Source: Marsupella aquatica
Taxonomy: Eukaryota > Plantae > Marchantiophyta
Length of the DNA: 64,000 nucleotides
Direction: 5' to 3'
NCBI GenBank assembly: GCA_973895155.1
Contig: OZ316894.1
Coordinates: 619,968-683,967, forward strand
In this document: positions 1 to 64,000 of the stretch, piece by piece
Position numbering within the stretch: position 1 is the stretch's first letter
Layout: each line of letters opens with the position of its first letter
The notes under the pieces: model-generated
The model's database searches: none
Seen by the model: only the letters and a program-made list of their open reading frames with translations
What the model was told of the DNA's origin: nothing
Made by a program: the position numbers and the translations under genes

Positions 1-2
1 AC

Positions 3-716
3 TTGGACCACCCGGAACTCTTCGTACAGGGTACGTTTCTGAACGGGCTTCTGGGAGATTTCTCTCATCAAATTGCCCGGGATACCGGGGAGTTCATGGC
101 TCGGAAGGTAGCCTGTTTCTTCAATCAGGAGTTGGTTGCCGCCGTAAAGGCAGGGCGGGCCCAGTCGGAGGCCCTTCAGAGGATAGAGCGGTACCGGGTG
201 GAGTCCGTGTACCTAAAGAACGAAGTGGCGGCTCAAGAGGCTGAGCTTCTGCAACTACGACCCAAGGTTGCAGCCGCCGATGAGTTGTTAGCAAAGGCGT
301 ACGCTCTTACCGCCCTAGCCGAACAGGCCAAAGCTGGGAACGAGGCCGAGATTACACGACTCCGGAACCAGATTGACAGTTTGAAGAAACAAGCTGTCAC
401 CTGGCAGAAAGACCTGGAGGAGGCCGAGGAGCGAGCCCAGCGGGACGCGACGGAGATAGCCACGCTGCAGGCCGAGATGGCGCGGCTCCAAACCGAGGCC
501 GAGAAGCAGGACCAGCTGGCGAGTAAACTGGCGAGCGACGCCCAGCAGCTGGAGGAGGCATGTCAGGAGGCAGCAGAGGAGACGGACGCGGCGAGGCGAG
601 AGAACGAATCTCTGCTGGACCAGGTCCAGCTCCTCAAAGCGGACAATGACAGGCTTCGAAGGCAGCGGGATGGCCGTTCCCATTCGGGCGGCTCTGGTAA
701 GCGTGCCAGGCATTAG
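3..716 (+). CDS. C-terminal part of family A coiled-coil protein
   Basis: Open frame rich in E/A/Q/L heptads, almost identical to the C-terminal 237 aa of ORF 50707..51906(-). Confidence 0.7.
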   Translation: MDHPELFVQGTFLNGLLGDFSHQIARDTGEFMARKVACFFNQELVAAVKAGRAQSEALQRIERYRVESVYLKNEVAAQEAELLQLRPKVAAADELLAKAYALTALAEQAKAGNEAEITRLRNQIDSLKKQAVTWQKDLEEAEERAQRDATEIATLQAEMARLQTEAEKQDQLASKLASDAQQLEEACQEAAEETDAARRENESLLDQVQLLKADNDRLRRQRDGRSHSGGSGKRARH

Positions 717-929
717 CGGCGGAGTAGGAATAGATTAGGATTAGGATTGGCTTAGTCAGGCTCTTGGGACAGGCACCTGCCTTAGGTACAGCAGCGCTGC
801 CCTGCTGTCCAGCCTGCGTAGATTAGGATCTTCTAATAAGACACAGCCGTTTTCCGGCCTGACTGTCAGCTTAGTTAGGACCTTAGTCAGCGAATCTTTG
901 GCGAGAGGGCACCCCGTTCCTCGGCTCTT

Positions 930-967
930 AGTATTTAGTGCACCCCTCGGTAGAGGCAAGGGGGGGG
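930..967 (+). promoter_or_regulatory. Putative LTR core promoter (TATA-like plus C-run/GGTAGAG/G-run) of family A
   Basis: AGTATTTAGTGCACCCCTCGGTAGAGGCAAGGGGGGGG aligns with AGTATATAGAGCAGCCCCCCGGTAGAGACGAGGGGGGGGGG at 3691-3731 in LTR C. Confidence 0.45.
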
Positions 968-2782
968 TTTTTAGTTTCAGAGTCGGACATCCGCGGGACA
1001 TGCGGGGAGTCCCGACCTCTGGGAATGACAGAGTACCAAGGGGAGGGGGTAGGACTAAGCTCGCCGGGCGAGTGCGGAGCCGGGCTCCGTTGTAGTGTGC
1101 ACCCTTGGCCTTGAACCTGTGCATTCCAGGGCTGTCGTGTCAACTAAGTGTACGCATATGTTCCCTTTGTAGTAAAATCCTTTCCCATCATTTTTCCTTC
1201 GTGTAAATCGAGATTGTATGCATGTGTGCGCATATGTGTGTGGGTTTCTCGTATATGGGTGCAGCGCTGGGCCGAACACACTACCCGAGACGGGCACAGG
1301 GTGCAGCCTGCGGGTAAGTGGTTGCGAGCACGGGTTGAGGACCTGTATCATCGAATCCGGATCGAAGGCGGACAGCACGAAGGCTTAGAAGCCCTTAAGC
1401 CGGGGTCGATCCTGCTATCGACTAAGGTACGTTCCGGCAGCGGAACACAAACCATACCTAGGAGGTGTCCGTATTTAGCAGTATGCGCACTTAGCGCTAG
1501 TTTACGAGAATAAGGTGCATTACGTGCTTCCCTTCCTGCCCGAACCCTCAGATTTACGAGGGATGTGCCCGTCTAAGCTGAAGTCTGAGTTAAGGCCGAA
1601 GCCTACGACGTGACAGTAGACCCAAAATTAGGAGAACATCGAATTGACCTCATGTTAGGGGCCAAATCATTTTGACAACCAATTCGAGGGATGAACCCTA
1701 AGTATTCCCTGATAGTCAAAACTGAAATCGACAAGCTAGTGGAAGCCGGATTCATCACTCCAGCCCTACACTTAGACTGGGTGTCTCCAATTGTGATAGT
1801 TCCCAAGAAAGCTGGTAAACCCAAGATCCGGGTTTGTCAGGATTACAAGAAGTTAAATGAGGCTACGTTAAAAGACCATTTTCCTTTACCCTTTACTGAT
1901 ATGGTGCTAGACATGGTAGCCAGTCATGAACTATACTCATTCATGGATGGGTACTCTGGTTATAACCAAATCAGGATTAGGCACGACGACCAAATCAAGA
2001 CGGCCTTCATCACGGAATGGGGGATCTATGTCTTCAATCGTATGCCGTTTGGACTCTGTAACGCACCAGCTATGTTCCAATGATTAATGGTGAACATTTT
2101 CCATGACTACTTGAGAAAGTTCATGGAAATCTTCATTGACGACTTTGTAGTATTTGGGAAGGCATTGAAACATGCTAAGTACCTAAGGAAGACCTTCATG
2201 AGATGCAGAAAGGTAGGTCTCAAGTTACACCCAGATAAATGTTTCTTTGGAGTAACAAAGGGGGTGCTGCTAGGTCACAAGGTATCTAAGAAGGGCATTG
2301 AGATTGACAAAGGTAAGCTAGCAGTATGGCTAGATATCATGCAACCTAAGAACATAAAGGATGTAAGATCCTTCTTGGGGTGCATTGGGTATTATCGTCG
2401 GTTCATCAAGGATTTTGTTGTGACGCCAATGACATGGTCCTTATTTTGTAATCTGATTAAGTAGGTTGCTGTATGCAAGGAGTAGCTATTGATATTGCAT
2501 AACAATTAGCAAGATGGCAAGAATAAGGGCAATCATGGCGTTAAGAGTAGGGAAATAAAAGCTATGTCGCGGGTGGTCGGCGACCACATCTCTTTCAATA
2601 TGTCACCAAATCCGGATCTGTAAAGAGCATTGGAAAGATCTGGTCAAGGCGAGTAAAATCGATATAAAACACTTGAGAAACGGAGGTGTATTAAGGAAGA
2701 TACGGCCCGATTAGTGTAACGGGTTAACTTGTGGCCGGAATTAGCAGATTCGGCTTCAGTTTCGGGTTAACCCAAGCTCGGC

Positions 2783-3131
2783 CACGGCTTAGCTTAGGTA
2801 AGCACGGCTTCAGCTTAGCTTAGGTAAGCACGGCTTCAGCTTAGCTCAGGTGAGAACGGCTTCAGCTTAGCTTAGGTAAGCACGGCTTCAGCTTAGCTTA
2901 GGTAAGCACGGCTTCAGCTTAGCTCAGGTGAGAACGGCTTCAGCTTAGCTTAGGTAAGCACGGCTTCAGCTTAGCTCAGGTGAGAACGGCTTCAGCTTAG
3001 CTCAGGTGAGAATGGTTTCAGCTTAGCTCAGGTGAGAACGGCTTCAGCTTAGCTCAGATGAGAACGGCTTCAGCTTAGCTCAGGTAAGCACGGCTTCAGC
3101 TTAGCTTAGGTCAGCACAGCTTCAGCTTAGG
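2783..3131. repeat. 26-bp tandem array (~13 units) in putative U3 of LTR C
   Basis: Units CACGGCTTCAGCTTAGCTTAGGTAAG and AACGGCTTCAGCTTAGCTCAGGTGAG are interspersed. Confidence 0.9.
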
Positions 3132-3690
3132 CTTAACCTAGGTTTGGATTAGATTGATCCCGGGTTAGACTTAACTCGGGTTAGCCTAAACCCTAAAACT
3201 TGGGCTCAGGTTAGCATAGGTAAGCTCGGATTCGGGCTCAGCTTAGGCTAGGTTAGCGGATAGCGGGTAGCGGCCTAACCCGAGACCACGGGTTAGCTCT
3301 ACTCAGGTTAGATAGGATGGCTAGGTTAGCCGAACTCGGGTTAGCTATGTAACTCGGGTTAGCGCAGCAGTGAGTACCCCCTCTCGGTTGCGGGGGCATA
3401 ACTCTCTATGTATTTGACCAAATCGGCTATAATTGACCTCGTTGGAAAGAGGAGCTCAAGCCGCTTCCAACGCTGCTATCCACGCAGCAAATGGTTGAAT
3501 AGAGAAATCGGGAGAGGAGGCACAAGCTCGCGAAAACCATGGAGGAGGGCCAAATCCGAAGTACATAGCCAATTCAAGATAGAAATAAAGTTGCGAGTTA
3601 GGGTTCAGTAGTTAGAGATAGTGGCGGCTCTGTTAGGGCTGGGATGGGGCTCCAACAGCGTAGTATCCACCCATTTGGGCTCAGTATGAG

Positions 3691-3731
3691 AGTATATAGA
3701 GCAGCCCCCCGGTAGAGACGAGGGGGGGGGG
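3691..3731 (+). promoter_or_regulatory. Putative TATA/core promoter of LTR C
   Basis: GTATATAGA followed by C-run, GGTAGAG and G-run; homologous to 930-967. Confidence 0.5.
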
Positions 3732-6700
3732 AACTTCAGTTGTGTGATCTCACGTAGATTGAGCAGCAGGGAGGAGCTCTATGCAAGCAAGGCTGGACTT
3801 GGACGCTGCATGTTGGGGAGAGCTTGGTGGTGCTATTACTCAGGGAGTAATCATCCAAGCTTCACAGCAACGGGTTGCTAGGTTTGCGAGTTGGATTGTG
3901 GCTCTTTCTAGTGGGCAGCACAACTGGGTTCTTTTCCCCCGATACAGAGCCTTGGTGATAGGTGATGTATTGGTGATTGTAAACTGTGGGGAGGATTTCA
4001 ATTTGATTTATGGTGAGCACATTAGGGAGGCTGAGACACTGATTGAGGGGCAGCAGGAGGAGCATTTACAGTTCAGTCTGGCAAGGCTACGTGATCCATG
4101 GGGAGTCCCGGCCTTTGTCTGGTGGAGAGCACTAAGGGATCTATGGCCAGAGCTGAGCTTGCAGGGCAAGCGTGAGGCCGGGCCTCATTGCAGTCTGGGG
4201 TAGATCGCCGTTAGGCCTGGTACCAGCTTTGAAGTCGAGTCAACCGTGCATGCGTACTTGACATTCTGAAATGGAGGTGTGAGATCTGTACGTGCCCCCA
4301 AGAATGAAGTGCAATGAAGGAGGTTGAGTTCAGGATTGAGTTTGCAAGGCAAGTACGGGATTGGTTCGAGTCCAATCTGCCATCGCAATCTGGAGTGAGC
4401 CGGGCTCAGGTTCAGGATTGAGCTTGCATGGCAAGCATGGGGCTTGCGGGGCAAGCACGTCGCAATCTGGAGGAGACAGCCTTCGGGCCTATTGTTCGGA
4501 TCAAGTGTTCTCAGTGAACTATTGTGCACATATTTGAATCTAACTGAGTTTTCCTCTCAGGCCTCATTTCTCTCATGGATGTGTGTGTGAGGCAATCTGA
4601 GTGTATGATGAGACTAGCAGCGCCACTGAAAGGTGTACCGGGTGCATTGAAGTGGGTTGGGTGAGGGCTATCACAGCTCTGATTGCTGAGAGTGGAATGG
4701 CAGAGTGGTGGGGCAATGGCTTAGAAGTCCCTAAGCCGGGAATCAATCAGGAGTCACTGGTTTATGGGTACATTCCGGCGGCGGAATAGAAATATACCTA
4801 TGACAGTAAGCATACGTATAGACATATGCGCACCGTAGCGCTAGGCCCTGTGTGTACGGGCCCGATATGAAGACCCCTTCTCACCAGAACTATCATGAGC
4901 ACAGGATCTGATTCCCAACCTTGGTTCCTAGGGATTGAGCTTGGGTGATGTGTGACGGAGTCTTGCTATGATAGTCTGGTGTTAAGGGCATAAACTGGTG
5001 TTTACCGGCCTTCACAACATCCCTTCGTGATCCTCAGGTACAAGGAGATGGTTTTGGCACCCATAGTGACGTTTTTTGTGTTAAGACCCATGTCAATCGC
5101 GTGACATTTGCCAAGCTAGCTTTACCATTAACCAACATGCTCAAGGTAGGTGCAGACTTTGAACCCACACCAGAAAGAGTAACAGTTGTGGTGGAATTAA
5201 AGCAAATGTTAGTGGAGGCCCCAGTCCTGATAGCACCAGACTGGAACAAGGATTTTCATGTCTTCGTAGATGTCTCAGGCTTCTATATCGGCTCAGTACT
5301 AAGTCAGTTGGATGAAAAAGGAAGGGACCATCCCATATACTTTGCAAGCCGCCAGCTTGCCAATGCTGAACAAAACTACTCCACCACAGAAAGAGAAGCA
5401 TTAGGAGTCATTTATTTGTGTAAAAAGTTTAGGCATTATTTGCTAGGATACAAGGTAATCTTTCATACTGATCATGAAAGTTTGAAGTACCTAGTAAATA
5501 AGCCGGACCTTATAGGTAGGGTAGCAAGATGGATTTTGCTATTACAGGAATTTGACTACGAACTAAAAATCAAGCCCGGGAAAACTACACGCCAATGCCT
5601 TCTTTTCAAGGATCACAGGTGAGCCTGCCACAGATTGCATCGATGACCGATTCCCCGATGAGGAGCTATTCGTTGTGGAAATAACTTATACATGGTACTC
5701 TGAGATTTTGCAATTTCTCAGCACGTCCCGATTACAGCCAGGGCTAACCCAAGAACAAGCCGTAGTCTTTCTATGGAAGGTCAGACAGTATCAGTGCATT
5801 AAGGGCGTGCTCCACAGGTATGGGATCAGCGGCACGATTCAAAGGTGTTTGGAGAAGGGAGAGGTAAAACGAGTCTTACGGGCTATGCATGGAGAAGAAG
5901 CCGGGGGACATTTTGCTCCAGTAACCACGTCCAAAAAGATATTAGATGTCGGTTACTGGTGGCCCACCTTGCACAAGGATGTCTATCAGTTTATCAAACA
6001 ATGCGATCCTTGTCAGCGAGCGGGAGGACCAAGGGCATCCACAAGACATCCTCTACACCCTATTCTACCTCTGCCACCATTCGAGAAGTGGGGTATTGAT
6101 TTCATGGGACCTCTGAAACCATTGACCCATCCTCGGAGAAACAAGTACATAATCCTGGCCACGGATTATGCAACTAAGTGGGTAGAGGCCAGGCCGACAA
6201 CGAAGGATGATGCAATTACTATGGCTCGATTCATGTATGAGCAGATCTTCACCAGGTATGGCGCACCCCTAGAATTAGTTAGTGATAGAGGAACCCATTT
6301 TCTGAATGATATAATTAGTCGTTTAAATAATCAGTATTTAGTTAGACATAGGCCTACTACTCCTTACCACCCAAAGGCAAATGGGTTGACAAAAAGAGCC
6401 AATGGAATTATAGGAAAAATATTGAACAAAACCGTAGCTCAGAACAAACTCGATTGGGATGATAAATTGTTTGCTGGTGTTTTTGCTTACAATTTAGCCT
6501 ATAAATCCACTACCGGTCATACACCCTTTTTCTTAACCTTTGGGCAGGAGGCTCTGGTACCCATGCAACTTGAGATTCCTAATTTCAAGTTATAATTGAG
6601 GAGAGAGCCTCAGAGGAGGAAAGCCTAAAGGAGCGAGAATATAGATTAGAGGCCTTAGAAGAAGCAAGAATGATTTCAGCTGAGAGGATAGAATATAGAC

Positions 6701-7844
6701 AGAATACCATGAAGCAACAGTATGATAAAAAGTTGAAACCAGTTAGTATTCACACAGGAGATCTTGTATTACTTTATGACAGTAGGTATAGTAGGTTTCT
6801 AGGTAAACTTTATACTCGCTGGTTAGGACCTTTCAGGGTAACCATGATGTTCTCCAATGGCTCCGTGCAATTGGCCAACATTACTAGAGAGGTGTACCCA
6901 GTTCGCATCCATTACGACCGCCTCAAGAAATACTATATGGACAAAGATGAAGTTGTTCGCGAGGACGCTTCACAATTAAGTGGGGAGCTATGTGATGCCT
7001 AGCCAGGAATCACTAGGCCAGTTTAAATGGAAAAAATGAGAAGTGTACCCTAGAAACACATTAGTATAGTGACAAAAAACATGGAAAATATAAACAATTA
7101 AGGGTGACTATGGATGTGGTGCGTCCCATGGCTCCCCAAACCCAAGAAACCCCCCTGCGCAGGCCAATTCCCGTAGGTTTTGTCCCTGGCGAGGCCGTTT
7201 TCGCGGCTTAGCGGCATGGGACGCTGCTAACTTCCTTCTACTACTTCTATTAACATTTTACACACATATACTAGACAGATCCTTCATCGGGTCATGAGAT
7301 ACGTAGCCGGCCTAATCTAGGCCTTCCCTTGTATTCTTTCTTTAGGTATATTTGGATTCCGCCGCCGGAATGATCCCCAATTGGCTTGGTTAAGCCGCTA
7401 AGACCTCTCTCAGCTCGACACATCCAACTCTCACTCCCTTGCTTACTTCCCTTCTCTCCTTTAGTTGATGTGGGCACTCTTCACACAAGTTAATGCGACA
7501 CACAAATAGCAAAATGACTCCTTCTGACTGAGTTATACGATGCACTTGCCATACAAACAGTACATCTCATACACAAGTTCTGCGAACTAAGCCGTGAGGC
7601 CAACTCTATTAAGCTCTTAGGCATGAGGAAACATGAATATACACAAGGGTCACCGTATAACTAACCGAGAGCTTCTCTTACTACTTGATCCCAGCCCTAC
7701 TGGTGCAACTAAAAACTTGCTAAGAAGAGGCCCTGAACTCCCCGCTGCCCAGGTACTTATCCGGGTAGTGGATCCGCCTAATTCCTTGCAGCGTAAGCCT
7801 AATCTATCCTACCCATAATCTACCTAACTACAGCGAGGCAGGAG

Positions 7845-10800
7845 TGTGATGCCTAGACAGGAATCACTCGGCCAGTTAAGTGGGTAAAGCAGGAAGGCAC
7901 CCTAGGAACACCTTAGTATAGGGACAAAACAAGGAAAATATAAACCATTAGGGGCAACCATGGAACCCGGGCCGAGGCCGGAGGTAAGGACGCTGAGGGT
8001 GAAAACTCGATTAGGGTTAGGGCGCGTTAAGCATCGGCGGCTAGGAAGGATCAACGGGAAGAAGGACCGGCAGAGGAGAGGGGTAAGGAGCGCTTGCAGG
8101 AGATGGTGGCTCATTTGCGAGCACGAACTAGGCAGACGACTACGGGAGCCCAACTACTGTCAGCTGCTTAGGCAAGCACTCGGGGAGAGAGTAGATACCG
8201 ACGATCGACCTAAGGAGGGTATGAGCAACGTCAATCAAGCGGCACATTTCTGGGGATGCCTGTTCGAACGGGCAACTGAGTACATCAAGACTTACGAGGA
8301 TGAGGAATCAAAAAGGGCAGCTCGAGAACGGCAGGAGCTCGCTCGATTGTGGGAGCTGCAGAAGACGGCTTTCTTAGGAGGCGAACTCATCAAGGACGAG
8401 TTCCTGTGGACGCCTACTTCCAATCAACTCGACGATCTTCTGTTTTGCAAAGACAGCGTCGTCGGCATCCGAGAGGCCATCAAGAACTGCAACGACATAC
8501 ACTGGGAATTAAAGGGTAGCACGGAAAGGTGGACCCAGGCAATGGTGCTAGGAGAAACCTCCACGGCAGCAAAGATGAAGAGGAAGGGAGCCGTCAACGA
8601 TGAAGCCACCCCGGCAAAAAGAACGAGGTCGGCGGCACCAAAGAAGCCAGCCGAGCAGCAGAGCAGGAGGCAGGGAGAAGCCGAAGAGGAGGAGGTCGAT
8701 CCCATCAAGGCCATTCCAACCAGGGATGACACCTGGAAGGGCTGGGCGGCAACCCTACCGGTGGAGGTGCAACTACATTTTGCACGGGAGGAGGATGCAT
8801 GCTTCACGGCCATGCAGACCAAGAAGTACCAAGGCTTCATGGCCGGATCCGGCTTAGAGGCCTTTGTAAGATTACCATGGCTGAAGCCGGAGGTACCGGA
8901 GTCAGACCTATTAGAATTCGTGGGGTCATGGGAACCCGAGACCAATTGCATGAGGATATATGGGAAGGATTTCTATCTTACTCCCAAGGTAATTGCCGAA
9001 GTGTTTGGCTTGCCGATAGGCAATAAGACCAAAGTTGAGACCAGGAAGACCTTGCCTGACAAGGAGTTCCGGTCGTTCCCCGGGCCATCAACGAAGAATG
9101 GCTTCTTCCGGAACACCTACACCAACCCGCACATAGGAGAGATGATCGACTTCTTGCGGGTGACCATGCATTGTAACTTGCCGAGGGCAGAGATCGGCAA
9201 GGCACAGGTCTATCTGGCAGAAAGGCCAGACCCAAGCCGGGACTACAACGGGTACCTCCTCAACCAATTGAAGAAGATCTTAAAGGAGGAGCAGCAGGTA
9301 ATCGGCATGGGGAGCGTGTCGCGGCTTGGCTATCACATGCCGCTGTTGTGCCGGTATGCCAGAGGTCAGACTTTTGCCCCGGTACTTCCCCTGCAGGTAA
9401 GGGCACCCGAGGAAGCTCCAACGCCGAGGCCGTTGGCTGAGAAGCCTCAACCACCTGTTAGCCCTACGATCGAGCAGGTGTTTAGGCCCAGGAAGGAGGA
9501 CTTGCCAATGCAGCAACCAGGCATGCAGAGTCTGCTGAAACTACTGGAGAAAGAAAAGAAATCGGCATCAGCAACAACAACGGCAACGGCAACAATGCAC
9601 GACACTACTACAGAGGTAGGCCTACACCGGCTCACAAGAGAAAACCCCTTTGCTGGAGACAAGGAGAGAATCAGGCCTGAATCCAAGCCAGGTGTTTGAA
9701 TGTATGTGGGAATCTCAAGCTCCGAATCCGAGGCAGAATTGCCTGAAGCTCCTACCGACGAAGAGGAGAGGGAGAAGCCGGACGGCCAAGAAGTAGAGGA
9801 GGCAGTGGAGGACTGCAGCCATGATAATTCCGGCTATGGGTCGGACCATCACGTCCCAGGAGTAAGGACCTGTGGCCGGTTTGTCCCCACACTTCCAAGG
9901 GTAGTGCGAGGGGACCCCAACCAGCAGAGTAGCCCTGAGTCTCCCCCACCAGATGTTGCTCCCCCGAGCTTCGACGGCATAAAACAGACGGTGCAGGAAT
10001 TTCAGGAGCGAATCAAGCAGGAAGAGGAGGCAGCCCTGGCTAGGGAAAAGGATTTACCAGGAGGAGATTGGCCGGAGGACATCAAGCGGCTAGCCAAAAA
10101 AGGAAGCAAACCTCTAGCCACGATTGAAGAGATCCGTAAGACGGCTTGGGAGCAGAGGCCGCGATGGGCGATGCCGATCACTTCTACTTACTCCACCTAC
10201 GCTAAGAATAGAGCCATGGAGTATGGTGAGATGTGTGGGGAACTTGCGCTCGGCATCTTCGGAGAGGAGTTGGAGGTAGGACCCTTTTTCCATAGGGAGC
10301 AGTTGGAGAAGCACCAATTAGAAGAAGCGGTGGCTTTAGAGAGAAGCAAGAAGGACGAGGTCATTCGGCGGCTTAGGAGGATGGAAGCCGAGATTGAAGA
10401 TCTAAGGGCGGCCAAGAAAGCCCAAGATGAACTGCGGATTAAACGACATGAGCTGAACATCATGCAGGGGCAGTTGGACACCGCGCAGGCTGATAATCAG
10501 AATATCAAGGATAAACTGACTCAGACGCAGGGAGAGTTGGCCGACACGATCAAAGAGAGGGAGAAGTGGAAGCAAGAGCTGAAGAATACAGAGGAGGCCC
10601 ACATAACAGCCAACAGCCGGGCCATGGCGGAGACCCAAAGAAAGGAATGGGCGTTGAAGGGGGAGCTCGAGAAAATCCGCGGAGCCCTTGAGCAGAAGGA
10701 GGCCGAGTTAGGGAAATCCTATCAAGGGATTATGGCGCTGCAGCAGGAGCTTGCGTCCCTGACGGCCAGCTTCAAGGCCGACCTAAGGGAGAAGGACGAG

Positions 10801-12506
10801 ATGCTCGAACAGACTTACGCCAAGATGAACCAGATGGAGTCTGTCATCATTGCAGAGCTCGACAAGGAGCTAAGAGCAACCCAGGAGGAGAGGACTACCT
10901 TGAAACAAGAACGGGAGGAAGCCCAGAAGGAACTAGAGGAGGCACGCAAGGACCTGGATGAGACCCAGGAGGAGTTGGAGGAAATCACGAGGAAGATGGA
11001 GAACCTCCAGCGGCGGGCCGACAACCAAACGGAGCGGCTGAAGAAACAAGCCGCAGTATTTAAGTGCTTGTCTTCATCAGGCCCAACTCCAATTGGGGCA
11101 ACCAAGTTACCAGGAGTGGTACTGGCCGAAGAAAAAGCCGCGCCAACTGCACCAGTGCCGGAAGTAAGTGGGAAGGGGAAGGGACCAGCTGCCGAACCAG
11201 AAAAGAAGAAAAAGCGGAAACCTTCAGGGTCAAGGAGTAATCCGACTCCACAAGCCGTGGTGACCAAAGAGGTAGAACCAGCACCATCCTCCGGCATGAA
11301 TACGGCAATAGATCCCGCTATCATCACAGGTGGGGGTGGTGCGGCCCAAGCCGAACTACTCAGTAATGAGGCCGGTATTCCAGATCCGCCTCTTGAGCAG
11401 GCCGGGGAGACCGTAGCCGAGGCTGAGGCCGTAACCGATTCCCAAGCCAATGCCGACGCCGATGGTGGACCCAGTCAGGCCGAGGGAGAATTGACTCAGT
11501 CAAGGACAGGTAATCTGTCAAGGAATGAGCCTACGGCAGTGGCTGAGGAGGAAGCGTTGGGGGCGTCCATTAAGGATCCACCACCGGTGTCGTGACGGTG
11601 CAAGGGCGCCGTTCCTTTTAGGGAGGGCGGACGTGGAGGGAGGAGGCGTGAGTGGGCAGGGCGGGCGCGGATCTCCACGTTTAGGATTAGGATCAGAACC
11701 AGGAGCGGCCCTGACACTTAGCTTAGTGGGATTGCGGTCCCACTGGTAGGAGCAACACTTGTGCTCCTGCCTTGCTGTACATAGGTAGATTCGGGCAAGT
11801 AGATTACTGTTAGGTAGATTAGGCTTACGATGCAAAGAATGGCGGATCCACTACCAGGATAAGTACCTGGGCAGCGGGGAGCTCAGGGCCTCTTCTTTAG
11901 CAAGTTTTTAGTTTGCACCAGCCGGGCTGGGATCAAGTAGTACGAGAAGCTCTCGGTTAGTCATACAGTGACCCTTGTGTATATTCATGTTTCCTCATGC
12001 CTAAGAGCTGAATAGAGTTGGCCTCACGGCTTAGTTCGCAGAACTTGTGTATGAGATGTACTGTTTGTATGGCAAGTGCATGGTATGACTCAGTCAGAAT
12101 GAGTCATTTTGCTATTTGTGTGTCGCATTAACTTGTGTGAAGAGTGCCCACATCAACCAAAAGGAAGGAAAGTAAGCAGGGGAGTGAGAGTTGGATGTGT
12201 CGAGCTGAGAGAGGTCTTAGCGGCTTAACCAAGCCTATTGGGGATCATTCCGGCGGCGGAATCCAAACATACCTAACAAGACGGAGGGGAAGACAGGGGA
12301 AGGCCTAGATTAGGCCGGCTACGTATCTCATGACCCGATGAAGGATCTGTCCAGTATATGTGTGTAAAATGTTAATAGTAGTAGTAGAAGGTTAGCAGCA
12401 TCCCATGCCGCTAAGCCGCGGAAACGGCCTCGCCAAGCGCAAAACCTGCGGGAATCGGCTTGAGCTGGGGGTTTCTTGGGTTTAGGGAGCCATGGGACGC
12501 ACCACA
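7845..12506 (+). mobile_element. Family B copy B3 (4662 bp), nested in B2
   Basis: TGTGATGC...GCACCACA termini; exact TSD AGGAG at 7840-7844 and 12507-12511. Confidence 0.95.
7960..11595 (+). pseudogene. Family B long ORF (Athila-ORF1/plant transposon protein-like domain plus long coiled coil), one premature stop
   Basis: ORFs 7960..9699 and 9700..11595 are in the same frame, separated by TGA where B4 has CGA. Contains motif LLEFVGSW..RIYGKDFYLTPKVIAEVFGLP and a heptad-rich C-terminal half. Confidence 0.8.
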
Positions 12507-12680
12507 AGGAGCACAAGTGTTGTTCCTACGAGTAAATCCGCAATCCCACTAATCTAAGTGTCAGGGCTGTCTCCTGGTCCTGATCCTCATCCTAATCTTG
12601 GAGATCCGAGCCCGCCCTGCCCACTCACGCCTCCTACCTCCATGTCCGCCCTTCCTAAAAGGAACGGCGCCCTTGCACCG

Positions 12681-15600
12681 TCACGACACCGGTGGTGGAT
12701 CCTCAATGGACGCCCCCAACGCTTCCCCCACAGCCATTGTCGTCGGTCCTTCCTCTGATAGATTACCTGCCCCGGACCGAGTCAACTCTTCATCGGCCTG
12801 ATTGGGTCCACCCTCGGCTTCGGCCTCAGCATCGGCCACCGTCTCCCCGGCATGATCTAGTGATGGATCTGGTACCCCGGCTTTATCACCAAATATCCTG
12901 GCCCCGGCTTCATCATCCCCGCTTTCTAGGGCAGTTGGATCCTCTGCCGTGACCCTGCCTGGTGTTGGATTTACCTCCTTGGTCACGCCGGTTTGAGAAG
13001 CCGTATTACTCCCTGACCCAAAAGGTTTTCGCTTCTTCTTCTTCTTTGGTTTGGCAGCTGGCCCCTTCCCCTTGCCACTTACCTCCGGCACCGGTGCGAG
13101 TGTCTCGGCTTCTCCTTTGGCCAGTACTACACCAGGTAACTTGGTTGCCCCAATTGGAGTTGGTCCTGAGGAAGCCAAGCACTTAAATACTGTGGCCTGT
13201 TTCTTCAGTCGCTCCGTTTGGTTGTCGGCTCGCCGCTATAAGTTCTCCATCTTCCTCGTGTTTTCCTCCAACTCTTCCTGCAATTCATCCAGGTCCTTCC
13301 TTGCCTCCCTCAGCTCCTTCTGGGCTTCTTCCAACTCTTTCTGGGCTTCCTCCAACTCTTTCTGTAAGGTAGCCCTCTCCTCCTGGGTTGCTCTTAGCTC
13401 CTTGTCGAGCTTCGTAACGACCTTAGACTCCATTTTATTCATCTTGGCATAAGTCTGGTCGAGCTGGTCGTCTTTCTTGCGGAGGTTGGCCTTGAAGCTG
13501 GCCGTCATGGATGCGAGCTCCTGCCGTAGCACGATAATCGCCTGATAGGATTTCCCTAACTCGGCCTCCTTCTGCTCAAGGGCTCCGCGTTTATCCTCGA
13601 GTTCCCCCTTCAACGCCCTCTCCCTTCTCTGAGTCTCCGCCATGGCCCGGTTGTTGGCTGCTATGTGGGCCTCCTCTATGTCTCTCAGCTCTCGCTTCCA
13701 CTTCTCCCTTTCTTTGACCGCCTCGGCCAACTCTCCTTGAGTTTGAGTCAGTTTATCCTTGATAATCTGATTATCAGACTGCGCGGTATCCAACTGCCCC
13801 TGCATGATGTTTAGCTCATGCCGTTTAATCCATAGCTCATCTTGGGCTTTCTTTGACGCCTTCAGGTCTTTTACCTTGGCTTCCCTCTCCCTAAGCCGAC
13901 GGATGACCTCGTCCTTCTTGCTTCTTTCCAAAGCCACCGCTTCTTCTAATCGGTGCTTCTCCAACATTTCCCTCCGGAAAAAAGGTCCCTGCTCAAATTC
14001 CTCCCCAAAGATGCCGAGCGCAAGTTCCCCACACATCTCCTCGTACTCCATGGCTTGTTCTTTAGCATAGGCGGAGTGAGCAGAAGTCATCAGCATCATC
14101 CATCGCGGCCTTTGTTCCCAGGCAGCCTTGCAAATTTCTTCTATCATGGCTGGCGGGCTGCTTCATTTTTCTCCAAGCCGTCGGATGTCCTCCGGCCATT
14201 CTCCTCCTGGCACGTCTCTCTCCCTAGCCAGGGCTGCCTTCTCTTCCTCTCTGAGTCGCTCCTGAAACTCTTGTGCCGTCTGCTTGATGCCGTCAAAACT
14301 TGGGGGAGCGATATCTGGTGGGGGAGACTCGGGGCTGCTCTGCTGGGTCAGGTCCCCTCGAACTACTCTTGGAAGAGTGGGGACGAACCTGCCACAGGTC
14401 CTTATTCCTGGAACATGATGGTCCGACCCGTAGCCGGAGTCATCATTGTCGTAGCCCTCTACCGCCTCCTCCTCGGCTTGGACTATTGGCTCCCCCCACT
14501 GCTGTCCTGGTCCTGCCGTGATCACCACCCCATAGATCCTGGGTTCTGGTTCCTCCGGTTTCCACGTTGATCTTATCTTCTCCCTATCATGACCAGGGGC
14601 TTCGGGCTACTTCTCCCCGGCTTCGGGACTTGAAGCTCCTACATACATTTGGACTCCCCGCTCGTGTTCCGGCCTCCTTCCCTCCTTGGCCCCTATAAAG
14701 GGGTTTTCCATGGTAAGTTGGCTAAGGCCGACTTCGGAAGCAATATTTGGTACTGGCCCCGTTGCCGTTGCCGTTCTCCTTTCCTTCTCCAGCAATTTCA
14801 GCAGATTCTGCATGCCTGGTTGCTGCATCGGCAAGTCCTCCTTCCTCGGCCTAAACACCTGCTCGATTGTAGGACTGTTGGGCTGGGTTGGTTTCTCTGT
14901 TGCCGGCCTCGGTTCTGGAACCTCCTCTGGTGCCCTTACTTGCAGGGGCAGTACCGGGGCAAATACCTGGCTTCGGGCATACCGGCACAACAGCGGCATG
15001 TGATAACCAAGCCGGGACACGCTTTCCATGCCGATCACCAGCTGTTCCTCCTTCAAGATCTTCTTCAGTTGGTTAAGGAGGTACCCGTTGTAGTCCCGGC
15101 TTGGGTCTGGCCTCTCTGCCAGGTAGACCTGTGCCTTGCCGATCTCTGCCCTTGGCAAGTTGCAATGCATGGTCACCCGCAAGAAATCAATCATTTCTCC
15201 GATGTGCGGGTTGGTGCAGGTGTTCCGGAATAAGCCATTCTTTGTTGATGGCCCTGGAAACGACTGGAACTCCTTGTCTGGCAAGGTCTTCCTGGTCTCT
15301 ACCTTGGTCTTATTGCCCATTGGCAAGCCAAACACTTCGGCAATCACCCGGGGAGTGAGATAGAAATCCTTCCCATACACCCTTGTGGAATTGGTCTCGG
15401 GCTCCCATGATCCCACGAATTCTAATAAGTCTGAATCCGGCATCTTTGGCTTCAGCCATTGTAATTTTACGAAGGCTTCCAAGCCGGATCCGGCCATGAA
15501 GTCCCGGTACTTCTTGGTCTGCATGGCCGTAAAGCATGCATCCTCCTCCCGTGCAAAATGCAGTTGCACCTCTTCTGGTAGGATCGCCGCCCAGCCTTTC

Positions 15601-16376
15601 CAGGTGTCATCCTTTGTTGAAATGGCATTGATGGGATTGACCTCCTTCTCTTCGGCTTCCGCCTGCCTCCTGCTTCCCTGCTCTACTGGCTTCCTTGGTG
15701 CCGTCGACCTCGTTCTTTTTGCCGGGGTGGCCTCTTCGTTGTTGTTTCCTTTCCTCTTCATCTCGGCTGCCATGGATGTCTCTCCTAGCATGGTTGCCTT
15801 TGTCCACTCCTCCGTGCTACCCTTCAACTTGCAGTGTATGTCGTTGCAGCGGTTGATGGCTTCCCGAATGCCGACGATTATGTTTTTGCAAAACAGAAGG
15901 TCGTCAAGCTGATTGGCAGTAGGAGTCCACAAGAACTCGGCCTTGATGAATTCTCCTCCTAAGAAGGCAGATTTCTGCAGCTCCCATAGTCGAGCTAGCT
16001 CCTGCTATTCTCGAGCTGCTCTCTCTGATTCTTCATCCTCGTAAGTCCCAATGTACTCAGCTGCCCTTTCAAACAGGCATCCCCAAAAATGTGCCGCTTG
16101 ATTGACGTTGCTCATACCCTCCTTGAGTCGTTCGTTGGTATCTGTTTCCGCCCAGAGTGTTTGTCTAAGCAGTTGGCAGTAGTTGGCCTCCCGTAGTCGT
16201 CTGCCCAGTTCGTGCTTGCAAATGAGCCACCATTCCTCGCGAGCTGTCCTTACCCCTCTCCTCCTCTGGTCTTCCCTATCGTTGGTTACCACTAGCCGCC
16301 GACACTTAGTGTGCCCTAACCCTAATTGTATTCTCTCCCCCGGCGTTCTTACTTCCGGCCTCGGCCCGGGTTCCAT
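12681..16376 (-). pseudogene. Family B ORF in B2, several stops
   Basis: ORF pieces 16005..16382, 14607..15932, 14163..14528, 13236..14147 and 12681..13178 are colinear with the B5 protein. Confidence 0.85.
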
Positions 16377-18879
16377 AGTCACCCTTAATTGTTTATATTT
16401 TCCTCATTCCTATAACTATACTAAGTTGTTTCTAGGGTAAACTTCCGTTTTCCCATTTAACCGGCCTAGTGATTCCTGGTTAGGCATCACAATGGAACCC
16501 GAGCCGAGGCTGGAAGTAAGGACGTCGGGGGAGGGAACACGATTAGGGTTAGGGCGCACTAAATGTCAGCGGCTAGGGGTAACCAATGGGAGGGAAGACC
16601 AGGGAAGGAGGGGGGTAAGGACCGATTGCAAAGAATGATGGCTCATTTGCAAGCACGAACTAAGGAGACGGCTACGTGAAGCCAACTACTGTCAGCTGCT
16701 TAGCCAAGCACTCTGGGCGGGAGCAGATACCGACAATCAACTCAAGGAGGGTATGAGCAACGTCAATCAAGCGGCACATTTTTGGGGATGCCTATTTGAA
16801 CGGGCAATTGAGTACATTGGGACCTATGAAGATGAAGAATCAGAGAGAGTAGCTCAAGAATGGCATGAGCTCGCTTGACTGTGGGAGCTACAGAAGTCTG
16901 CCTTCTTAGAAGGAGAACTCATCAAGGGTGAATTCCTGTGGATACCTACTGGCTACGAGCTGGACAACATTCTATTTTGTGAAAACAGAATCGTCGGCAT
17001 CCGGGAAGCCATCAACCGCTGCAACGACATACATTGGGAGTTGAAGGGTAGCACGGAGGGGTGGACAAAGGCAACCGTGCTAGGAGAAACATCCACGGCA
17101 GCCGCTATGAAGAGGAAAGGGAACAACAACAAAGAGGCCACCCCTGCAAAAAGAACGAGGTCGGCGGCACCAAGGAAGCCAGTTGAGCAAAAGAGCAGGA
17201 GGCAGGCAGAAGTAGAGGAGGAGGAGGTCGAACCCATCAAGGCCGTTCCAACAAGAGATGACACCTGGAAAGGCTGGGCCGCAATCCTCCCCGAGGAGGT
17301 GCAATTACACTTTGCACGTGAAGAGGATGCATGCTTTACGGCTATGCAGACTCGGAAATACCAGGGCTTCATGGCCGGATCCGCCTTGGAAGCCTTCATG
17401 AAATTACCATGGTTGAAACCGGAGGTGCCGGATTCAGACTTATTAGAATTTGTGGGATCATGGGATCCCGAGACAAATTCCACAAGGGTGTATGGGAAGG
17501 AGTTCTATCTCACTCCCCGGGTGATTGCCGAAGCGTTTGGCTTGCCGATGGGCAATAAGACCAAAGTAGATACCAAGAAGACCTTGCCTAACAAGGAGTT
17601 TTGATCGTTTCCAAGGCCATCAACAAAAAATGGCTTCTTCCGAAACACCTGCACCAACCCGCACATTGGAGAGATGATCGATTTCTTGCGGGTGACCATG
17701 CATTGCAACTTGCCGAGGCCAGAGATCGGCAAGGCACAGGTTTACCTGGCGGAGAGGCCAGACCCCAGCCGGGAGTACAATGGATACCTCCTCACCCAAT
17801 TGAAGAAAATCTTGAAGGAGGAACAACAAGTGATTAGCAAGGGAAGTGTGTTCCGGCTTGGCTATCACATGCCGGTATGCCCAAAGTCCGATCTTTGCCC
17901 CGGTACTTCCCCTACAGGCAAGGGCACCAGAGCAGGTTCCGGAACAGGGGCCGGCAGCAGAGAAACCCAACCAGCCCGACAGTCCTACGATCGAACAGGT
18001 GTTTAGGCCAAGAAAAGAAGACTTGCCGATGCAGCAACCAGGCCTGCAAAATCTGCTGAAATTGCTGGAGAAGGAGAAGAGGACGGCACTGGCAACGGAA
18101 CCAGCAACGCCACCGATTAAGGACACTGCCCCATAAGTCGACATAAGCCAACTCATGAGGGAAAACCCCTTTATCGGAGCCAAGGAGAGAAGAAGGCCGG
18201 AACATGAGTCGGGAGTCCGAATGTATGTAGGAGCCTCGAGTCCCGAAGCCGAGGGAAAGCAGCTCAAAGCTCCTGGTCGCAACCGGGAGAAGAAGAGATC
18301 AGTCGGGAAGCCGGAGGAGGAACCAGTACCCGTGAGCTGTGAGGCCGTGTTCACGGCAAGACTAGGGGAGTAGCGGGAGGAGCCGGTAGTCCAAGCAGTG
18401 GAGGAGGCGGTGGAGGACTACGGCAATGATAACTCCGGCTACGGATTGGACCATCATGTTCCAAGAGTAAGGACCTGTGGCCGGTTCATTCCCACTCTTC
18501 CAAGAGTAGTTCGAGGGGACCCCACCTAGCAGAGCAGTCCCGAGTCTCCCCCATCAGATGTCGCTCCCCCGAGCTTTGACGGCATAAAATAGACGGCACA
18601 AGAGTTTCAGGAGCGACTCAGGGGGGAAGAGAAGGCAGCCCTGGCTAGGGAGAAAGATTTACCAGGGGGAGAATGGCCGGAGCACATCAGGTGGCTTGCA
18701 GAAGAACGAAGCAGCCCTCCAGCCACGATAGAAGAAATCCGCAAGGCGGCTTGGGAACAAAGGCCGCGATGGTTGATGTCGATGACTTCTACTCACTCCG
18801 CCTATGCTAAAGAAAGAGCCATGGAGTATGGGGAGATGTGTGGGGAACTTGCGCTCAACATCTTTGGGGAGAAGTTGGA

Positions 18880-21800
18880 TGTGGTGCGTCCCATGGCTCC
18901 CTAAACCCAAGAAACCCCCCAGCTCAAGCCGATTCCCGCAGGTTTCGCGTTTGGCGAGGCCGTTTCCGCGGCTTAGCGGCATGGGACGCTGCTAACCTTC
19001 TACTACTACTATTAACATTTTACACACATATACTGGACAGATCTTTCATTGGGTCATGAGATACGTAGCCGGCCTAATCTAGGCCTTCCCTCGTCTTCCC
19101 CTCCGTCTTGTTAGGTATGTTTGGATTCCGCCGCCGGAATGATCCCCAATAGGCTTGGTTAAGCCGCTAAGACCTCTCTCAGCTCGACACATCCAACTCT
19201 CACTCCCCTGCTTACTTTCCTTCCTTCTAGTTGATGTGGGCACTCTTCACACAAGTTAATGCGACACACAAATAGCAAAATGACTCCTTCCGACTGAGTC
19301 ATACCATGCACTTGCCATACAAACAGTACATCTCATACACAAGCTCTACGAACTAAGCCGTGAGGCCAACTCTATTCAGCTCTTAGGCATGAGGAAACAT
19401 GAATATACACAAGGGTCACTGTATGACTAACCGAGAGCTTCTCTTACTACTTGATCCCAGCCCGGCTGGTGCAAACTAAAAACTTGCTAAAGAAGAGGCC
19501 CTGAGCTCCCCGCTGCCCAGGTACTTATCCTGGTAGTGGATCCGCCTAATTCCTTGCAGTGTAAGCCTAAACTACCTAACAGTAATCTACTTGCCCGGAT
19601 CTACCTATGTACAGCAAGGCAGGAGCACAAGTGTTGCTCCTACCAGTGGAACCGCAATCCCACTAAGCTAAGTGGCAGGGCCGCCTCCTGGTCCTGATCC
19701 TAATCCTAAACTTGGAGATCAGCGCCCGCCCTGCCCACTCACGCCTCCTCCCTCCACGTCCGCCCTTCCTAAAAGGAACGGCGCCCTTGCACCGTCACGA
19801 CACCGGTGGTGGATCCTCAATGGACGCCCCCAACGCTTCCTCCTCAGCCACTGCCGTAGGTTTGTTTTCTAACAGATTACCTGCCCTTGACTGAGTCAAC
19901 TCTCCATCGGCCTGACTGGGTCCACCATCGGCGTCGGCATCGGCTCGGGAATCATTATCGGCTACGGCCTCAGCCTCGGCTACGGTCTCCCCGGCCTGCT
20001 CAAGAGGCGGATCTGGGATACCGGCCTCATTACTGAGTAGTTCGGCTTGGGCCGCACCATCCCCACCTTTGATGATAGCGGGATCTATTGCCGTGTTCAT
20101 GCCGGAGGTTGGTGCTGGGTCTACCTCCTTGGTCACCACGGCCTGTGGAGTCGGATTACTCCTTGACCCTGAAGGTTTCTGCTTCTTCTTCTTTTCTGGT
20201 TTGGCAGCTGGTCCCTTTCCCTTCCCACTTACTTCCGGCACTGGTGCAGGTGGCGCGGCTTTTTCTTCGGCCAGTACCACTCTTGGTAACTTGGTTGCCC
20301 CAATTGGAGTTGGGCCTGATGAAGACAAGCACCTAAATACTGCGGCTTGTTTCTTCAGCTGCTCTGTTTGGTTGTCGGCCCGCCGCTGGAGGTTCTCCAT
20401 CTTCCTCGTGATTTCCTCCAACTCCTCCTGGGTCTCATCCAGGTCCTTGCGCGCCTCCTCTAGTTCCTTCTGGGCTTCCTCCCGTTCTTTCTTCAAGGTA
20501 GCCCTCTCCTCCCGGGTTGCTCTTACCTCCTTGTCGAGCTCTGCAATGATGACAGACTCCATCTGGTTCATCTTGGCGTAAGTCTGATCGAGCATCTCGT
20601 CCTTCTCCCTTAGGTCGGCCTTGAAGCTGGCCGTCAGGGACGCAAGCTCCTGCTGCAGCGCCATAATCCCTTGATAGGATTTTCCTAACTCGGCCTCCTT
20701 CTGCTCAAGGGCTCCGCGGATTTTCTTGAGCTCCCCTTCAACGCCCATTCCTTTCTTTGGGTCTCCGCCATGGCCCGGCTGTTGGCTGTTATGTGGGCCT
20801 CCTCTGCATTCCTCAGCTCTTGCTTCCACTTCTCCCTCTCTTTGATCGTATCGGCCAACTCTCCCTGCGTCTGAGTCAGTTTATCCTTGATATTCTGATT
20901 ATCAGCCTGCGCGGTGTCCAACTACCCCTGCATGATGTTCAACTCATGCCGTTTAATCTGCAGTTCATCTTGGGCTTTCTTGGCCGCCCTTAGATCTTCA
21001 ATCTCGGCTTCCATCCTCCTAAGCCGCCGAATGACCTTGTCCTTCTTGCTTCTCTCTAAAGCCACCGCTTCTTCTAATTGGTTCTTCTCCAACTGCTCGC
21101 TATGGAAAAAGGGTCCTACCTCCAACTCCTCTCCAAAGATGCCGAGCGCAAGTTCCCCACACATCTCACCATACTCCATGGCTCTATTCTTAGCGTAGGT
21201 GGAGTAAGTAGAAGTGATCGGCATCGCCCATCGCGGCCTCTGCTCCCAAACCGTCTTGCGGATCTCTTCAATCATGGCTAGAGGTTTGCTTCCTTTTTTG
21301 GCTAGCCGCCTGATGTCCTCCGGCCAATCTCCTCCTGGCAAATCCTTTTCCCTGGCCAGGGCTGCCTTCTCTTCCTGCCTGATTCGCTCCTGAAATTCCT
21401 GCGCCGTCTGTTTTATGTTGTCGAAGCTCGGGGGAGCAACATCTGGTGGGGGAGACTCAGGGCTACTCTGCTGGTTGGGGTCCCCTCGTACTACCCTTGG
21501 AAGTGTGGGGATAAATCGGCCACAGGTCCTTACTCCTGGAACGTGATGGTCCGACCCATAGCCGGAGTTATCATGGCTGAAGTCCTCCACTGCCTCCTCT
21601 ACTTCTTGGACGTCCGGCTTCTCCCTCTCCTCTTTGTCGGTAGGAGCTTCAGGCAATTCTGCCTCAGATTCAGAGCTTGAGACTCCCACATACATTCGAA
21701 CACCTGGCTTGGGTTCCGGCCTGATTCTCTCCTTGTCTCCAGCAAAGGGGTTTTCTCTTGTGAGCCGGTGTAGGCCTACCTCTGGAGTAGTGTCCTGCAT

Positions 21801-23550
21801 TGTTGCCGTTGCCATTGTCGTTGCCGATGCCGATCTCTTTTCTTTCTCCAGTAGTTTCAGCAGACTCTGCATGCCTGGTTGCTGCATCGGCAAGTCCTCC
21901 TTCCTTGGCCTAAACACCTGCTCGATCGTAGGGCTAACAGGTGGTTGAGGCTTCTCTGCTACCGGCCTCGGTGCTGGAGCTTCCTCGGGTGCCCTTACCT
22001 GCAGGGGAAGTACTGGGGCAAAAGTCTGACCTCTGGCATACCGGCACAACAGCGGCATGTGATAGCCAAGCCGCGACACGCTCCCCATGCCGATTACCTG
22101 CTGCTCCTCCTTTAAGATCTTCTTCAATTGGTTGAGGAGGTACCCGTTGTAGTCCCGGCTTGGGTCTGGCCTCTCTGCCAGATAGACCTGTGCCTTGCCG
22201 ATCTCTGCCCTTGGCAAGTTACAATGCATGGTCACCCTCAAGAAGTCGATCATCTCTCCTATGTGCGGGTTGGTGCAGGTGTTCCGGAAGAAGCCATTCT
22301 TCGTTGATGGCCCGGGGAACGACCGGAACTCCTTGTCAGGCAAGGTCTTCCTGGTCTCAACTTTGGTCTTATTGCCTATCGGCAAGCCAAACACCTCGGC
22401 AATCACCTTGGGAGTAAGATAGAAATCCTTCCCATATATCCTCGTGCAATTGGTCTCGGGTTCCCATGACCCCACGAATTCTAATAGGTCTGAATCCGGC
22501 ACCTCCGGCTTCAGCCATGGTAATCTTACAAAGGCCTCTAAGCCGGATCCGGCCATGAAGCCTTGGTACTTCTTGGTCTGCATGGCCGTAAAGCATGCAT
22601 CCTCCTCCCGTGCAAAATGTAGTTGCACCTCCACCGGTAGGGTTGCCGCCCAGCCCTTCCAGGTGTCATCCCTGGTTGGAATGGCCTTGATGGGATCAAC
22701 CTCCTCCTCTTTGGCTTCTCCCTGCCTCCTGCTCTGCTGCTCGGCTGGCTTCTTTGGTGCTGCCGACCTCGTTCTTTTTGCCGGGGTGGCTTCATCGTTG
22801 ACGGCTCCCTTCCTCTTCATCTCTGCTGCCGTGGAGGTTTCTCCTAGCACCGTTGCCTGGGTCCACCTTTCCGTGCTACCCTTCAATTCCCAGTGTATGT
22901 CGTTGCAGTTCTTGATGGCCTCTCGGATGCCGACGACGCTGTCTTTGCAAAACAAAAGATCGTCGAGCTGATTGGAAGTAGGAGTCCACAAGAACTCGTC
23001 CTTGATGAGTTCGCCTCCTAAGAAAGCCGTCTTCTGCAGCTCCCACAATCGAGCGAGCTCCTGCCGTTCTCAAGCTGCCCTTTCTAATTCCTCGTCCTCG
23101 TAAGTCTTTATGTACTCAGTTGCCCGTTCGAACAGGCATCCCCAGAAATGTGCCGCTTGATTGACGTTGCTCATACCCTCCTTAGGTCGCTCGTCGGTAT
23201 CTACTCTCTCCCCGAGTGCTTGCCTAAGCAGCTGACAGTAGTTGGCCTCCCGTAGTCGTCTGCCTAGTTCGTGCTCGCAAATGAGCCACCATCTCCTGCA
23301 AGCGCTCCTTACCCCTCTCCTCTTCCGGTTCTTCCTCCCGTTGATCCTTCCTAGCCGCCGACGCTTAACGCGCCCTAACCCTAATCGAGTTTCCACCCCC
23401 AACGTCCTTACCTCCGGCCTCGGCCCGGGTTCCATGGTCGCCCCTAATTGTTTATATTTTCCTTGTTTTGTCCCTATACTAAGGTGTTTCTAGGGTGCCT
23501 TCCTGCTTTACCCACTTAACTGGCCGAGTGATTCCTGTCTAGGCATCACA
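18880..23550 (-). mobile_element. Family B copy B4 (4671 bp), nested in B1
   Basis: Same termini as other B copies; exact TSD TTGGA at 18875-18879 and 23551-23555. Confidence 0.95.
19795..23435 (-). pseudogene. Family B ORF in B4
   Basis: ORFs 23070..23435, 20922..23048, 20685..20921 and 19795..20829 closely match the B3 protein. Confidence 0.85.
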
Positions 23551-26500
23551 TTGGAGCAGGGACCTTTTTTCCAAAGGGAGATGTTGGAAAAACGCTGATT
23601 AGAAGAAGCGGTGGCTTTGGAGAGAAGCAAGAAGGACGAGGTCATCCGACGGCTTAGGGAGAAGGTAGCCAAGGAAGACCAGAGGGCGGCCAAGAAAGCC
23701 CAAGATGAGCTGCAAATTAAGCGGCATGAGCTAAACATCATGCAGGGGCAATTGGATACCGCGCAGTCTGATAATCAGATTATCAAGGATAAACTGACTC
23801 AGACCCAAGGAGTGTTGGCCGATGCGATCAAGGACAGGGAGAAGTGGAAGCAGGAGCTGAGGGATGCAGAGGAGGCCCACATAGCCGCCAACAACCGGGC
23901 CATGGCGGAAACCCATAGAAGGGAGAGGGCGTTGAAGGGGGAGCTCAAGGATATCTGCGGAGGCCTTGAGCAGAAGGAGGTCGAGTTAGGGAAATCCTAT
24001 CAGGCGATTATTGTGCTACAGCAGGAGCTTGCATCCCTGACGGGCAGCTTCAAGGCCGACCTGCGTGAGAAAGATGACCAACTCGACCAGACTTATGCCA
24101 AGATAAATAAGATGGAGTTTGAGGTCGTAATAGAGCTCGACAAGGAGCTAAGGGCAATCTAGGAGGAGAGGGCTACCTTAAAAAAGGAACTGGAGGAATC
24201 CCAGAAAGAGCTAGAGGAAGCCCAGAAGGAGCTGGAGGAGGCGCGCAAGGACCTGGACGAATTGCAGGAGGAGTTGGAGGAAAGCACGTGGAAGATGGAG
24301 AACTTACAGCGGCAAGCCGACAACCAAACGAAGCGGCTGAAGAAACAGGCCGCAATATTTAAGTGCTTGGCTTCCTCAGGTCCAACTCCAATTGGGGCAA
24401 CCAAGTTTCCAGGAGTAGTACTGGCCAAAGGACAAGCCGAGACACTCACACCAGTGCCGTAGGTAAGTGGCAAAGGGAAGGGACCAACTGCCGAAATAGG
24501 GAAGAAGAAGAAGCGGAAACCTTATGGGTCAGGGAGTAACACGGCTTCTCAGGCCGGCGTGACTAAGGAGGTAAACCCGGCACCAACCTCAGGCAGGGTC
24601 ACGGCAGATCCAACTGTCCTACAAGGCGGGGATGGCAAGGGCAAAGCCGAAATGCTCAGTGATGAGGCCGGTGTACTGAATCCACCACTAGAGCAGGCCG
24701 GGGAAGCCGTAGCCATACCAGAAGCCATGGCCGATGCTAAGGCCGAAGCCGAGGGTGGACCAAGTCAGGCCGATGGAGAGTTGACTTGGTCCGAAGTAGG
24801 TAATCTGTCAGAGGTCGGGCCTACGGTAGTGGCTGCAGAGGAAGTGTTGGGGGCGTCCATTGAGGATCAGCCACCGCTACCATGACGGTGGTGGGGGGCC
24901 GCTCCTTTTAAGGAGGGTGGACGTGGAGGGAGGAGGCGTGAGTGGGCAGGGCGGGCTTAGATCTCCAAGTTTAGAATTAGGATCAGGAGCGGGAGGCGGC
25001 CCTGACACTTAGATTAGTGGGATTGCGGATCCACTGGTAAGAGCAACACTTGTGCTCCTGCCTCGCCGTACATAGGTAGATTACAGTTAGGATAGATTGG
25101 GCTTACGCTACAAGGAATTGGGCGGATCCACTGCCAGGATAAGTACATGTGCAGCGGGGAGTCCAGGGCCTTCTTCCTTAGCAAGTTTTTAGTGCACCAG
25201 CAGGGCTGGGATCAAGTAGTAAAAGAAGCCCTCGGTTAGTTATACTGTGACCTTGTGTATATTCATGTTTCCTCATGCCTAAGAGATGAATAGAGTTGGC
25301 CTCACAGCTTAGTTTGCAGATCTTGTGTATGACAAGTACTATTTGTATGGCAAGTGCATGGTATAACTCAGTCAGAAGGAGTCATTTTGCTATTTGTGTG
25401 TCGCATTAACTTGTTTGAAGAGTGCCCACATCAACCAAGAGAAGGAAGTAAGCAGGGTAGTAAGAGTTGTATGTGTCGAGCTGAGAGAGGTCTTAGCGGC
25501 TTACCCAAGCCAGATGGGGATCATTCCGGTGGCGGAATCCAAATATACCTAAAGTAGAGAGGAAGACAAGGGAAGGCCTAGATTAGGCCGGCTACGTATC
25601 TCATGACCCGATGAAGGATCTGTCCAATATATGTGTGTAAAATGTTAATAGTAGTAAAGAGCAAGTTAGCAGCGTCCCATGCCGCTAAGCCGCGGAACCG
25701 GCCTCGCCGTGAGCTATACCTGCGGGAATCGGCTTGCGCACGGGGGGTTTCTTGGGTTTAGGGAGCCATGGGACACACCACAGAGATACTCACTTGGATT
25801 GAGCAATTGGAAGGCTCTGGAATCCTTGAGGGTTGTGTCTACCACATCCTCAATGGAGGAGAGGTCTATCTCCTCTGTTGGCTGAACGACCAAAGACACA
25901 TGAATAGGTCTAGATGGATCCATCTTGTGACACGTGGCCGTATGGACACATGGAGGATCACAGAGCGTTAGATCTAGGGCAATTAACGTGGCGGCTAGGG
26001 CAGAAACTCTAGTGTGAAGGCGGAGGTGGAGTGGGGCCTAGGGAGACTGGAAGCGAATGAGGCGGAGGATCGGAGGAGCAAAGAGCGGAGGAGCGGAGGA
26101 GCGGAGGGGCAGGAGCGGAGGAGCAGAGAAGAGGAGGAGGGAAGAAGAATGAGGCCCAAGTGGGACCTCTTGCCTCCTTTACCCCCCTCCAAGGCGAGGC
26201 AAGGCCGACTCAACACGTGGGAGGCCGAGGTGCGAGGCGGGGCAAGACAGCCGTGCAAGGCAAACCCTAAACACAAGGCTGCGTAAATTGTGCCGCTTGA
26301 CTTGGTTGTGTGGTGTGGGTGACCTAATCCACTCGACCCTAAACTCCGCCGCTACTTAAGGCTAATCACGCATCGCCTTATCCATAAGAGCGATCATGAA
26401 CAAATGGTATAAGATACTTGGGCTGGTCCGGCTGGTCCTCATTTGGTATTTTCATTTCTAGATTTTCATTCAGTCTCTCAACCAGGTCCGTTCATTATGG

Positions 26501-26854
26501 AGCCCCATTGAGCCACTCTTGTTTTCTAGACAAAACATCTAGTTTTAATTTCTTCCACACCCCTGAAGCATTTAGTTTACCAGCTTACTGATAACTACCC
26601 CTTCAACAAAGTATTTGATTACTTGGTTTGACAACATAAACTAAGTGAGTTTTGTGTTCAAGAATCATTTTCATTACAAGTAACTTTCAACTTAATTACA
26701 GAATATTCCATTGGTATCAAATTTAGGAATTGTATATCTAAGTTACTTAAGGTTGGGGTATCCAGCCCAACTCACGATTGGGATCATCTCAATCCAACCT
26801 TTCTTTGGTCAAACATTAAATTAGTGTGTAGAGGTTAACTGTCCGTACAAGGGT

Positions 26855-27760
26855 CATCCCTGTTAGCTGTTTGGATAGGGATCATCCTTATGTATTGTTT
26901 GGATAAGAATGATGTCTGTCCACCGTTTGGATAGAGATGATCCCTGTCCACCGTTTGGATGGGGATGATCCCTGTCCGGCTTTTGGATAAGAATGATGTC
27001 TATCCACCGTTTGGATGGGGATGATCCCTGTTCGGATTTTGGATAGGGATGATTCTTGTCCACCGTTTGGATAGGGATGATCCCTATCCACCCTTTGGAT
27101 GGGGATGATCCTTGTCCACCATTTGGATCCCTGTCCACCATTTGGATGAGGATGATCCCTGTCCACCGTTTGGATGGGGATGATCCCTGTCCGCCGTGAT
27201 CCCTGTCCACCGTTTGGATGGGGATGATCCATGTCCGCCATTTGGATAGGGATGATCCCTGTCTGCCATTTGGATAGGGATGATCCCTGTCCGCCGTTTG
27301 AGGTATTTGCTTTATGGGATCCCAATATGAAAGGTTTTACTTGATAGGACCGCTGAGTGATCCTAAGTGATCCGGACCTTGAATCATCCATGTCTATTGT
27401 TTGGACAGTGATAGACCCTGTCCGCCATTTGGACAGGGATCAGCTGTGTCTGCCCTTTGGACATTAACAGACACTATCCGCCGCTTAGGCAGGGATGATC
27501 CCTGTTTGCCGTTTGGACAGTGACAGACCCTATCCACCGTTCTGACAGGGATCATCTCTGTCCGGATTTTGGACAGGGATGATCCCTGTCTGCCGTTTAC
27601 AGGGATCATCTATGTCCACTGTTTGGACAGTGACAGAACCTATCTGCCGTCTGGACAGGGATCATCCCTATCCAAAGTCTGAATAGGGATCAGGGATCTT
27701 TGGGCTAGATAAGGATTGTTTAGGGACCTATTATTTTGCTTGATGGGGATGATCCCTATT
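26855..27760. repeat. 28-bp minisatellite with internally palindromic unit (two blocks)
   Basis: Consensus GATGATCCCTGTCCACCGTTTGGAYRGG with period 28 (e.g. 26936 to 26964). ATCCCTGTCC and GGAYAGGGAT arms are complementary. Confidence 0.88.
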
Positions 27761-27892
27761 TGCGCACTGTGCTTGGTGTGATGCCTAGCCAGGAATCACT
27801 GGGCTAGTTTAAAGTGGAAAAGGGAAGTGTACCCTAGAAACACCTTAGTATAGTTACAAAAATAAGGAAAATATAAACAATTAAGGGTGACT

Positions 27893-30800
27893 ATGGAACC
27901 CAAGCCGAGGCCGGAAGTAAGGACGCCAGGGAAGAGAACACAATTAGGGTTAGGGCACGCTAAGTGCCGGCGGCTAGGGGTCACCAACGGGAGAGAGACG
28001 CCGAGGAGGAGAGGGGTAAGGACCGCTCGCGAGGAGTTGTGGCTCATTTGCAAGCACGAACTGGGCAGGCGACTATGGGTGGCCAACTACTGTCAACTGC
28101 TTAGGCAAGCACTTAGGGTGGGAACAGATACCGACTATCAACTCGATTAGGGTATGAGCAACGTCAATCAAGTGGCATATTTTTGGGGATGCCTGTTCGA
28201 ACGGGCAACTGAGTACATTGGTACTTACGAGGACGAAGAGTCGGAGAGAGCAACTCGAGAACGGCAGGAGCTTGCTCGATTGTGGGAGCTGCAGAAAGCT
28301 GCCTTCTTAGGAGGAGAACTCATCAAAGCCAAATTCTTGTGGACTCCTACTACCAATCAACTTGACGACCTTCTATTTTGCGAAGACAGAGTCGTCGGCA
28401 TCCGTGAAGCCATCAAACGCTGCAACGACCTACACTGGGAGTTGAAGGGTAGCACGGAGGGGTGGACAAAGGCAACCGTGCTCGGAGAGACATCCACGGC
28501 AGCCGAGATGAAGAGGAAGGGAAATAACAACGATGAGGCCACCCCGGCAAAAAGAACGAGGTCGGCGGCACCAAAGAAACCAGCCGAACAGCAGAGCAGG
28601 AGGCAGAGAGAAGCCGAGGAGGAGGAGGTCGACCCCATCAACGCCGTTCCAACGAGAGATGACACCTGGAAAGGCTGGGCGGCGATCCTCCCCGAGGAGG
28701 TCCAATTACACTTTGCAAGGGAGGAGGATACATGCTTTACGGCTATGCAGACTCGGAAGTATCAGGGCTTCATGGCCGGATCCGGCTTGGAAGCCTTCGT
28801 AAGGTTACCGTGGCTGAAGCCGGAGGTGCCGAATTCAGACTTACTTGAATTCGTGGGATCATGGGAGTCCGAGACCAATTCCACAAGGGTGTATGGGAAG
28901 GATTTCTATCTCACTCCCCAGGTGATTGCCGAAGTGTTTGGCTTGCCAATGGGCAATAAGACCAAGGTAGATACCAGGAAGACCTTGCCAGACACGGAGT
29001 TCAGGTCGTTTCCAGGGCCTTCAACGAAGAATGGTTTCTTCCGTAGCACTTGCACCAACCCGCATATAGGAGAGATGATCGATTTCTTGCGGGTAACCAT
29101 GCATTGCAACTGGCTGAGAGCAGAGATCGGCAAGGCACAGGTCTATCTAGCAGAGAGGCCAGACCCAAGCCGGGACTATAACGGTTACCTCCTCACTCAA
29201 CTAAAGAAGATCTTGAAGGAGGAACAGCTGGTGATCGGCAAGGGAAGCGTGTCTCGGCTTGGTTATCACATGCCGCTATTGTGCCGGTATGCCCGGAGTA
29301 AGACCTTTGCCCCGGTACTTCCCCTACAGGCAAGGGCACCAGAGGAGGTTCCGGAACAGAGGCCGGCAACGGAGAAACCCAACCCGCCTGACAGTCCTAC
29401 AATTGAGCAGGTGTTTAGGCCAAGGACGGAGAACTTGCCAATGCAGCAACCAGGCATGCAGAATCTGCTGAAACTGCTGGAGAAAGAAAAGAGAACGGCT
29501 ACGGCATCGGCAACGACAACAACAATGGCAACGGCAACAATGCAGGACACTGCTCCAGAGGTAGGCCTAAACCGGCTTACAAGGGAAAACCCCTTTACCG
29601 GAGTCAAGGAGAGAAAGAGGCCGGAACACGAACCGGGAGTCCGGATGTATGTAGGAGCCTCTAGTCCCGAAGCGGAGGAGAAGCAGGCCGTAGCTCCCGG
29701 CCACGACAAGGAGAACAAGAGATCAACACGGAAGCAGGAGGAGGAACCAAGACCGGCAGGAGATGAAGCCGTGTTCACGACAAAACCAGGAGAACAACGG
29801 GAGAAGCCGGTAGTCCAAGCCGAGGAGGAGGCGGTGGAGGACTACACCAATGATAACTCCGGCTACGGGTCGGATCATCATGTTCCAGGAGTAAGGACCT
29901 GTGGCCGGTTCATCCCCACGCTCCCAAGAGTAGTCCGAGGAGACCCGAGCCAGCAGAGCAGCCCCGAGTCTCCCCCACCAGATGTCGCTCCCCCGAGCTT
30001 TGACGGCATAAAACAGACGGCGCAGGAATTTCAGGAGCGAATCAGGGAGGAAGAGGAGGCAGCCCTGGCTAGGGAGAAGGATTTACCAGGAGGAGAATGG
30101 CCAGAGAACATCAGGTGGCTTGCAAAAAAACGAAGCAGCCCTCCAGCCACAATAGAAGAGATCCGCAAGGCGGCTTGGGAACAAAGGCCGCGGTGGATGA
30201 TGCCGATGACTGCTACTTCCTCCACCTATGCTAAAAATAGAGCCATGGAGTACGGGGAGATGTGTGGAGAGCTGGCACTCAGCATCTTTGGGGAGGAGTT
30301 GGAGCAGGGACCCTTTTTCCAGAGGGAGATGTTGGAGAAGCGCCATTTAGAAGAAGCGGTGGCTTTGGAAAGAAGCAAGAAGGACGAGGTCATCCGTCGA
30401 CTTAGGGAAAGGGAAGCCAAAATCAAGGACCTGAGGACGGCCAAGAAAGCCCAAGATGAGCTGCGGATTAAGCGGCATGAGCTAAATATCATGCAAGGCC
30501 AGTTGGATACCGCACAGTCAGACAACCGGATTATCGAGAATAAACTGACTCAAACCTTAGGTGAGTTGGCTGATGCGATCAAGGAGCGGGAGAAGTGGAA
30601 GCGAGAGCTGAGGAATGCAGAGGAGGCCCACATAACAGCCAACAACCGGGCCATGGCGGAGACCCAAAGAAGGGAATGGGCGTTGAAGGGGGAGCTTGGG
30701 AATATCCGCGGAGCCCTTGAGCAGAAGGAGGCCGAGTTAGGGAAATCCTATCAAGGGATTATTGCGCTGCAGCAGGAGCTTGCGTCCCTGACGGCCAGCT

Positions 30801-31837
30801 TCAAGGCCGACCTGCGTGAGAAGGACAATATGCTCGATCAGACTTACGCCAAGATGAACCAGATGGAGTCTGTCATCATTGCAGAGCTCGACAAGGAGTT
30901 AAGAGCAACCCGGGAGGAGAGGGCTACCTTGAAGAAGGAATTGGAGGAAGCCCATAGGGAGCTGGAGGAAGCCCAGAAAGAACTGGAGGAGGCGCGCAAG
31001 GACCTGGACGAAGTACAGGAGGAGTTGGAGGAAAGCACGCGGAAGCTGGAGAACTTACAGCGGCGATCCGACAACCAAACGGAGCGGCTGAAGAAACAAG
31101 CCGCAGTATTTAAATGCTTGGCTTCATCAGGCCCAACTCCAATTGGGGCCACCAAGTTACCAGGAGTGGTACTGGCCGAAGAACAAGCCGCGCCACTTGC
31201 ACCAGTGCCGGAAGTAAGTGGGAAGGGGAAGGGACCAGCTGCCGAACCAGAAAAGAAGAAGAAGCGGAAACCTTCAGAGTCAAAGAGTAATACGGCTCCA
31301 CAAGCCGTGGTGACCAAGGAGGTAGACCCAGCACCGACCCCAGGCAGGGTCACGGCAGAGGATCCAACTACCCTAGAAGGAGGGGACGGTAAAGCCGATG
31401 CCAGGATACTCGGTAATGAAGCCGAGGTACCGAACCCGCCACTTGAGTGTGCAGGGGAGGCCGTAGCCGATGCTGAGGCCGTAGCCGATGCTGAGGCCGT
31501 AGCCGATGCTGAGGCCGTAGCCGATGCTGAGGCCGTAGCCGATGCTGAGGCCGTAGCCGATGCTGAGGCCGTAGCCGATGCTGAGGCCGTAGCCGATGCT
31601 GAGGCCGTAGCCGATGCTGAGGCCGTAGCCGATGCTGAGGCCGTAGCCGATGCCGAGGCAGAAGCCGATGCTGAGGCCGTAGCCGATGCCGAGGCAGAAG
31701 CCGATGGTGGACCCAGTCAGGCCGATGGAGAGTTGACTCAGTCAAGGGCAGGTAATCTGTCAGAGAACGAACCTACGGCAGTGGCTGAGGAGGAAGCGTT
31801 GGGGGCGTCCACTGGGGAACAGACACCGCTGCCATGA
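27893..31837 (+). CDS. Family B long ORF, near-intact (one stop at 28148; 1227 aa open downstream)
   Basis: ORFs 27887..28150 and 28154..31837 are in the same frame. Contains the plant-transposon-protein-like motif, a coiled coil and a KKKKRK basic NLS-like patch. Confidence 0.8.
31457..31708 (+). repeat. In-frame 18-bp tandem repeat x14 encoding EAVADA
   Basis: GAGGCCGTAGCCGATGCT units; the other B copies have only 1-3 degenerate units. Confidence 0.92.
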
Positions 31838-32829
31838 CGATGGTGGAGGGCCGCTCCTTTCAAGGAGGGCGGACGTGGAGGGAGGAGGCGAGAGTGGGCA
31901 GGGCGGGCGCGGATCTCTAAGTTTAGGATTAGGATTAGGACCAGGAGGCGGCCCTAACACTTAGCTTAGTGGGATTGCGGTTCCACTGGTAAGAACAACA
32001 CTTGTACCCCTGCCTCGCTGTACATAGGTAGATTCAGTTAGGTAGATTCAGTTAGGTAGATTAGGCTTACGCTGCAAGGAATTAGGCGGATCCGCGCCAG
32101 GATAAGTACCTGGGCTGCGGGGAGCTCAGGGCCTCTTCTTTAGCAAGTTTTTAGTTGCACCAGCCGGGCTGGGATCAAGTAGTAAGAGAAGCTCTCGGTT
32201 AGTCATACAGTGATCCTTGTGTATATTCATGTTTCCTCATGCCTAAGAGCTGAATAGAGTTGGCCTCACGGCTTAGTTCGCAGAGCTTGTGTATGAGATG
32301 TACTGTTTGTATGGCAAGTGCATGGTATGATTCAGTTAGAAGGAGTCATTTTGCTATTTGTGTGTCGCATTAACTTGTGTGAAGAGTGCCCACATCAACT
32401 AATAGAAGGAAAGTAAGCAAGGGAGTGAGAGTTGGATGTGTCGAGCTGAGAGAGGTCTTAGCGGCTTAACCAAGCCTATTGGGGATCATTCCGGTGGCGG
32501 AATCCAAATATACCTAACCAGAAGGGGGAAGACAAGGGAAGGCCTAGATTAGGCCGGCTTCGTATCTCATGACCCGATGAAGGATCTGTCCAGTATATGT
32601 GTGTAAACTGTTAATAGTAGTAGTAGAAGGAAGTTAGCAGCGTCCCATGCCGCTAAGCCGCAAAAACGGCCTCGCCAAGCGCGAAACCTGCGGGAATCGG
32701 CTTGTGCAGGGGGGTTTCTTGGGTTTAGGGAGCCATGGGACGCACCACACTTGGATAGGGTTCACACCTATCTGCTTCCTAGTTGGGACCATTGTTAACT
32801 AATTATACCTTACATTTCAAATTGTGCAG

Positions 32830-33730
32830 GTGAACACGTTGTAGGAATGACTGGAATATTTTTGAGAGGCGACAATGTGATATTGACAATTGGTGGTTAC
32901 GATGTTGCAAGCGGGACAATTCAAAAAATCAACCCGCAAGATAGTGTTCAAAAGATATTGTTGAGAGAGAATCGAATGGGCGTTCTCATTGAGAAAGTTT
33001 TTGACCGAACCACAAAACTACCATTTCCAATGCCTTGGGCAGAAAACCTTTTTGATGCCATTGATTCTTGCGTTATTTGGGATTTGTCTTGCGCATATCT
33101 ATCAACGATAACAAATTCTCAAAAATGCATTAGTGTAGGTAGTTGTTCAAATCGACCGAAGAGTAATTTGGAGAAAAATCCAATTGTAGAGGAGGACTCA
33201 TCGACCACTCTGAGGCAAGGGGATGAGGTTGAAATGTTCATCTTTGGGTGTTATGTAGCCCTTGGAGTTGTTTTCAATACAAATCCAATGGAAAGATGTC
33301 ACAACATTTTACTTGGTGAATCACGGATTAGTGTGAGGGTCACTGATGTCATTCATGGGAGTAGGGTTTTACCTTACAAACACAGTGGGGCTGAAACAAT
33401 TGACGAGGCAAAAGACTCATGGGTTCTCTGGGATGTGGCAGATGTCCAAAGTAGAAAGGGTTTCTCAAAGAAGGATGCGGGTGATGATATCAACATAGAG
33501 CGGAGTTTTGTTGTGGAGTCTCCTCAGCTGAAATTTCTAAAACTAATTGTGACTATTTCCAACGGTCAAATTGGATGTCAGAGTTGGTCAAACTATACAT
33601 CGGTTCAGATTGAACCAATAGGGTTGCCACGGGGACCATCACTGTGTCTCAAGAAACGGCGGCGGTTGATGATGAAATCCTTGGTGAGGACCATGTAGGG
33701 ATTGCTGTGAAAGATGTGGTGGAATCGGGG
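32830..33730 (+). pseudogene. Exon of CACTA/En-Spm TNP1-like accessory protein with three tandem domain repeats
   Basis: TTGTGCAG acceptor at 32829. Repeats are VASGTI..LPFP..DAIDSCVIWD, VALGVV..LPY..EAKDSWVLWD and a frameshifted third, VATGTI..ILGEDHVGIAV, truncated near 33730. Confidence 0.55.
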
Positions 33731-33738
33731 TAGCGAGG

Positions 33739-34294
33739 ATCATCAGTTATCAGTTTTGCCGCCTTGAAATTTCTGAATCTCAGCTGAGCAGCTGAGATAG
33801 GGCCTTCGCACTTTTGCGCATCTTAGCTGGGGCACCTGAGATTGACTCAATCTCAGCTGACCTTGCCGAGATTGGCCTAAGGACAAAAAAATGGGAAAAA
33901 ATTTAAATTTTTTTTTCAGAAATTCTCAAAAAAAAATTAAAATAAAAAATTTTCCGACAAAATTTGGTGTCCGTATTGTACGGACATCGGACTATCTCGG
34001 CGGGTCTCGCCGAGATGCAGTGTCCGTACGGTACGGACACCCATAGTGAAAAAAAAGGGGGGGAATTTGTTTTTTTGAGAAATTTTTTAAAAAAATTTTA
34101 ATTTTTAGTTTTTTTGTCCTTACGCCAATCTCGGCGAGGTCAGCTGAGATTGAGTCAATCTCAGCTGCCCCAGCTGAGATCCGCAAAAGTTCTTTTTTCG
34201 CATTTTTTTTCGGCGCCCCAACTTGGCGGCCTCTCTAAGATGACGTGGCGACTGATATCAGGTGGACTGATGGAAAACACTAATAACTGATGAT
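33739..34294. repeat. Nested fold-back palindrome (MITE-like, or terminal structure of the adjacent transposon)
   Basis: Outer IR ATCATCAGTTAT/ATAACTGATGAT; ~80-bp arms at 33810-33891 and 34110-34190; inner self-palindromic TGTCCGTA..TACGGACA pair and central ATCTCGGCG/CGCCGAGAT. Confidence 0.8.
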
Positions 34295-34437
34295 GTAGCT
34301 TTACTCTGGTGGAATCACAATACTTTCCCAATTTCCATAGGGGAGTAATTACTTTGGTTCGGTGGCGGATTGATTCAACAAAACTACTTGCAAACGGGAA
34401 ATTTTTGTCAGACATTTTGGTTGAAGGTTCAGAGAGG

Positions 34438-35853
34438 ATGGAGACGGTGGATAGGGATGATCTCTATCCAAATGTAAATGATAGGGGAATGCCGCGCACA
34501 AGGCCATACAATTTCAACAAGAGGACTCATGTAGATCCGATTGAAAAGAAGAGAAGGCTATTGGAAACCAAGGCAGTTTCAAAAACAACGGAAGCTTCAA
34601 TTGATGAAATTAAAAGAGAGAATTGTTGCAAGCAGAAATGTTGTCGGACTATGCCAAGAGAAGACATAGAAGATATCCAGATAGAATTTCACGGGATGTC
34701 TAGCGAGTCAAAAACATCACACATTTTCAACCTCTTCCACTACAGAGAAGATGATGTTCGTGATAAGGGGCACCATGTTCTCAAGGGTATGGTCGTATGT
34801 AGACATGCATTTGCAATCATCCATGGCTTTAGCCACACGAAATATTATGATTACAAAAGGAGATATGTGGAGGGTTGCAAAATTGGGTTCCATGGAAACA
34901 CGGGTTCCAAATACCTTGCATGCACGAGCTTTGTTGGAGGATTTTTTGACTCGAAATACAGAGCCCATGCCTCATATACCTCATGCTGGGGCTCATGGGA
35001 CAGACTCCATTGAGTATCGTCTTCTAGCATGTTACAAGAAGTTGGAGATTTTGGAAGATGTGAGAACAAAGATGAAGGAAGAGGGGCTTCCCCCAGTTAC
35101 AGAGAATACTCTGTACGAGATTTGGAGCAAATCATTCGTAAACTTCAATTTCCATAAAGATGGTGCATTTGCCAAGTGTACTCTTTGTTGTGAATACAAA
35201 GATAGTTTGATGCGAGAAAGAAGGAAAAAAGAACGTGCTGAAATTGAAGAAAAACGAGCACAACATCTTCGTGAGCAGATGTCACGTAGATATGTTTACT
35301 ATGCTCATTGAGTGATGGCTAAGCAACATCTAGGGGAATATCTTTGCATCATTCACGACAAGATGGATCAACCAAAGACGTGGATTCCAAAAATGGTCAG
35401 TACTCCTAAATCGCTTTCGGGTCATGGGATGCCACTACCTATTGCTCTCACAAGGATGTTGACCCACGGAAGGGATCCAGGAGTCTATGCACACTTTAGT
35501 GTCACTGGCCTTTGGCCAGGAGATGCTAATTTCATGGTGACATCCTTGGCTAAGTGTCTTCGAGACCTTGAAGAGTACAATGGAGAGAAGACAGATGACA
35601 TGTTGGATGGCCTTTATTTGGAACCTCATAGACCTTTCTTTCAAGCCCTTTTTTACTTTGATGCATTTTTTAAGGGATATTTGGAACCAAAGAGTATTCC
35701 AATGAATAGGTATATTGGTTCTGAAGATGCAACCGAGAGTCAAACGGAGACGGTCTCCATCCAACATGGTGAGGATCAAGGAGAGGACATGCATGGGGAA
35801 CAAGGCAGTCAATCTTTCAAGCCCTTGCCAAGGCACCTAACATTGCAAATGGA
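34438..35853 (+). pseudogene. 5' part of DUF7869-type (tentatively Sola-like) DNA transposase
   Basis: Motifs CCKQKC, VCRHAF, FAKCTLC, YLCIIHDKMDQPKT..P, THG and LPRHLTLQM. It breaks off where LQxDN is expected and contains a frameshift and a stop. Confidence 0.6.
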
Positions 35854-38800
35854 AGCTTCCAGCCCCAGCGGTCCAATCCATAAAAATATCACGAGGTTGG
35901 GTGACAAGCTCAATGACAGATTGCATAAACCCAACAGACAGGCGAGCATTTCCAGAAAACTCCATTTGCGGGAATGGATCGGATTTGAGAGAAGGGAGTC
36001 CGATCAAATTGGTGACCAAGGGGTCCTCACTGATGGAGAGTGGACGGAATTTAGGGTCTTTGGGAATTTTGCATTTCCCATTAATTCAACCAAATATGTC
36101 CAGCCTGAGGGTAAACATCTGCGGAAAGCAATCCCAAGTGTCAGTTGGCAACTCCAGGTTAAACAAGTTATATTTCAAAATGCGACATAGTTAAGAGTAC
36201 ATGATTACCTGACAGTCTGTCTTTGCCGCGTACATCGGGACAGACATTACAACATTATGCGTGCATATGCACTGAAATTTTCTCGATTCCTGACAGGCAG
36301 CAATGACTTGAGACATGGGATCATACTCCCCATTGTGTAAAATTGCAAGGAATCCATCATCTGATAGAAATGGATCCATGGACTTGAAAAAAGATCTAGC
36401 CATGGAGTGATCTGGAGTGTTCCATTTAGGAACCTTCTTATCTATGATCGTTGGTTTGAACCCGGTTGGTAGGTAAATGAAACCCGCATCCACTCCAAAC
36501 GATCTTTCTTTTCCTCCCCGCACAACACCCTTCTCTTTATATCCCGACTTAACGAGATCCTTCCCCCACTTCTCCACATTACTAACCCATTCAGGTTTTT
36601 CCCCCTTGTTGAAAGTCGAGTCAAAATTTTTGGATATGCTTGTCTCAACCATGGCATGACGAGACACTCTAGTTTTGAAGTTTCCAACTTCACGTTGGAC
36701 ACCAGATGCTGCAACACTCTCCCTTGAAGAAGGTCCACCTTCGATAGCTCTCTTTCGTTTCTTCCTGGTACTTGTGGCGTCAACCAGAACTATTACCTTC
36801 CCCTTGTCGACAGGAGTAATGGGGTCCGATCGAGCTCCGGTGTTTGCCTCAGAAACTTCAGGTGTAGCATCCACTTTAGTATCTCCTATTCCCGCAGTAT
36901 TAGACTTCCTCCCTCCTAAATTACCAATAAGTCCTAGTTAGAACAAGTAAATCCCGAGTATTCAAACAAGCTAGCGCCAGGCGCTAACCAAATGCAAATC
37001 ACTTAGGTTACAACAAAGGCCTAAGAATGTAGAAAGAAATGTGAATTCGCATGATAGTTCAAGCCAGCGCCAGGCGCTGGCCATACTAGGGAACACTATA
37101 CTCACTTTTCCTCCCAGATTTTGTTGACTCGCTTGGTGCTGCTAACTTCACTTTTGCTTTCGCTCGAGGTTTGCGACTTCGGTCCACATGAACAATAGTC
37201 GTTTCACAGATACTTTGCAAGTCAGTGGCAGACTTGTCTACATCATCTAGCAGGCCCTGCTTCATGTCGGACACAATTTTTGCTGGTATGTGGGACTTTG
37301 AAAGCTTATGGAATGCATCTTTCTCCCTTTGATCAAAAGGAGAATCCCATCTATCTGTATCTAGATACCAGGGGCAGTGAGTTCTCTCCCATTCTGTCGT
37401 AGGTCTTGGAGGAAATATGCCCTCCGCTGGGTACATGGAGTACAAATCAGCTATGGCGTCATCCTCACTTATTGTAATCCACTTCATGAAAGCTGCAGGA
37501 TATGCCCAGAAGTAATCAGGTTTGGTTACCTCCATGTGCATGTAGAACCTGTAAAGATACCTTTTAGCCCGCTTCTGGTTTTTCTGGGTATAGTCTTCTT
37601 TGTCTGGATACTTTGAAGGCCACATAGTGTGAAAGAACTTACTCTTCACAGAATCACCATATCTCTTGAATTCATTTGTAACAAACTGAACGAGATCATC
37701 AAACGAACCACAATTCCACTCTTCCAATCTAGTGGCGGGCATAGTTTGCTCTACTTCACGCAGACATGAATGTAACATGTTGATAACAATTCCCTCTACA
37801 CTATTCCAAGTGATCCAAGTATGACACCATTGTTTGACTGGGTCGTCGTTAACACTTGCCGGGTGGAAAAACTGTCTCCGTAGCTCAGGATTGCAATGTG
37901 CCACAAGTAGGATGCTCTGCAACTTTGGGTCTAGGGCAGAAACAGCACTGAACAATCGGGCGCGGTCCATTGTACATACGACGGCGTCAGGCTTCTTCTC
38001 TCTCTTGTTTCTCTCTGTGACAGCATACATTTCTGCACATGTACTAAGAAAATCTTCAAATTCAGGACTTAACAAGGGCGTAATTTTTGATGACTTCAAT
38101 GCCCAGTCTTTGGTTGCGTCCTTCATCATGGCCGCATGGCGTTTGGAAATCTTGTCCACCGACCAGGGACTCCCTTGAGCCTCGACTGCCTCCATGTCAA
38201 GCTTGAATTGGTGAGAATAGGACTTTATCTTATTCTCACATAGAATGTAAACAAGAGCTTCCTGTGGCATCTTCTTTGTATACCATGACCCCTTCCGAGT
38301 CTTTAGCCGAATGCTCTCAAACTTCTTGAAATTAGCCGGGTCAATCAGTTTACTGTAATACTCAAGGTCATGCGCCAGAATTTGTTTGATTCTATCTGCA
38401 TCGAGAATCTAGGATGGCTCAACAACTGCTTGGCCAAGCCTACACGAAGAGATGCAACGAGTTAGAGTCAAAGTACAATTTATCTATAACCAGCGCCGAG
38501 CGCTCTTAAATAGAACACTCGCAAGATTCAAAGAAGGTACCGGAAAAGAATGAGAACTTACTGATTCACGGTGTGCATAGCTGCCTCAATTTCAATAAGA
38601 GATCCCTTGTCTCCCTTAAATATTGTGCAGAGCACTCAAGGATGGTATTTTGGATTGTCAGGGTTCTCCTCGGTAACAAGCGTCCATGAGTACAGCCTGT
38701 GATTTCCATCGAAGACAGAGAAAATCTTATCCTTCAACACGAGAAAATCTGGATCGGCCTCGCATTCAGCCTCAAACTTCTCGTTCTCCAATTGCCAAAT

Positions 38801-39313
38801 TGGATCCCATGACTCACGAATTTCCTGGGTACAGGTTAGAACAATTCCATTCTCATCCGTTGGCTGCACATAGAAACGCATTCCTATGGATGAATTGTAA
38901 CCCATACTGCGAAACGAGTCTTTCAGCTTCTCGATGGAAGAGCTATCTTTCTGCAAAGTACGAACCACCTCCATATGAACCAATCGGCATAGAGGGATTT
39001 GAGGCGGCTCCTTGTCAAATCCACGAGAATCCTTTCCAAAACACATGACATGTTTTGAGATGAGATCAGTCTCTGCGAGTGCGCAGTCCGAAACATCTTG
39101 GATCGCAATCGTGTCGAGGTTCTCCATCTTTCTACGCAGAGATTTAGGAACCAAAACAACGCTAACAGAAGTAGGAGACAACAACTTTGTGGAACGAGTT
39201 ACACGACGTGTATAAACTGAACCAGTAAACGAAGACTGCGAGGATTCAGAATAAGCTCGCTCTTGGTCAAGAACAACACTATACCCTCTGGATGAAGAGG
39301 AGAATACCTCCAT
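35851..39313 (-). pseudogene. Four-exon ParB/Srx-like plus N4/N6 DNA methyltransferase-like fusion gene (3'-truncated, 3 premature stops)
   Basis: Exons 39313-38562, 38439-37106, 36933-36209 and 36118-35851 join in frame through GT-AG introns. ParB-like motifs IPLCRL..VVR..KLKDSF..GY..VFDGNHRL; MTase-like motifs VDAGFIYLPTG, FLSDDGFLAI and VIELVTQPRDIFMDWTAGAGS. Confidence 0.7.
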
Positions 39314-40276
39314 CGTCTTCCTTCCAGAAGCGTACGAACTATCGTACAATGAAATTATGGAACTCTAATCAACTCTCAATGTGTAATATATTCTAGAAGG
39401 AGGGTGGAGTTCAGCGGAACTCTTCAATTAAAGCGAGAAGCTCGTAAGTTTGGCGGATTCCAACGTATGTATGCTGAGAACTTAATTAGCTAAATCAAGC
39501 GGTAGAAGAAGCGTAACACACACGGAACTCAGAAGTTACCGTTAAATGTTACCGTTATGACCGTTTTCCTCCCTCACTCGGAATACTAGTGCCGGGCGCT
39601 ATTATAAACAACTTCCCTTGAAGTAGATAATTTGGATGATTGTCATGGCAGCGCCCGGCACTAGTAAAAACAACAGCTATAGAATAGGTCTTAAATGGTG
39701 CCTCAAATACATAAATTTCATCAAAACAACCCTATATTTAAAGAAATGTCTATTGTTTTAATGGTTTTTGGGAAACATTACTTGCATCCTATACTAGCGC
39801 CCGACGCTAGTGATAACGAGTATTTTTCATCCATAGTTTTAAAAGAATTCAAATTTTCATTGATCATTTCAATCCAATTATTTCATAGTATTGATGGATA
39901 TCTGGAGGGTTTTTTGTATACTAGCGCCAGGCGCTAGTATGGAATATCGAGATTTGGGGCATATTATGTTGGAGACATTTTAGTTAGCGCCAGGCGCTAC
40001 TCAAATTGTTCCAACTATACAATATCTTAGAGTTTGTTAAAGATTTTTGTGGTGTCTTTTTTGGCATTATGTATGCGTCTGACATCCGGACTTATCGGGG
40101 AAAAACGACAAAAATCATTTATGTCGCCAACGGATCCTATGTCGACTATGTTTGATGTCTTATACAAACGGATCTGTTAACGTGAAGTTCCCATGTTCGA
40201 CTGATATAAGCTCCATATTACCATAGACTTTTCTTCCTCAAAACATTACAGCCCTCGTTATTTGTTTTCGATTGCA

Positions 40277-43200
40277 ATGTCTCGGTCCATCGTTCTATCC
40301 CGATTCGGGACTGGAGATATTGTGAGCATCCCCGTCCCTGTGGAAGACACGTACAAGCAGGTCCGGGAGAGATACCTTTGCGGGAGATTTGATTTGAGGA
40401 TGAATGATATTGAGGCCATTGTTCGAGAGCTCAAAACCAGTGATGACATCGAAGATGCAGCAACATTCAATGTGGATGATGGTGAACGGTTTTGGCATCT
40501 ATACGCGGGGATTTTGTACTCACTTCGAGTAAGACAACATGAAGGACCGTCCAGTGTCCCCCAAGTTCCATTTGATGTTGTCAAGATTTCTTCTAGTGAA
40601 GATGGGGATCACACTCCAAGTCCTACGTTGAAAATGAAAGTCCCGCAACATGCTGTCGTTAAAGGTGAGACTCCAGGAAGCTCTAACCAGTTGGAGGTCA
40701 TGTATTGGCGGAGTGCAATGGATACGTTACTCAAATCCACTGGTCATAGCGAGTTATCAAGGTTCATATCAACGGGTGATTTCAGACATGAGCAAGTCTC
40801 CTGTCTGCCAACTAAGTACAACGGGAACGTTGTGTTTGAATTGCCACCCATTGACAAGATGCTCTCTAAAGGCTCTAGGCTTAGGGACATGGACTGTGCC
40901 AAAGATTGCTACATTTGGACACGCATATTTCCAACTACCGCGAACGTTCAGCCAAAAAAACTTTGGCAATTCGGTAAGGTTACCTGTACGAGATTCATTG
41001 AATGTCGGAACAAGTCCTACGAGTACTTCCAAAGGAAGAAGAAGGCAAATGCTAAGGCATGGCAGGGTACTCCAAAGCTTAGTGGTCAGTATGCTGTCGG
41101 ATCTTTTATCGAAGAGGGCGGTGTTGTGTGTCATTATTGTGATCAGATTCCTTTTTGTGTCAAGTACTGCCCTGCCCGTTTGTTCTATATGTACCCACAA
41201 GTATTACTTGATGCGGAAACATGTAGTCATATGTCCCGCCTGGTGATTCATATAGGTGAGCATAACCATCCAAGTAGAAAAACCTTCTGTAGGAGTGCGG
41301 AGAAGATGGCTGAGGATTTAATTAAAAAAAATCATGAAGCCAATCCTCTGGCAAAACCAGCTGGGATCTTGAATTCTGCTACAGAGTCCATAGTGAAAGC
41401 TCTTTGCGAACATGTTGACGACATGGTCGATATCGAAGAAACTGAAATATGGAAGTCTCTGATGGTACTTTCCACTCCCCAGAAGTTTGCATCTCTTTGT
41501 CGGAGCGTTAGGATAGACCAAAAGGGTCGGGGTGAACTTGATTTTCTCTTGCAAATGCAAAAGAAGATTAACCTGTCGTTTCTCTAGAGGTATTTGCTCC
41601 CGGGTCAGGGATGTCAAGACGATAGGCCTCACACCTTTAAAATGACTAGGAAGGGTCACGGTTCCGGTGTGGATCTTTTGAGACAGATGCAACCTGGTGG
41701 AAGACTCGAAGGAGCCTTGGTCAGTTTTGATGTGATGCAGCGTATCACAACCGATTGGTTTACTTTTAGCGCGCATGTCTACAACCATAACTTCCGTGCA
41801 CTTTGTACAATTTTCACATGCGAGTTGAAAGGTGAAGACACTGAGTCTTTCGAAAAGGCTTGGAGAGTTATGATTGAGGTTTGCAAGGAGAATGGATTAC
41901 AGGAGGTTGTCATCCAAGGGTTTATGGCGGACAATGCACAAGCTGGATGGAATGCTGTGCGGAATGTTTTTTTTGGTGGACACCCAGACCCGGAGAGGGA
42001 GCGCTCTGATGCATTTCACTTTTATCAATCTTTCCATCGGCATTCCAAGGAAGGAGTACTCAAAGAATGTCAATCGGAACATCGGAGACTTTGGGAGAAA
42101 CTAAGAAATGCTCCAACATTTGTGGTAGCGTATCGCGTGTCCCGAGAGATTGTGGTTTGGTGGCAATCAGGAAACTGTGTCCCTGGAAAGCTCATGATGC
42201 TACAAAGCTGGATATCCTGGTGGGTTGTTTGATGGTGCCAGTGGGGCAATTTTATTCGAGTGGTATGATATCCATCTCCTCTCTTGTCTTTCATTTCCAT
42301 CAACTTTATATTAGCGCCAGGCGTTGGTATGATTTGCTCGTATTTGAGTCCAGCATGTCCATAAAGTTCTAGAATCATAATCTAAATTGTATTTCACGTA
42401 TGTTATAAATACTTGTCGGAGCCAGCGCCGGGCGCTGGTAATACAATGCTAGTACTGATTATTGCATTCGGACTATGGCAGAGCAAAAGCGCAGAAGAAG
42501 GTGCCTTGATTCCAAACTGTACAGGGTCAGAATCAAGGCATGCGTCTATGAAAGCCTGGCTACAAAGAAAAAAGTTGGTCTTTTTGAAGCATGCAAAGTG
42601 GACCAAAACCGAGCCCTGTCTCAAGTTGCGAGATACAGTGCATATCAAAAAGGGTTGAACAGAGGAAAGGGACCGACTATATGGGAATTAGCGTTCCGTT
42701 CCGCCGATCAAGCAGGTTTGCCGAGGTTATTTGAAGATGCAACCAACATGCTTCTTTCCAACGCGGCGGACTTTGATTTGGAAAGAAGTACTCCCCTTAA
42801 CGGAGATATCGTGACCAAGTCAATGAAGAGAAAGGGACATGCAACTGGGACTGTCTCTCCACAAGACTCCCATCAGCATGACACCGTTCTCATAACCACA
42901 CCAAATACTCGTGGTTTGAAAAGGAAAAACCTAAACAGAACTGACTTTGCCTCCATTCCCTCAAATTCTAATGATCCTGTGACAAGAGTGGTGAATCTAG
43001 GATGGACCATCGAGCGGATCCTCCTTACTGAAGGGACGGGAGGCAGAATTTTGGCGTTTTTTACAAGTGCGATTGGATCTTATTGATGTCTATAACCTGG
43101 GCTGCACAGTGATAGGATCAAGATACACGTGGAGACGTGTCCGGCATGCAAACCTCACCCAGTCTAGACTGGACAGGTTTTACCTTAGTGGTCTTGGAGG

Positions 43201-46200
43201 TTGGATTGCTGGCACAGTGGAGCTAACTCATGATGGGGGCTCGTCACTGTCGGACCATGATCCCATTGTGGCTGTTTTGCGCTTTCAGATTGAGGAGAGG
43301 GATTCGGAAAGAGGTAAGTCCCACTTTTTTAAAGCTAACCCTTACGTACTCCGGGATCCGAAGAATATTGAGCAATTGGAGGCTGCCTGGCGGGCGGGGG
43401 GGGGTGGGCGAGGTGAACCCTCACTTGCGTTTCTCTCGTGCATGTCTGAGACTACGAAAAAAATATATGGAGTTGCAATCCGCACCGAGACAGTCTGAGG
43501 AGGAGTTGAACTTTCTGAGAGATAAAGTGAGAATACTTAAGACTACTATTGTAGATGAATGCTCACTGGATGAACTGACAGAGTTTCTGCAATGGGAGGA
43601 CATGCTTCACGTAGCTGAAGTTGAGACGGCGCACCAGGCCAGACGGTTAGCCAGAATTCGGTGGCTGGGAGAAGGGGAGGAATCAACTAAATTTTACTTT
43701 GCCACAGTCAAGGCTAAAAGAGAGAGAGAAGCTATGAGGATGCTAGTAAAGGAGGATGGATCGGTACTTACAGATTTCAAGGACATCATTGGGGAAGTAG
43801 AGCAGCAATGTGAGGCGCTTTACTCTCCTGGGCAACCATCTGAGGAGGAGCTACTAGAAAGCAGGTGCAATAGGGATAAGCTATTGCGGAGTACTAAATC
43901 GGCATTCACGGCGGCGGAGATACACAGGATGGAGGCACTTCCTACGATCTCCGAGGTGAAAGAGGTGTTGTGGCTTCTCCCGGAGGACAAGGCCCCTGGG
44001 ACGGATGGGCTCACGGCTGAGGTTTACAGAGCCTGTTGGGAGTTCATGAAGGATGATATGGTGGCAATGATACAGGATTTCTGGCTCACAGGCGAGTTGG
44101 CTGCTGAGATCAAGGATGGCCTGATAAAGCTGATACCAAAAAAACCTGATAAAAGATACTTGAAGGACTGGCGCCCTCTGACGATGCTTAACACTAGCTA
44201 CAAAATCCTGGCCAAAGTGATCGCTCTACGAATTAAGCACCTGCTATGTAACCTGATCAGTCCTCAGCAGACCGGGTTTATCCCGGGTAGACATATCTTA
44301 GAGAATATTTCGCTTGCTTGGCTTACAAGTGACTGGGTTCAGAATTGCAGGAAGGGAGCATTATTCCTAAAACTTGACTTTGAGAAAGCATTCAACAGGG
44401 TTAACCACGAGTATCTCTGGGAGTCTATGTTGCTGCTGGGATTTAGTGGTAGGATTGTGAACATAGTTAAAGCCTTGTTCTCTAATGCCAGCTCTCGAGT
44501 ACTAGTCAATGGCTTTCTTAGCAAATATTTTTTGATGTGTCGGGGGGTGAGGCAGGGATGTCCTCTCTCCCCTCTTCTATTTGTGATTTCTACCCAACCT
44601 CTCATGGATTTCTTGGATGCTGAGCTTGCGGCTGGTCGACTTGCTGGTATCCAGGTTTCAGATGTGCTTACAGTGTGCTACAGATTGTTTGCTGATGATG
44701 TGGGGATGTTCATCCCTGCAACAGAGGAAGCGTTTAGGGATGCTACTACGGCTCTGTCATGTTATGAAAGTGCATCTGGTGCTAGGCTGAACTTACGAAA
44801 ATCTGTTATCATCCCACTTGCTTTGGACCTAATTCCAGACTGGCTCAAGGCTACAGGCTGCAAGATTAGTGAGCAAGGTGAAGTGCAGAAGTATCTGGGT
44901 GCTCCATTTGGTATTGGACTCTCAGTGGGTAATTTACATCGCTTCTGCCTGGATAAGGTTGCGGCACGCTTGTCCTCTTGGTCAAATAAATTGTTGTCCT
45001 TCACAGGTCGAACGTTGCTGGTGAAACATGTGCTCATGGCAATACCGATATATCACGTAATATATATGAAGGCCTCGGAAGGGCTGGCAAAGAAACTGAT
45101 TGCGCTGTGCAGGGATTTTCTATGGGGTTATAATCTTGAGGGCGGGAAGAAGATTCCGCTGGTGGCATGGGACAAGATGGCTCGCCCTAAGGTGGATGGC
45201 GGACTGGGGTTTCGTGACTTTAGAAGTCACTCTGATGCGCTACTTACTCAGTGGTTTATGAAGGCCTTGGATTATCCCAACACGGAATGGGCTGGCATGC
45301 TTGCTGGTAATCTGAGTCTTATTGGATGGCTGAATTTCAGGGTGATTAGGCGAAATCACTACACATTTGCAGATAAGCTGCTTTTATGTACTCCAAGATC
45401 TTGCTGCGGGCTGACATACACTTGGGGAATCTGGAAGGCCTGGGAGGCTTTGAGAGCAAATCTTTCCTTTGTCCCAGGGATTGCGGGCTTTCCTGGGAGA
45501 TGGAGTATACAGGACGCATTACGCTGTACACAGGGCTTTAATACTTGGCCTTCGGCACACATAGAGTTCACTGTGGAAATCTGTGGGAGGCTTGGGATAC
45601 GGGTGATTGCCGACTGCTGGAATGCTGAGGCGCACCAATGGAAGGACTTTTCTGGTAGATGGTATTTGCTTCGAGGGTGGGCGCTGGCTCACAGGGACAG
45701 ATGCCATCAGTTTCTACTTGTGATTGGCAGGGGACGCTGCTGCAATGGTGGGCTGGTGTCAGGTGCTCGTTGTTGGCGTTGGCTTGAGATGGGGGTTCCA
45801 CTGAAGAGGTTCACAATTCCTAACAAACACGCGTACCAACTTCTAAGACCTAAGGGCTTGGACTACCAAAGATGGAACAGAATTTGGCTCACCAACTGGA
45901 CGGGGAGGTATGGGGTAAGAGATGGCATGCTCTATGGGGTTCGGACCTGTCCACTAGAGGAAAAACCTTTCTATGGCGAATCATTGTCGGTGGCCTGTTT
46001 ACGGGAGCAAGGGCCCTTACTATTGGTGCAAGTGATGGTATCTGTCGGCTATGCCCTGGGAGGCTTGAAAGTATTCCTCATCTGTTCGTCCAATGTGTGC
46101 ATGCTGCTGAGTGCTGGAGACTATGCTATGACTGCTGCCTGGGAGTTATGTTTGCACCTGGGCAGGATCTTCTAGACAAGGTGGTGGCCTCATTTGGTCG

Positions 46201-47840
46201 CAGTCCATTGAGGGTGGCTCGTCTATTCCTACTGTTTCAAATTGTGTGGATGATTTGGCTGGGACGTAACACACAGATGTTCAAGGAACTTGGGCGCAGA
46301 TCCTTTGATGTAAGATTGGTTCTTTCTGAGACGGTTTCGCACCTGCATGGGGCCTCTCTACGCTTCCCGTCAGGCAGTAAACACATTCGGCTTCTTAGGG
46401 CTAAAGAATTAATTGAAATGGAACGGAGGCGCTGGTTGGTGCGTAGAGATGGACATGTGACTTCGGGCTGATGATGCTTAGAGTAGGTTAGGCTCTTTGA
46501 TTGGTGCTGTGGCTCTGGTGGGCTTGGGTTGGGCTCACCTGTGCGGCTCTGTTTTTTGCTTTTGGGGCTTACCCTTGTGTTATGGCTACAGGCCTTTAGG
46601 TTGCTCATGGATCTGGCTCTTGCTGTCGTTGACTGGCTGGCTGGGGTTGGGCTCTTTACCGGGGCCGTATATGATGTCTGGGCGTGCCCTGTTTTAGGGG
46701 TGCCCTGCTGGCCTCCTGCGGGAGTTGTCCTTTTGTGTTGTTTGCTTCCCCCGCCGTGGGGTTTTCACGGGTTATTTCTATAAAAGTTAGAAAAAATTTC
46801 CAAGGAAGAGTGGTGAATCTCTCTGGTATGGACACATCAGATGGTGATACTGATTCACTGGACAATACCCCTCAAACAACCCGTACAACAAGATCCACAA
46901 AACCTCCGCTCAGTGCACTAGCCTCACTTCAGAATCCACTTTCACGCACAATTGTGCTCGAGAAGGATGTCCCTCTGGGGCAGTGGCAGCTGCGACGGAC
47001 GTCCAAGTATGGAGCAGGTCCCCAGTGTAATGGGACACTCAATGGGAGTTCTGATCACGATGAGTGTCGAAATTGTATCAAGAAGGTTGGCTTCCATTTG
47101 TCTAACGGTGTTGTTGGAATTGCCGTGAAGGGCCATCGTCTCTTCAGGGGCGAACCGATCTCCAAAATGATTTGGTTCTGCCCAAACCAAACCTGTTATA
47201 AGAGTTGTCCGCGTCGTGGTGTTCATCAGCTTCCTCCTCTTCCTGAAATTTTGCCTGTTCTGAAGGGTACGAACCTATCTCCTTCTGAAATCACGTTCCT
47301 CGAAGAGCAAGGACTTGTCTTGGCCCGAACAACAGGATCGAGTCGATCTGCGCCATCTTTGTTTGACCTCAAGATAAATGTGAACGTGTTCCCAGAAACA
47401 ATAAGGTTTTTGGAGCCAAATGTCCGGCTGGGTAGTCGGAATGGGAGGAACTCAAGACCTCGGTCTAATCTCACTGTGGGTCACACTAAGCGAATGGAGT
47501 TTGCACGACAAGAAGAGATGAGTTTGGATGGGGAATGGAATGTTCGGACTGGAAATGCTTTTGGAAAGCAATTTCGAGTTCGAACCCATGAGAACCTTCG
47601 ATCACCAAGCACGTACTTCGTGCAAATCTGTATCTTCCCTGCTTGCTCGTACATGCCTTGTACGAGCACATGTCGTACATGTACGAGCACAAGTCGTACA
47701 TGCCTTGTAAACATCTATACTGGGTGTACATAAATGTTTTCAAACTTGAGGTTGAGGAGTCGACTCTTTGTAGCCAACCAATTTTGACTGTGGGCGAAGT
47801 CAGGCTTGTCTTGGAGAGGCAGAACTTGAATGGTTTATAA
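40277..47840 (+). pseudogene. GCM-like/MULE-type DDE transposase with C-terminal SWIM finger, split by a LINE
   Basis: Cys/His N-terminal domain ending HIGEHNHP; motifs SFDVMQR, GFMADNAQAGWNAV..DAFHFYQS, SESRHAS and GKGP; SWIM-like YFVQICIFPACS..PCKHLYWV. Likely intron at ~42264-42481; stops and frameshifts present. Confidence 0.7.
42999..46805 (+). mobile_element. 5'-truncated L1-like LINE (EN C-terminus, RT, zf-RVT)
   Basis: 15-bp TSD AAGAGTGGTGAATCT at 42984-42998 and 46806-46820. Motifs SRLDRFY, SDHDP, KAPGTDG, LDFEKAF, QGCPLSP, FADD and CRLC..HLF..C. Confidence 0.93.
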
Positions 47841-48531
47841 TAGGGGCCAAAACTTCCGCATAGGTCGTTCAATATAACGGATAGTCACTATTTTGTCTTT
47901 ACCCAACGGATATGTTACTTGTTTTATTCAGTATTTTTTTATTAGCGCCGGGCGCTGCTTTTATTATGTACGCGTGTAGTGTAAGCATTACACTATGTTT
48001 TATTTAAAATGTGTAAGTTGATATCATTTTGTTTTATCTTTCAAGCCACGTTTATTCAATTATTCTGAAATAAATCGTTAGGAGGTGTTTTGTCATTTGT
48101 TTGTCACGGTACTTGGTCCATTTAAGTGAACTCATTTTGATTGAGTTCATTTGGACACTACTCTTCACTTGTTCTGTGGTGGGTCCCACCCTAAGGTTCA
48201 CTTTTTAGCTTGGACGAATAGTGATATTTGAATGAATGTTTCATTGAGTATAGTCCTCATACCGTGTTCAGTTATCTTCCAGATCAAAATGTTGTTGCGA
48301 GGGAGGACTGCTAGTACTCTTCATCCATCGGATGGCACACAATAATTGTTTGTTTTAAACCTAATTCACTTCAGAAAAATTTTGTGATTAGCGTAGTTTT
48401 TCATTCGGACCAAAGGGCTATGGTTGATGCAAAACTGGTAACAGGGAATCGCTTACTGGTAACAGTTATATTTGATTGTTAACAACAAAAAATTTCCTGG
48501 TAACAGGTTTTCTGTTTTCTATTTTCTGTCA

Positions 48532-49626
48532 TGGCTATCATACCCCAGATTGATACAAGAAATTGCATCTTACAAAGAATATCTTCAAACTTTCAAAGTT
48601 AAAGATATTCAAGGTCACTCAAAACCCGTATCATTTCTTTTCTCTATGAGAGATAATGTACCAATATTTCAGTATATGTCCCATGTAAAGCAAGCTTGGG
48701 CTCCAGTTGGAGGAAGGTGCATTTGGGCAACAGATCCGACAACAAATTCTCTTCTTTTACCTAGTGGAGAGCCCTTAGCTAAATCCATTGGAGAGATACA
48801 CAAAAAATCTGAAGAGATTATCCCATTTCTTAACAAGTACCTTGATTTTTTGAGAAGGAGTTGCACTGATGAGACATCTATAGCATATAAGGAAAGATTT
48901 CCTCTTGTGAAATATTGGGAGAGAATTGTGGAGTTGTTGACAAATGGGCTCGCACTAGAAGGGGAGGGAAGTACTCAATTTCCCTTGAAAAATGGATTTT
49001 GGCCTAAGACTAACCACGGCACTGGTTACAAGGTCAACCAACCGGAACAAAGTGGTCCTCCAAGTGAAGATGAGGAGAATGCGGAGATGACGGCTCTTCA
49101 AAATGAGGTCTTGGAAGAGATGGAAGATCAAGCAGCACCATTTGTTGGATCTCGAGCTGAGAGAGAACAAGGACGGTGGATTCCCCTACAGGATATTTGT
49201 GAAGGGAACTTTGTATTTCTTCGACCCGAGGATGACTGGGAGAATAAAAATGGTGGAGGTCATTTTTGGTTGGTGAGAGCTTTGGGTTCGGTGGACCCTA
49301 AGCATGAAGTCCCAACTACATCTCCAACAAACCCTCCTCTGCCTCAACAATATGCTCCAATGTTTCCAGTTGAATGGTGGAGGCCTAAACACTCGAAACT
49401 TGATGTGACTAAGAGTGCACGGTATCTAAACTGCTTCATGTCCACTAAGACATGGGAACAAGATCCAGGGGTTAGTGAGAACGCTCAACATTGGCAATAT
49501 GCAAATTCTGCAATGTATGGTTTTAAATCTGGAATGAAAGAAGAAAACATGGCGGGTAGAGGTTTGAAGATTCCTCGAAATGCTCTACAAACTGTCCAAA
49601 GTTATCTTCAAAGGATGGACAAGTAG
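48532..49626 (+). pseudogene. 3' part of the DUF7869-type transposase
   Basis: PRLIQEIASYK..IQGHSKPVSFLF..PIFQY..WAP resembles the C-terminal region of this family; same strand as 34438-35853. Confidence 0.5.
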
Positions 49627-49808
49627 ACTTAGTTGTTAGAAGCTATAATAATTAAATAGATAGTTACTAGTTTTTATGTAAGATAGTCACTCACTCAAAC
49701 ATAGTAACTTACGTACTAGTTATTTACTATTCTAATAGTTTTAATGTGAGACCATGCCATTGAGTGTTAGGTATACTATCTCCTCATTTTTTAAACTTTT
49801 GATGGTTA

Positions 49809-51965
49809 TGTCACGTCGTAGGCTTCGGCCTTAACTCAGACTTCAGCTTAGACGGGCACATCCCTCGTAAATCTGAGGGTTCGGGCAGGAAGGGAAGCAC
49901 GTAATGCACCTTATTCTCGTAAACTAGCGCTAAGTGCGCATACTGCTAAATACGGACACCTCCTAGGTATGGTTTGTGTTCCGCCGCCGGAACGTACCCT
50001 AGTCGATAGCAGGATCGACCCCGGCTTAAGGGCTTCTAAGCCTTCGTGCTGTCCGCCTTCGATCCGGATTCGATGATACAGGTCCTCAACCCGTGCTCGC
50101 AACCACTTACCCGCAGGCTGCACCCTGTGCACGTCTCGGGTAGTGCGTTCGGCCCGGCGCTGCCACCCATATACGAGAAACCCACACACATATGCGCACA
50201 CATGCATACAATCTCGATTTACACGAAGGAAAAATGATGGGAAAGGATTTTTACTACAAAGGGAACATATGCGTACACTTAGTTGACACGACAGCCCTGG
50301 AATGCACAGGTTCAAGGCCAAGGGTGCACACTACAACGGAGCCCGGCTCCGCACTCGCCCGGCAAGCTTAGTCCTACCCCCTCCCCTTGGTACTCTGTCA
50401 TTCCCAGAGGTCGGGACTCCCCGCATGTCCCGCGGATGTCCGACTCTGAAACTAAAAACCCCCCCTGCCTCTACCGAGGGGTGCACTAAATACTAAGAGC
50501 CGAGGAACGGGGTGTCCTCCCGCCGAAGATTCGCTGACCAAGGTCCTAACTAAGCTGACAGTCAGGCCGGAAAACGCTGTGTCTTATTAGAAGATCCTAA
50601 TCTACGCAGGCTGGACAGCAGGGCAGCGCTGCCGTACCTAAGGCAGGTGCCTGTCCCAAGAGCCTGACTAAGCCAATCCTAATCCTAATCTATTCCTACT
50701 CCGCCGCTAATGCCTGGCACGCTTGCCAGAGCCGCCCGAATGGGAACGGCCATCCCGCTGCCTTCGAAGCCTGTCATTGTCCGCTTTGAGGAGCTGGACC
50801 TGGTCCAGCAGAGATTCGTTCTCTCGCCTCGCTGCATCCGTCTCCTCTGCTGCCTCCTGACATGCCTCCTCCAGCTGCTGGGCGTCGCTCGCCAGTTTAC
50901 TCGCCAGCTGGTCCTTCTTCTCGGCCTCGGTTTGGAGCCGCGCCATCTCGGCCTGCAGCGTGGCTATCTCCGTCGCGTCCCGCTGGGCTCGCTCCTCGGC
51001 CTCCTCCAGGTCTTTCTGCCAGGTGACAGCTTGTTTCTTCAAACTGTCAATCTGGTTCCGGAGTCGTGTAATCTCGGCCTCGTTCCCAGCTTTGGCCTGT
51101 TCGGCTAGGGCGGTAAGAGCGTACGCCTTTGCTAACAACTCATCGGCGGCTGCAACCTTGGGTCGTAGTTGCAGAAGCTCAGCCTCTTGAGTCGCCACTT
51201 CGTTCTTTAGGTACACGGACTCCACCCGGTACCGCTCTATCCTCTGAAGGGCCTCCGACTGGGCCCGCCCTGCCTTTACGGCGGCAACCAACTCCTGATT
51301 GAAGAAACAGGCTACCTTCCGAGCCATGAACTCCCCGGTATCCCGGGCAATTTGATGAGAGAAATCTCCCAGAAGCCCGTTCAGAAACGTACCCTGTACG
51401 AAGAGTTTCGGGTGGTCCAAGTTGTGCCTGTCCGGATTTGGGCACGGGCAGACATCAACACGCGCAGGGGCCGGGGCGGCCACGGTCACCATGTTGTCTG
51501 CTGGGGCCGCTCCTGGGGTCAGAGCAGGGGGTGGGGACGATATAGTGTCGGCCCCCCGAGCGCTTGTTCCTCTGGGCTGCCTGGTCAAGGGTGGGGTAGC
51601 CTCGTCGTCATCGCTAAGATCCACAGTGTTGATGACGGAGCGTACCTGTGCTGGCTGGGTGATAGGTGGTGGGGTTTGGCTAGGCTGCGGCTGAGGCTGA
51701 AGCTGAAGCTGAGGTTGCATGGGCACGGGTACGGGTACGGGTCCGGCTGAGTTGGTCATGTTGGTTGATGGCCGAGTTCCCATGAAGCTCTGTAGGTGCT
51801 GGTAGAAGTTCTCCGAAGCGAGTGCGGACGCCCTTGTCGAACGGTTGGTACTGGACTCGCCGTTAATGACTGCCCGAACCGGTGGCAATTCCGGAGAACC
51901 GGACATCGCTGCAGGAGGACACTCCGGCCCCTTCCAACGTTATGTCCCCAGGGCTGGACGTCACT
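49809..51965 (-). mobile_element. Family A copy A2 (inverted relative to A1, other end lost at a rearrangement)
   Basis: Begins TGTCACGTCG and is the reverse complement of 1-1615 with few differences. Confidence 0.88.
50707..51906 (-). CDS. Family A 399-aa protein (Pro/Gln-rich N-terminus, coiled-coil C-terminus)
   Basis: Uninterrupted ATG-initiated ORF, conserved in A1. Confidence 0.7.
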   Translation of the reverse strand: MSGSPELPPVRAVINGESSTNRSTRASALASENFYQHLQSFMGTRPSTNMTNSAGPVPVPVPMQPQLQLQPQPQPSQTPPPITQPAQVRSVINTVDLSDDDEATPPLTRQPRGTSARGADTISSPPPALTPGAAPADNMVTVAAPAPARVDVCPCPNPDRHNLDHPKLFVQGTFLNGLLGDFSHQIARDTGEFMARKVACFFNQELVAAVKAGRAQSEALQRIERYRVESVYLKNEVATQEAELLQLRPKVAAADELLAKAYALTALAEQAKAGNEAEITRLRNQIDSLKKQAVTWQKDLEEAEERAQRDATEIATLQAEMARLQTEAEKKDQLASKLASDAQQLEEACQEAAEETDAARRENESLLDQVQLLKADNDRLRRQRDGRSHSGGSGKRARH

Positions 51966-52188
51966 GCCCCGGCCCCTGCGCGTGTTGATGTCTGCCCGTG
52001 CCCAAATCCGGACAGGCACAACTTGGACCACCCGAAACTCTTCGTACAGGGTACGTTTCTGAACGGGCTTCTGGGAGATTTCTCTCATCAAATTGCCCGG
52101 GATACCGGGGAGTTCATGGCTCGGAAGGTAGCCTGTTTCTTCAATCAGGAGTTGGTTGCCGCCGTAAAGGCAGGGCGGGCCCAGTCGG
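51255..52188. repeat. 223-bp inverted duplication (arms 51255-51477 and 51966-52188)
   Basis: Arms appear to be exact reverse complements and share the A2-specific CCCGAAACTC allele (A1 has CCCGGAACTC). Confidence 0.88.
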
Positions 52189-52346
52189 CTTGGTATGGCC
52201 TGCCGGCCTAGAGTGCAGTAAAGCTCTTGTGTGTTCCCGTGGACATAGCCTCATGTGGAGGTGAACCACATATCTCTCTGTGTCGACTCTTGTGCGTTGG
52301 ATGGTTCATGGGCTTGCCATTACGAATATTGTCTATGCTCAACAAG

Positions 52347-52358
52347 TGGTATCAGAGC
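52347..52358 (+). promoter_or_regulatory. Primer-binding site for initiator tRNA-Met
   Basis: TGGTATCAGAGC lies 2 nt after CAACA. Confidence 0.85.
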
Positions 52359-54031
52359 ATGCCTGGGAGGTGACGAGGTTTTTTCGTGATGGGTTTTTCC
52401 AGCGTTCATTGTCGGTGCCACATTCAGAGTTTCATTGCATGAAACTCGAATGTGTGTGGCTGAGTGGATAGGTTAGTGAGAGGGCTTTCTAACGGTGGTT
52501 AGAACTTGCTGATCGGTATCCGTGGTGCGGAGGAATTGAAGTTTGCGTCGTTTAGGTTTTATTCATGTTCGACGGGTTTTTGGGGAGAGACCAGAGTTTG
52601 CATTTTTCAATGGTGTAAGTTGTGCGGTGCGGGAGGGATCGCACATTATAGCTCATATTGAAGGTTGAAGCAAGCTGGTCGTTTCGGTAGCTGGATTGCT
52701 GCCGAGTTGTTACCAAGTGAGACGTGACAAGTGACGGAGGCGTTCAGGTTTTTTCACAAGCTATGGAGCTTGTTCCCATCTGAACCAGGTTTCTCTTCGT
52801 GATGTCTGACTCGGTGGAAGAAACGTGAAGTGCTATGGCTCAACGGTTTGATCACGGCGAGGCGGTCATTTTGAGCCCGAGATTGGCACTTGACGCGGAG
52901 TGAAGGCAACGCGGCAAAAATTGTTTACTCAGCTAGAGCTGCAGACTATGCCGGTGCAATTCGACAACATTTCCCATCGTCGACGTTCATTTTACTCGTG
53001 AGAAACGGCGGCAATTAAGGTGTGAAATTGTTATTTTTTCTTGCGGGTCTATTTTTGTTTTTTAAAGGGGTTTAAACACACCCTTTTGTGTGTATATTGT
53101 GTGTATACACACACAGTATGTAGTTTGCTATGAAGAACCAAAAACACACTTAAAGGTCTTCAAACTCAGTATTCATTCCCGTAAAGAACAAGATGGGGTT
53201 GATTTGATAGGTTTAAACAATAATAATAGATTTAAGATGTTTCTCAAACATATAGTAATCAGATTTGATTACTTCATTAAGGTATTTCGAAGATCGCTCC
53301 ACAGCGGTGAGTGGTTTTCAATGACAACTCAGCATCGTGTAAACATAAATTAACAAAAGAAAATGATTAACAAAACACAAGGAAAAATATCTTAAAGTAT
53401 GCTAAGGGAGTCTAGAATAGACCAAGGTTGCTCCTTAGACATAAGTCAAAATGAAAAAACTTAGGATTTAAATCCATATTTGCTTTTCAGATCTAAACTG
53501 CTTACTAGAGTACTCTTTTAAAATGCCGTCAACACGTCTTATCCTTTCTTTCTAAGTGGTACTTAGATAAGATCTAAAAGGTAGCTACTTCAACATTTAG
53601 ATGGTACTAAGCAACATGAAAGAAAATCCATCAATTTCAAGACTTAAACTCAGTGAGTCAACTTCAAGAACTCAAGAAATTTGTAATGAGTCACCACTAA
53701 GGAATCTGTCATTACAACTTCAGAAGATTTGCACGTATGCAATTTTACTTCCTATGATTTATTCAAAGGATTAAACCACAAGAAGGAGGAAAATCTTCTC
53801 TTGGTGTCAAGCTTGATCTCGAACTCTTAACATTCATGATCAACTAGCAGAAAACCAAGGGGAGGCAAAAATTGCTAAACTTTACCATAAACTACACTAG
53901 TGGTAGAGCTATCTTATAGTCAAAATCTACCGAGTGAGAGGTCACAGGGTCGAAGAGACATGCCTCTTCATACCCTTCAAAAAGTTAAAATGGCGATTTA
54001 GTAAGTGAAAAGCCGGAAAAATTGGCTAAGT

Positions 54032-54135
54032 GTAAACTCGTAAACTCGTAAAAACGTAAAGTCGTAAAGACGTAAACTTGTAAAGTCATTAACTCGTAAC
54101 TCGTAATCGCGGTAAAGTAAAGACTTAGTAAACTC
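54032..54135. repeat. Degenerate GTAAACTC short-period repeat block (second block at ~56700-56810)
   Basis: GTAAACTCGTAAACTCGTAAAAACGTAAAGTCGTAAAGACGTAAACTTGTAAAGTC. Confidence 0.6.
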
Positions 54136-54236
54136 AACTATTTTTAACTTCCTAAATATGAGTCAGAAAATGCTGAGATTTTGCCAGCAGGCATTCCTAA
54201 GTTCAGACTATATGCTAAAGAAATATGATAGCTTTT

Positions 54237-56246
54237 CCTTGGAATTGATTTTTATATAAAAAGTTTTAACCCGCGAAAAACCCCACGGGCAGGGCAAACA
54301 AGCCTCACGGCAAAACAAGACAACCCCCGCTTGGGGGGGGGACACAAGGGGCACAGAAGAGAAGCCGTCACCAAGACAAACCAAAACCAGCAAGTCAGGA
54401 GAGAATAGCAATAGCAAATGAGAAGAGGGGGTCCCATGTAAGGACCACAACTACGACCTAATCACGCTTTCTAATCCAATTGTGAGCACAAGGTCATCCA
54501 CCAGTGGAAATACAGCCCCTACCATCACTGAGCCAGAGCCTACGTAAACTGTCAATCCTAGCTTTCGCCCGGCACAACCGGGTGTTCTTTCTACCAGGGG
54601 GTGAGCATCTGCTCACAGCATTCAAGCTCTCAGCAGCCTCAGAAAGCACTAGGCCCATATCAAATGTACGTCTACCACCTGCACTGAACATATGGGAGTT
54701 TCTGCCTAGCCACAACATCCATAAAATCTGTTGCAAGACAAATAGTTTGGCAATCTGCTCAGGGTCCCCCCATAAGCAGAGTCCAACAAAGTCAGCAGCC
54801 CCTGTCCGATTGGTAAGCCCAGCTCACGTAAGAAGCAGTGGCATAGTCCCCAGCACCTCACAACAAATGCACACCCAAAGAACATGTGGGGGATGGTCTC
54901 TAAGGTACCGCTACACACTTTGCAATCACCATTGCTCACACCAATTCTAAGTGCCCTAGCCCCCGTGAATAGACCCCCAACAATAATTCTCCAGATGAAT
55001 GTCTTGCCCCTGGTTGGCAGGTTAGAGCCCCACAGTCTAGACCACCCCAAGTTCCATCTCAATTCAGGTCGAGAAATGGACCAGATCCGATTAAGGCGAC
55101 CGTGAGTTGAGCTTTTGGGCCGCAGGAATTCATAAACATGACAGTTCTCCACCCTGAAATCCTTCAACTTCTCCGTTTTGTCAGCCCACCTCCACTGTTT
55201 GGCATATAGGTAAAAGTCAGTCCTACATTCATTGGTGTTCCACAAGTATTCTAGGAATGAGTGTGCAAGTGCTCGGTGCTCAGTAGTGAAACCCCGCAAG
55301 CTGTGCCATCTCATTGGGAGGTCCTTCCAGGCTCCATCCTCCAAAGACCATCCGTCCCCAATAGATCTCATTCCTAGTCTACCAAAAATGGTAGCAACCC
55401 CAACAATGGCCTCATTCGAAAGGGAGTGAAATCCTGCAAGGCAATGTAAGGTGTCATAGATGCTCCATCGCGCCGGTACCCCAAGCCTGCCAGGCTCAAA
55501 TGACAGGTGTGCTCTGAGCATCGTCCAGCTCCTCCATAGACCACTCGTATATGGAAGGCCACTATATGACCTCGGTGTACACAGTAATAGCTGGTCTTGA
55601 AAGGAATATCGGTTTCGTCTGATCACTTTGTAGTTCATCCATCCCATCAGAGCCAGATTTGCAGCAAGCATTCTAGACCATTCTAGGTCCGGGGAGTTAA
55701 GTGCTTTAGTGAACCATTGGGAGAGCAGTGCATCTAAGTGACTTCTGAAGTCTTTAAATCCCAGACCCCTTCCACCCTAGGAAGTGCCAACCTTTCCCAG
55801 GCCACCAGGGGGATCTTCCTTCCCCCTGTGGCATTGTATCCCCATAAGAAGTCTCGACTAAGAGCAATCAACTTCTTAGCCAGACTAGCAGAGGCTTTAC
55901 AGTACATCACATGATATATAGGAATTGCTTGCAAAATATGCTTAACCAAAAGGGTTCTACCTGTGAATGACAACAGCTTGTTAACCCAAGCAGAAAGACG
56001 AGAGCTGATCTTGTCTAAATAGAATTTATGTAGCTGTTCTGTCTGCAGCCCCACCCCAATTGGAGCGCCCAAGTACTTCTGGACCTCACCTCTCAGGCTG
56101 ATAATACATCCAGTGTTAGTTAGCCACCTCGGAATTTTCTCTAAGGCCAATGGAATAACCACTGATTTCTCAAGATTCAGTTTGGCGCCGCTGGCAGTCT
56201 TGTAACATTGTAGTGCCAACCTTACAGTATCCTCAAAGTCCTTCTC
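54237..56246 (-). mobile_element. 5'-truncated L1-like LINE related to 42999-46805
   Basis: 18-bp TSD AGAAATATGATAGCTTTT at 54219-54236 and 56247-56264. ORFs 55734..56219, 54706..55671 and 54494..54736 are homologous to the C-terminus of the first LINE. Confidence 0.92.
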
Positions 56247-57843
56247 AGAAATATGATAGCTTTTAAAGCTCTAGAACATATTTATAAAAATCAGATAAGA
56301 TGCACTACTCCTAAAACTTAACTAAAAATACTTGGAAGATTTCTTCAAGCTTGCTGTCGGATGTCTTCTGGTTCGAGTAACTCCACAAGGGTAATAGTCC
56401 GATTTTGTGTAACCTCCATGAGTTTGGCTTGACGTGGTGATCCTCGAGAGTAGGGTAGGCATCTCAGTTGCCTCTCAGGATACATCAGAGGCATTTTCCT
56501 CATTAAGTAACATGAATCTATACGAAGTGCCTCTCGGTAAATGCCAATCACATCATAGTGATTGCAGGTAGCAACGTAAACCTATATCATGCATTCCTTC
56601 CCTTTCAAGGTGCGCTCTTCTTTCGTTGTGGAGTCCCGTTAAACTAGCCATAAGATGTCGCGATCACAGGGTTGCCAACTCGTAAGGCGATAACTCTTAG
56701 TCCTAACTCATAAACCCGTAAATCGTATACTCGTAAACTAGTAAACTCGTAACTAGTAACTAGTAACTAGTAAACTCGTAAACAGGAGTTTACTTGTAAA
56801 CTTAAACTTGGGAACCCGTAACCTGTAGAACAGAATGCTATCTCCGCTATGTTAGCAATAATTATAGTCTAAACACCATAAAAAATTTAAAAATTTTCAG
56901 TTTCTTCCTACTTTTGGAATTACCCACTACTTACACAGTATACCCCCGGCCTCGCATACCCGTTAATTTTCCCCCCCCGCCTGCATATTTTTTCCTCGCC
57001 GCAACGACCACCACAGCGCCGGCCGGCGCATTTGCAGTCGCCCGGCTACTATCGCTCTTCGGCCTCCCGCTTACCGGGCCTGCAACCCGTGGGCTGTAGC
57101 CCCGACCGCATCCCCCCATAAGGCCCCTTTAACCCCCACGACCACTTAGACAGCCAGCGACCTCCTTAGCTAGGCCGGCCCTGCCGAGTCAGGACTCGTC
57201 CCCTCCCCTTGCCTCGTGTAACTCCCATAACGCTTTCGTAACACCCCCGACCATACTAACTCATACGCGGCTGCGTATGCAGCCGCCAGAATACTGTCAG
57301 GGCATATGGGGGGTATTTTTCTTTTTAAAGGGCATTTGGACCCCCTTAAGGCCCTATTTTAAGCCATTTTCTTTCCTCTTGCTTTTCCTCTTGTGCCGGG
57401 ACCGGTGACCCTCCGTTTAACCACTCCAACAAGGGGAATGGCCCCCTGTGAGACCTGTCGGACTGTGCGGGAATATTCCCAAAAAACAGAGAGCTATTTT
57501 TTGGCCGTCCGACAAAGATTCTGTCCGCCAAACAATAATTTTTTTGGTTCTTTTTCGGCGAGGACGTAGCCATTGAAGTTGGCAATGCGGCGCACCGGTC
57601 ACATTGCAATTCCGATGACGGGTTGTAGTTGGTATTTTGGTTATTCCCCAAGGTGGTCAAAATGGGGGAGTTTCCTAAGGTTTTACCCACCCCGACCAAA
57701 ATTTGAATAACTTTTCCGTCAAATTTTGATTTTGATTTTGGCTTTCAGTATTGGACTCCTAGCTTCGTGGGCTACGCGGCGGTGTTGAGTTTTGAGTTTT
57801 ATGAGAAGTTTTTAAAAAAATTGTTTTTTCGTGATTGTTTCAT

Positions 57844-60800
57844 ATGAGTGACTCGGAGGATACTGGAAGAATTGGCATCGGTGGAGCTTCAAGAACGCGA
57901 TGGTCAAACGAGGAGTTTGAGGAGGAGCTGCTACCGTTTGAGGAAGAACTAGTGTCACCGGTACGATCACCGGTACGGCGTGCAGTGGAGGAAGCTGTAC
58001 TACTACCAAAGCTGTCGGTAGTAGGAAAGAAGAGGGAGATGGCTAGATTTGGAGGAGTGAAGTTTGAGGTGGAGAAGTACGATAGTCGTACTGATTACTT
58101 GCTATGGGAGAAGCAAGTGAAGGGTGTTTTTCGGGCCATGGGCTTAGCTCATCTGCTCTCTTCGCGAGAGCAGTATGATGGAGAAGAGGAGATCTCAGAG
58201 AAGTAGTGGAGACAGGAGCAGGTGATTGCTGTCAATGTAGTGATGCTTTATCTCAAGCCGCACATCATCAAGCAGCTGGATGATTATGCGGATTGCGCGT
58301 CACTATTCAAGGCTCTAAGAGAGAAGTACTACCAGGAAGATGTGTCAGACCGGCTGTACAAGAAGTCTCTCTTGATGAGCCTCAGGCTCAAGGAAGGGAG
58401 CAAGATGCAAGATCACCTGGATGAGTTTGATAGTCTAGCGGTGGATCTGTCAAACCTGGGAAAAGGAGTTGAAGATGAGGATAAGGCCTTGCTTCTGCTA
58501 AGCTCCTTACCGCCGTCATATCAGGGCTTGAAACAGGTGCTCTTGTACAGAGATTTGAAGTCTGAGAGATTTTGTACTGTTTGATGATGCTCAAAAAGAA
58601 GCTGGGTCAATCACAAACAACATCTTCTTCTGGCACTGCGCTGAATGTGAACCGTGGGAGAGCAGCGCAACGCTCAAATGGGCAGAATAGGGTTAGATCT
58701 ACATCACGGGGGAGATCTAAATCCAGAGGGAAATCGCAAGAGAGGAAGCCTCTTGCATGTTGGAATTGTGGCAAGCCTGGCCACATAAAAAGGGATTGTC
58801 GAGTAAAGAACCCTACTGCATATTCTAACGCGACATCGAGCTCGCATGAGGTAGATTTGCTTGATGATGATGACATATTATGATGCCAAGGGTATGCTCT
58901 CAACGTAGTGTCAAATCCAGGTAGTGATGACTGGATTCTAGATAGTGCATGTACTTTTCACATTTGCTCTAGGAGAGATTTTTTCAGTTCTTACACGGTT
59001 TCTAACGGGTTAGTGTTGATGGGAAATGGAATCCCATGTCAAGTTGTTGGACTTGGATCTGTAAAATTTTAGATGTTTGATGATGTTGTAAGAACGTTGA
59101 GGAATGTGAGACATATTCCCAACATGATGAAAAATCTCATTTCACTTGGAGTTTTAGAAGCAAATGGCCATCAGTGGAGTTCTGCTAATGGTGTCTTTCA
59201 GGTTTCAACTGGTACTAAAGTTGTATTGAAGGGAAAGAGACATAGCAATCTATACGTTTTGGAGGGCAGTGTAGTCTATGATGAAACCAATGTAACCTTA
59301 TCTCATGAGGAGACGGCCCGGCTGTGGCTGTAATACAGTACATTAGTTAGAAATGATAGAAAAATTATAAAATTTGAACTTTTTCTAACTCAATGGTGCA
59401 GTATAGCTACCTTTTGTAACCATTTAGATTGACTGGACACTTTACCTAATACCATGCTACACCAGAGACTACTTCCTATTCTGGATCTTGAACGACAACG
59501 GAAGTCTTTACCTTTCTATCGGCATCACACTCAAGACATGGATGTAATTCGAGAAGCTATGCAAGAGAATACCTACACAAGAGTTCAGCAACCAGATCAG
59601 ATAGCACTACTCTAACAAGATTAGTTCTCCTACGACAATAGTTAAGATCAACCGATCTGTGCAATTTTAATTAAATAGTTAAAGTAGTTAGAAAAGTCTC
59701 ATACTTTTCCAGAAAGTAGCCCTTATGTAGCAAACCCTCCCCTGAAAGTATCAGCCGAAACCGACATGTCAGTTAGAAGTTATAGAATTTTTAGTTTTGC
59801 AGTAGCGTGAGTGCGCAAAGGCGCAACGGCGCAACGACGTTTTTAACACTTAGAAAATTTTCCGGAAACAATGTATTTTATATCCAACAGCACTTTTCAC
59901 CTATTTTATTAAGGCACTTAGACACCTCAAAAAAGTCTAAAATTTTGCCAGCATGTAACATGTATGTAAACCTTCCACCTAGAAAAGTTTCACCCTATGT
60001 TAACTTTTATGTTAGAAATTAAACTTAAGATAAAGTTGATATTTGTTAGTTTTACCACAAAAGTGCAAAAACACTTTTACTCCAGCTTACACTAGGGATA
60101 ACTTTTGGTTAGTTTTTGATTTCAGGAGCATTCTAGTGGACCTTAAGTACTCCTGTAGCATATTTCATACTTTTTACTTTAGTTTATGACCCTTAAGATA
60201 TGAAAGGGCATATCCTTTTATTCTCTCTTTTCCTTTTAGCTCCTGCTAGCCTATATGTAGTTGAATTTCTGTCACTTTTAGTGTGAAGAAATTTCATGAG
60301 GGCTTAGTTGCAAGTCTGCAACTTTGTTACCTCCATTTGTAGCAAGCACTCTATGTTGTTGATGAGTACTTAATACAGAGGATTTCTTCCCCTTCCTTGT
60401 GTTCGAATGTTGAGATTTCAGACCATAGAAGTAAAACTTTGTGATTGATGAATCTTTTGAATGTGTGGAGATAGATTCCTTAATTGGTGAAGGCTACACA
60501 TTCTTGAGTTCTTGATGCATATGTTTTTGGCATAACATTGCTTGTGCACGAGGTGCAAAGAATGTTATCACCCAATTACCTATGACTTTAAGTTGTTGAC
60601 GATGGTGCTTGATATTCGTGACTCAAAGTATCGATTGGATGCTGAAGTGATTGGTTGTTAATCCTAACTTAGTACCTTGGAAGGAAAGGTTAAGATGTGT
60701 TGACGGCACTTTAATAAACCACCCTAGTAAAGCATTCTATTCCAAAAATGTCATTGCGGATTTCTCACCTTAAATCATCTCAAATTAAGGGATGTTGAGA

Positions 60801-63800
60801 AGTTACCTTGGTATTTTCCAGACTCCCTCACCATACCTCAAGATATTTTTTTTGTGTTTTGTTAATTGTTTCCATTTGTTAATTTTATTTTCAATGTTAA
60901 GCAAATATTCAAAACTATGCCTTACTGAGCAATCATAGTAAAAGGCTCAACCTTGTGTTTTTGTTACCTTAATCATTCACAAGTGCTAAATCATAGAAAA
61001 TCATTCCTTACATGTTCTTCCATGGGAACGAATACCGAGTTTTGGATCTTAAATATTTATTTATGTCCCTAGTGTGATACTACAGTGGCACTTCCGTTTG
61101 GGCCACATGAGTGAAAAAGGTTTGGTTATTCTTCAGAAGAAAGGATTACTTTCTAATTTGCAATCTTGTAAGTTGGAATTTTGTGAGCACTGTATGCTTG
61201 GGAAGCAGCATAGGAAACCCTTCGGAGTTGGAACTCACACCAGCAAGGAGGTACTTGAGTATGTACATAGTGATGTGTGGGGTCCAGCCCCCACTCCCTC
61301 ACATTCTGGACGGTTATATTATATCACGTTCATAGACGATTACTCAAGGTATATGTGAATATACTTTCTACACAGTAAGTCTGATATTTTTGCCACTTTT
61401 AAGGAGTGGAAAGCCCAAGTTGAGAATCAGACTGGTAATAAGGTGAGATATCTTCGATCGGATAACGGCGGTGAATACAGTTCCGGGGAATTTGGAACGT
61501 ATTGTAAGGAGCAGGGGATTACCCGCCATCTCACAACAAGTTATACTCCTCAGCAGAATGGTGTTTCTGAGAGACTCAACGGAACACTATTTGATCGCTC
61601 AAAGAGTATGTTGAGTCAATCATGCTTACCACATGAGTTTTGGGCTGAAGCTGTCAACACTGCAGCTTATTTGGTAAAAAAAATCTCCATCCAGTTCTAT
61701 TGGATTCAAGATGCCATTTGAAATGAGGTACGGGCGTCCAGCAGATTACTCACATCTGAGGATTTTTGGATGTGATGCTTATATGTTTACACCTTCCCAG
61801 CTTCGATCCAAACTGGAGTCCAAGTCAAATAAGTACATTTTCCTTGGCTATCAGAAAGGTGTGAAGGGCTATAGGTTATGGGATCCAGTAACCTGTAAGT
61901 TAATTGTCAGTATAGATGTGTCCTTTAATGAGTCCAGATCATCAAAGAAGGGGGAGACTTATCAGGACTCTCATACTAACAAGGGGAAATCTCCCATCCC
62001 GGACCGGGTTGAGGGGGAGATTAGTCATGATGCTGTTCATGACAGGAGAGATGGAGAAGCTTCGGGCTTGGAGCTGGTTCCTATGATGGAACAAGAGGAG
62101 CAGATTGTTGTTGGGGTACCTCAAATTCAGCCAGCAGCAGCAGCAGATCAGCCTAAATCATCTACTAGAAGAACTTCTAGTCGTTCTACTAGAGCTCCTA
62201 CCAGGTATGGTCAATGGGCATACTCATCTAAGCTAGATGATATTGACATTGCAGCTGATGAAGATGATATGGCTTTGATCTTGAAAGAAGGAGAGCCTTC
62301 TTCATACAGTGAGGCTTGTGCTTCAGAGCAGAAGCATGAGTGGAATGCAACAATGCAGAGGGAGTTGCAATCTTTGAATGACAACAAGACATGGGAGCTA
62401 GTGGAGCTTCCAAGAGGCCAGCAAGTGGTGGACAGCAAGTGGATTTACAAGTTGAAGGATAGTCTTTCAGAGGGTGGAGACAAGATCTACAAGGCAAGGC
62501 TTGTTGCCAGGGGATTCACTCAGGAGAAATGAGTGGATTACAATGAGGTCTTTTCACTGGTGGCTAAGTATTCCACAATTCGGATCTTGTATCAGCTTGT
62601 TGTGTTTTTTGGTTTGGTGATGGATCAGATGGATGTTGTTACTGCTTTTCTCTATGGCAACTTGGAAGAGATGATCTTCATGAGACAGCCACTAGGCTTT
62701 ATGAAGAAGGGCCAAGAGAACTTAGTTTGCAGATTGCTCAAGTCCTTGTATGGATTGAAGCAATCTCCCAGACAGTGGAACAAGCGGTTTGATGATTTCA
62801 TGTTTGCTCAAGGTTTTACAAGGATGGTGTATGATCCTTGTGTGTATACGAAATCAGTCAAGAATGATGTGTTTGGTTTCATCATTTTGGTTATTTATGT
62901 GGATGACATGCTGATTGTGGCTAAAGATCAATCTGAGGTTGACAGTCTCAAGGCGAAATTGAGTGCTGAATTCAGGATGAAAGATCTTGGTAAGGCTAAG
63001 AAGATCTTAGGGATGGAGATTTTTAGGAACTCTGATACTGGACAGTTGTGCTTGAGTCAAGGCCAGTATGCAAGGAAAGTACTTGCACGATTCAACATGG
63101 AAAACTGTAAGCTAGTGAGTATTCCTATAGCTTCACATTTCAAGTTATCATCAACTTTCTCTCCTACGGATGCTGTGGAGAAAGGTCTGATGGCTAAGAT
63201 TCCTTATGAAAAGGCAGTAGGCAGTCTGATGTATTTGATGACTTGTACTAGGCCTGATTTGGCCCTAGCGATGGGCAAGGTTAGCAGATTCATGTCAAAT
63301 CCAGGGAAGGTACATTGGGAAGCTGTGAAATGGATTCTCAGGTATTTGAAAGGAACACAGGACTATGGATTACTATTTGATAACAGATCAGATAGAACGT
63401 TAGTTGGCTATGTAGATTCTGACTATGGAGGCTTCTGGATACAAGGAGGTCTACAATTGGTTTTGTATTTACTCTTGGAGGAGGATGTATCAGTTGGAAA
63501 TCTACCTTGCAGAAGTGTATATCTCAGTCTACTACAGAAGCAGAATATGTTGCAATAGCAGAAGCAGCAAAGGAAGCAATTTGGTTGGACAAGTTGATCG
63601 CGGAGATGGGTTTAGAGCATGGAAAAATGACTCTAAATTGTGATAGTCAGAGTGCTCTTCACTTGGCTGCTAACCAGGTGATGGATAGCAGGGTGAAGCA
63701 CATTGATATTAGGTACCATTTTATCAGGCAAACAGTGTTTGATAAAACTTTTGAGCTAGTCAAGATTGGAGGAAAGCTCAATCCCGCTGATGTCTTTACC

Positions 63801-63863
63801 AAAGTGATTCCTTTGGAGAGTTTCTCAAGACATCGTGCTACTTTGCAAATTTTGCAGTTGTAG
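57844..63863 (+). pseudogene. Ty1/copia gag-pol (gag, CCHC knuckle, protease, integrase, RT, RNase H)
   Basis: Motifs LLLSSLPPSY, CWNCGKPGHIKRDC, WILDSACTFH, WHFRLGH..CEHC, VHSDVWG, RSDNGGEY, PQQNGVSER, KARLVARG, LYGLKQSPR, YVDD, STTEAEY and KHIDIRYH; stops and frameshifts present. Confidence 0.95.
59329..61084. mobile_element. Solo LTR (1756 bp) in the copia integrase N-terminus
   Basis: TGTAATAC...ATACTACA termini; TSD GTGGC at 59324-59328 and 61085-61089. Removing it restores RLWHFRLGH. Confidence 0.88.
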
Positions 63864-64000
63864 TACAAGTAGAGTTATTTAGCAATGTGTGGCTATTTGT
63901 ACATGGATTACTCATTCCAGTTTGGCTACGGCTTAGTTCTAGTTAACCCTTAGTTAACCCTTGTGGTTTTTAGGGGGAGACCTGGTTTGGTGATTGTCTA

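Follow-up and report, generated by a model that had tools for sequence, protein, structure and literature searches.

Family B, a repeat of 4.7-5 kb present in five copies in the 64,000-nt stretch of Marsupella aquatica DNA analysed here (the window), is very probably best explained as the LTR of a gypsy element that contains a whole, selected accessory gene. That B is the LTR of a high-copy, non-chromovirus Ty3/gypsy retrotransposon of this liverwort can be stated with considerable confidence. The five copies are the following:

6991..25782, + strand: B3, the outer and most decayed copy, in three pieces (6991-7114, 16492-18879 and 23551-25782) split by B2 and B4
7115..16491, - strand: B2, in B3, TSD ATGGA, in two pieces (12507-16491 and 7115-7844) split by B1; read as a solo LTR
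7845..12506, + strand: B1, in B2, TSD AGGAG, ORF with one stop; read as a solo LTR
18880..23550, - strand: B4, in B3, TSD TTGGA, ORF with two stops and one 1-bp deletion; read as a solo LTR
27777..32749, + strand: B5, separate, TSD CTTGG; read as a solo LTR

Thus, B2 and B4 are both nested in B3 in the opposite orientation, B1 lies within B2, and only B5 stands alone. The units measure 4,662 nt (B1), 4,671 nt (B4) and 4,973 nt (B5), and the summed pieces of B2 and B3 come to about 4,710 and 4,734 nt, respectively; B1 and B4 are 96.7% identical. All copies have TG...CA termini and a short inverted repeat, with the shared ends TGTGATGC...GCACCACA in the window sequence (complementary at 7 of 8 positions), although the right end of B3 differs as ACACCACA. 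The identical boundaries, the imperfect 8-bp terminal inverted repeat and the exact 5-bp TSDs in four copies had been noticed in the sequence-only reading, and all of them were found again. Every one of the four copies detached from pol bears a TSD, and the flanks of B3 (AGCTA and GAGAT) form none. Moreover, an empty site of B5 was found among the contigs of runs X1 and X2. In agreement with the earlier description, B units have no internal LTR pair, the sole internal repeat of B5 being an 18-bp array, and Pfam searches on pieces of the ORF returned no gag, pol or transposase family, but only coiled-coil noise. No tRNA gene was found in B, and the six Rfam matches on B5 were all far below the gathering score.

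The sequence to the left of B3 contains the following features of a gypsy element:

1616-2418, + strand: RT, recognised by motifs and missed by the Pfam scan, of the same pol as the RNase H
2419-5106: element D, which separates the RT from the RNase H of this pol
5107-5600, + strand: RNase H, of the same pol as the RT (pol span 1616..5600)
5567..7002, + strand: integrase and pol tail, with a frameshift near 6597 and without a chromodomain
6955..6990, + strand: conserved pre-PPT motif and PPT, adjoining the TG of B3

From the RT onward, RH leads directly into INT and pol terminates at the LTR, with neither a chromodomain nor an extra RNase H. The pol frame runs through the PPT and stops four codons into B3, the only copy lacking a TSD; the order at this left end is end of pol, conserved motif, PPT and TG, with the PPT motif lying 55 nt past the integrase end and 5' of the B ORF. 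The junction pattern has a single match in the window, at B3, and none in 100 shuffles, and among the fetched loci it matches 6 of 80, all of them gypsy 3' ends. In related elements, this PPT motif marks where the 3' LTR begins. As B3 directly follows both a gypsy pol and this motif, it is very likely the 3' LTR of the element whose pol adjoins it on the left, and B as a family very likely an LTR; B3 would lack a TSD because it sits at the exact position of the 3' LTR start. The view that all B units are solo LTRs, taken before this junction was noticed, would hold for the four copies with TSDs, which would have been left by LTR-LTR recombination, but not for B3. Only one side of the B3 element lies in the window, its 5' end being outside, and no B pair around gag-pol was seen there. 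Among the contigs listed, none bridged pol and B under a 31-letter rule (the best reached 24 and 18 letters), and no PBS was readable after the B end, where the loose ends of the contigs are mixed (agreement 0.36-0.47). Summed contig depth, which is not equivalent to copy number, was 3.0-5.2x for the ORF relative to pol, which supports the LTR reading weakly.

The junction motif could be validated in a complete relative. In L001, a terminally redundant contig that represents a whole element, the motif is followed by an LTR starting, like B, with TGTGATG and then by PBS and gag; as it stands there before a PBS-delimited LTR, it is a valid mark of the 3' LTR start. The extra ORF precedes the PPT in three relatives (L001, L008 and L010), in which the motif occurs within 100 nt after the ORF stop, and follows it in four others (L004-L007), as in B, where the motif precedes the ORF. 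In L004 and L007, the motif is followed by TGTGGGA, the mirror of the TCCCACA with which the 5' LTR ends before the PBS, and the extra ORF begins 0.5-0.65 kb past TGTGGGA, ahead of any trace of that LTR end; both contigs stop inside the ORF, so that the LTR is covered in part. The order is the same in L005 and L006, where the 0.2 and 1.1 kb past the ORF, respectively, gave no further match to the motif. A PBS is visible in L001, L004 and L007, the candidate being TGGCGCCGCTGCC, located 5-11 nt after the LTR in the relatives and not seen for B. It may be complementary to tRNA-Asp, a tRNA-Asp PBS a few bases after the LTR being a mark of the Athila clade. A similar LTR-to-PBS spacing is described in the available text on Calypso/Diaspora (PMC1142308). 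A single origin of the layout with the ORF after the PPT is supported at only 85/88 in the 13-row tree; this tree and that of 23 rows comprise fetched relatives only, with short, distant or unlabelled rows left out.

The core domain of the B ORF aligned with six extra ORFs in hhalign (probability 96%, E 1.6e-9) and with L008 (92%), which indicates that the B gene is of the same family as the extra ORF kept between pol and PPT in related, Athila-like elements. Word-index protein searches with the B ORF found nothing and a full HMMER scan gave 21 matches; P0122 (a repeat protein), P0126 (N-terminal block only) and P0139 (short) were dropped from alignment A5. In a metagenome scan with the B profile, none of 601 candidates was confirmed. 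In IMG/VR, the L004 integrase had no relative, and 12 matches to the junction motif, none with an integrase or similarity to B, were taken as chance. The pol proteins of the relatives, whole in L004 and from RT to INT in L001, contain the Pfam families RT, RH and INT only. It had been guessed that the ORF carries a domain of ATHILA or plant transposon proteins; this is supported only indirectly, as L008 matches Transposase_32 (E 2.5e-4, 21.4 bits, against a Pfam cut-off of 45 bits), but B itself has no match to the Transposase_32, ATHILA or PMD families of Pfam above the curated cut-offs, and none of its 21 sequence relatives matches Transposase_32. B differs from the Phygy clade in its 5-bp TSDs and long extra ORF, as Phygy elements are described, in the available text of the sources, as short, without an extra ORF, and with an NCGN target and a mostly 4-bp TSD (PMC6317226, PMC6911290).

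These relatives also bear on a different reading, in which the ORF would be an internal extra ORF of the ordinary kind and a short LTR would occupy the last 1 kb, the B units being non-autonomous, sub-genomic pieces that reach from the upstream purine tract to the right end and were integrated whole by integrase. L001, L008 and L010 do keep a related ORF internally, the tail of B is non-coding and its most conserved part, GGGGAGCT occurs in the B5 tail, and in run X2 the tail is 1.9x deeper than the ORF, although contig depth is not copy number and tail and ORF are about equally deep in the other two runs (X1 and X5). Nevertheless, we regard this reading as improbable: in B, neither the junction motif nor TGTGATG occurs a second time, and the motif that follows the ORF stop in those three relatives precedes the ORF in B. 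Moreover, reverse transcription sets both ends of its product by the same PPT, which makes a unit that begins there an LTR. Of the two options raised earlier, that of a non-autonomous unit which was mobilised intact is not needed; the other, an LTR with a complete accessory gene, is supported both by B3 at the exact 3' LTR start and by the same motif in L001.

Taking B as an LTR, its internal organisation is best followed in B5:

27872..27877, + strand: TATAAA, at nt 96 of B5 and also in B3, a candidate promoter element of the ORF
27893..28153, + strand: 87 upstream in-frame codons from the first ATG, with a stop in B5, little sign of selection and no indels in pairwise alignments
28154..31837, + strand: selected ORF of 1,227 aa without a stop, 74% of B5
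28649..29323, + strand: core domain of 225 aa, with a dN/dS of 0.09-0.17; a homologue of the domain found in the extra ORFs of related elements, with VANC21 as best fold match
31838..32749, + strand: non-coding tail of 912 nt, the most conserved part (95-96% over the last 750 nt)

The ORF had been placed from about 115 nt after the left end, at nearly 80% of the unit. Indeed, the span from the ATG at nt 117 to the stop makes up 79% of B5, yet in this copy a stop precedes the second ATG at nt 378, and the selected ORF is the shorter one. The B gene evolved under purifying selection: five comparisons of the ORF with B5 gave dN/dS values of 0.21-0.30, and the B1-B4 pair gave 0.33, far below the value near 1 that had been set as evidence against function, while shifted reading frames used as control gave 0.85-1.82. 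In the five between-subfamily pairs, dN/dS is 0.43-1.12 for the first 87 codons and 0.21-0.30 for the remainder. In addition, 16 of 20 indels inside the ORF are multiples of three, compared with 2 of 29 outside (the pairs are not independent). Stops interrupt the ORF in four of the five copies, so that the selection need not have acted on solo copies. In the active lineage, the gene is almost certainly functional. The tail agrees with the roughly 900 nt given earlier; it has no AATAAA, and a GGGGAGCT stretch is present in that of B5. The motif reported as common to the tails of B and C does exist, although it is short, with 28 of 36 nt matching (E 0.011); it is hairpin-like, lies at 32489 and occurs in family D as well. 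The C and B ORFs are 26% identical over 215 aa (E 2e-4), mostly in coiled coil, and we claim no homology from this.

The protein encoded by B5 comprises, in order, an N-terminal block, a basic linker, the core domain, a P/T/E-rich linker, a second conserved block, a coiled coil (aa about 730-990), a lysine cluster and an acidic tail that carries a 6-aa repeat. The model of the core domain reached a pLDDT of 54.5 and a pTM of 0.47; a first model, from four sequences, was unusable (pLDDT 34). With this mediocre model, VANC21 was the sole chain of 48,161 with a Z of at least 5 (Z 5.8, rmsd 4.2, 168 of 225 residues aligned), the next-best chain having a Z of 4.0 over 90 aligned residues; identity to VANC21 is 11%, and a Z of 5.8 is in the range that the tool calls common. 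Foldseek gave no match at E 0.001 against PDB and viral models, 18 chains from Foldseek had no VIA match, and profile searches of PDB sequences returned nothing meaningful and did not retrieve VANC21. Judging from the model, the core domain somewhat probably has a PMD/VANC-like fold.

A hidden transposase fold, which would have made B an ordinary DNA transposon, did not appear in the core domain, the only part usefully modelled, nor did a transposase motif. That B is a DNA transposon with short TIRs and a divergent transposase, with B3 at the end of the gypsy pol by chance, is hardly credible. It would suit the imperfect 8-bp TIR, the TSDs, the one long ORF and the distant link to Transposase_32, a Pfam family of that name. 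However, B3 lacks a TSD and its start lies exactly at the PPT motif, neither a transposase family nor such a fold was detected, and the relatives of the domain reside in gypsy elements beside pol; Transposase_32 itself occurs in an Athila extra ORF, according to the available text of PMC11728184.

For B as an LTR with a gene, there is close to an even chance that the protein serves as a helper in structure or trafficking (in the particle, nuclear import or integration targeting) or is env-like, rather than a chromatin factor. The long coiled coil and basic clusters and the weakness of the VANC match are consistent with a helper, and the repeated insertion of B into B could reflect targeting. 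Against this, only one fold match stands out, and it is a DNA-binding protein of a plant transposon; furthermore, the B ORF has no transmembrane segment (the highest 19-residue hydropathy is 0.8), which makes an env-like protein unlikely.

We propose that the ancestor had a purine tract after pol and its true PPT after the extra ORF, and that plus-strand priming and the integrase end may have shifted to the upstream tract. The ORF would thereby have become part of U3 and been copied into both LTRs in each reverse transcription. Least certain in this scheme is what the protein does: it might act in the nucleus as a coiled-coil helper of the PMD/VANC/Transposase_32 type, binding DNA or chromatin and countering the silencing of its own family, an anti-silencing role that we rate as less likely than not. 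The full version, in which a bryophyte gypsy clade moved its accessory gene into the LTR by a PPT switch and expresses a VANC/PMD-like anti-silencing protein from its own promoter at the U3 left end, is rather unlikely. If true, each solo LTR would be a complete transcription unit, and the recombination that normally disarms a retrotransposon would leave and multiply a counter-defence gene.

In plants, LTRs count as non-coding, and the formation of solo LTRs is regarded as the way in which hosts remove the genes of retrotransposons. In B, a selected gene takes up three quarters of a 5-kb LTR, and annotation tools would take such solo LTRs for genes or DNA transposons. Our literature search found no plant case of a whole gene inside an LTR. 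Retroviral genes in or overlapping U3 include MMTV sag, nef and foamy-virus bel2, which share with B a protein gene inside the LTR that is copied to both ends, but belong to vertebrate retroviruses with much shorter LTRs and ORFs and encode unrelated proteins. Ogre and other giant-LTR elements resemble B in an LTR of about 5 kb (PMC6317226, PMC1142308); in Ogre, RH and INT are separated by an extra RNase H, which the pol of the B element lacks, and the available text of these sources mentions no LTR-internal gene. VANC21 of VANDAL21 (PDB 9LNK), the best fold match of the core domain, is grouped here with the PMD proteins MAIN and MAIL1; its gene belongs to a Mutator-like DNA transposon from eudicots, and it has no sequence-level match to B. 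VANC proteins contain conserved domains as well as variable parts that carry tandem peptide motifs (PMC5735166), and show a predicted coiled coil plus structural kinship with MAIN (PMC13547354); B too has a coiled coil, and its 6-aa repeat may be set beside those motifs. Since PMC7264820 and the available text of PMC11728184 treat what extra ORFs do in plants as an open question, the possible link of the B domain to the PMD/VANC fold offers a direct test of their function. Among plant elements, Athila/OTA share with B, as far as the available text of the sources goes, a non-chromovirus pol, 5-bp TSDs, an LTR near 5 kb and, 3' of pol, a long sense ORF that carries NLS-like clusters and a distantly related domain (PMC6317226, PMC11728184); the extra-ORF families compared were Athila ORF-1 (PF03078), Transposase_32 (PF20167) and PMD (PF10536). 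In descriptions of those elements, the extra ORF stands either before gag or between pol and the 3' LTR (PMC7264820), whereas that of B follows the PPT, fills 74% of the LTR and persists in solo LTRs. With both layouts, the gene before and after the PPT, present among close relatives, the step from internal ORF to LTR gene is traceable.

Self-comparison and inspection of ends placed five copies of family B in the window, the number given by the sequence-only reading:

6991-25782, forward strand: B3, in three pieces
7115-16491, reverse strand: B2, inserted into B3, TSD ATGGA
7845-12506, forward strand: B1, inserted into B2, TSD AGGAG
18880-23550, reverse strand: B4, inserted into B3, TSD TTGGA
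27777-32749, forward strand: B5, separate from the other copies, TSD CTTGG

The exact 5-bp TSDs claimed for four copies were all recovered, and the left end is TGTGATGC in all five, while the right end is GCACCACA in four and differs in B3 (ACACCACA). B1, B4, B5 and the long B2 piece are 83-88% identical to one another, apart from the B1-B4 pair at 96.7%. The family is very abundant in sequencing runs X1 and X2, and part of B1 is present in 14 of the 16 runs listed. Contigs from X1 and X2 link 27771 to 32750, skipping 4,978 bases that correspond to B5 and one TSD; as the flank of B5 is repeated sequence, they may represent a paralogous empty site rather than B5's own. The insertion site of B5 is another repeated element, with 28-bp tandem arrays at 26869-27673, to the left of B5 and downstream of a PBS-like TGGTATCA site at 26712. 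Within 6991-25782, all three nested insertions are antisense to their host copy (not significant), and contigs hold additional B-into-B joints (32749 to 29952 and 32750 to 29909). Some families are described as self-inserting, yet LTRs rarely as targets (PMC6911290).

Family B is a real feature, very probably an LTR, with B3 as a 3' LTR. A Ty3/gypsy pol adjoins B3 on the left, with RT motifs recognized by eye at 1616-2418, and with RNase H (E 9e-36) and integrase (E 4e-9) matching Pfam families. The end of pol can be aligned to the termini of integrase relatives, and the pol frame extends four codons into B3. The interval between them reads GTTCGCGAGGACGC...CAC...GGGGAGCTA, with TG next, a pattern matched once in the whole window, in none of 100 shuffles, and in 6 of 80 metagenome loci that encode an integrase relative (fetched out of 129 confirmed); a looser form also matches loci L008 and L010. 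Locus L001, a terminally redundant contig representing a whole element, has the order pol, extra (accessory) ORF, this pre-PPT and PPT motif, an LTR of ~1 kb beginning TGTGATG, PBS and gag. Because of this order in a complete element, the motif marks the start of the 3' LTR, and the absence of a TSD at B3 is therefore expected. Contig depth is high on both sides of 6991 in four runs; a contig bridging this position (31-letter rule) was absent among those listed. The pre-PPT motif (6943-7000) is covered to a depth of 13,000-35,600 in run X5, vs 55-270 toward pol, with loose contig ends beginning at 6954 and 6995-6997; by these, other, more abundant families share with the B3 junction only the 40-bp motif.

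The ORF of B5 is stop-free over 1,227 codons from 28154 and ends 912 nt from the right end, in agreement with the ~900 nt claimed. The suggested dN/dS comparison among copies gave, relative to B5, 0.22 for B1, 0.21 for B4, 0.25 for the B2 piece, and 0.23 and 0.30 for the B3 pieces, against 0.85-1.82 in the two shifted frames. Values are 0.09-0.17 in the core domain (225 aa, 28649-29323) and 0.49-0.79 in the acidic tail. Of 20 indels inside the ORF, 16 have lengths divisible by three, vs 2 of 29 outside, B5 being common to all pairs. Stops occur in four of the five copies; B1, B4 and the B2 piece together have seven, each derived from a CGN or CAG codon, the pattern that decay after insertion should leave. 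The ORF is thus a gene under selection, which acted in active lineages; this range of 0.21-0.30, together with the position of B3 directly 3' of gypsy pol and the motif, supports the proposal of an LTR carrying a gene. The first ATG, ~115 nt from the left end, is present as claimed, but since the 87 codons after it show dN/dS of 0.43-1.12 and a stop in B5, the second ATG is probably the true start. Those codons, which are free of indels, may instead be a fast-evolving extension of the protein.

The ORF probably lies in U3, because it ends 912 nt from the right end and strong-stop DNA near 5 kb is improbable. The PPT after pol would prime reverse transcription such that the complete ORF is copied into both LTRs, a candidate TATAAA at nt 96 could serve the ORF itself, and 5 kb of homology between LTRs would favour solo-LTR formation. 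Median contig depth of the ORF relative to pol, which is no copy number, is 5.2x (X1), 3.0x (X2) and 3.4x (X5), and would be in keeping with two LTRs for every pol and additional solo LTRs. The tail motifs said to be shared with repeat family C were found in B, C and also D: a hairpin-like TTCCG.GGCGGAA followed by ATACCTA (4773, 7370, 12248, 19139, 25524, 32489, 49992), 180-330 nt from the right ends. This candidate R/U5 element was absent from all eight metagenome relatives checked.

Related elements show two layouts. L001, L008 and L010 carry the extra ORF ahead of the motif, and the motif directly follows pol in L004, L005, L006, L007, L013 and the window. The ORF begins 0.5-0.8 kb past TG in L004-L007, the L013 contig ending too early to show it. 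In L004 and L007, the 5' LTR end (TCCCACA, then PBS) lies on the same contig and is absent between TGTGGGA and the ORF; therefore, the ORF starts inside the 3' LTR. In a 13-row integrase tree, the six after-motif members form one side of a branch with support 85/88 (80 in a 23-row quick tree), and rooting on the L008 group nests them among internal-layout elements. The tree is compatible with one origin of the after-motif layout as well as with several. L001 (3761), L002 and L022 carry a GGGGGGAGCT purine tract after pol without TG, the extra ORF coming next, and L001 additionally has the full motif downstream of that ORF. Athila has two purine tracts per element, which this arrangement would fit by analogy. 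Priming and the integrase end may have shifted to the upstream tract; alternatively, the ORF could have reached the LTR through recombination transfer.

Pfam searches with pieces of the B ORF gave coiled-coil noise only, in line with the reported absence of a transposase motif, and no transmembrane segment was found in the protein. A full HMMER scan yielded 21 relatives; among ten looked up, the three with an organism name are all from Calypogeia fissa. The closest named relatives of the window's integrase are likewise from Calypogeia, then Riccia and Marchantia, which makes a leafy liverwort the probable host. A core-domain profile could be aligned to the extra ORFs of L001, L002, L004, L005, L006 and L022 (hhalign 96%, E 1.6e-9) and to that of L008 (92%). 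Across 5,447 frames, these ORFs were also its best matches outside B, reversed frames reaching E 0.57 at best. By sequence, related elements of bryophyte type carry members of the B ORF family as internal extra ORFs. The proposed comparison with ATHILA and transposon protein families was answered in part: the B ORF itself has no Pfam family, but its L008 relative weakly matches Transposase_32, a family described from the extra ORF of a sunflower Athila element (PMC11728184). The internal extra ORFs L010:2204-5098 and L001:4213-6447 have further C-terminal Cys/His/Trp-rich blocks without Pfam match. With a core-domain model built from 26 sequences (pLDDT 54.5), DNA-bound VANC21 was the only chain among 48,161 with Z of at least 5 (Z 5.8), without confirmation by Foldseek or profile searches. 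VANC, an anti-silencing protein that acts at specific sequences (PMC5735166), is a structural relative of MAIN, a PMD protein (PMC13547354); gypsy elements encode PMD-A domains (PMC5418596), and MAIN and MAIL proteins counter Polycomb silencing at DNA motifs (bioRxiv 10.1101/2024.09.27.615353). The fold match, a lead at Z 5.8 on a pLDDT 54.5 model, would fit this picture, and as the one structural lead allows a guess at function.

The window contains further elements:

1-1615 and 49809-51939, reverse strand: family C, TGACA end
2419-5106: element D, 2,688 bp, TGTGACG...CGTGACA, flanks TTTGT / TTTGC
43227-46175, forward strand: LINE RT (Pfam)
54706-55776, reverse strand: LINE zf-RVT fragment (Pfam)
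61678-63558, forward strand: copia pol fragment (Pfam)

The sense ORF of family C runs for at least 410 codons, includes a coiled coil and, like that of B, stops ~900 nt short of the right end; C may be another family whose LTR carries a gene. Its copy at 49809, for which a left end was not found, has an inverted duplication (51255-51477 / 51966-52188). Element D, inserted between RT and RNase H and containing a 26-bp tandem array (2787-3130), probably represents a third family, as a solo LTR. Several long ORFs at 32799-42232 and 46675-49626 have no Pfam match; by eye, some look like decayed DNA-transposon proteins.

Some retroviruses carry genes in U3. Full-text searches, mostly of open papers, turned up no plant retrotransposon whose LTR encloses a complete gene, and the portions of PMC12885004, PMC3601003 and PMC6911290 consulted hold nothing on plant genes inside LTRs. 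LTRs are reported to reach 5 kb (PMC6317226, PMC1142308). Plant extra ORFs have been described either downstream of pol, ahead of the 3' LTR, or upstream of gag (PMC7264820; PMC6317226), whereas the B ORF lies after the PPT, within the probable LTR.

Follow-up and report, generated by a model that had tools for sequence, protein, structure and literature searches.

The question raised by this locus is whether the accessory protein of a two-gene transposon recognises a set of palindromes in the transposon's own DNA, and to what effect. The window (the whole 64-kb stretch of DNA that was analysed) contains a broken, multi-copy Mutator-like (MULE) element at positions 35852–48546, of which the left end is deleted and the right end intact. 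The element carries a transposase gene on the plus strand and a divergent, four-exon accessory gene on the minus strand; the spacer between them, previously put at about 1 kb, measures 1149 bp (39128–40276). That this copy is dead, as stated in the preliminary description, is borne out by the premature stops, the deleted left end and an inserted LINE (42999–46805, plus strand, with RT and zf-RVT), which is flanked by a 15-bp target duplication (42984–42998 and 46806–46820). Outside the MULE, on the plus strand, lies a transposase-like gene of the host element, with its 5' part at 34294–35853 and its 3' part at 48547–49626. At the left break, loose ends behind 35853 run on into the host element in three of the four runs listed. 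The right end had been placed at 48530, which is wrong: mixed flanks lie behind 48545 and the host element resumes before 48544–48547, putting the terminus at 48545–48546. The right terminus (48435–48546) reads GGGGTATG on the minus strand inward and contains three CTGGTAACAG subterminal repeats, at 48435, 48456 and 48497; its inverted partner was not found within the 64-kb window, the left end of the MULE being lost. No contig spans both genes within the window element's family, and the summed depth falls over the spacer (2,400 versus 8,000–18,000).

The first transposase exon (40277–42262) encodes a Cys/His zinc-finger region, the MULE core and the first two catalytic aspartates, and is interrupted by two premature stops. 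After an intron (42263–42481), the first part of exon 2 (42482–42998) contains the catalytic glutamate region, with a frameshift near 42570, and the second part (46821–47840) contains a SWIM finger that a local duplication, at about 47648–47690, has damaged. The SWIM finger is defined by a motif of the CxC...CKH type, and it reads CxC...CKH in other copies (from loose ends) and in two related loci (L064 and L068). The MULE identity is supported: the MULE-type DDE core obtains an Atlas score of 0.94 (recognition 2857), a call based on named clusters only, with the family on 12–26% of members in the top three; 20 of 30 matches belong to one MULE set, and the D, D and E positions are visible in the sequence. 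The N-terminal Cys/His pattern is conserved across relatives, with Atlas leads to GCM, FAR1 and ALS2CR8 at 0.77–0.80 only. Scanning metagenomes with the transposase core brought up no relative; viral contigs yielded none, and prokaryote genomes a single chance match of 17 residues, which falls within an unrelated gene.

The accessory gene can be read as 958 codons in a single frame, with three GT-AG introns and three premature stops. Exon 1 (38562–39127) encodes a ParB/Srx-like domain with a DGNHR motif and contains one stop; exon 2 (37106–38439), also with one stop, encodes a helical middle region; exon 3 (36209–36915) encodes a basic linker and the start of an amino-methyltransferase (MTase) fold, with motif IV; and exon 4 (35852–36118), with one stop, continues the MTase to motif I (DWTAGAGS) and is cut by the deletion. 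For exon 4, a second possible reading frame was discarded on the evidence of intron-3-less copies (joint 36120/36215) and of the alignment to Riccia. The protein aligns over its entire length with proteins of Riccia sorocarpa, P0153 among them (26% over 1016 columns, E 1e-72), and fern relatives exist. R. sorocarpa gene models, on eight large records, make up 80 of the 83 matches, as expected for a transposon gene. Among the 20 matches looked up by name none is a seed-plant protein, and a word-based search for exons 1 and 2 among longer proteins gave no match. The full-length Riccia models, of about 1100–1240 amino acids, come from a plant close to the transformable liverwort Marchantia. Pfam matches neither window gene directly, and the domain calls for both therefore rest on homologues.

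Eleven matches to the palindrome AGCGCCNGGCGCT with at most one mismatch (six exact, five with one mismatch) are present in the window, all at 36973–47956; the mean in 100 shuffles was 0.09, and none of the 100 reached 11. Three are located in accessory-gene introns, at 36973–36985 and 37066–37078 in intron 2 (both exact) and at 38492–38504 in intron 1 (one mismatch); two are in the transposase intron, at 42313 and 42424; five are in the divergent spacer, at 39588, 39650, 39796, 39923 and 39986; and one, exact, is in the 3' tail, at 47944–47956. The reported confinement to non-coding DNA thus holds for all eleven (five intronic, five in the spacer, one in the tail, none coding; p about 8e-7, non-coding DNA being 28% of the element excluding the LINE). 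Their reported absence from the rest of the window holds at up to one mismatch but not at two, where one further site appears outside the element, at 4837. The flanks of the sites are mutually unrelated (mean identity 32%, highest 44%), and the sites are therefore not by-products of one tandem repeat. All five mismatches are of the C-to-T type in a CG or CHG context, which makes it probable that this copy was methylated by the host at these sites. The 3' tail site differs between copies, loose ends before 47960 showing other letters in three of four runs. The two joints of 42265 and 42271 to 39917 suggest, without indicating a direction, that diverged copies have an equidistant site inside an otherwise different transposase intron. 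In the exons, the MULE has CpG ratios of 0.49–0.83 and CHG ratios of 0.83–1.07, versus 0.37–0.50 and 0.48–0.62 in the host element; the higher values were not taken as a sign of protection because the LINE partly overlaps both ranges and the ages differ.

The comparison set consists of 46 related locus groups, which are metagenome loci rather than whole genomes. A homologous transposase is found upstream, on the opposite strand, in nine of them, and every upstream transposase match has this orientation. Among the 15 groups with at least 5 kb upstream, eight have a linked transposase and in seven none was seen; the proposed co-occurrence of the two genes is supported in relatives, as a head-to-head pair. 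Pfam, applied to 58 open reading frames of 14 loci that for the most part lack a linked MULE transposase, revealed no other DNA transposase. An own palindrome in at least three copies is present in 10 of the 46 groups, versus 1 of 36 control segments (Fisher p 0.019), and in 8 of the 22 groups of at least 2.5 kb (p 0.001). The idea of family-specific palindromes that change between relatives is supported by these ten; in the other 36 no array was found. AGCGCCNGGCGCT itself is absent from all 46 groups: the palindromes are locus-specific, and in the nearest relative (L002) the same intron holds another motif. Motifs are common to sister proteins, which was not counted as co-evolution because descent alone predicts such sharing. 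Explicit candidate sites are thus at hand for several families, and their differing motifs permit a clean swap test of specificity.

That the palindromes form hairpins, be it in RNA or in single-stranded DNA, or are tandem-repeat relics, their sequence being read by no protein, would account for the many sites within tandem units in three relatives (L009, L013 and L023) and for the 4–6-base spacers of the relatives' palindromes, which could form loops. We consider it very improbable: the window sites, with their unrelated flanks, hold a fixed sequence without compensating changes, and L009 and L013 also have sites beyond the tandem block. Since relatives have the same gene pair and several of them different palindromes of their own, the accessory protein likely recognises its own element. 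We predict, with confidence that is about evenly balanced, that the protein of this now dead MULE, which probably belongs to a seed-free land plant, binds the element's palindromes and keeps its family transcribed or open. A dimer would read the two half-sites, for which the helical middle region is the probable means; as a CTP clamp, the ParB domain would load and then spread over the element; and the five spacer sites may set the expression of both genes.

A ParB clamp could instead organise the transposition complex, bridging or shielding the element as it is excised and inserted, and leave chromatin and transcription unaffected. The spread of sites over the whole element and the gene's lasting association with a single transposase clade in distant relatives agree with such a role. 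It appears improbable, however, as the nearest site is at least 590 bp from the intact right end and simple MULEs are described, in the accessible part of the source, as transposing without such a protein (10.64898/2026.08.24.746577). According to the same partial source, the AtMu1 transposase alone binds and activates cognate copies, which raises another alternative: the zinc-finger region of the transposase may read the palindromes, and the ParB-MTase gene may have another role or be a passenger. Palindrome arrays are present in 3 of 14 control segments of the window, two of them from the adjacent host element, yet no second ParB gene was found within the 64 kb. AtMu1 binding, however, is reported at the termini (10.64898/2026.08.24.746577), and in the window element a separate repeat marks the terminus, the three CTGGTAACAG copies being likelier candidate transposase sites than the palindromes. 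Furthermore, three sites lie within accessory-gene introns, and in L002, L009, L013 and L028 (short contigs) arrays flank ParB exons with no transposase seen. We therefore regard reading by the transposase as unlikely.

The ParB/Srx-like domain originally noted at the N-terminus of the accessory protein finds moderate support in the model of one Riccia protein, which indicates a ParB/KorB-like fold. Residues 100–265 of the model superpose on KorB with a Z-score of 7.7 (r.m.s.d. 2.7, 95 aligned residues) and on PadC with 6.7 (r.m.s.d. 3.5, 100 aligned), where a Z below 8 may reflect merely a common structural arrangement. A ParB-like PHROG is matched by 17 of 101 family members (best E 0.0027). 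The GxxR motif of ParB/Srx domains is nucleotide-binding; in the family, the G, N and H of the corresponding motif are nearly invariant across 101 sequences, and DGNHRL is present in at least 90% of 16. No ParB was matched in the PDB by either sequence or profile search, Pfam on the 101 members found no ParB family (DUF1015 and DndB weakly, five each), and single-sequence prediction of exon 1 reached a pLDDT of 31 only. KorB of plasmid RK2 and ParB-parS (PDB entry 8qa8) share with the window family the ParB/Srx fold, a GxxR-type motif (DGNHR here) and palindromic sites. The window family differs in being a spliced eukaryotic gene with a fused MTase fold; no ParA-type ATPase was found in the window reading frames scanned by Pfam, the left end being lost, and no helix-turn-helix or other DNA-recognition domain is among the listed structural matches.

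KorB represses at long range from palindromic operators. As the best structural match to the N-terminus, albeit one of which only the CTPase part is covered, it suggests that the accessory protein might bind the palindromes as a repressor, keeping transposase expression or copy number down, rather than as an anti-silencer. Five sites within the shared divergent spacer and the degenerate motif IV of the MTase would suit a repressor. Sites remote from promoters, in the introns and the 3' tail, are present as well, and their layout resembles that of VANC targets, which activate as far as that report is available (PMC5735166); a repressor is thus rather unlikely.

For the C-terminus, the model of one Riccia protein gives strong support to a beta-class amino-MTase fold. 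Foldseek matches M1.HpyAVI at an E of 3e-6, and comparison with M.MboIIA gives a Z of 14.7 (r.m.s.d. 3.0, 188 aligned); motif IV precedes motif I (IV...X-I), as in the beta class. With these matches the amino-MTase-like domain of the preliminary description is supported. Three of 30 proteins match PF01555, with E-values of 9e-6 to 5e-5 that fall slightly short of the curated cut-off. The canonical motif IV of amino-MTases is (D/N/S)PP(Y/F/W), which none of 20 scored proteins has: 19 have D/N-[LMIV]-P-[TS] and one DVPF. The motif reads YLPT in the window copy, DYPE in L004, DIPE in L005 and DIPW in L065 and L066. The candidate SAM-binding motif I takes the form of D-x-x-x-x-x-G variants (DFAGGWG, DVTAHSG, DWTAGAG), followed in most by an acidic residue. 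The fold and the order of motifs are shared with M1.HpyAVI, CcrM, M.MboIIA, rotifer N4CMT and Marchantia DN4MT1, from which the window family departs by its D-x-P-x motif IV; in DN4MT1 this motif is TSPPY, and ParB is unmentioned in the accessible part of that report (10.1101/2021.02.12.428880).

The module, as modelled, probably still binds SAM and DNA. That it writes 4mC or 6mA is doubtful, because motif IV is without the second proline and usually without the aromatic residue; if active, the enzyme would write a mark other than 5mC in a sequence-targeted way, and plant transposons would have in it a candidate source of 4mC or 6mA. The lack of a canonical catalytic motif IV in the family also weakens the self-marking reading, of an old MULE lineage with bacterial-type self-recognition in liverworts, ferns and related plants, in which a ParB clamp on family-specific palindromes and a fused enzyme writing 4mC or 6mA would act against host 5mC silencing, protein and motif changing together. 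We hold this to be improbable on balance; if true, it would mean that in land plants a transposon writes an epigenetic mark other than 5mC.

The concept has been published before, as an untested proposal, for transposons of brown and red algae. In the accessible part of its report, the Ectocarpus element Sola1-1_Ec32 has a ParB plus N4C/N6A-MTase gene opposite the transposase, with both domains in one protein as in the window family (1104 amino acids, close to the Riccia models), and the accessory protein was likewise proposed, untested there, to bind and modify the element's own DNA (PMC12477816). It is from a brown alga and the Sola1 superfamily, palindromes are unmentioned in that part, and the likeness is by description. 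In the red alga Bostrychia, the same hypothesis, also untested there, was put forward for a ParB gene beside inverted-repeat arrays. PAG2 and PAG3 of red-algal Plavaka and Chondrus Mutator elements resemble the window family in this arrangement; an N6-methylase belongs to the same cassette, and Mutator elements are reported to have homologues. The two domains are split over separate genes there, one joining ParB to a 2OG oxygenase and the other the methylase to a SET domain, whereas the window family has ParB and MTase in one gene, in land plants (10.1101/2025.02.11.637652, from the part accessible). The window family extends the algal ParB accessory-gene proposal to land plants, for which no report of the gene pair was found in the literature outside subscription journals and Repbase. 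The curated Bostrychia elements (Table 6, supplement of 10.1101/2025.02.11.637652) may bear on this novelty.

For the predicted effect on transcription, the closest parallel is VANDAL21 of Arabidopsis, also a Mutator-like element with an accessory gene, VANC21, whose anti-silencing is demonstrated; in the window family this is a candidate role. As far as the source is accessible, VANC motifs are non-palindromic 8–9-mers in one orientation, ParB and MTase are unmentioned, and the motifs turn over, often through tandem repeats, to which the window family can be likened (PMC5735166). In both, a short family-specific motif is present in introns, intergenic and terminal non-coding DNA, and in the window element, too, it is enriched in the element's own non-coding DNA.

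The feature is real and its anatomy is correct: as the preliminary description had it, a plus-strand transposase and a divergent, minus-strand accessory gene of four exons are separated by a spacer, of 1149 bp, in a broken Mutator-like (MULE) transposon. The accessory gene (exons 39127–38562, 38439–37106, 36915–36209 and 36118–35852) contains three introns, each with GT-AG borders, and its spliced reading frame comprises 958 codons with three stops. Contigs from two of four sequencing runs jump over 36121–36214, with four other letters there and the frame kept, and the intron 3 junction is confirmed because some copies thus lack this intron. Intron 3 (36119–36208) was gained or lost within the transposon family; copies without it are well represented, with a joint depth of about 2,200–2,300 in runs X3 and X4. 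The transposase starts at 40277, has an intron (42263–42481) and a frameshift near 42570, and is interrupted by a LINE that is flanked by a target duplication of 15 bp.

The MULE is nested in the transposase-like gene of another transposon, the host element. Loose ends behind 35853 carry on into the host gene, therefore a deletion took the left end of the MULE and the tail of the methyltransferase (MTase) domain. At the right border, mixed flanks start behind 48545 and the host gene resumes before 48544–48547, a switch that fixes the right terminus. The stretch was matched in seven sequencing runs from five studies, six of which were compared. Summed contig depth, which is no copy number, is of the same order over both genes in X3 and X4 (about 8,000–29,000) and drops over the LINE (800–4,300) and mid-spacer (2,400). 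Among the contigs listed, none bridges the accessory gene and the transposase.

Eleven matches to the palindrome AGCGCCNGGCGCT with at most one mismatch (six exact, five with one mismatch) are present in the window, against a mean of 0.09 in shuffled sequence. All are located within 36973–47956: the accessory gene has three in its introns, the spacer contains five, and the remainder are in the intron of the transposase (two) and in the 3' tail (one). The claim that the palindromes occupy only non-coding DNA of this element holds (11 of 11, p about 8e-7; the non-coding share of the element without the LINE is 28%). Intron 3 is the sole element intron without one. The sequences flanking the sites are unrelated to one another. 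All five mismatches are C-to-T type changes in CG or CHG context, which would fit decay under host methylation, and the site at 47944 has other letters in some element copies. That such sites are hairpins or relics seems improbable.

Palindrome arrays were also found in three of 14 window control segments, two of them coming from a 28-bp repeat of the host element (26774–27762, 32752 and 34448; it contains the palindrome TGGATAGGGAT-N-ATCCCTATCCA). Since the window has no second ParB gene, these control arrays show that such arrays are not confined to elements with ParB. A structural role of the accessory protein in transposition is judged improbable. The MULE transposase could itself read the palindromes, an unlikely alternative; 10.64898/2026.08.24.746577 reports that AtMu1 transposase alone binds and activates its cognate copies. 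Of the GCM-like/MULE/SWIM description of this protein, the MULE part stands, its core matching MULE and ZSWIM RNase H-like clusters (score 0.94), and the SWIM motif is intact in other copies; the N-terminus gives leads only, to GCM and FAR1.

Relatives of the accessory gene were scanned for in metagenomes, giving 71 loci, or 46 groups once near-identical loci were merged. The linkage of the two genes recurs in part: nine groups have a homologous transposase upstream, encoded on the opposite strand, and among the 15 groups whose upstream sequence reaches 5 kb or more, eight do. Two further transposase matches are downstream pieces (L022 and L069). Remnants of the MTase come after the ParB exon in L004 and L005 and, weakly, in L025. 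The window motif AGCGCCNGGCGCT itself was found in none of the 46 groups, but another palindrome in three or more copies is present in 10, versus one of 36 control segments from the same contigs (p 0.019); the stretch searched extended 2 kb upstream and 1 kb downstream from the ParB exon, and for longer segments the figure is 8 of 22 (p 0.001). Among the clear cases, locus L009 has 17 copies of GAGGTGCC-n6-GGCACCTC, intron 1 of L002 has 12 of GAAGCC-n4-GGCTTC with up to two mismatches, and L013 has TTGGCG-n4-CGCCAA. Array and transposase share a contig in three of the ten array-bearing groups (L023, L025 and L068). No array was seen in 36 groups, many of them short or decayed, a cause that looks no different from true absence. 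A tree was built from 48 ParB domains, excluding loci with matches under 90 residues; in it the window, L002 and the Riccia proteins form a clade (support 99/92), and sister loci have motifs in common. L002 is the nearest relative of the window (64%), with a different motif. Judging by this tree of a transposon, the plant that harbours the element is probably a liverwort or similar. In three GC-richer elements (window, L002 and L009) the motifs have GCC...GGC as their common core, the two halves being 1, 4 and 6 bases apart, which may reflect a conserved half-site contact. Bestrophin and SURNod19 genes adjoin ParB loci (L065, 8534–10063; L042, 6257–6880), consistent with eukaryotic, probably plant, DNA in these metagenome contigs.

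The accessory protein of the window has no Pfam match. With its exon 1 as query, 224 proteins matched at an E value of 0.001 or less; among 20 looked up, 12 are from Riccia sorocarpa and three from Adiantum. A profile search gave 83 matches, 80 of them Riccia gene models spread over eight large records. The Riccia homologue P0153 aligns with the spliced window protein over its whole length (26%, E 1e-72). The first intron is at an identical codon position in distant relatives (L002, 336–1153; L009, 4728 onward), and many protein matches stop exactly there.

A structure model of a second Riccia homologue, P0166, built from 102 sequences (mean pLDDT 70), supports the two-domain assignment. Its C-terminal domain resembles beta-class amino-MTases (M1.HpyAVI, E 3e-6; M.MboIIA, Z 14.7), making the predicted MTase fold a strong assignment. 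For the N-terminal ParB fold confidence is moderate, because, among the matches listed, just KorB (Z 7.7) and PadC (Z 6.7) are confined to that domain, and 17 of 101 family members match a ParB-like PHROG weakly. Between the domains lies a helical middle region of 400 residues. Motif IV retains the Asp and one Pro, but the Riccia proteins read D-x-P-T/S, a single protein from a fern reads DVPF and the window copy reads YLPT; enzymatic activity of the family's predicted methylase is rather doubtful.

Binding of the palindromes by the accessory protein is likely when all readings that require it are taken together. In the reading we prefer, a dimer would bind the palindrome of its own family, spread via the predicted ParB domain and keep the element expressed; we give this combination an even chance. 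With KorB the best-scoring N-terminal match, the protein might instead repress in the manner of KorB, which we consider rather unlikely.

A system of this general kind has already been proposed. In PMC12477816, a Sola1 element has a ParB plus N4C/N6A-MTase gene opposite its transposase, and self-binding and self-modification by the protein are proposed; the arrangement is as here, whereas the carrier is Sola1 there and a MULE here. 10.1101/2025.02.11.637652 describes red-algal Plavaka elements with ParB genes adjoining inverted-repeat arrays, and homologues of these genes in Chondrus Mutator elements. According to PMC4738411, chlorophytes and chytrids have fusions of ParB-HTH with an MTase, and N6A-MTases are few in land plants. 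The model for VANC, the Arabidopsis VANDAL accessory proteins, comes from PMC5735166, and the Marchantia amino-MTase DN4MT1, which has TSPPY, is described in 10.1101/2021.02.12.428880. A published land-plant report of a ParB-MTase/transposase gene pair was not found in the literature searched, which lay outside subscription journals and Repbase. To the known kind this family adds a range in land plants and a MULE as carrier, together with a test of the linkage, motifs that are specific to each family and a catalytic motif that is degenerate.

The host element, which from its motifs we take to be CACTA/CMC-like, consists of the transposase-like gene (34294–35853 and 48547–49626) and a second ORF (32799–33698), neither with a Pfam match; between them lies an imperfect inverted repeat (33810–34190, 76% over 395 bp). 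In the region 7115–32749 members of a single unclassified repeat family are clustered and nested in one another, with five related copies (89–94%) of a 750-bp LTR-like sequence and several long ORFs of up to 1228 aa (28151–31837), for which Pfam gives weak coiled-coil matches only. A 1.6-kb repeat in two inverted copies (1–1627 and 49797–51422, 98.4% identical), with an ORF at 50707–51939, is probably a young LTR.

Follow-up and report, generated by a model that had tools for sequence, protein, structure and literature searches.

Related systems

VANDAL21 is a Mutator-like transposon. Its accessory protein in Arabidopsis, VANC21, is experimentally shown to act in anti-silencing, and the 9-bp motif concerned is non-palindromic and found in same-direction arrays (PMC5735166). 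The available text of a red-algal study (bioRxiv 2025.02.11.637652) names VANDAL/VANC as the sole system for which both binding to, and modification of, the element that encodes it have been demonstrated. In Ectocarpus, the element Sola1-1_Ec32 carries, opposite its transposase, an accessory gene for a 1104-aa protein with ParB and N4/N6 methyltransferase (MTase) domains, which is suggested to attach to the element that carries it and to modify it (PMC12477816, where green-algal cases are cited from Iyer 2011). Red-algal Plavaka elements encode PAG3, a protein with both ParB and 2OG oxygenase domains, and PAG2, in which a methylase is joined to SET; homologues are reported from Mutator elements of Chondrus (bioRxiv 2025.02.11.637652). 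Both algal papers propose self-modification by ParB-methylase accessory genes, and their available portions give neither a defined site nor an active-site analysis (PMC12477816, bioRxiv 2025.02.11.637652).

We describe a gene of this type in a window of 64,000 nucleotides (the whole stretch of DNA that was analysed) from the liverwort Marsupella aquatica. Going by the available description, the gene and Sola1-1_Ec32 are alike in size (~1,100 aa), in the combination of a ParB-like and an amino-MTase domain, and in opposite orientation to a DNA-transposon transposase. Novelty in kind, as implied by a preliminary description of the locus, is therefore lost to the Ectocarpus gene (PMC12477816). 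By the same comparison of descriptions the locus differs in its Mutator-like partner, its liverwort-type relatives, a motif IV lost across the whole family and a defined 15-bp palindrome as candidate binding site, and these features appear to be new. Plavaka PAG2 and PAG3, as far as described, share a transposon-borne ParB-like domain near inverted-repeat arrays and an N6-methylase gene, separate there; the repeats form tandem arrays, whereas here dispersed copies lie in introns. VANC21 is likewise a transposon accessory protein with a short motif enriched in the element's non-coding DNA, but no ParB or methylase domain is reported for it in the available text (PMC5735166).

Gene structure and decay of the copy

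The gene consists of four exons on the minus strand and ends at a chimeric junction:

38562..39313, minus strand: exon 1, starting with ATG; Ser-rich N-terminus, ParB-like domain (~residues 105-250) with a Box I-like helix and DGNHR, premature TGA
38440..38561, minus strand: intron 1, 122 nt, GT-AG; one degenerate palindrome at 38491
37106..38439, minus strand: exon 2, ~445-aa middle region; premature TAG at 38411-38409
36916..37105, minus strand: intron 2, 190 nt with the corrected acceptor; palindromes at 36972 and 37065
36209..36915, minus strand: exon 3, basic linker (RKKRKR) and N-terminal half of the methyltransferase-like domain; YLPT at 36475-36464
36119..36208, minus strand: intron 3, 90 nt, in frame, containing TAA
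35854..36118, minus strand: exon 4, truncated; premature TGA at 36088-36086, SAM motif I DWTAGAGS at 35878-35855, then cut
35853/35854: chimeric junction of the truncated gene with a DUF7869-like gene (plus strand); several contigs of 3-4 runs show loose ends to either side of it

The preliminary description had joined these pieces through three GT-AG introns, and with the introns so placed the spliced frame is a single one of 1030 codons; 1019 codons lead up to the truncation point. Homologues support the junctions. The alignment of homologue P0002 starts exactly at the intron 1 acceptor, and the exon 2 homologues P0002 (46%) and P0003 (37%) have identical exon ends. Intron 3 is missing from one abundant related contig class (a net 90-base skip in 3/4 runs) and spliced in the homologue models P0006 and P0007, and 10 homologue ORFs end at, or slightly beyond, its donor. 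Intron 2 itself stands; its acceptor had been placed at 36934 and is most likely 36916, because this puts the end of a CTRAY branch word 21 nt ahead of the AG, a spacing shared with introns 1 and 3, and because in a divergent copy the branch word is still present along with the second AG, the first being gone. Position 36934, with a branch word only 3 nt before the AG, was rejected on this spacing and on the AG missing in the divergent copy. We hold the anatomy given here with high confidence. A Pfam TRAPP match on exon 1 (E 0.01) was taken as chance; the middle region of exon 2 has no Pfam or PDB match, and a PDB search with an exon-2 profile returned noise.

Premature stops occur at codons 226 (TGA, 38638-38636), 261 (TAG) and 948 (TGA). 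P0002 has W at codon 261, P0007, P0018, P0021 and P0006 have R at codon 948, and a contig end from another organism, translated by hand, has R at codon 226; the preliminary description had noted that each stop is one transition away from CGA or TGG. Because homologues carry W or R at all three stops, this copy, read from its codons, is a dead, truncated pseudogene. The gene also lacks a natural end: it is cut inside SAM motif I at 35854, where it abuts the DUF7869-like gene on the opposite strand. Other copies of the gene continue past the junction into the remainder of motifs I-II, and other DUF7869 copies continue with DNSGKDNKNQ. A natural stop at 35836 is ruled out by the chimeric junction.

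Copies and relatives

In each of three runs, 647-1182 contigs cover a 4-kb stretch of the locus, with identities from 99+% down to below 90%; the gene is multi-copy and likely a plant gene, and a second copy was not found within the window. The relatives that carry a name are liverwort proteins (Calypogeia fissa). Among the variant codons 8/22 are synonymous, an uninformative share (22 exon rows from 40 of 778 rows). Homologue searches by word index, queried with exon 3 and with exon 1, gave no match, and a metagenome locus (L001) was discarded as a chance 22-aa match in bacterial DNA. Phage ParB_N + N6_N4_Mtase fusions have the same domain order, with ~100 residues between the domains versus ~580 here. 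Searches of phage sequences by tblastn gave either no match or matches to unrelated genes (gp32 among them) at E 3-10. The spliced protein was not picked up by a profile built from the MTase domains of 7 phage fusions, no ParB_N was found in 4 viral records, and single-sequence PDB searches gave only noise.

The methyltransferase-like domain

The beta-class order claimed for the spliced protein is supported at family level. In hhalign, a 40-row family alignment matches 22 beta-class sequences (96%, E 4.5e-9, 211 columns), with the family xLPT placed on DPPY; the permuted order is present, the motif IV region lying ahead of SAM motif I at a spacing of 169 aa (135-363 in beta-class members). Of 63 homologues, 18 match PF01555 at E<=0.05 and 2 exceed the cut-off; every such match falls on profile positions 163-221, and this copy has no match in a Pfam search. 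The family profile has 7 matches in the PDB, each of them an amino-methyltransferase (5hek ranks first, E 6e-7; CcrM, E 3e-4). The family retains the SAM site DW[TSA]xG[EG]G..AGD.CGR.VIG.E[DN]R, of which this copy has motif I only. That block, DWTAGAGS, scores 15.2 bits with 0/500 shuffles as good, and its reading as a SAM-binding-like motif holds. The placement of VDAGFIYLPTG at motif IV holds through the family profile, where alone it is visible; on this copy it is at chance level (252/500 shuffles reach the best site). The middle MTase block of this copy is likewise not above chance (457/500 shuffles as good). A joint three-block test (0/300 shuffles) used windows picked after the sequence had been viewed, is driven by motif I and is not independent evidence.

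The catalytic motif [DNS]PP[YFW], YLPT in this copy, is found in none of the 36 homologues covering the site, where the residues are L in 31, P in 34, T/N in 30 and G in 24. Position 1 is A (11/36), Y (10/36) or F (8/36) versus D/N/S, and position 4 is T/N versus an aromatic residue. Since DPPY/SPPY is absent from 36 of 36 homologues, xLP[T/N]G reads as a family-wide replacement; whether YLPT means altered chemistry or a non-catalytic binder was an apt question. A strongly conserved VPxWNxW follows (W 30/36). In the beta-class alignment an HP is nearly invariant, and the family consensus has nothing that corresponds to it. CcrM, YhdJ, M.MboIIA, bdelloid N4CMT and Marchantia DN4MT1, all beta-class PF01555 enzymes, share the permuted IV to I order, the motif I/II SAM site and the profile match; they differ in that [DNS]PP[YFW] is absent here and in the introns and eukaryotic transposon found here. 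The tie once drawn to the bdelloid and Marchantia 4mC enzymes, which have SPPY/TSPPY, was overstated and reduces to the fold, and a direct bacterial origin is no more than conjectural.

Alternatively, the intact protein might be a working amino-methyltransferase whose active site has been remodelled and which marks its own element, for example with 4mC in the palindrome's CCNGG core. The strong conservation of xLP[T/N]G and VPxWNxW and the retained SAM motifs I and II would fit such an enzyme, as would CCSGG being, in the available text, a target of bacterial N4C enzymes near bdelloid N4CMT (PMC8885841), and self-modification has been proposed for algal genes (available text of PMC12477816). 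Against it stand the missing HP, motif IV positions 1 and 4, both non-canonical, and the loss of N4CMT activity on changing SPPY to APPA (same source, PMC8885841). We regard an active enzyme as rather unlikely; the intact protein probably performs no amino-methyl transfer, and a role in self-recognition or anti-silencing is the likely one, as far as sequence can tell.

The ParB-like domain

The match of DGNHRL (38710-38693) to the Box II motif GxxR is present (DGNHR, 38710-38696), while the overall ParB profile is weak: a DGQHR model matches residues 183-233 at E 0.046, and Pfam ParB gives no match at cut-off. An atlas comparison ranks DUF3723 best (0.95), which we take to be linked to ParB, followed by ParB_N and DUF6551 (0.88). 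Our own 7-sequence phage profile aligns Box I alone (residues 119-143; 7/500 shuffles as good). No HTH or ParA partner was identified, and AlphaFold2, with single-sequence input only, gave pLDDT 30 and 34. The ParB-like assignment is weaker than the methyltransferase-like one.

The transposase-like partner and the palindrome

The surroundings of the gene contain:

40277..47811, plus strand: gene with the motifs HIGEHNHP, FMADNAQAGWNAVRNVF, FHFYQ and SWIM-like PCKH, spotted by eye, from which we take it to be a Mutator-like transposase; two stops and a frameshift
42999..46820, plus strand: L1-like LINE inserted in the transposase gene; RVT_1 E 4e-30, 15-bp target duplication AAGAGTGGTGAATCT
39314..40276: common upstream region of the head-to-head pair; 5 palindromes at 39587, 39649, 39795, 39922 and 39985
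47943..47957: last palindrome copy, downstream of the transposase gene

The transposase-like gene is split by the LINE, and its frame is continuous with the LINE left out; its intron (~42263-42450) holds palindromes at 42312 and 42423. Pfam MULE and SWIM models did not match it, and a Pfam NRN1 match was taken as chance. Neither TIRs nor a 9-11-bp target duplication of the Mutator-like element were found; the 35853/35854 junction has removed its left end. The two genes lie head-to-head and share the palindrome. The earlier suggestion that the gene sits inside a transposon is supported. The preliminary description had overlooked both the partner and the palindrome array.

The 15-bp palindrome YAGCGCCNGGCGCTR occurs in 11 copies, solely in the non-coding DNA of the two genes (11/11, non-coding DNA being 21% of the element); with <=2 mismatches 10 matches are observed versus 0.06 expected. 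Eight of the 11 lie within, or just upstream of, the ParB/methylase-like gene and not at an element end. In intron run-ons of distant homologues, the translated palindrome appears as LAPGAS in P0003 (0.16 expected) and SARRY in P0033 (0.03 expected); most run-on tails lack the word (2 matches in 65 proteins; frame C 0 versus 1 expected). The palindrome is likely a candidate site for self-recognition of the element by the intact protein, and we give its actual binding by this protein an even chance.

Repeated element motifs are commonly bound by transposases. The palindromes might accordingly be internal sites for the transposase (or a host factor), the ParB/methylase-like protein having another task such as transposition help or scaffolding; copies in the transposase intron and 3' flank, and an accessory protein in which no DNA-recognition domain was identified, are consistent with this. 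The concentration of 8/11 copies in or just upstream of the accessory gene, away from an element end, argues against it, as do the palindrome-like words after accessory-gene introns in two distant homologues and the inverted-repeat arrays described as adjoining red-algal PAG3 ParB genes (available text of bioRxiv 2025.02.11.637652). We consider this explanation distinctly unlikely.

A host gene trapped between transposons, or a gene of the adjacent Sola-like element with DUF7869, is a very improbable identity for it, although it adjoins the DUF7869-like gene and the published Ectocarpus case is a Sola1 element. The junction cuts both genes mid-motif and is not found in other copies, the palindrome occurs in the Mutator-like gene and is absent from the DUF7869-like DNA, and the many divergent copies speak against a single host gene. 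We rejected the DUF7869 element as carrier on this mid-motif junction, not shared by other copies, together with the palindrome distribution.

Proposed function and significance

We lean slightly towards the reading that the locus holds a dead copy of the second gene of what is likely a Mutator-type DNA transposon, and that the intact product is a predicted palindrome-binding self-recognition protein. Such a protein would recognise the 15-bp palindrome of its own element by means of a ParB-like domain together with a SAM-binding, likely non-methylating beta-class methyltransferase fold. The palindromes may serve as parS-like loading sites; the ParB-like domain would bind a nucleotide (CTP and ATP being indistinguishable here), and the protein would load and spread along the element. 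Nucleotide preference of ParB-fold proteins is described as unpredictable from sequence (available text of PMC12704722). The pseudo-methylase might then shield or flip cytosines and in this way keep the element free of host 5mC silencing, the part that VANC proteins play for VANDAL elements. Only tentatively, and with doubt, do we extend this to liverwort Mutator-like transposons at large, which would possess a ParB/parS-style system whose nucleotide-gated clamp loads at intron palindromes and brings a SAM-binding, rewired methylase fold (xLPTG + WNxW), shielding or counter-marking the element against 5mC silencing.

The locus adds a family from land plants, points to a specific 15-bp sequence as candidate site and shows the catalytic motif replaced in 36/36 homologues, and thereby makes the idea of self-recognition testable. 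Should the wider reading be true, liverworts would have a further VANC-like system, independent of the first and made from prokaryotic parts.

Structure and decay of the ParB/methyltransferase-like gene

Spliced as the preliminary description proposed, the gene reads in a single frame of 1030 codons, and its three introns are all GT-AG. The intron-2 acceptor given there (36934) was rejected, as the branch word would end 3 nt before the AG; with the acceptor at 36916, a shift of 18 nt that keeps the reading frame and removes six codons, the distance from the end of the CTRAY branch word to the AG is exactly 21 nt in each of introns 1-3. A divergent copy of the gene, its contig rows read by hand, keeps the intron-2 branch word and the second AG and has TAC at the site of the first. 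Homologues back the splice junctions by alignment ends, spliced models and intron run-ons. Exon 2 is matched by two metagenome proteins (46% and 37% identity), one of which, P0002, aligns from the exon-2 acceptor to its donor and has W where the gene has TAG. The intron-3 donor is the end point (at or just past) of many homologues (at least 10), two homologues read through an intron at this site, and the homologues P0006, P0007, P0018 and P0021 are joined there, with R at the position of the third stop of the gene.

The three in-frame stops described earlier were recovered at codons 226, 261 and 948 of the frame as originally spliced. At 35853/35854 contig ends part ways on both sides (contig rows, translated by hand): other copies of the gene continue past 35854 with SFIAGDFSGR, which completes motif I, and other copies of the + strand DUF7869-like gene continue from LQM into DNSGKDNKNQ. 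This copy is truncated at the junction. A stop at 35836 was dismissed as the natural gene end, since it lies in foreign DNA beyond the junction. With three stops and its C-terminus lost, the copy is therefore a pseudogene.

A transposase-like partner and a shared palindrome

The gene lies head-to-head with a second gene, and copies of the palindrome TAGCGCCNGGCGCTA lie in introns of both and beside them:

40277-47811, + strand: transposase-like gene, starting 964 bases upstream of the gene on the opposite strand
Palindrome copies (n = 11): introns 1-2, three; region upstream of the gene, five; intron of the transposase-like gene, two; downstream of the latter, one

The motifs of the transposase-like gene are those we take to be typical of Mutator transposases; a Pfam search did not confirm the assignment. 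An L1-like LINE, which has a 15-bp target duplication, interrupts this gene, whose frame is continuous once the LINE is removed. A short tandem duplication at 47631-47730 shifts the frame within the SWIM-like finger of the transposase-like gene.

The palindrome has 10 matches at up to 2 mismatches (0.06 expected), all in 36972-47957; a degenerate copy in intron 1 brings the count to 11, and an extra site with 3 mismatches lies at 4836. All 11 copies are non-coding, with a non-coding share of the element of 21% (the last boundary was set post hoc), and two vary symmetrically (CAG...CTG). A scan of the window located no copy in the exons, nor in intron 3, in the LINE or in the DNA of the DUF7869-like gene. 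Among 65 proteins, the palindrome translation occurs in intron run-ons of the distant homologues P0003 and P0033 (0.16 and 0.03 expected) and is absent from most run-on tails. The palindrome links the gene to the Mutator-like transposase, not to the DUF7869-like neighbour; that another element carried the gene is very improbable. Binding of the palindromes by the transposase, in whose intron two copies lie, is unlikely.

The methyltransferase-like domain

Searches of Pfam, NCBIfam and PHROG with this copy gave no match for the methyltransferase domain, and the N6_N4_Mtase clusters found in the atlas at 0.86 serve as a lead only. A viral beta-class profile (33 of 76 hits) recovers motif I alone, with 1 of 1000 shuffles as good; the motif-I block scores 15.2 bits, reached by 0 of 500 shuffles, and the motif-IV site alone scores at chance level in the shuffle test. 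PF01555 is matched by 18 of 63 homologues at E<=0.05, and two exceed the cut-off. An alignment of 38 of these tested homologues and two window pieces bears out the proposed beta-class relation: hhalign against 22 beta-class enzymes gives 96%, E 4.5e-9 over 211 columns, pairing the family's ADxxFIxLPT with beta-class VDLIFADPPY. The PDB matches of the family profile (n = 7) are all amino-methyltransferases, including CcrM, M.MboIIA and the N4C enzyme 8s9m.

Motif IV is indeed non-canonical: [DNS]PP[YFW] occurs in none of the 36 homologues covering the site, whose consensus is xLP[T/N]G, then VPxWNxW. The residues YLPT of the gene lie within a contig of 312 bases that is almost identical to the window (2 differences), and are therefore not private decay of this copy. 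Given the established chemistry of beta-class enzymes, and the loss of N4CMT activity on mutating SPPY to APPA (excerpt of PMC8885841), methyl transfer by the gene product would be unlikely. By its motif IV, the predicted protein would not be a member of the catalytic beta-class methyltransferases, although it would resemble these enzymes in its working. SAM motifs I and II are retained over 28 alignment rows, and the conservation of the motif-IV loop shows that it would keep some role. That the protein is an active enzyme whose new chemistry targets the CCNGG core of the palindrome is rather doubtful.

The ParB-like domain

The putative ParB-like assignment of the exon-1 domain is weaker than that of the methyltransferase-like domain. 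The NCBIfam DGQHR model matches exon 1 weakly (E 0.046). A profile built from 7 of 96 phage ParB-MTase ORFs places Box I on residues 119-143, with 7 of 500 shuffles as good; Box I and Box II lie about 50 residues further apart than in the profile. The atlas gives fungal DUF3723, which we take to be ParB-like, at 0.95, and clusters bearing ParB_N and DUF6551 at 0.88; a literature search for DUF3723 together with ParB returned no paper. The likeness drawn earlier between DGNHR and ParB fits Box II, GxxR in the available text of PMC12704722.

Relatives, copies and surroundings

A HMMER search with the exon 3-4 region against 1.84 billion representatives yielded 63 relatives at E<=0.001; among 10 homologues looked up, P0006 and P0007 are gene models of the liverwort Calypogeia fissa and the other 8 are hypothetical or unnamed proteins. 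The host of the window is therefore likely to be a plant of bryophyte grade. Contigs from four of the seven listed sequencing runs were aligned to 35500-39500. Three runs gave 647-1182 contigs each, from 99+% to under 90% alike and covering the introns, and the family therefore has many divergent copies (contig depth is not copy number). In 3 of the 4 runs intron 3 (36119-36208) is missing precisely, as a gap of 90 bases, from one abundant class of contigs. Because a class of similar depth retains intron 2, this likely reflects intron presence or absence among subfamilies, a gain or loss inside one transposon family.

The window consists of eukaryotic DNA rich in repeats, among them pieces of Gypsy, Copia and L1 type. 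A second transposon-like block (32799-35853 and 48540-49626) may represent a further element with two genes and a palindrome of its own. It holds nested inverted repeats around 33740-34290 with their own palindromic words, an ORF of 299 aa that contains two internal repeats and has no match in Pfam, and the DUF7869-like gene (Pfam E 0.1), the likely C-terminal piece of which is found beyond the Mutator-like element. Long low-complexity coiled-coil ORFs fill 7845-32412 in nested direct and inverted copies, one pair of 2818 nt being 97% complementary; Pfam assigns none of them. The inverted pairs 1-852 / 50571-51422 and 1261-1615 / 49809-50163, 99% complementary and about 48-50 kb apart, stem from recent copying of a single element, the two copies facing opposite ways. 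Tandem arrays occupy 31385-31762 (18-nt), 26841-27690 (28-nt units, partly palindromic) and 2696-3182 (26-nt units).

Comparison with known systems

Within the parts of the sources available, Ectocarpus Sola1-1 places an 1104-aa ParB-like and N4/N6 methyltransferase gene opposite a transposase (PMC12477816, which also cites green and red algal cases), the ParB-like PAG3 adjoins inverted repeats (bioRxiv 2025.02.11.637652), VANC21 binds a motif in non-coding DNA (PMC5735166), and other eukaryotic captures of amino-methyltransferases are listed in PMC4738411. The Marchantia enzymes carry TSPPY (excerpt of bioRxiv 2021.02.12.428880), whereas the family of the gene has xLP[T/N]G. No land-plant or palindrome-bearing case was found in the literature searched, the Ectocarpus paper being the only one with 'ParB-like' among the matches listed. 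The feature is real and this copy is dead; the kind of gene is already published, and the variant is new. We infer that the product of an intact gene is most likely an element-encoded self-recognition protein: the palindromes would serve as parS-like sites, the ParB-like domain would act as a nucleotide-gated loader, and the methylase fold would be a SAM-binding, non-methylating module that would shield the element from host 5mC.

Follow-up and report, generated by a model that had tools for sequence, protein, structure and literature searches.

The question raised by this locus is why a short palindrome, AGCGCC-N-GGCGCT, should occur 11 times in the 64-kb window (the whole stretch of DNA that was analysed), six times exactly and five times with one mismatch, always outside the exons of a decayed transposon.

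Distribution of the palindromes

All 11 copies had been reported in a first-pass annotation, and its placement of them holds: two in intron 2 and one in intron 1 of an accessory gene, five in the divergent intergenic region, two in the transposase intron, one in the 3' flank of the transposase gene, and none in exons (Table 1). Chance accounts for almost none of them: 100 shuffles of the whole window gave a mean of 0.09 and a maximum of 2, and when only non-coding DNA was simulated with a Markov model, 20,000 rounds gave a mean of 0.003 and a maximum of 1. With a weight matrix derived from the 22 half-sites, the palindromes score 22.6-34.6 bits, the next-best position in the window reaching 4.2. 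All of them fall within ~2.2 kb of non-coding DNA and none in ~6.6 kb of exons (p ~2e-7, computed with intron ends that differed by at most 5 bases from those adopted here). No match was found in the remaining ~55 kb of the window, many other elements included, none in 47957-48500 past site 11, and no lone AGCGCC half-site in the element outside a later LINE insertion.

The carrier transposon

The carrier is likely a Mutator-type transposon, in which a transposase gene stands opposite a divergent gene for ParB/Srx-fold and amino-methyltransferase-like domains. Its left end has been deleted at 35853/35854, where the sequence of the transposon and that of the element flanking it each run on differently in their other copies, and its right end lies somewhere between 47957 and ~48500. 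The Mutator-type label follows from DDE, (C/D)xxH, and SWIM motifs matched by eye to what we take to be the patterns of that group; these motifs are conserved in the relative P0001, and the finger region in both P0001 and P0002, while searches of Pfam, NCBIfam, and PDB with the transposase returned no match. Mutator-like elements are described as bearing terminal repeats and an 8-11-bp target duplication (PMC6446971). The LINE is met by an empty insertion site in three contigs of one run. Named relatives of the element's genes were found in liverworts, including a Riccia gene model that joins pieces of both genes in one, hinting at the same linkage of accessory gene and transposase there.

Table 1. 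Coordinates of the transposon, its genes, and the palindromes in the window.
Feature	Position	Strand	Description
Two-gene DNA transposon, decayed	35854..47956		likely Mutator-type, high-copy; from contig alignment
Accessory exon 4	35854..36118	-	truncated inside methyltransferase motif I; one premature stop
Accessory intron 3	36119..36208	-	90 nt, no palindrome; missing in one subfamily (joint 36120/36215 in 3/4 runs)
Accessory exon 3	36209..36933	-	linker and first half of amino-methyltransferase-like domain; YLPT at motif IV position
Palindrome 1	36973..36985		exact; accessory intron 2
Palindrome 2	37066..37078		exact, perfect across 19 bp; accessory intron 2
Accessory exon 2	37106..38439	-	large helical domain; one premature stop
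Palindrome 3	38492..38504		one C>T, CHG context; accessory intron 1
Accessory exon 1	38562..39313	-	ParB/Srx-fold domain, DGNHR motif; one premature stop
Palindrome 4	39588..39600		one C>T at CG; divergent intergenic region
Palindrome 5	39650..39662		one C>T at CG; intergenic
Palindrome 6	39796..39808		one C>T, CHG context; intergenic
Palindrome 7	39923..39935		exact, perfect across 23 bp; intergenic
Palindrome 8	39986..39998		exact; intergenic
Transposase exon 1	40277..42262	+	Cys/His finger, two acidic motifs, DxxH; two premature stops
Transposase intron	42263..42481	+	predicted GT-AG, two palindromes; alignment of relative P0001 ends at same point
Palindrome 9	42313..42325		one C>T, CHG context; transposase intron
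Palindrome 10	42424..42436		exact, perfect across 17 bp; transposase intron
Transposase exon 2	42482..47836	+	third acidic motif, SWIM-like end; frameshifts; interrupted by LINE
Later LINE insertion	42999..46820	+	Pfam RVT_1 and zf-RVT; 15-bp target duplication; no palindromes
Palindrome 11	47944..47956		exact; 3' flank of transposase gene

Architecture of the site

The true site is longer than the core, comprising ~19 bp of the form RNY-core-RNY with unrelated flanks: a purine stands at -9 in 22/22 half-sites and a pyrimidine at -7 in 21/22. The half-sites are separated by a constant 1 bp, all five core changes are one-sided C>T, and no two-sided change is seen among 66 core pairs. The C and G adjoining the spacer remain complementary in 10/11 sites, though unable to pair in a hairpin; CCNGG is lost at a single site (38492). 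Between sites, flank identity amounts to 10-22 of 50 for nearly all pairs in the best orientation (full range 9-22), with neither common flanks nor target duplications around the palindromes. The two extended palindromes noted earlier (37063 and 39918) proved exact on checking; flank symmetry within copies is, however, not significantly above that of shuffled left/right pairings (p 0.06-0.5), and the longer consensus thus accounts for the extended symmetry. Upkeep of the symmetry copy by copy is not supported.

Persistence across copies was followed by aligning contigs to 35750-43060 in four runs of 533-3,465 contigs each, which may include the window's own source; the listing covers 15 of the 39 joints and 40 of the 2,145 substitutions. 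Among these 15 joints, at least nine rows keep the palindrome where the adjacent intron or spacer no longer aligns, as at 42328/42421 with a side of 92 letters, several joints being supported by sides of only 20-21 letters. In three contigs from two runs, a palindrome lies within 1 base of site 9 with other intron sequence around it. From these alignments, a palindrome thus appears to stay in place within the introns of diverged subfamilies even as the sequence around it changes. Together with the absence of two-sided core changes, the 1-bp spacing, the absence of lone half-sites, and the unrelated flanks, this favours the annotation's prediction of binding sites for a dimeric protein.

Decay of the window copy

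The CpGs of the palindromes had been thought to resist decay. In the window copy, C>T is found at 5/80 methylatable (CG/CHG) core cytosines, against five stops per 58 stop-or-CGA/CAG exon codons (p 0.74), a like rate. The palindromes of this dead copy now decay neutrally, by methyl-cytosine deamination, and the persistence of their CpGs is therefore a sign of youth. Neutral-rate decay had been named in advance as evidence against maintained sites; it holds for the dead copy, and does not thereby refute selection in the active lineage. With the sites masked, the CpG observed/expected ratio is highest near the site cluster (1.0-1.2), lower in distant exons (0.5-0.7), and lowest in neighbouring elements (0.3-0.5). 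This counts towards the parS-like reading given below, but raised CpG near promoters also has other causes.

The accessory protein

Modelling of one relative and domain searches with relatives assign the accessory protein family a ParB/Srx fold and a methyltransferase-like tail, and both labels given earlier are sustained by way of the Riccia relative. Accessory exon 1 shares 36% identity with the same region of Riccia P0110, whose cluster mate P0032 was modelled with pLDDT mostly >90 across residues ~160-720. Foldseek placed ParB or Noc in the top 11/11 rows for this model (E 0.1-0.9, individually weak, and none <0.1 in PDB), with 7BNR as the best structural match. The top seven VIA rows were likewise ParB/Srx-fold proteins, including KorB-CTP (Z 7.6, rmsd 2.8 over 95 residues), with even the best Z below 8 and thus individually weak, at ~10% identity between the model and ParB/KorB; alignments to 5k5d and Spo0J 1vz0 extended into residues 330-538 at rmsd 4-5. 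The model comparisons gave no separate helix-turn-helix match, and the fold matches do not resolve such a motif. Atlas labels the relatives ParB_N (0.92) and DUF3723 (0.96), and DGNHR is invariant in 22/22 sequences, its likeness to the GERRxR phosphate-binding motif being judged by eye. The window's own exons match no Pfam family, the sole library hint being DGQHR (E 0.027).

As for the tail, the C-terminal domain of the relatives scores 23.7-26.2 bits against PF01555 (E 9e-6 to 5e-5; cut-off 26.7 bits), that of one relative falls in N6_N4_Mtase clusters of the Atlas (0.95), and exons 3-4 of the window align to the Riccia methyltransferase-like region at 21% identity (E 8e-6), with intron 3 appearing as a 30-residue gap in the alignment to the Riccia protein. 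The domain order is PF01555-like, motif IV preceding motif I in the beta-class N4C/N6A pattern. The catalytic motif of beta-class N4C/N6A DNA methyltransferases is (D/N/S)PP(Y/F/W); its aromatic residue is absent in 5/5 sequences (YLPT in the window; DLPT in P0070, P0110, and P0111; SVGT in P0055).

Proposed function and competing explanations

We give a little more than even credence to the palindromes being sites, similar to parS, at which the ParB-like protein encoded by the element would load, with an anti-silencing action akin to that of VANC in VANDAL elements. The element-encoded protein would bind the palindromes as a dimer, shut as a nucleotide-gated clamp, and spread along the element like ParB and KorB; this may shield the element from CG/CHG silencing in the manner of VANC, or else regulate the two divergent promoters. 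The methyltransferase-like domain, lacking the catalytic aromatic residue, would grip DNA instead of writing 4mC at CCNGG. Confinement to introns and spacers would follow from the inability of a 19-bp site to fit into codons.

It is unlikely, though the strongest competitor, that the palindromes are targets of the N-terminal Cys/His finger of the element's transposase, which would thereby regulate itself or arrange the transposition complex. The transposase gene does carry two palindromes in its intron and one in its 3' flank, the finger region is shared with P0001 and P0002, and the AtMu1 transposase is reported to bind motifs and activate cognate copies, no further protein being needed for a MULE transposase to act on its own elements in this way (bioRxiv 2026.08.24.746577). 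However, AtMu1 peaks are described at terminal repeats (bioRxiv 2026.08.24.746577), whereas the palindromes are internal, densest between the two genes, and missing from 47957-48500; this reading also leaves the ParB-like gene without a target.

That the palindromes act as short hairpins, in pre-mRNA or in single-stranded DNA, to influence splicing or draw in a protein is quite improbable. This reading draws on a post hoc count on the sense strand of the six intron and 3' sites, with 12 G·U against 0 A·C transition-type asymmetries up to 12 nt from the centre, and 7 against 0 up to 9 nt from it (compared with composition, p 0.002-0.03, likewise post hoc). The five intergenic sites are balanced at 5:5, the strands differ little in exon lesions, with four unambiguous C>T and three G>A, and a hairpin formed in 6/7 folded sites; the 12:0 bias is not expected from a pure DNA site. 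Yet five palindromes are intergenic, the 66 core pairs contain no two-sided change, the two bases next to the spacer stay complementary although placed in the loop, and folding z-scores are modest, below -2 in only 1/7.

Transposons can amplify host factor sites, and the clustering of the palindromes in the divergent promoter region and introns would suit an element that hoards the site of a host transcription or chromatin factor. We hold this to be highly unlikely, as 19 bp would be long for the palindrome of a plant factor and the other ~55 kb of the window, with its many elements, has 0 matches.

The annotation had also linked the CCNGG core to N4-cytosine methyltransferases. That it is the 4mC target of the element's enzyme, in the manner of MvaI or BcnI, agrees with its retention at 10/11 sites and with the near-threshold PF01555 and Atlas assignments of the relatives. 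It is nevertheless very hard to credit: CCNGG outside the palindromes is at chance level (17 against 17.5 expected in exons, 1 against 1.7 in non-coding DNA), a 5-bp target needs no 19-bp context, and motif IV is degenerate.

Neutral remnants of tandem duplications, tiny mobile palindromes, or footprints would fit the neutral decay of the window copy, but are already largely refuted, and barely conceivable, given the lack of common flanks and target duplications, the absence of the palindromes from the rest of the window, and their retention at matching positions across diverged copies.

Comparison with known systems

The proposed parS-like sites and their putative binder have several precedents. 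Ectocarpus Sola1-1_Ec32 has an accessory gene for ParB plus an N4/N6 methyltransferase (PMC12477816), and resembles the present element in domain make-up and in the placement of such a gene opposite the transposase of a DNA transposon. Here, by contrast, the carrier is likely Mutator-type and likely from a land plant, the catalytic motif is degenerate, and a specific ~19-bp site is resolved; the main text of PMC12477816 contains 0 occurrences of 'palindrom'. The Plavaka accessory genes PAG2/PAG3 of Bostrychia are also described on Chondrus Mutator elements, with inverted-repeat arrays adjoining the ParB-like PAG3 (bioRxiv 2025.02.11.637652). A ParB-like protein beside inverted repeats and 7BNR as best structural match are common to both cases; there, however, ParB forms a fusion with a 2OG oxygenase, the methylase is encoded on its own, and tandem arrays of the repeat adjoin PAG3 (bioRxiv 2025.02.11.637652), whereas here single sites with unrelated flanks are scattered across the introns of both genes.

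VANDAL elements of Arabidopsis share with the present element its probable Mutator type, an accessory protein, and a family-specific motif found only in introns, spacers, and flanks (PMC5735166). VANC motifs are given as 8-9 bp, non-palindromic, and spread by tandem repeats (PMC5735166), whereas the present sites are palindromic, ~19 bp, and free of tandem context; the accessory protein here is ParB-like, and its anti-silencing role is proposed by analogy. With the ParB/parS and KorB/OB clamps, the element shares the predicted ParB/Srx fold, a motif that by eye resembles GxxR, several palindromic cis sites (11, at the 13-16-bp scale), and possibly long-range gene control (PMC11790492). It differs from them in being a eukaryotic transposon, in its long helical insertions, methyltransferase-like tail, and ~10% identity, with CTP use hypothetical here, and in that no ParA-like match occurs among 35 window ORFs, the left end of the element being deleted.

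Significance

ParB-methyltransferase accessory genes in algal transposons are already known, and two 2025 papers propose that accessory proteins with a ParB domain bind the transposons that encode them and modify them; according to one of the two, this has been proven for VANDAL alone (bioRxiv 2025.02.11.637652; PMC12477816). What is new is the land-plant, likely Mutator-like carrier and a base-resolved candidate site. As this precise candidate site belongs to a high-copy family with annotated liverwort relatives, the idea becomes reducible to a simple binding and methylome test; if true, it would show how a handful of short sites lets a transposon reach every part of itself, and would offer a programmable tool against silencing. 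A wider proposition, which we advance tentatively and think doubtful, is that Mutator-like transposons of land plants clamp their own DNA with a bacterial-style ParB/parS system, in which a nucleotide-gated dimer would load at intronic palindromes, slide along the element, and carry a methyltransferase fold shielding it from host CG/CHG methylation. If so, a ParB sliding clamp would be at work in a eukaryotic nucleus, and VANC would be joined by a second, independent anti-silencing system.

The palindromic site and its placement

The palindrome is a real, family-specific and selected site. A pattern scan of the window with AGCGCCNGGCGCT returned six exact and five one-mismatch copies, all within 36973-47956, against a chance expectation of 0.09 in the shuffled window (0.003 in the simulated non-coding parts alone), which bears out the eleven enriched palindromes of the first-pass annotation. 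When scored with a matrix of the 22 half-sites, the eleven sites reached 22.6-34.6 bits, the best other position in the window reaching 4.2. Their reported confinement to introns and intergenic DNA also held: the roughly 2.2 kb of non-coding sequence contain every one of the 11 sites, the roughly 6.6 kb of exons not one (p about 2e-7).

Because the half-site preferences extend past the core (A/T at -11 in 21/22, a purine at -9 in 22/22 and a pyrimidine at -7 in 21/22), the true site is about 19 bp long, RNY-AGCGCC-N-GGCGCT-RNY. Each of the five mismatches in the core is a C>T change, two in CG and three in CHG context. From copy to copy the outer flanks show no relationship (9-22 identical positions out of 50), ruling out tandem duplication as the source of the sites. 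Within a copy, the resemblance of left to right flank does not significantly exceed that of shuffled pairs (p 0.06-0.5); the longer symmetry is thus mostly consensus, and the proposal that symmetry is upheld copy by copy was not sustained.

The transposon and its surroundings

Repeats, LTR and LINE pieces among them, abound in the eukaryotic DNA of the window, and the sites belong to a decayed two-gene DNA transposon. Its introns are predicted from splicing signals, reading frame, comparison with relatives and one subfamily that lacks an intron. The plus-strand gene, which we take from its motifs to be a Mutator-type transposase, carries a Cys/His finger, two acidic motifs, a DxxH, a third acidic motif just past the intron and a SWIM-like end, all conserved in two relatives. 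Library searches lent no support to the Mutator label, neither gene in the window had an above-cut-off match in Pfam, PHROGs or NCBIfam, and sequence searches of solved structures yielded nothing relevant.

Features of the window and of the transposon within it
Feature	Position	Strand	Remarks
Tandem repeats with 26-bp and 28-bp units	2696-3182 and 26841-27760
Related repeats of about 7 kb	7845-32400	both	at least five; long coiled-coil ORFs, no Pfam family
18-bp coding tandem array	31385-31762		ends one of the 7-kb repeats
Foldback of about 380 bp	33810-34190		82-nt inverted arms (94%), short internal palindromes; MITE-like, or a subterminal feature of the adjacent element
Halves of a DUF7869/Sola-like transposase gene	34294-35853 and 48530-49626		flank the element; middle part missing; no palindrome, though the algal ParB-methylase gene rides on Sola elements
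Deletion joint	35853/35854
Accessory gene		minus	four exons; predicted GT-AG introns preserve the frame
Intron 3 of accessory gene	36119-36208	minus	90 nt, without palindrome; cleanly absent in one subfamily (3/4 runs)
ParB-like domain	38564-39130	minus	closest in the Atlas to fungal DUF3723 clusters and unnamed cnidarian clusters
Probable transposase gene		plus	two exons
LINE	42999-46820		later insertion
Short internal duplication	47625-47705	plus	the transposase's SWIM-like end is scrambled by it

Between 533 and 3,465 family contigs per run (four of six runs) aligned over 35750-43060 at 80-100% likeness, so the family is high-copy, with subfamilies. Other copies of the element lack the LINE. 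The two sequences that meet at the deletion joint, the DUF7869-like flanking element (E 0.05-0.16) and the accessory gene, each run on into different sequence in their other copies. The left end is gone from the present copy, which bears five stops and frameshifts; this loss and the missing middle of the DUF7869/Sola-like gene are consistent with a single deletion. The presence or absence of intron 3 is an instance of intron gain or loss within a transposon family.

Decay in the present copy and retention across the family

The present copy is young and dead, and its site CpGs are unprotected, since methylatable core cytosines have been altered (5/80) at a rate similar to that of stop-making changes in exons (5/58; p 0.74), where one of the five stops is a TGG change judged by relatives and another is of ambiguous origin, which places the exon rate at about 5-9%. 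The claimed persistence of CpGs is therefore unsupported in this copy. Decay at the neutral rate, to which the first-pass annotation had opposed a maintained site, is what the dead copy displays; across the family, palindromes are kept beside sequence that does not align.

The family comparison covered 15 listed joints (24 more exist) and 12 between-letter rows, from runs that may include the window's own source. Nine of the rows listed retain the palindrome where neighbouring sequence stops aligning at 80%, several of them resting on sides of 20-21 letters and the between-letter rows carrying no side lengths. In sequencing run X3, both transposase-intron sites are retained around a 92-base unaligned middle (92-letter side); three contigs of runs X1 and X6 have a different intron sequence, yet a palindrome within one base of the position of site 9, the first of that pair; and in one X3 contig the intron-2 sites lie 57 bases apart, as against 93 in the window. 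Core substitutions numbered none among the 40 listed of 2,145. With the sites masked, the CpG observed/expected ratio was highest in intron 1 (1.18), followed by the intergenic region (1.01) and exon 1 (0.90); it dropped to 0.49-0.65 across exons 2-4, and neighbouring elements gave 0.27-0.52. This pattern agrees with reduced methylation close to the sites in the active lineage, and promoters often show it as well.

The accessory protein and its relatives

Relatives of exon 2 numbered 105 among 1.84 billion representatives, and those of exon 1 21 among 61 candidates, the named ones, which share about 36-42% identity, coming from Riccia sorocarpa and Calypogeia fissa. Taken with the decay in CG and CHG context, these relatives suggest a land-plant source, probably a bryophyte. 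The entire accessory architecture is present in one Riccia protein, P0110 (1,207 residues), and one Riccia gene model fuses a transposase piece to an accessory-protein piece. The front of P0110 resembles the clusters DUF3723 (0.96) and ParB_N (0.92), and its tail gave a PF01555 match just below cut-off and N6_N4 methylase clusters at 0.95. No long relatives of the methyltransferase part were found among 4,016 candidates. Motif IV is without its aromatic residue in 5/5 sequences where it was seen, leaving unsupported the suggested link between the CCNGG core and 4mC. Fungal DUF3723 is known as Starship cargo; a literature search for DUF3723 together with ParB found nothing.

A model of P0032, the cluster mate of P0110, built from 110 sequences, was confident across most of residues 160-720. 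Its top 11 Foldseek rows were all ParB or Noc (E 0.1-0.9), the best viral row was a ParB-like protein (E 0.006), and the top seven VIA rows were ParB/Srx-fold proteins headed by KorB-CTP (Z 7.6). The individual scores are modest, and it is their agreement that argues for a predicted ParB/Srx fold in the accessory family. The DGNHR motif is invariant in 22/22 sequences; the single-sequence fold of exon 2 (pLDDT 38.5) was unusable.

One distant 2.2-kb metagenomic contig was related to the element and carried no site; related loci were found neither in viral contigs nor in prokaryote genomes. A two-site pattern occurred at two loci in viral contigs (66-74% GC), one within a long phage reading frame, and was treated as chance.

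Possible roles of the palindromes

Given the fixed 1-bp spacer, the absence of any two-sided core change and the complementarity of the spacer-adjacent bases, the site fits a twofold-symmetric protein reading double-stranded DNA. Bacterial proteins of the ParB fold first bind parS or OB sites and slide afterwards (PMC11790492, in part), and the element itself encodes a protein of ParB-type fold, as judged from the modelled relative. The reading towards which we lean, with some reserve, is that the accessory ParB-like protein would load at the palindromes and spread along the element, with the outcome that the element is kept active or its divergent promoters are tuned. Binding of the palindromes by the transposase, for which part of bioRxiv 2026.08.24.746577 may be cited, appears unlikely. 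A role as RNA hairpins is less probable still, and is kept alive by the six intron and 3' sites, in which the sense strand reads G·U at 12/12 transition-type asymmetries (a post hoc count), a bias that is absent from the exon lesions and runs against a pure DNA site; the five intergenic sites divide 5:5.

Relation to known systems

The accessory gene type is already in print: Sola1-1_Ec32 of Ectocarpus has, opposite its transposase, a gene that combines ParB with an N4/N6 methyltransferase in 1,104 residues (PMC12477816, in part), and in Plavaka elements of Bostrychia inverted-repeat arrays adjoin a ParB-like gene (bioRxiv 2025.02.11.637652, in part). The palindromes are placed like the motifs of VANC, the anti-silencing protein of Arabidopsis VANDAL elements, which, unlike them, are non-palindromic and tandem-derived (PMC5735166, in part). 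The element is not described in the portions covered of PMC4738411, PMC6446971 and bioRxiv 2021.02.12.428880 (Marchantia 4mC), and the literature search found no land-plant report of such a system, though one may exist in Iyer 2011, in subscription papers or in the supplementary files of both algal studies. The kind of system is already known and its land-plant version appears to be new; the palindrome system may work like VANDAL/VANC or parS/ParB, as an analogue rather than an established member of either.
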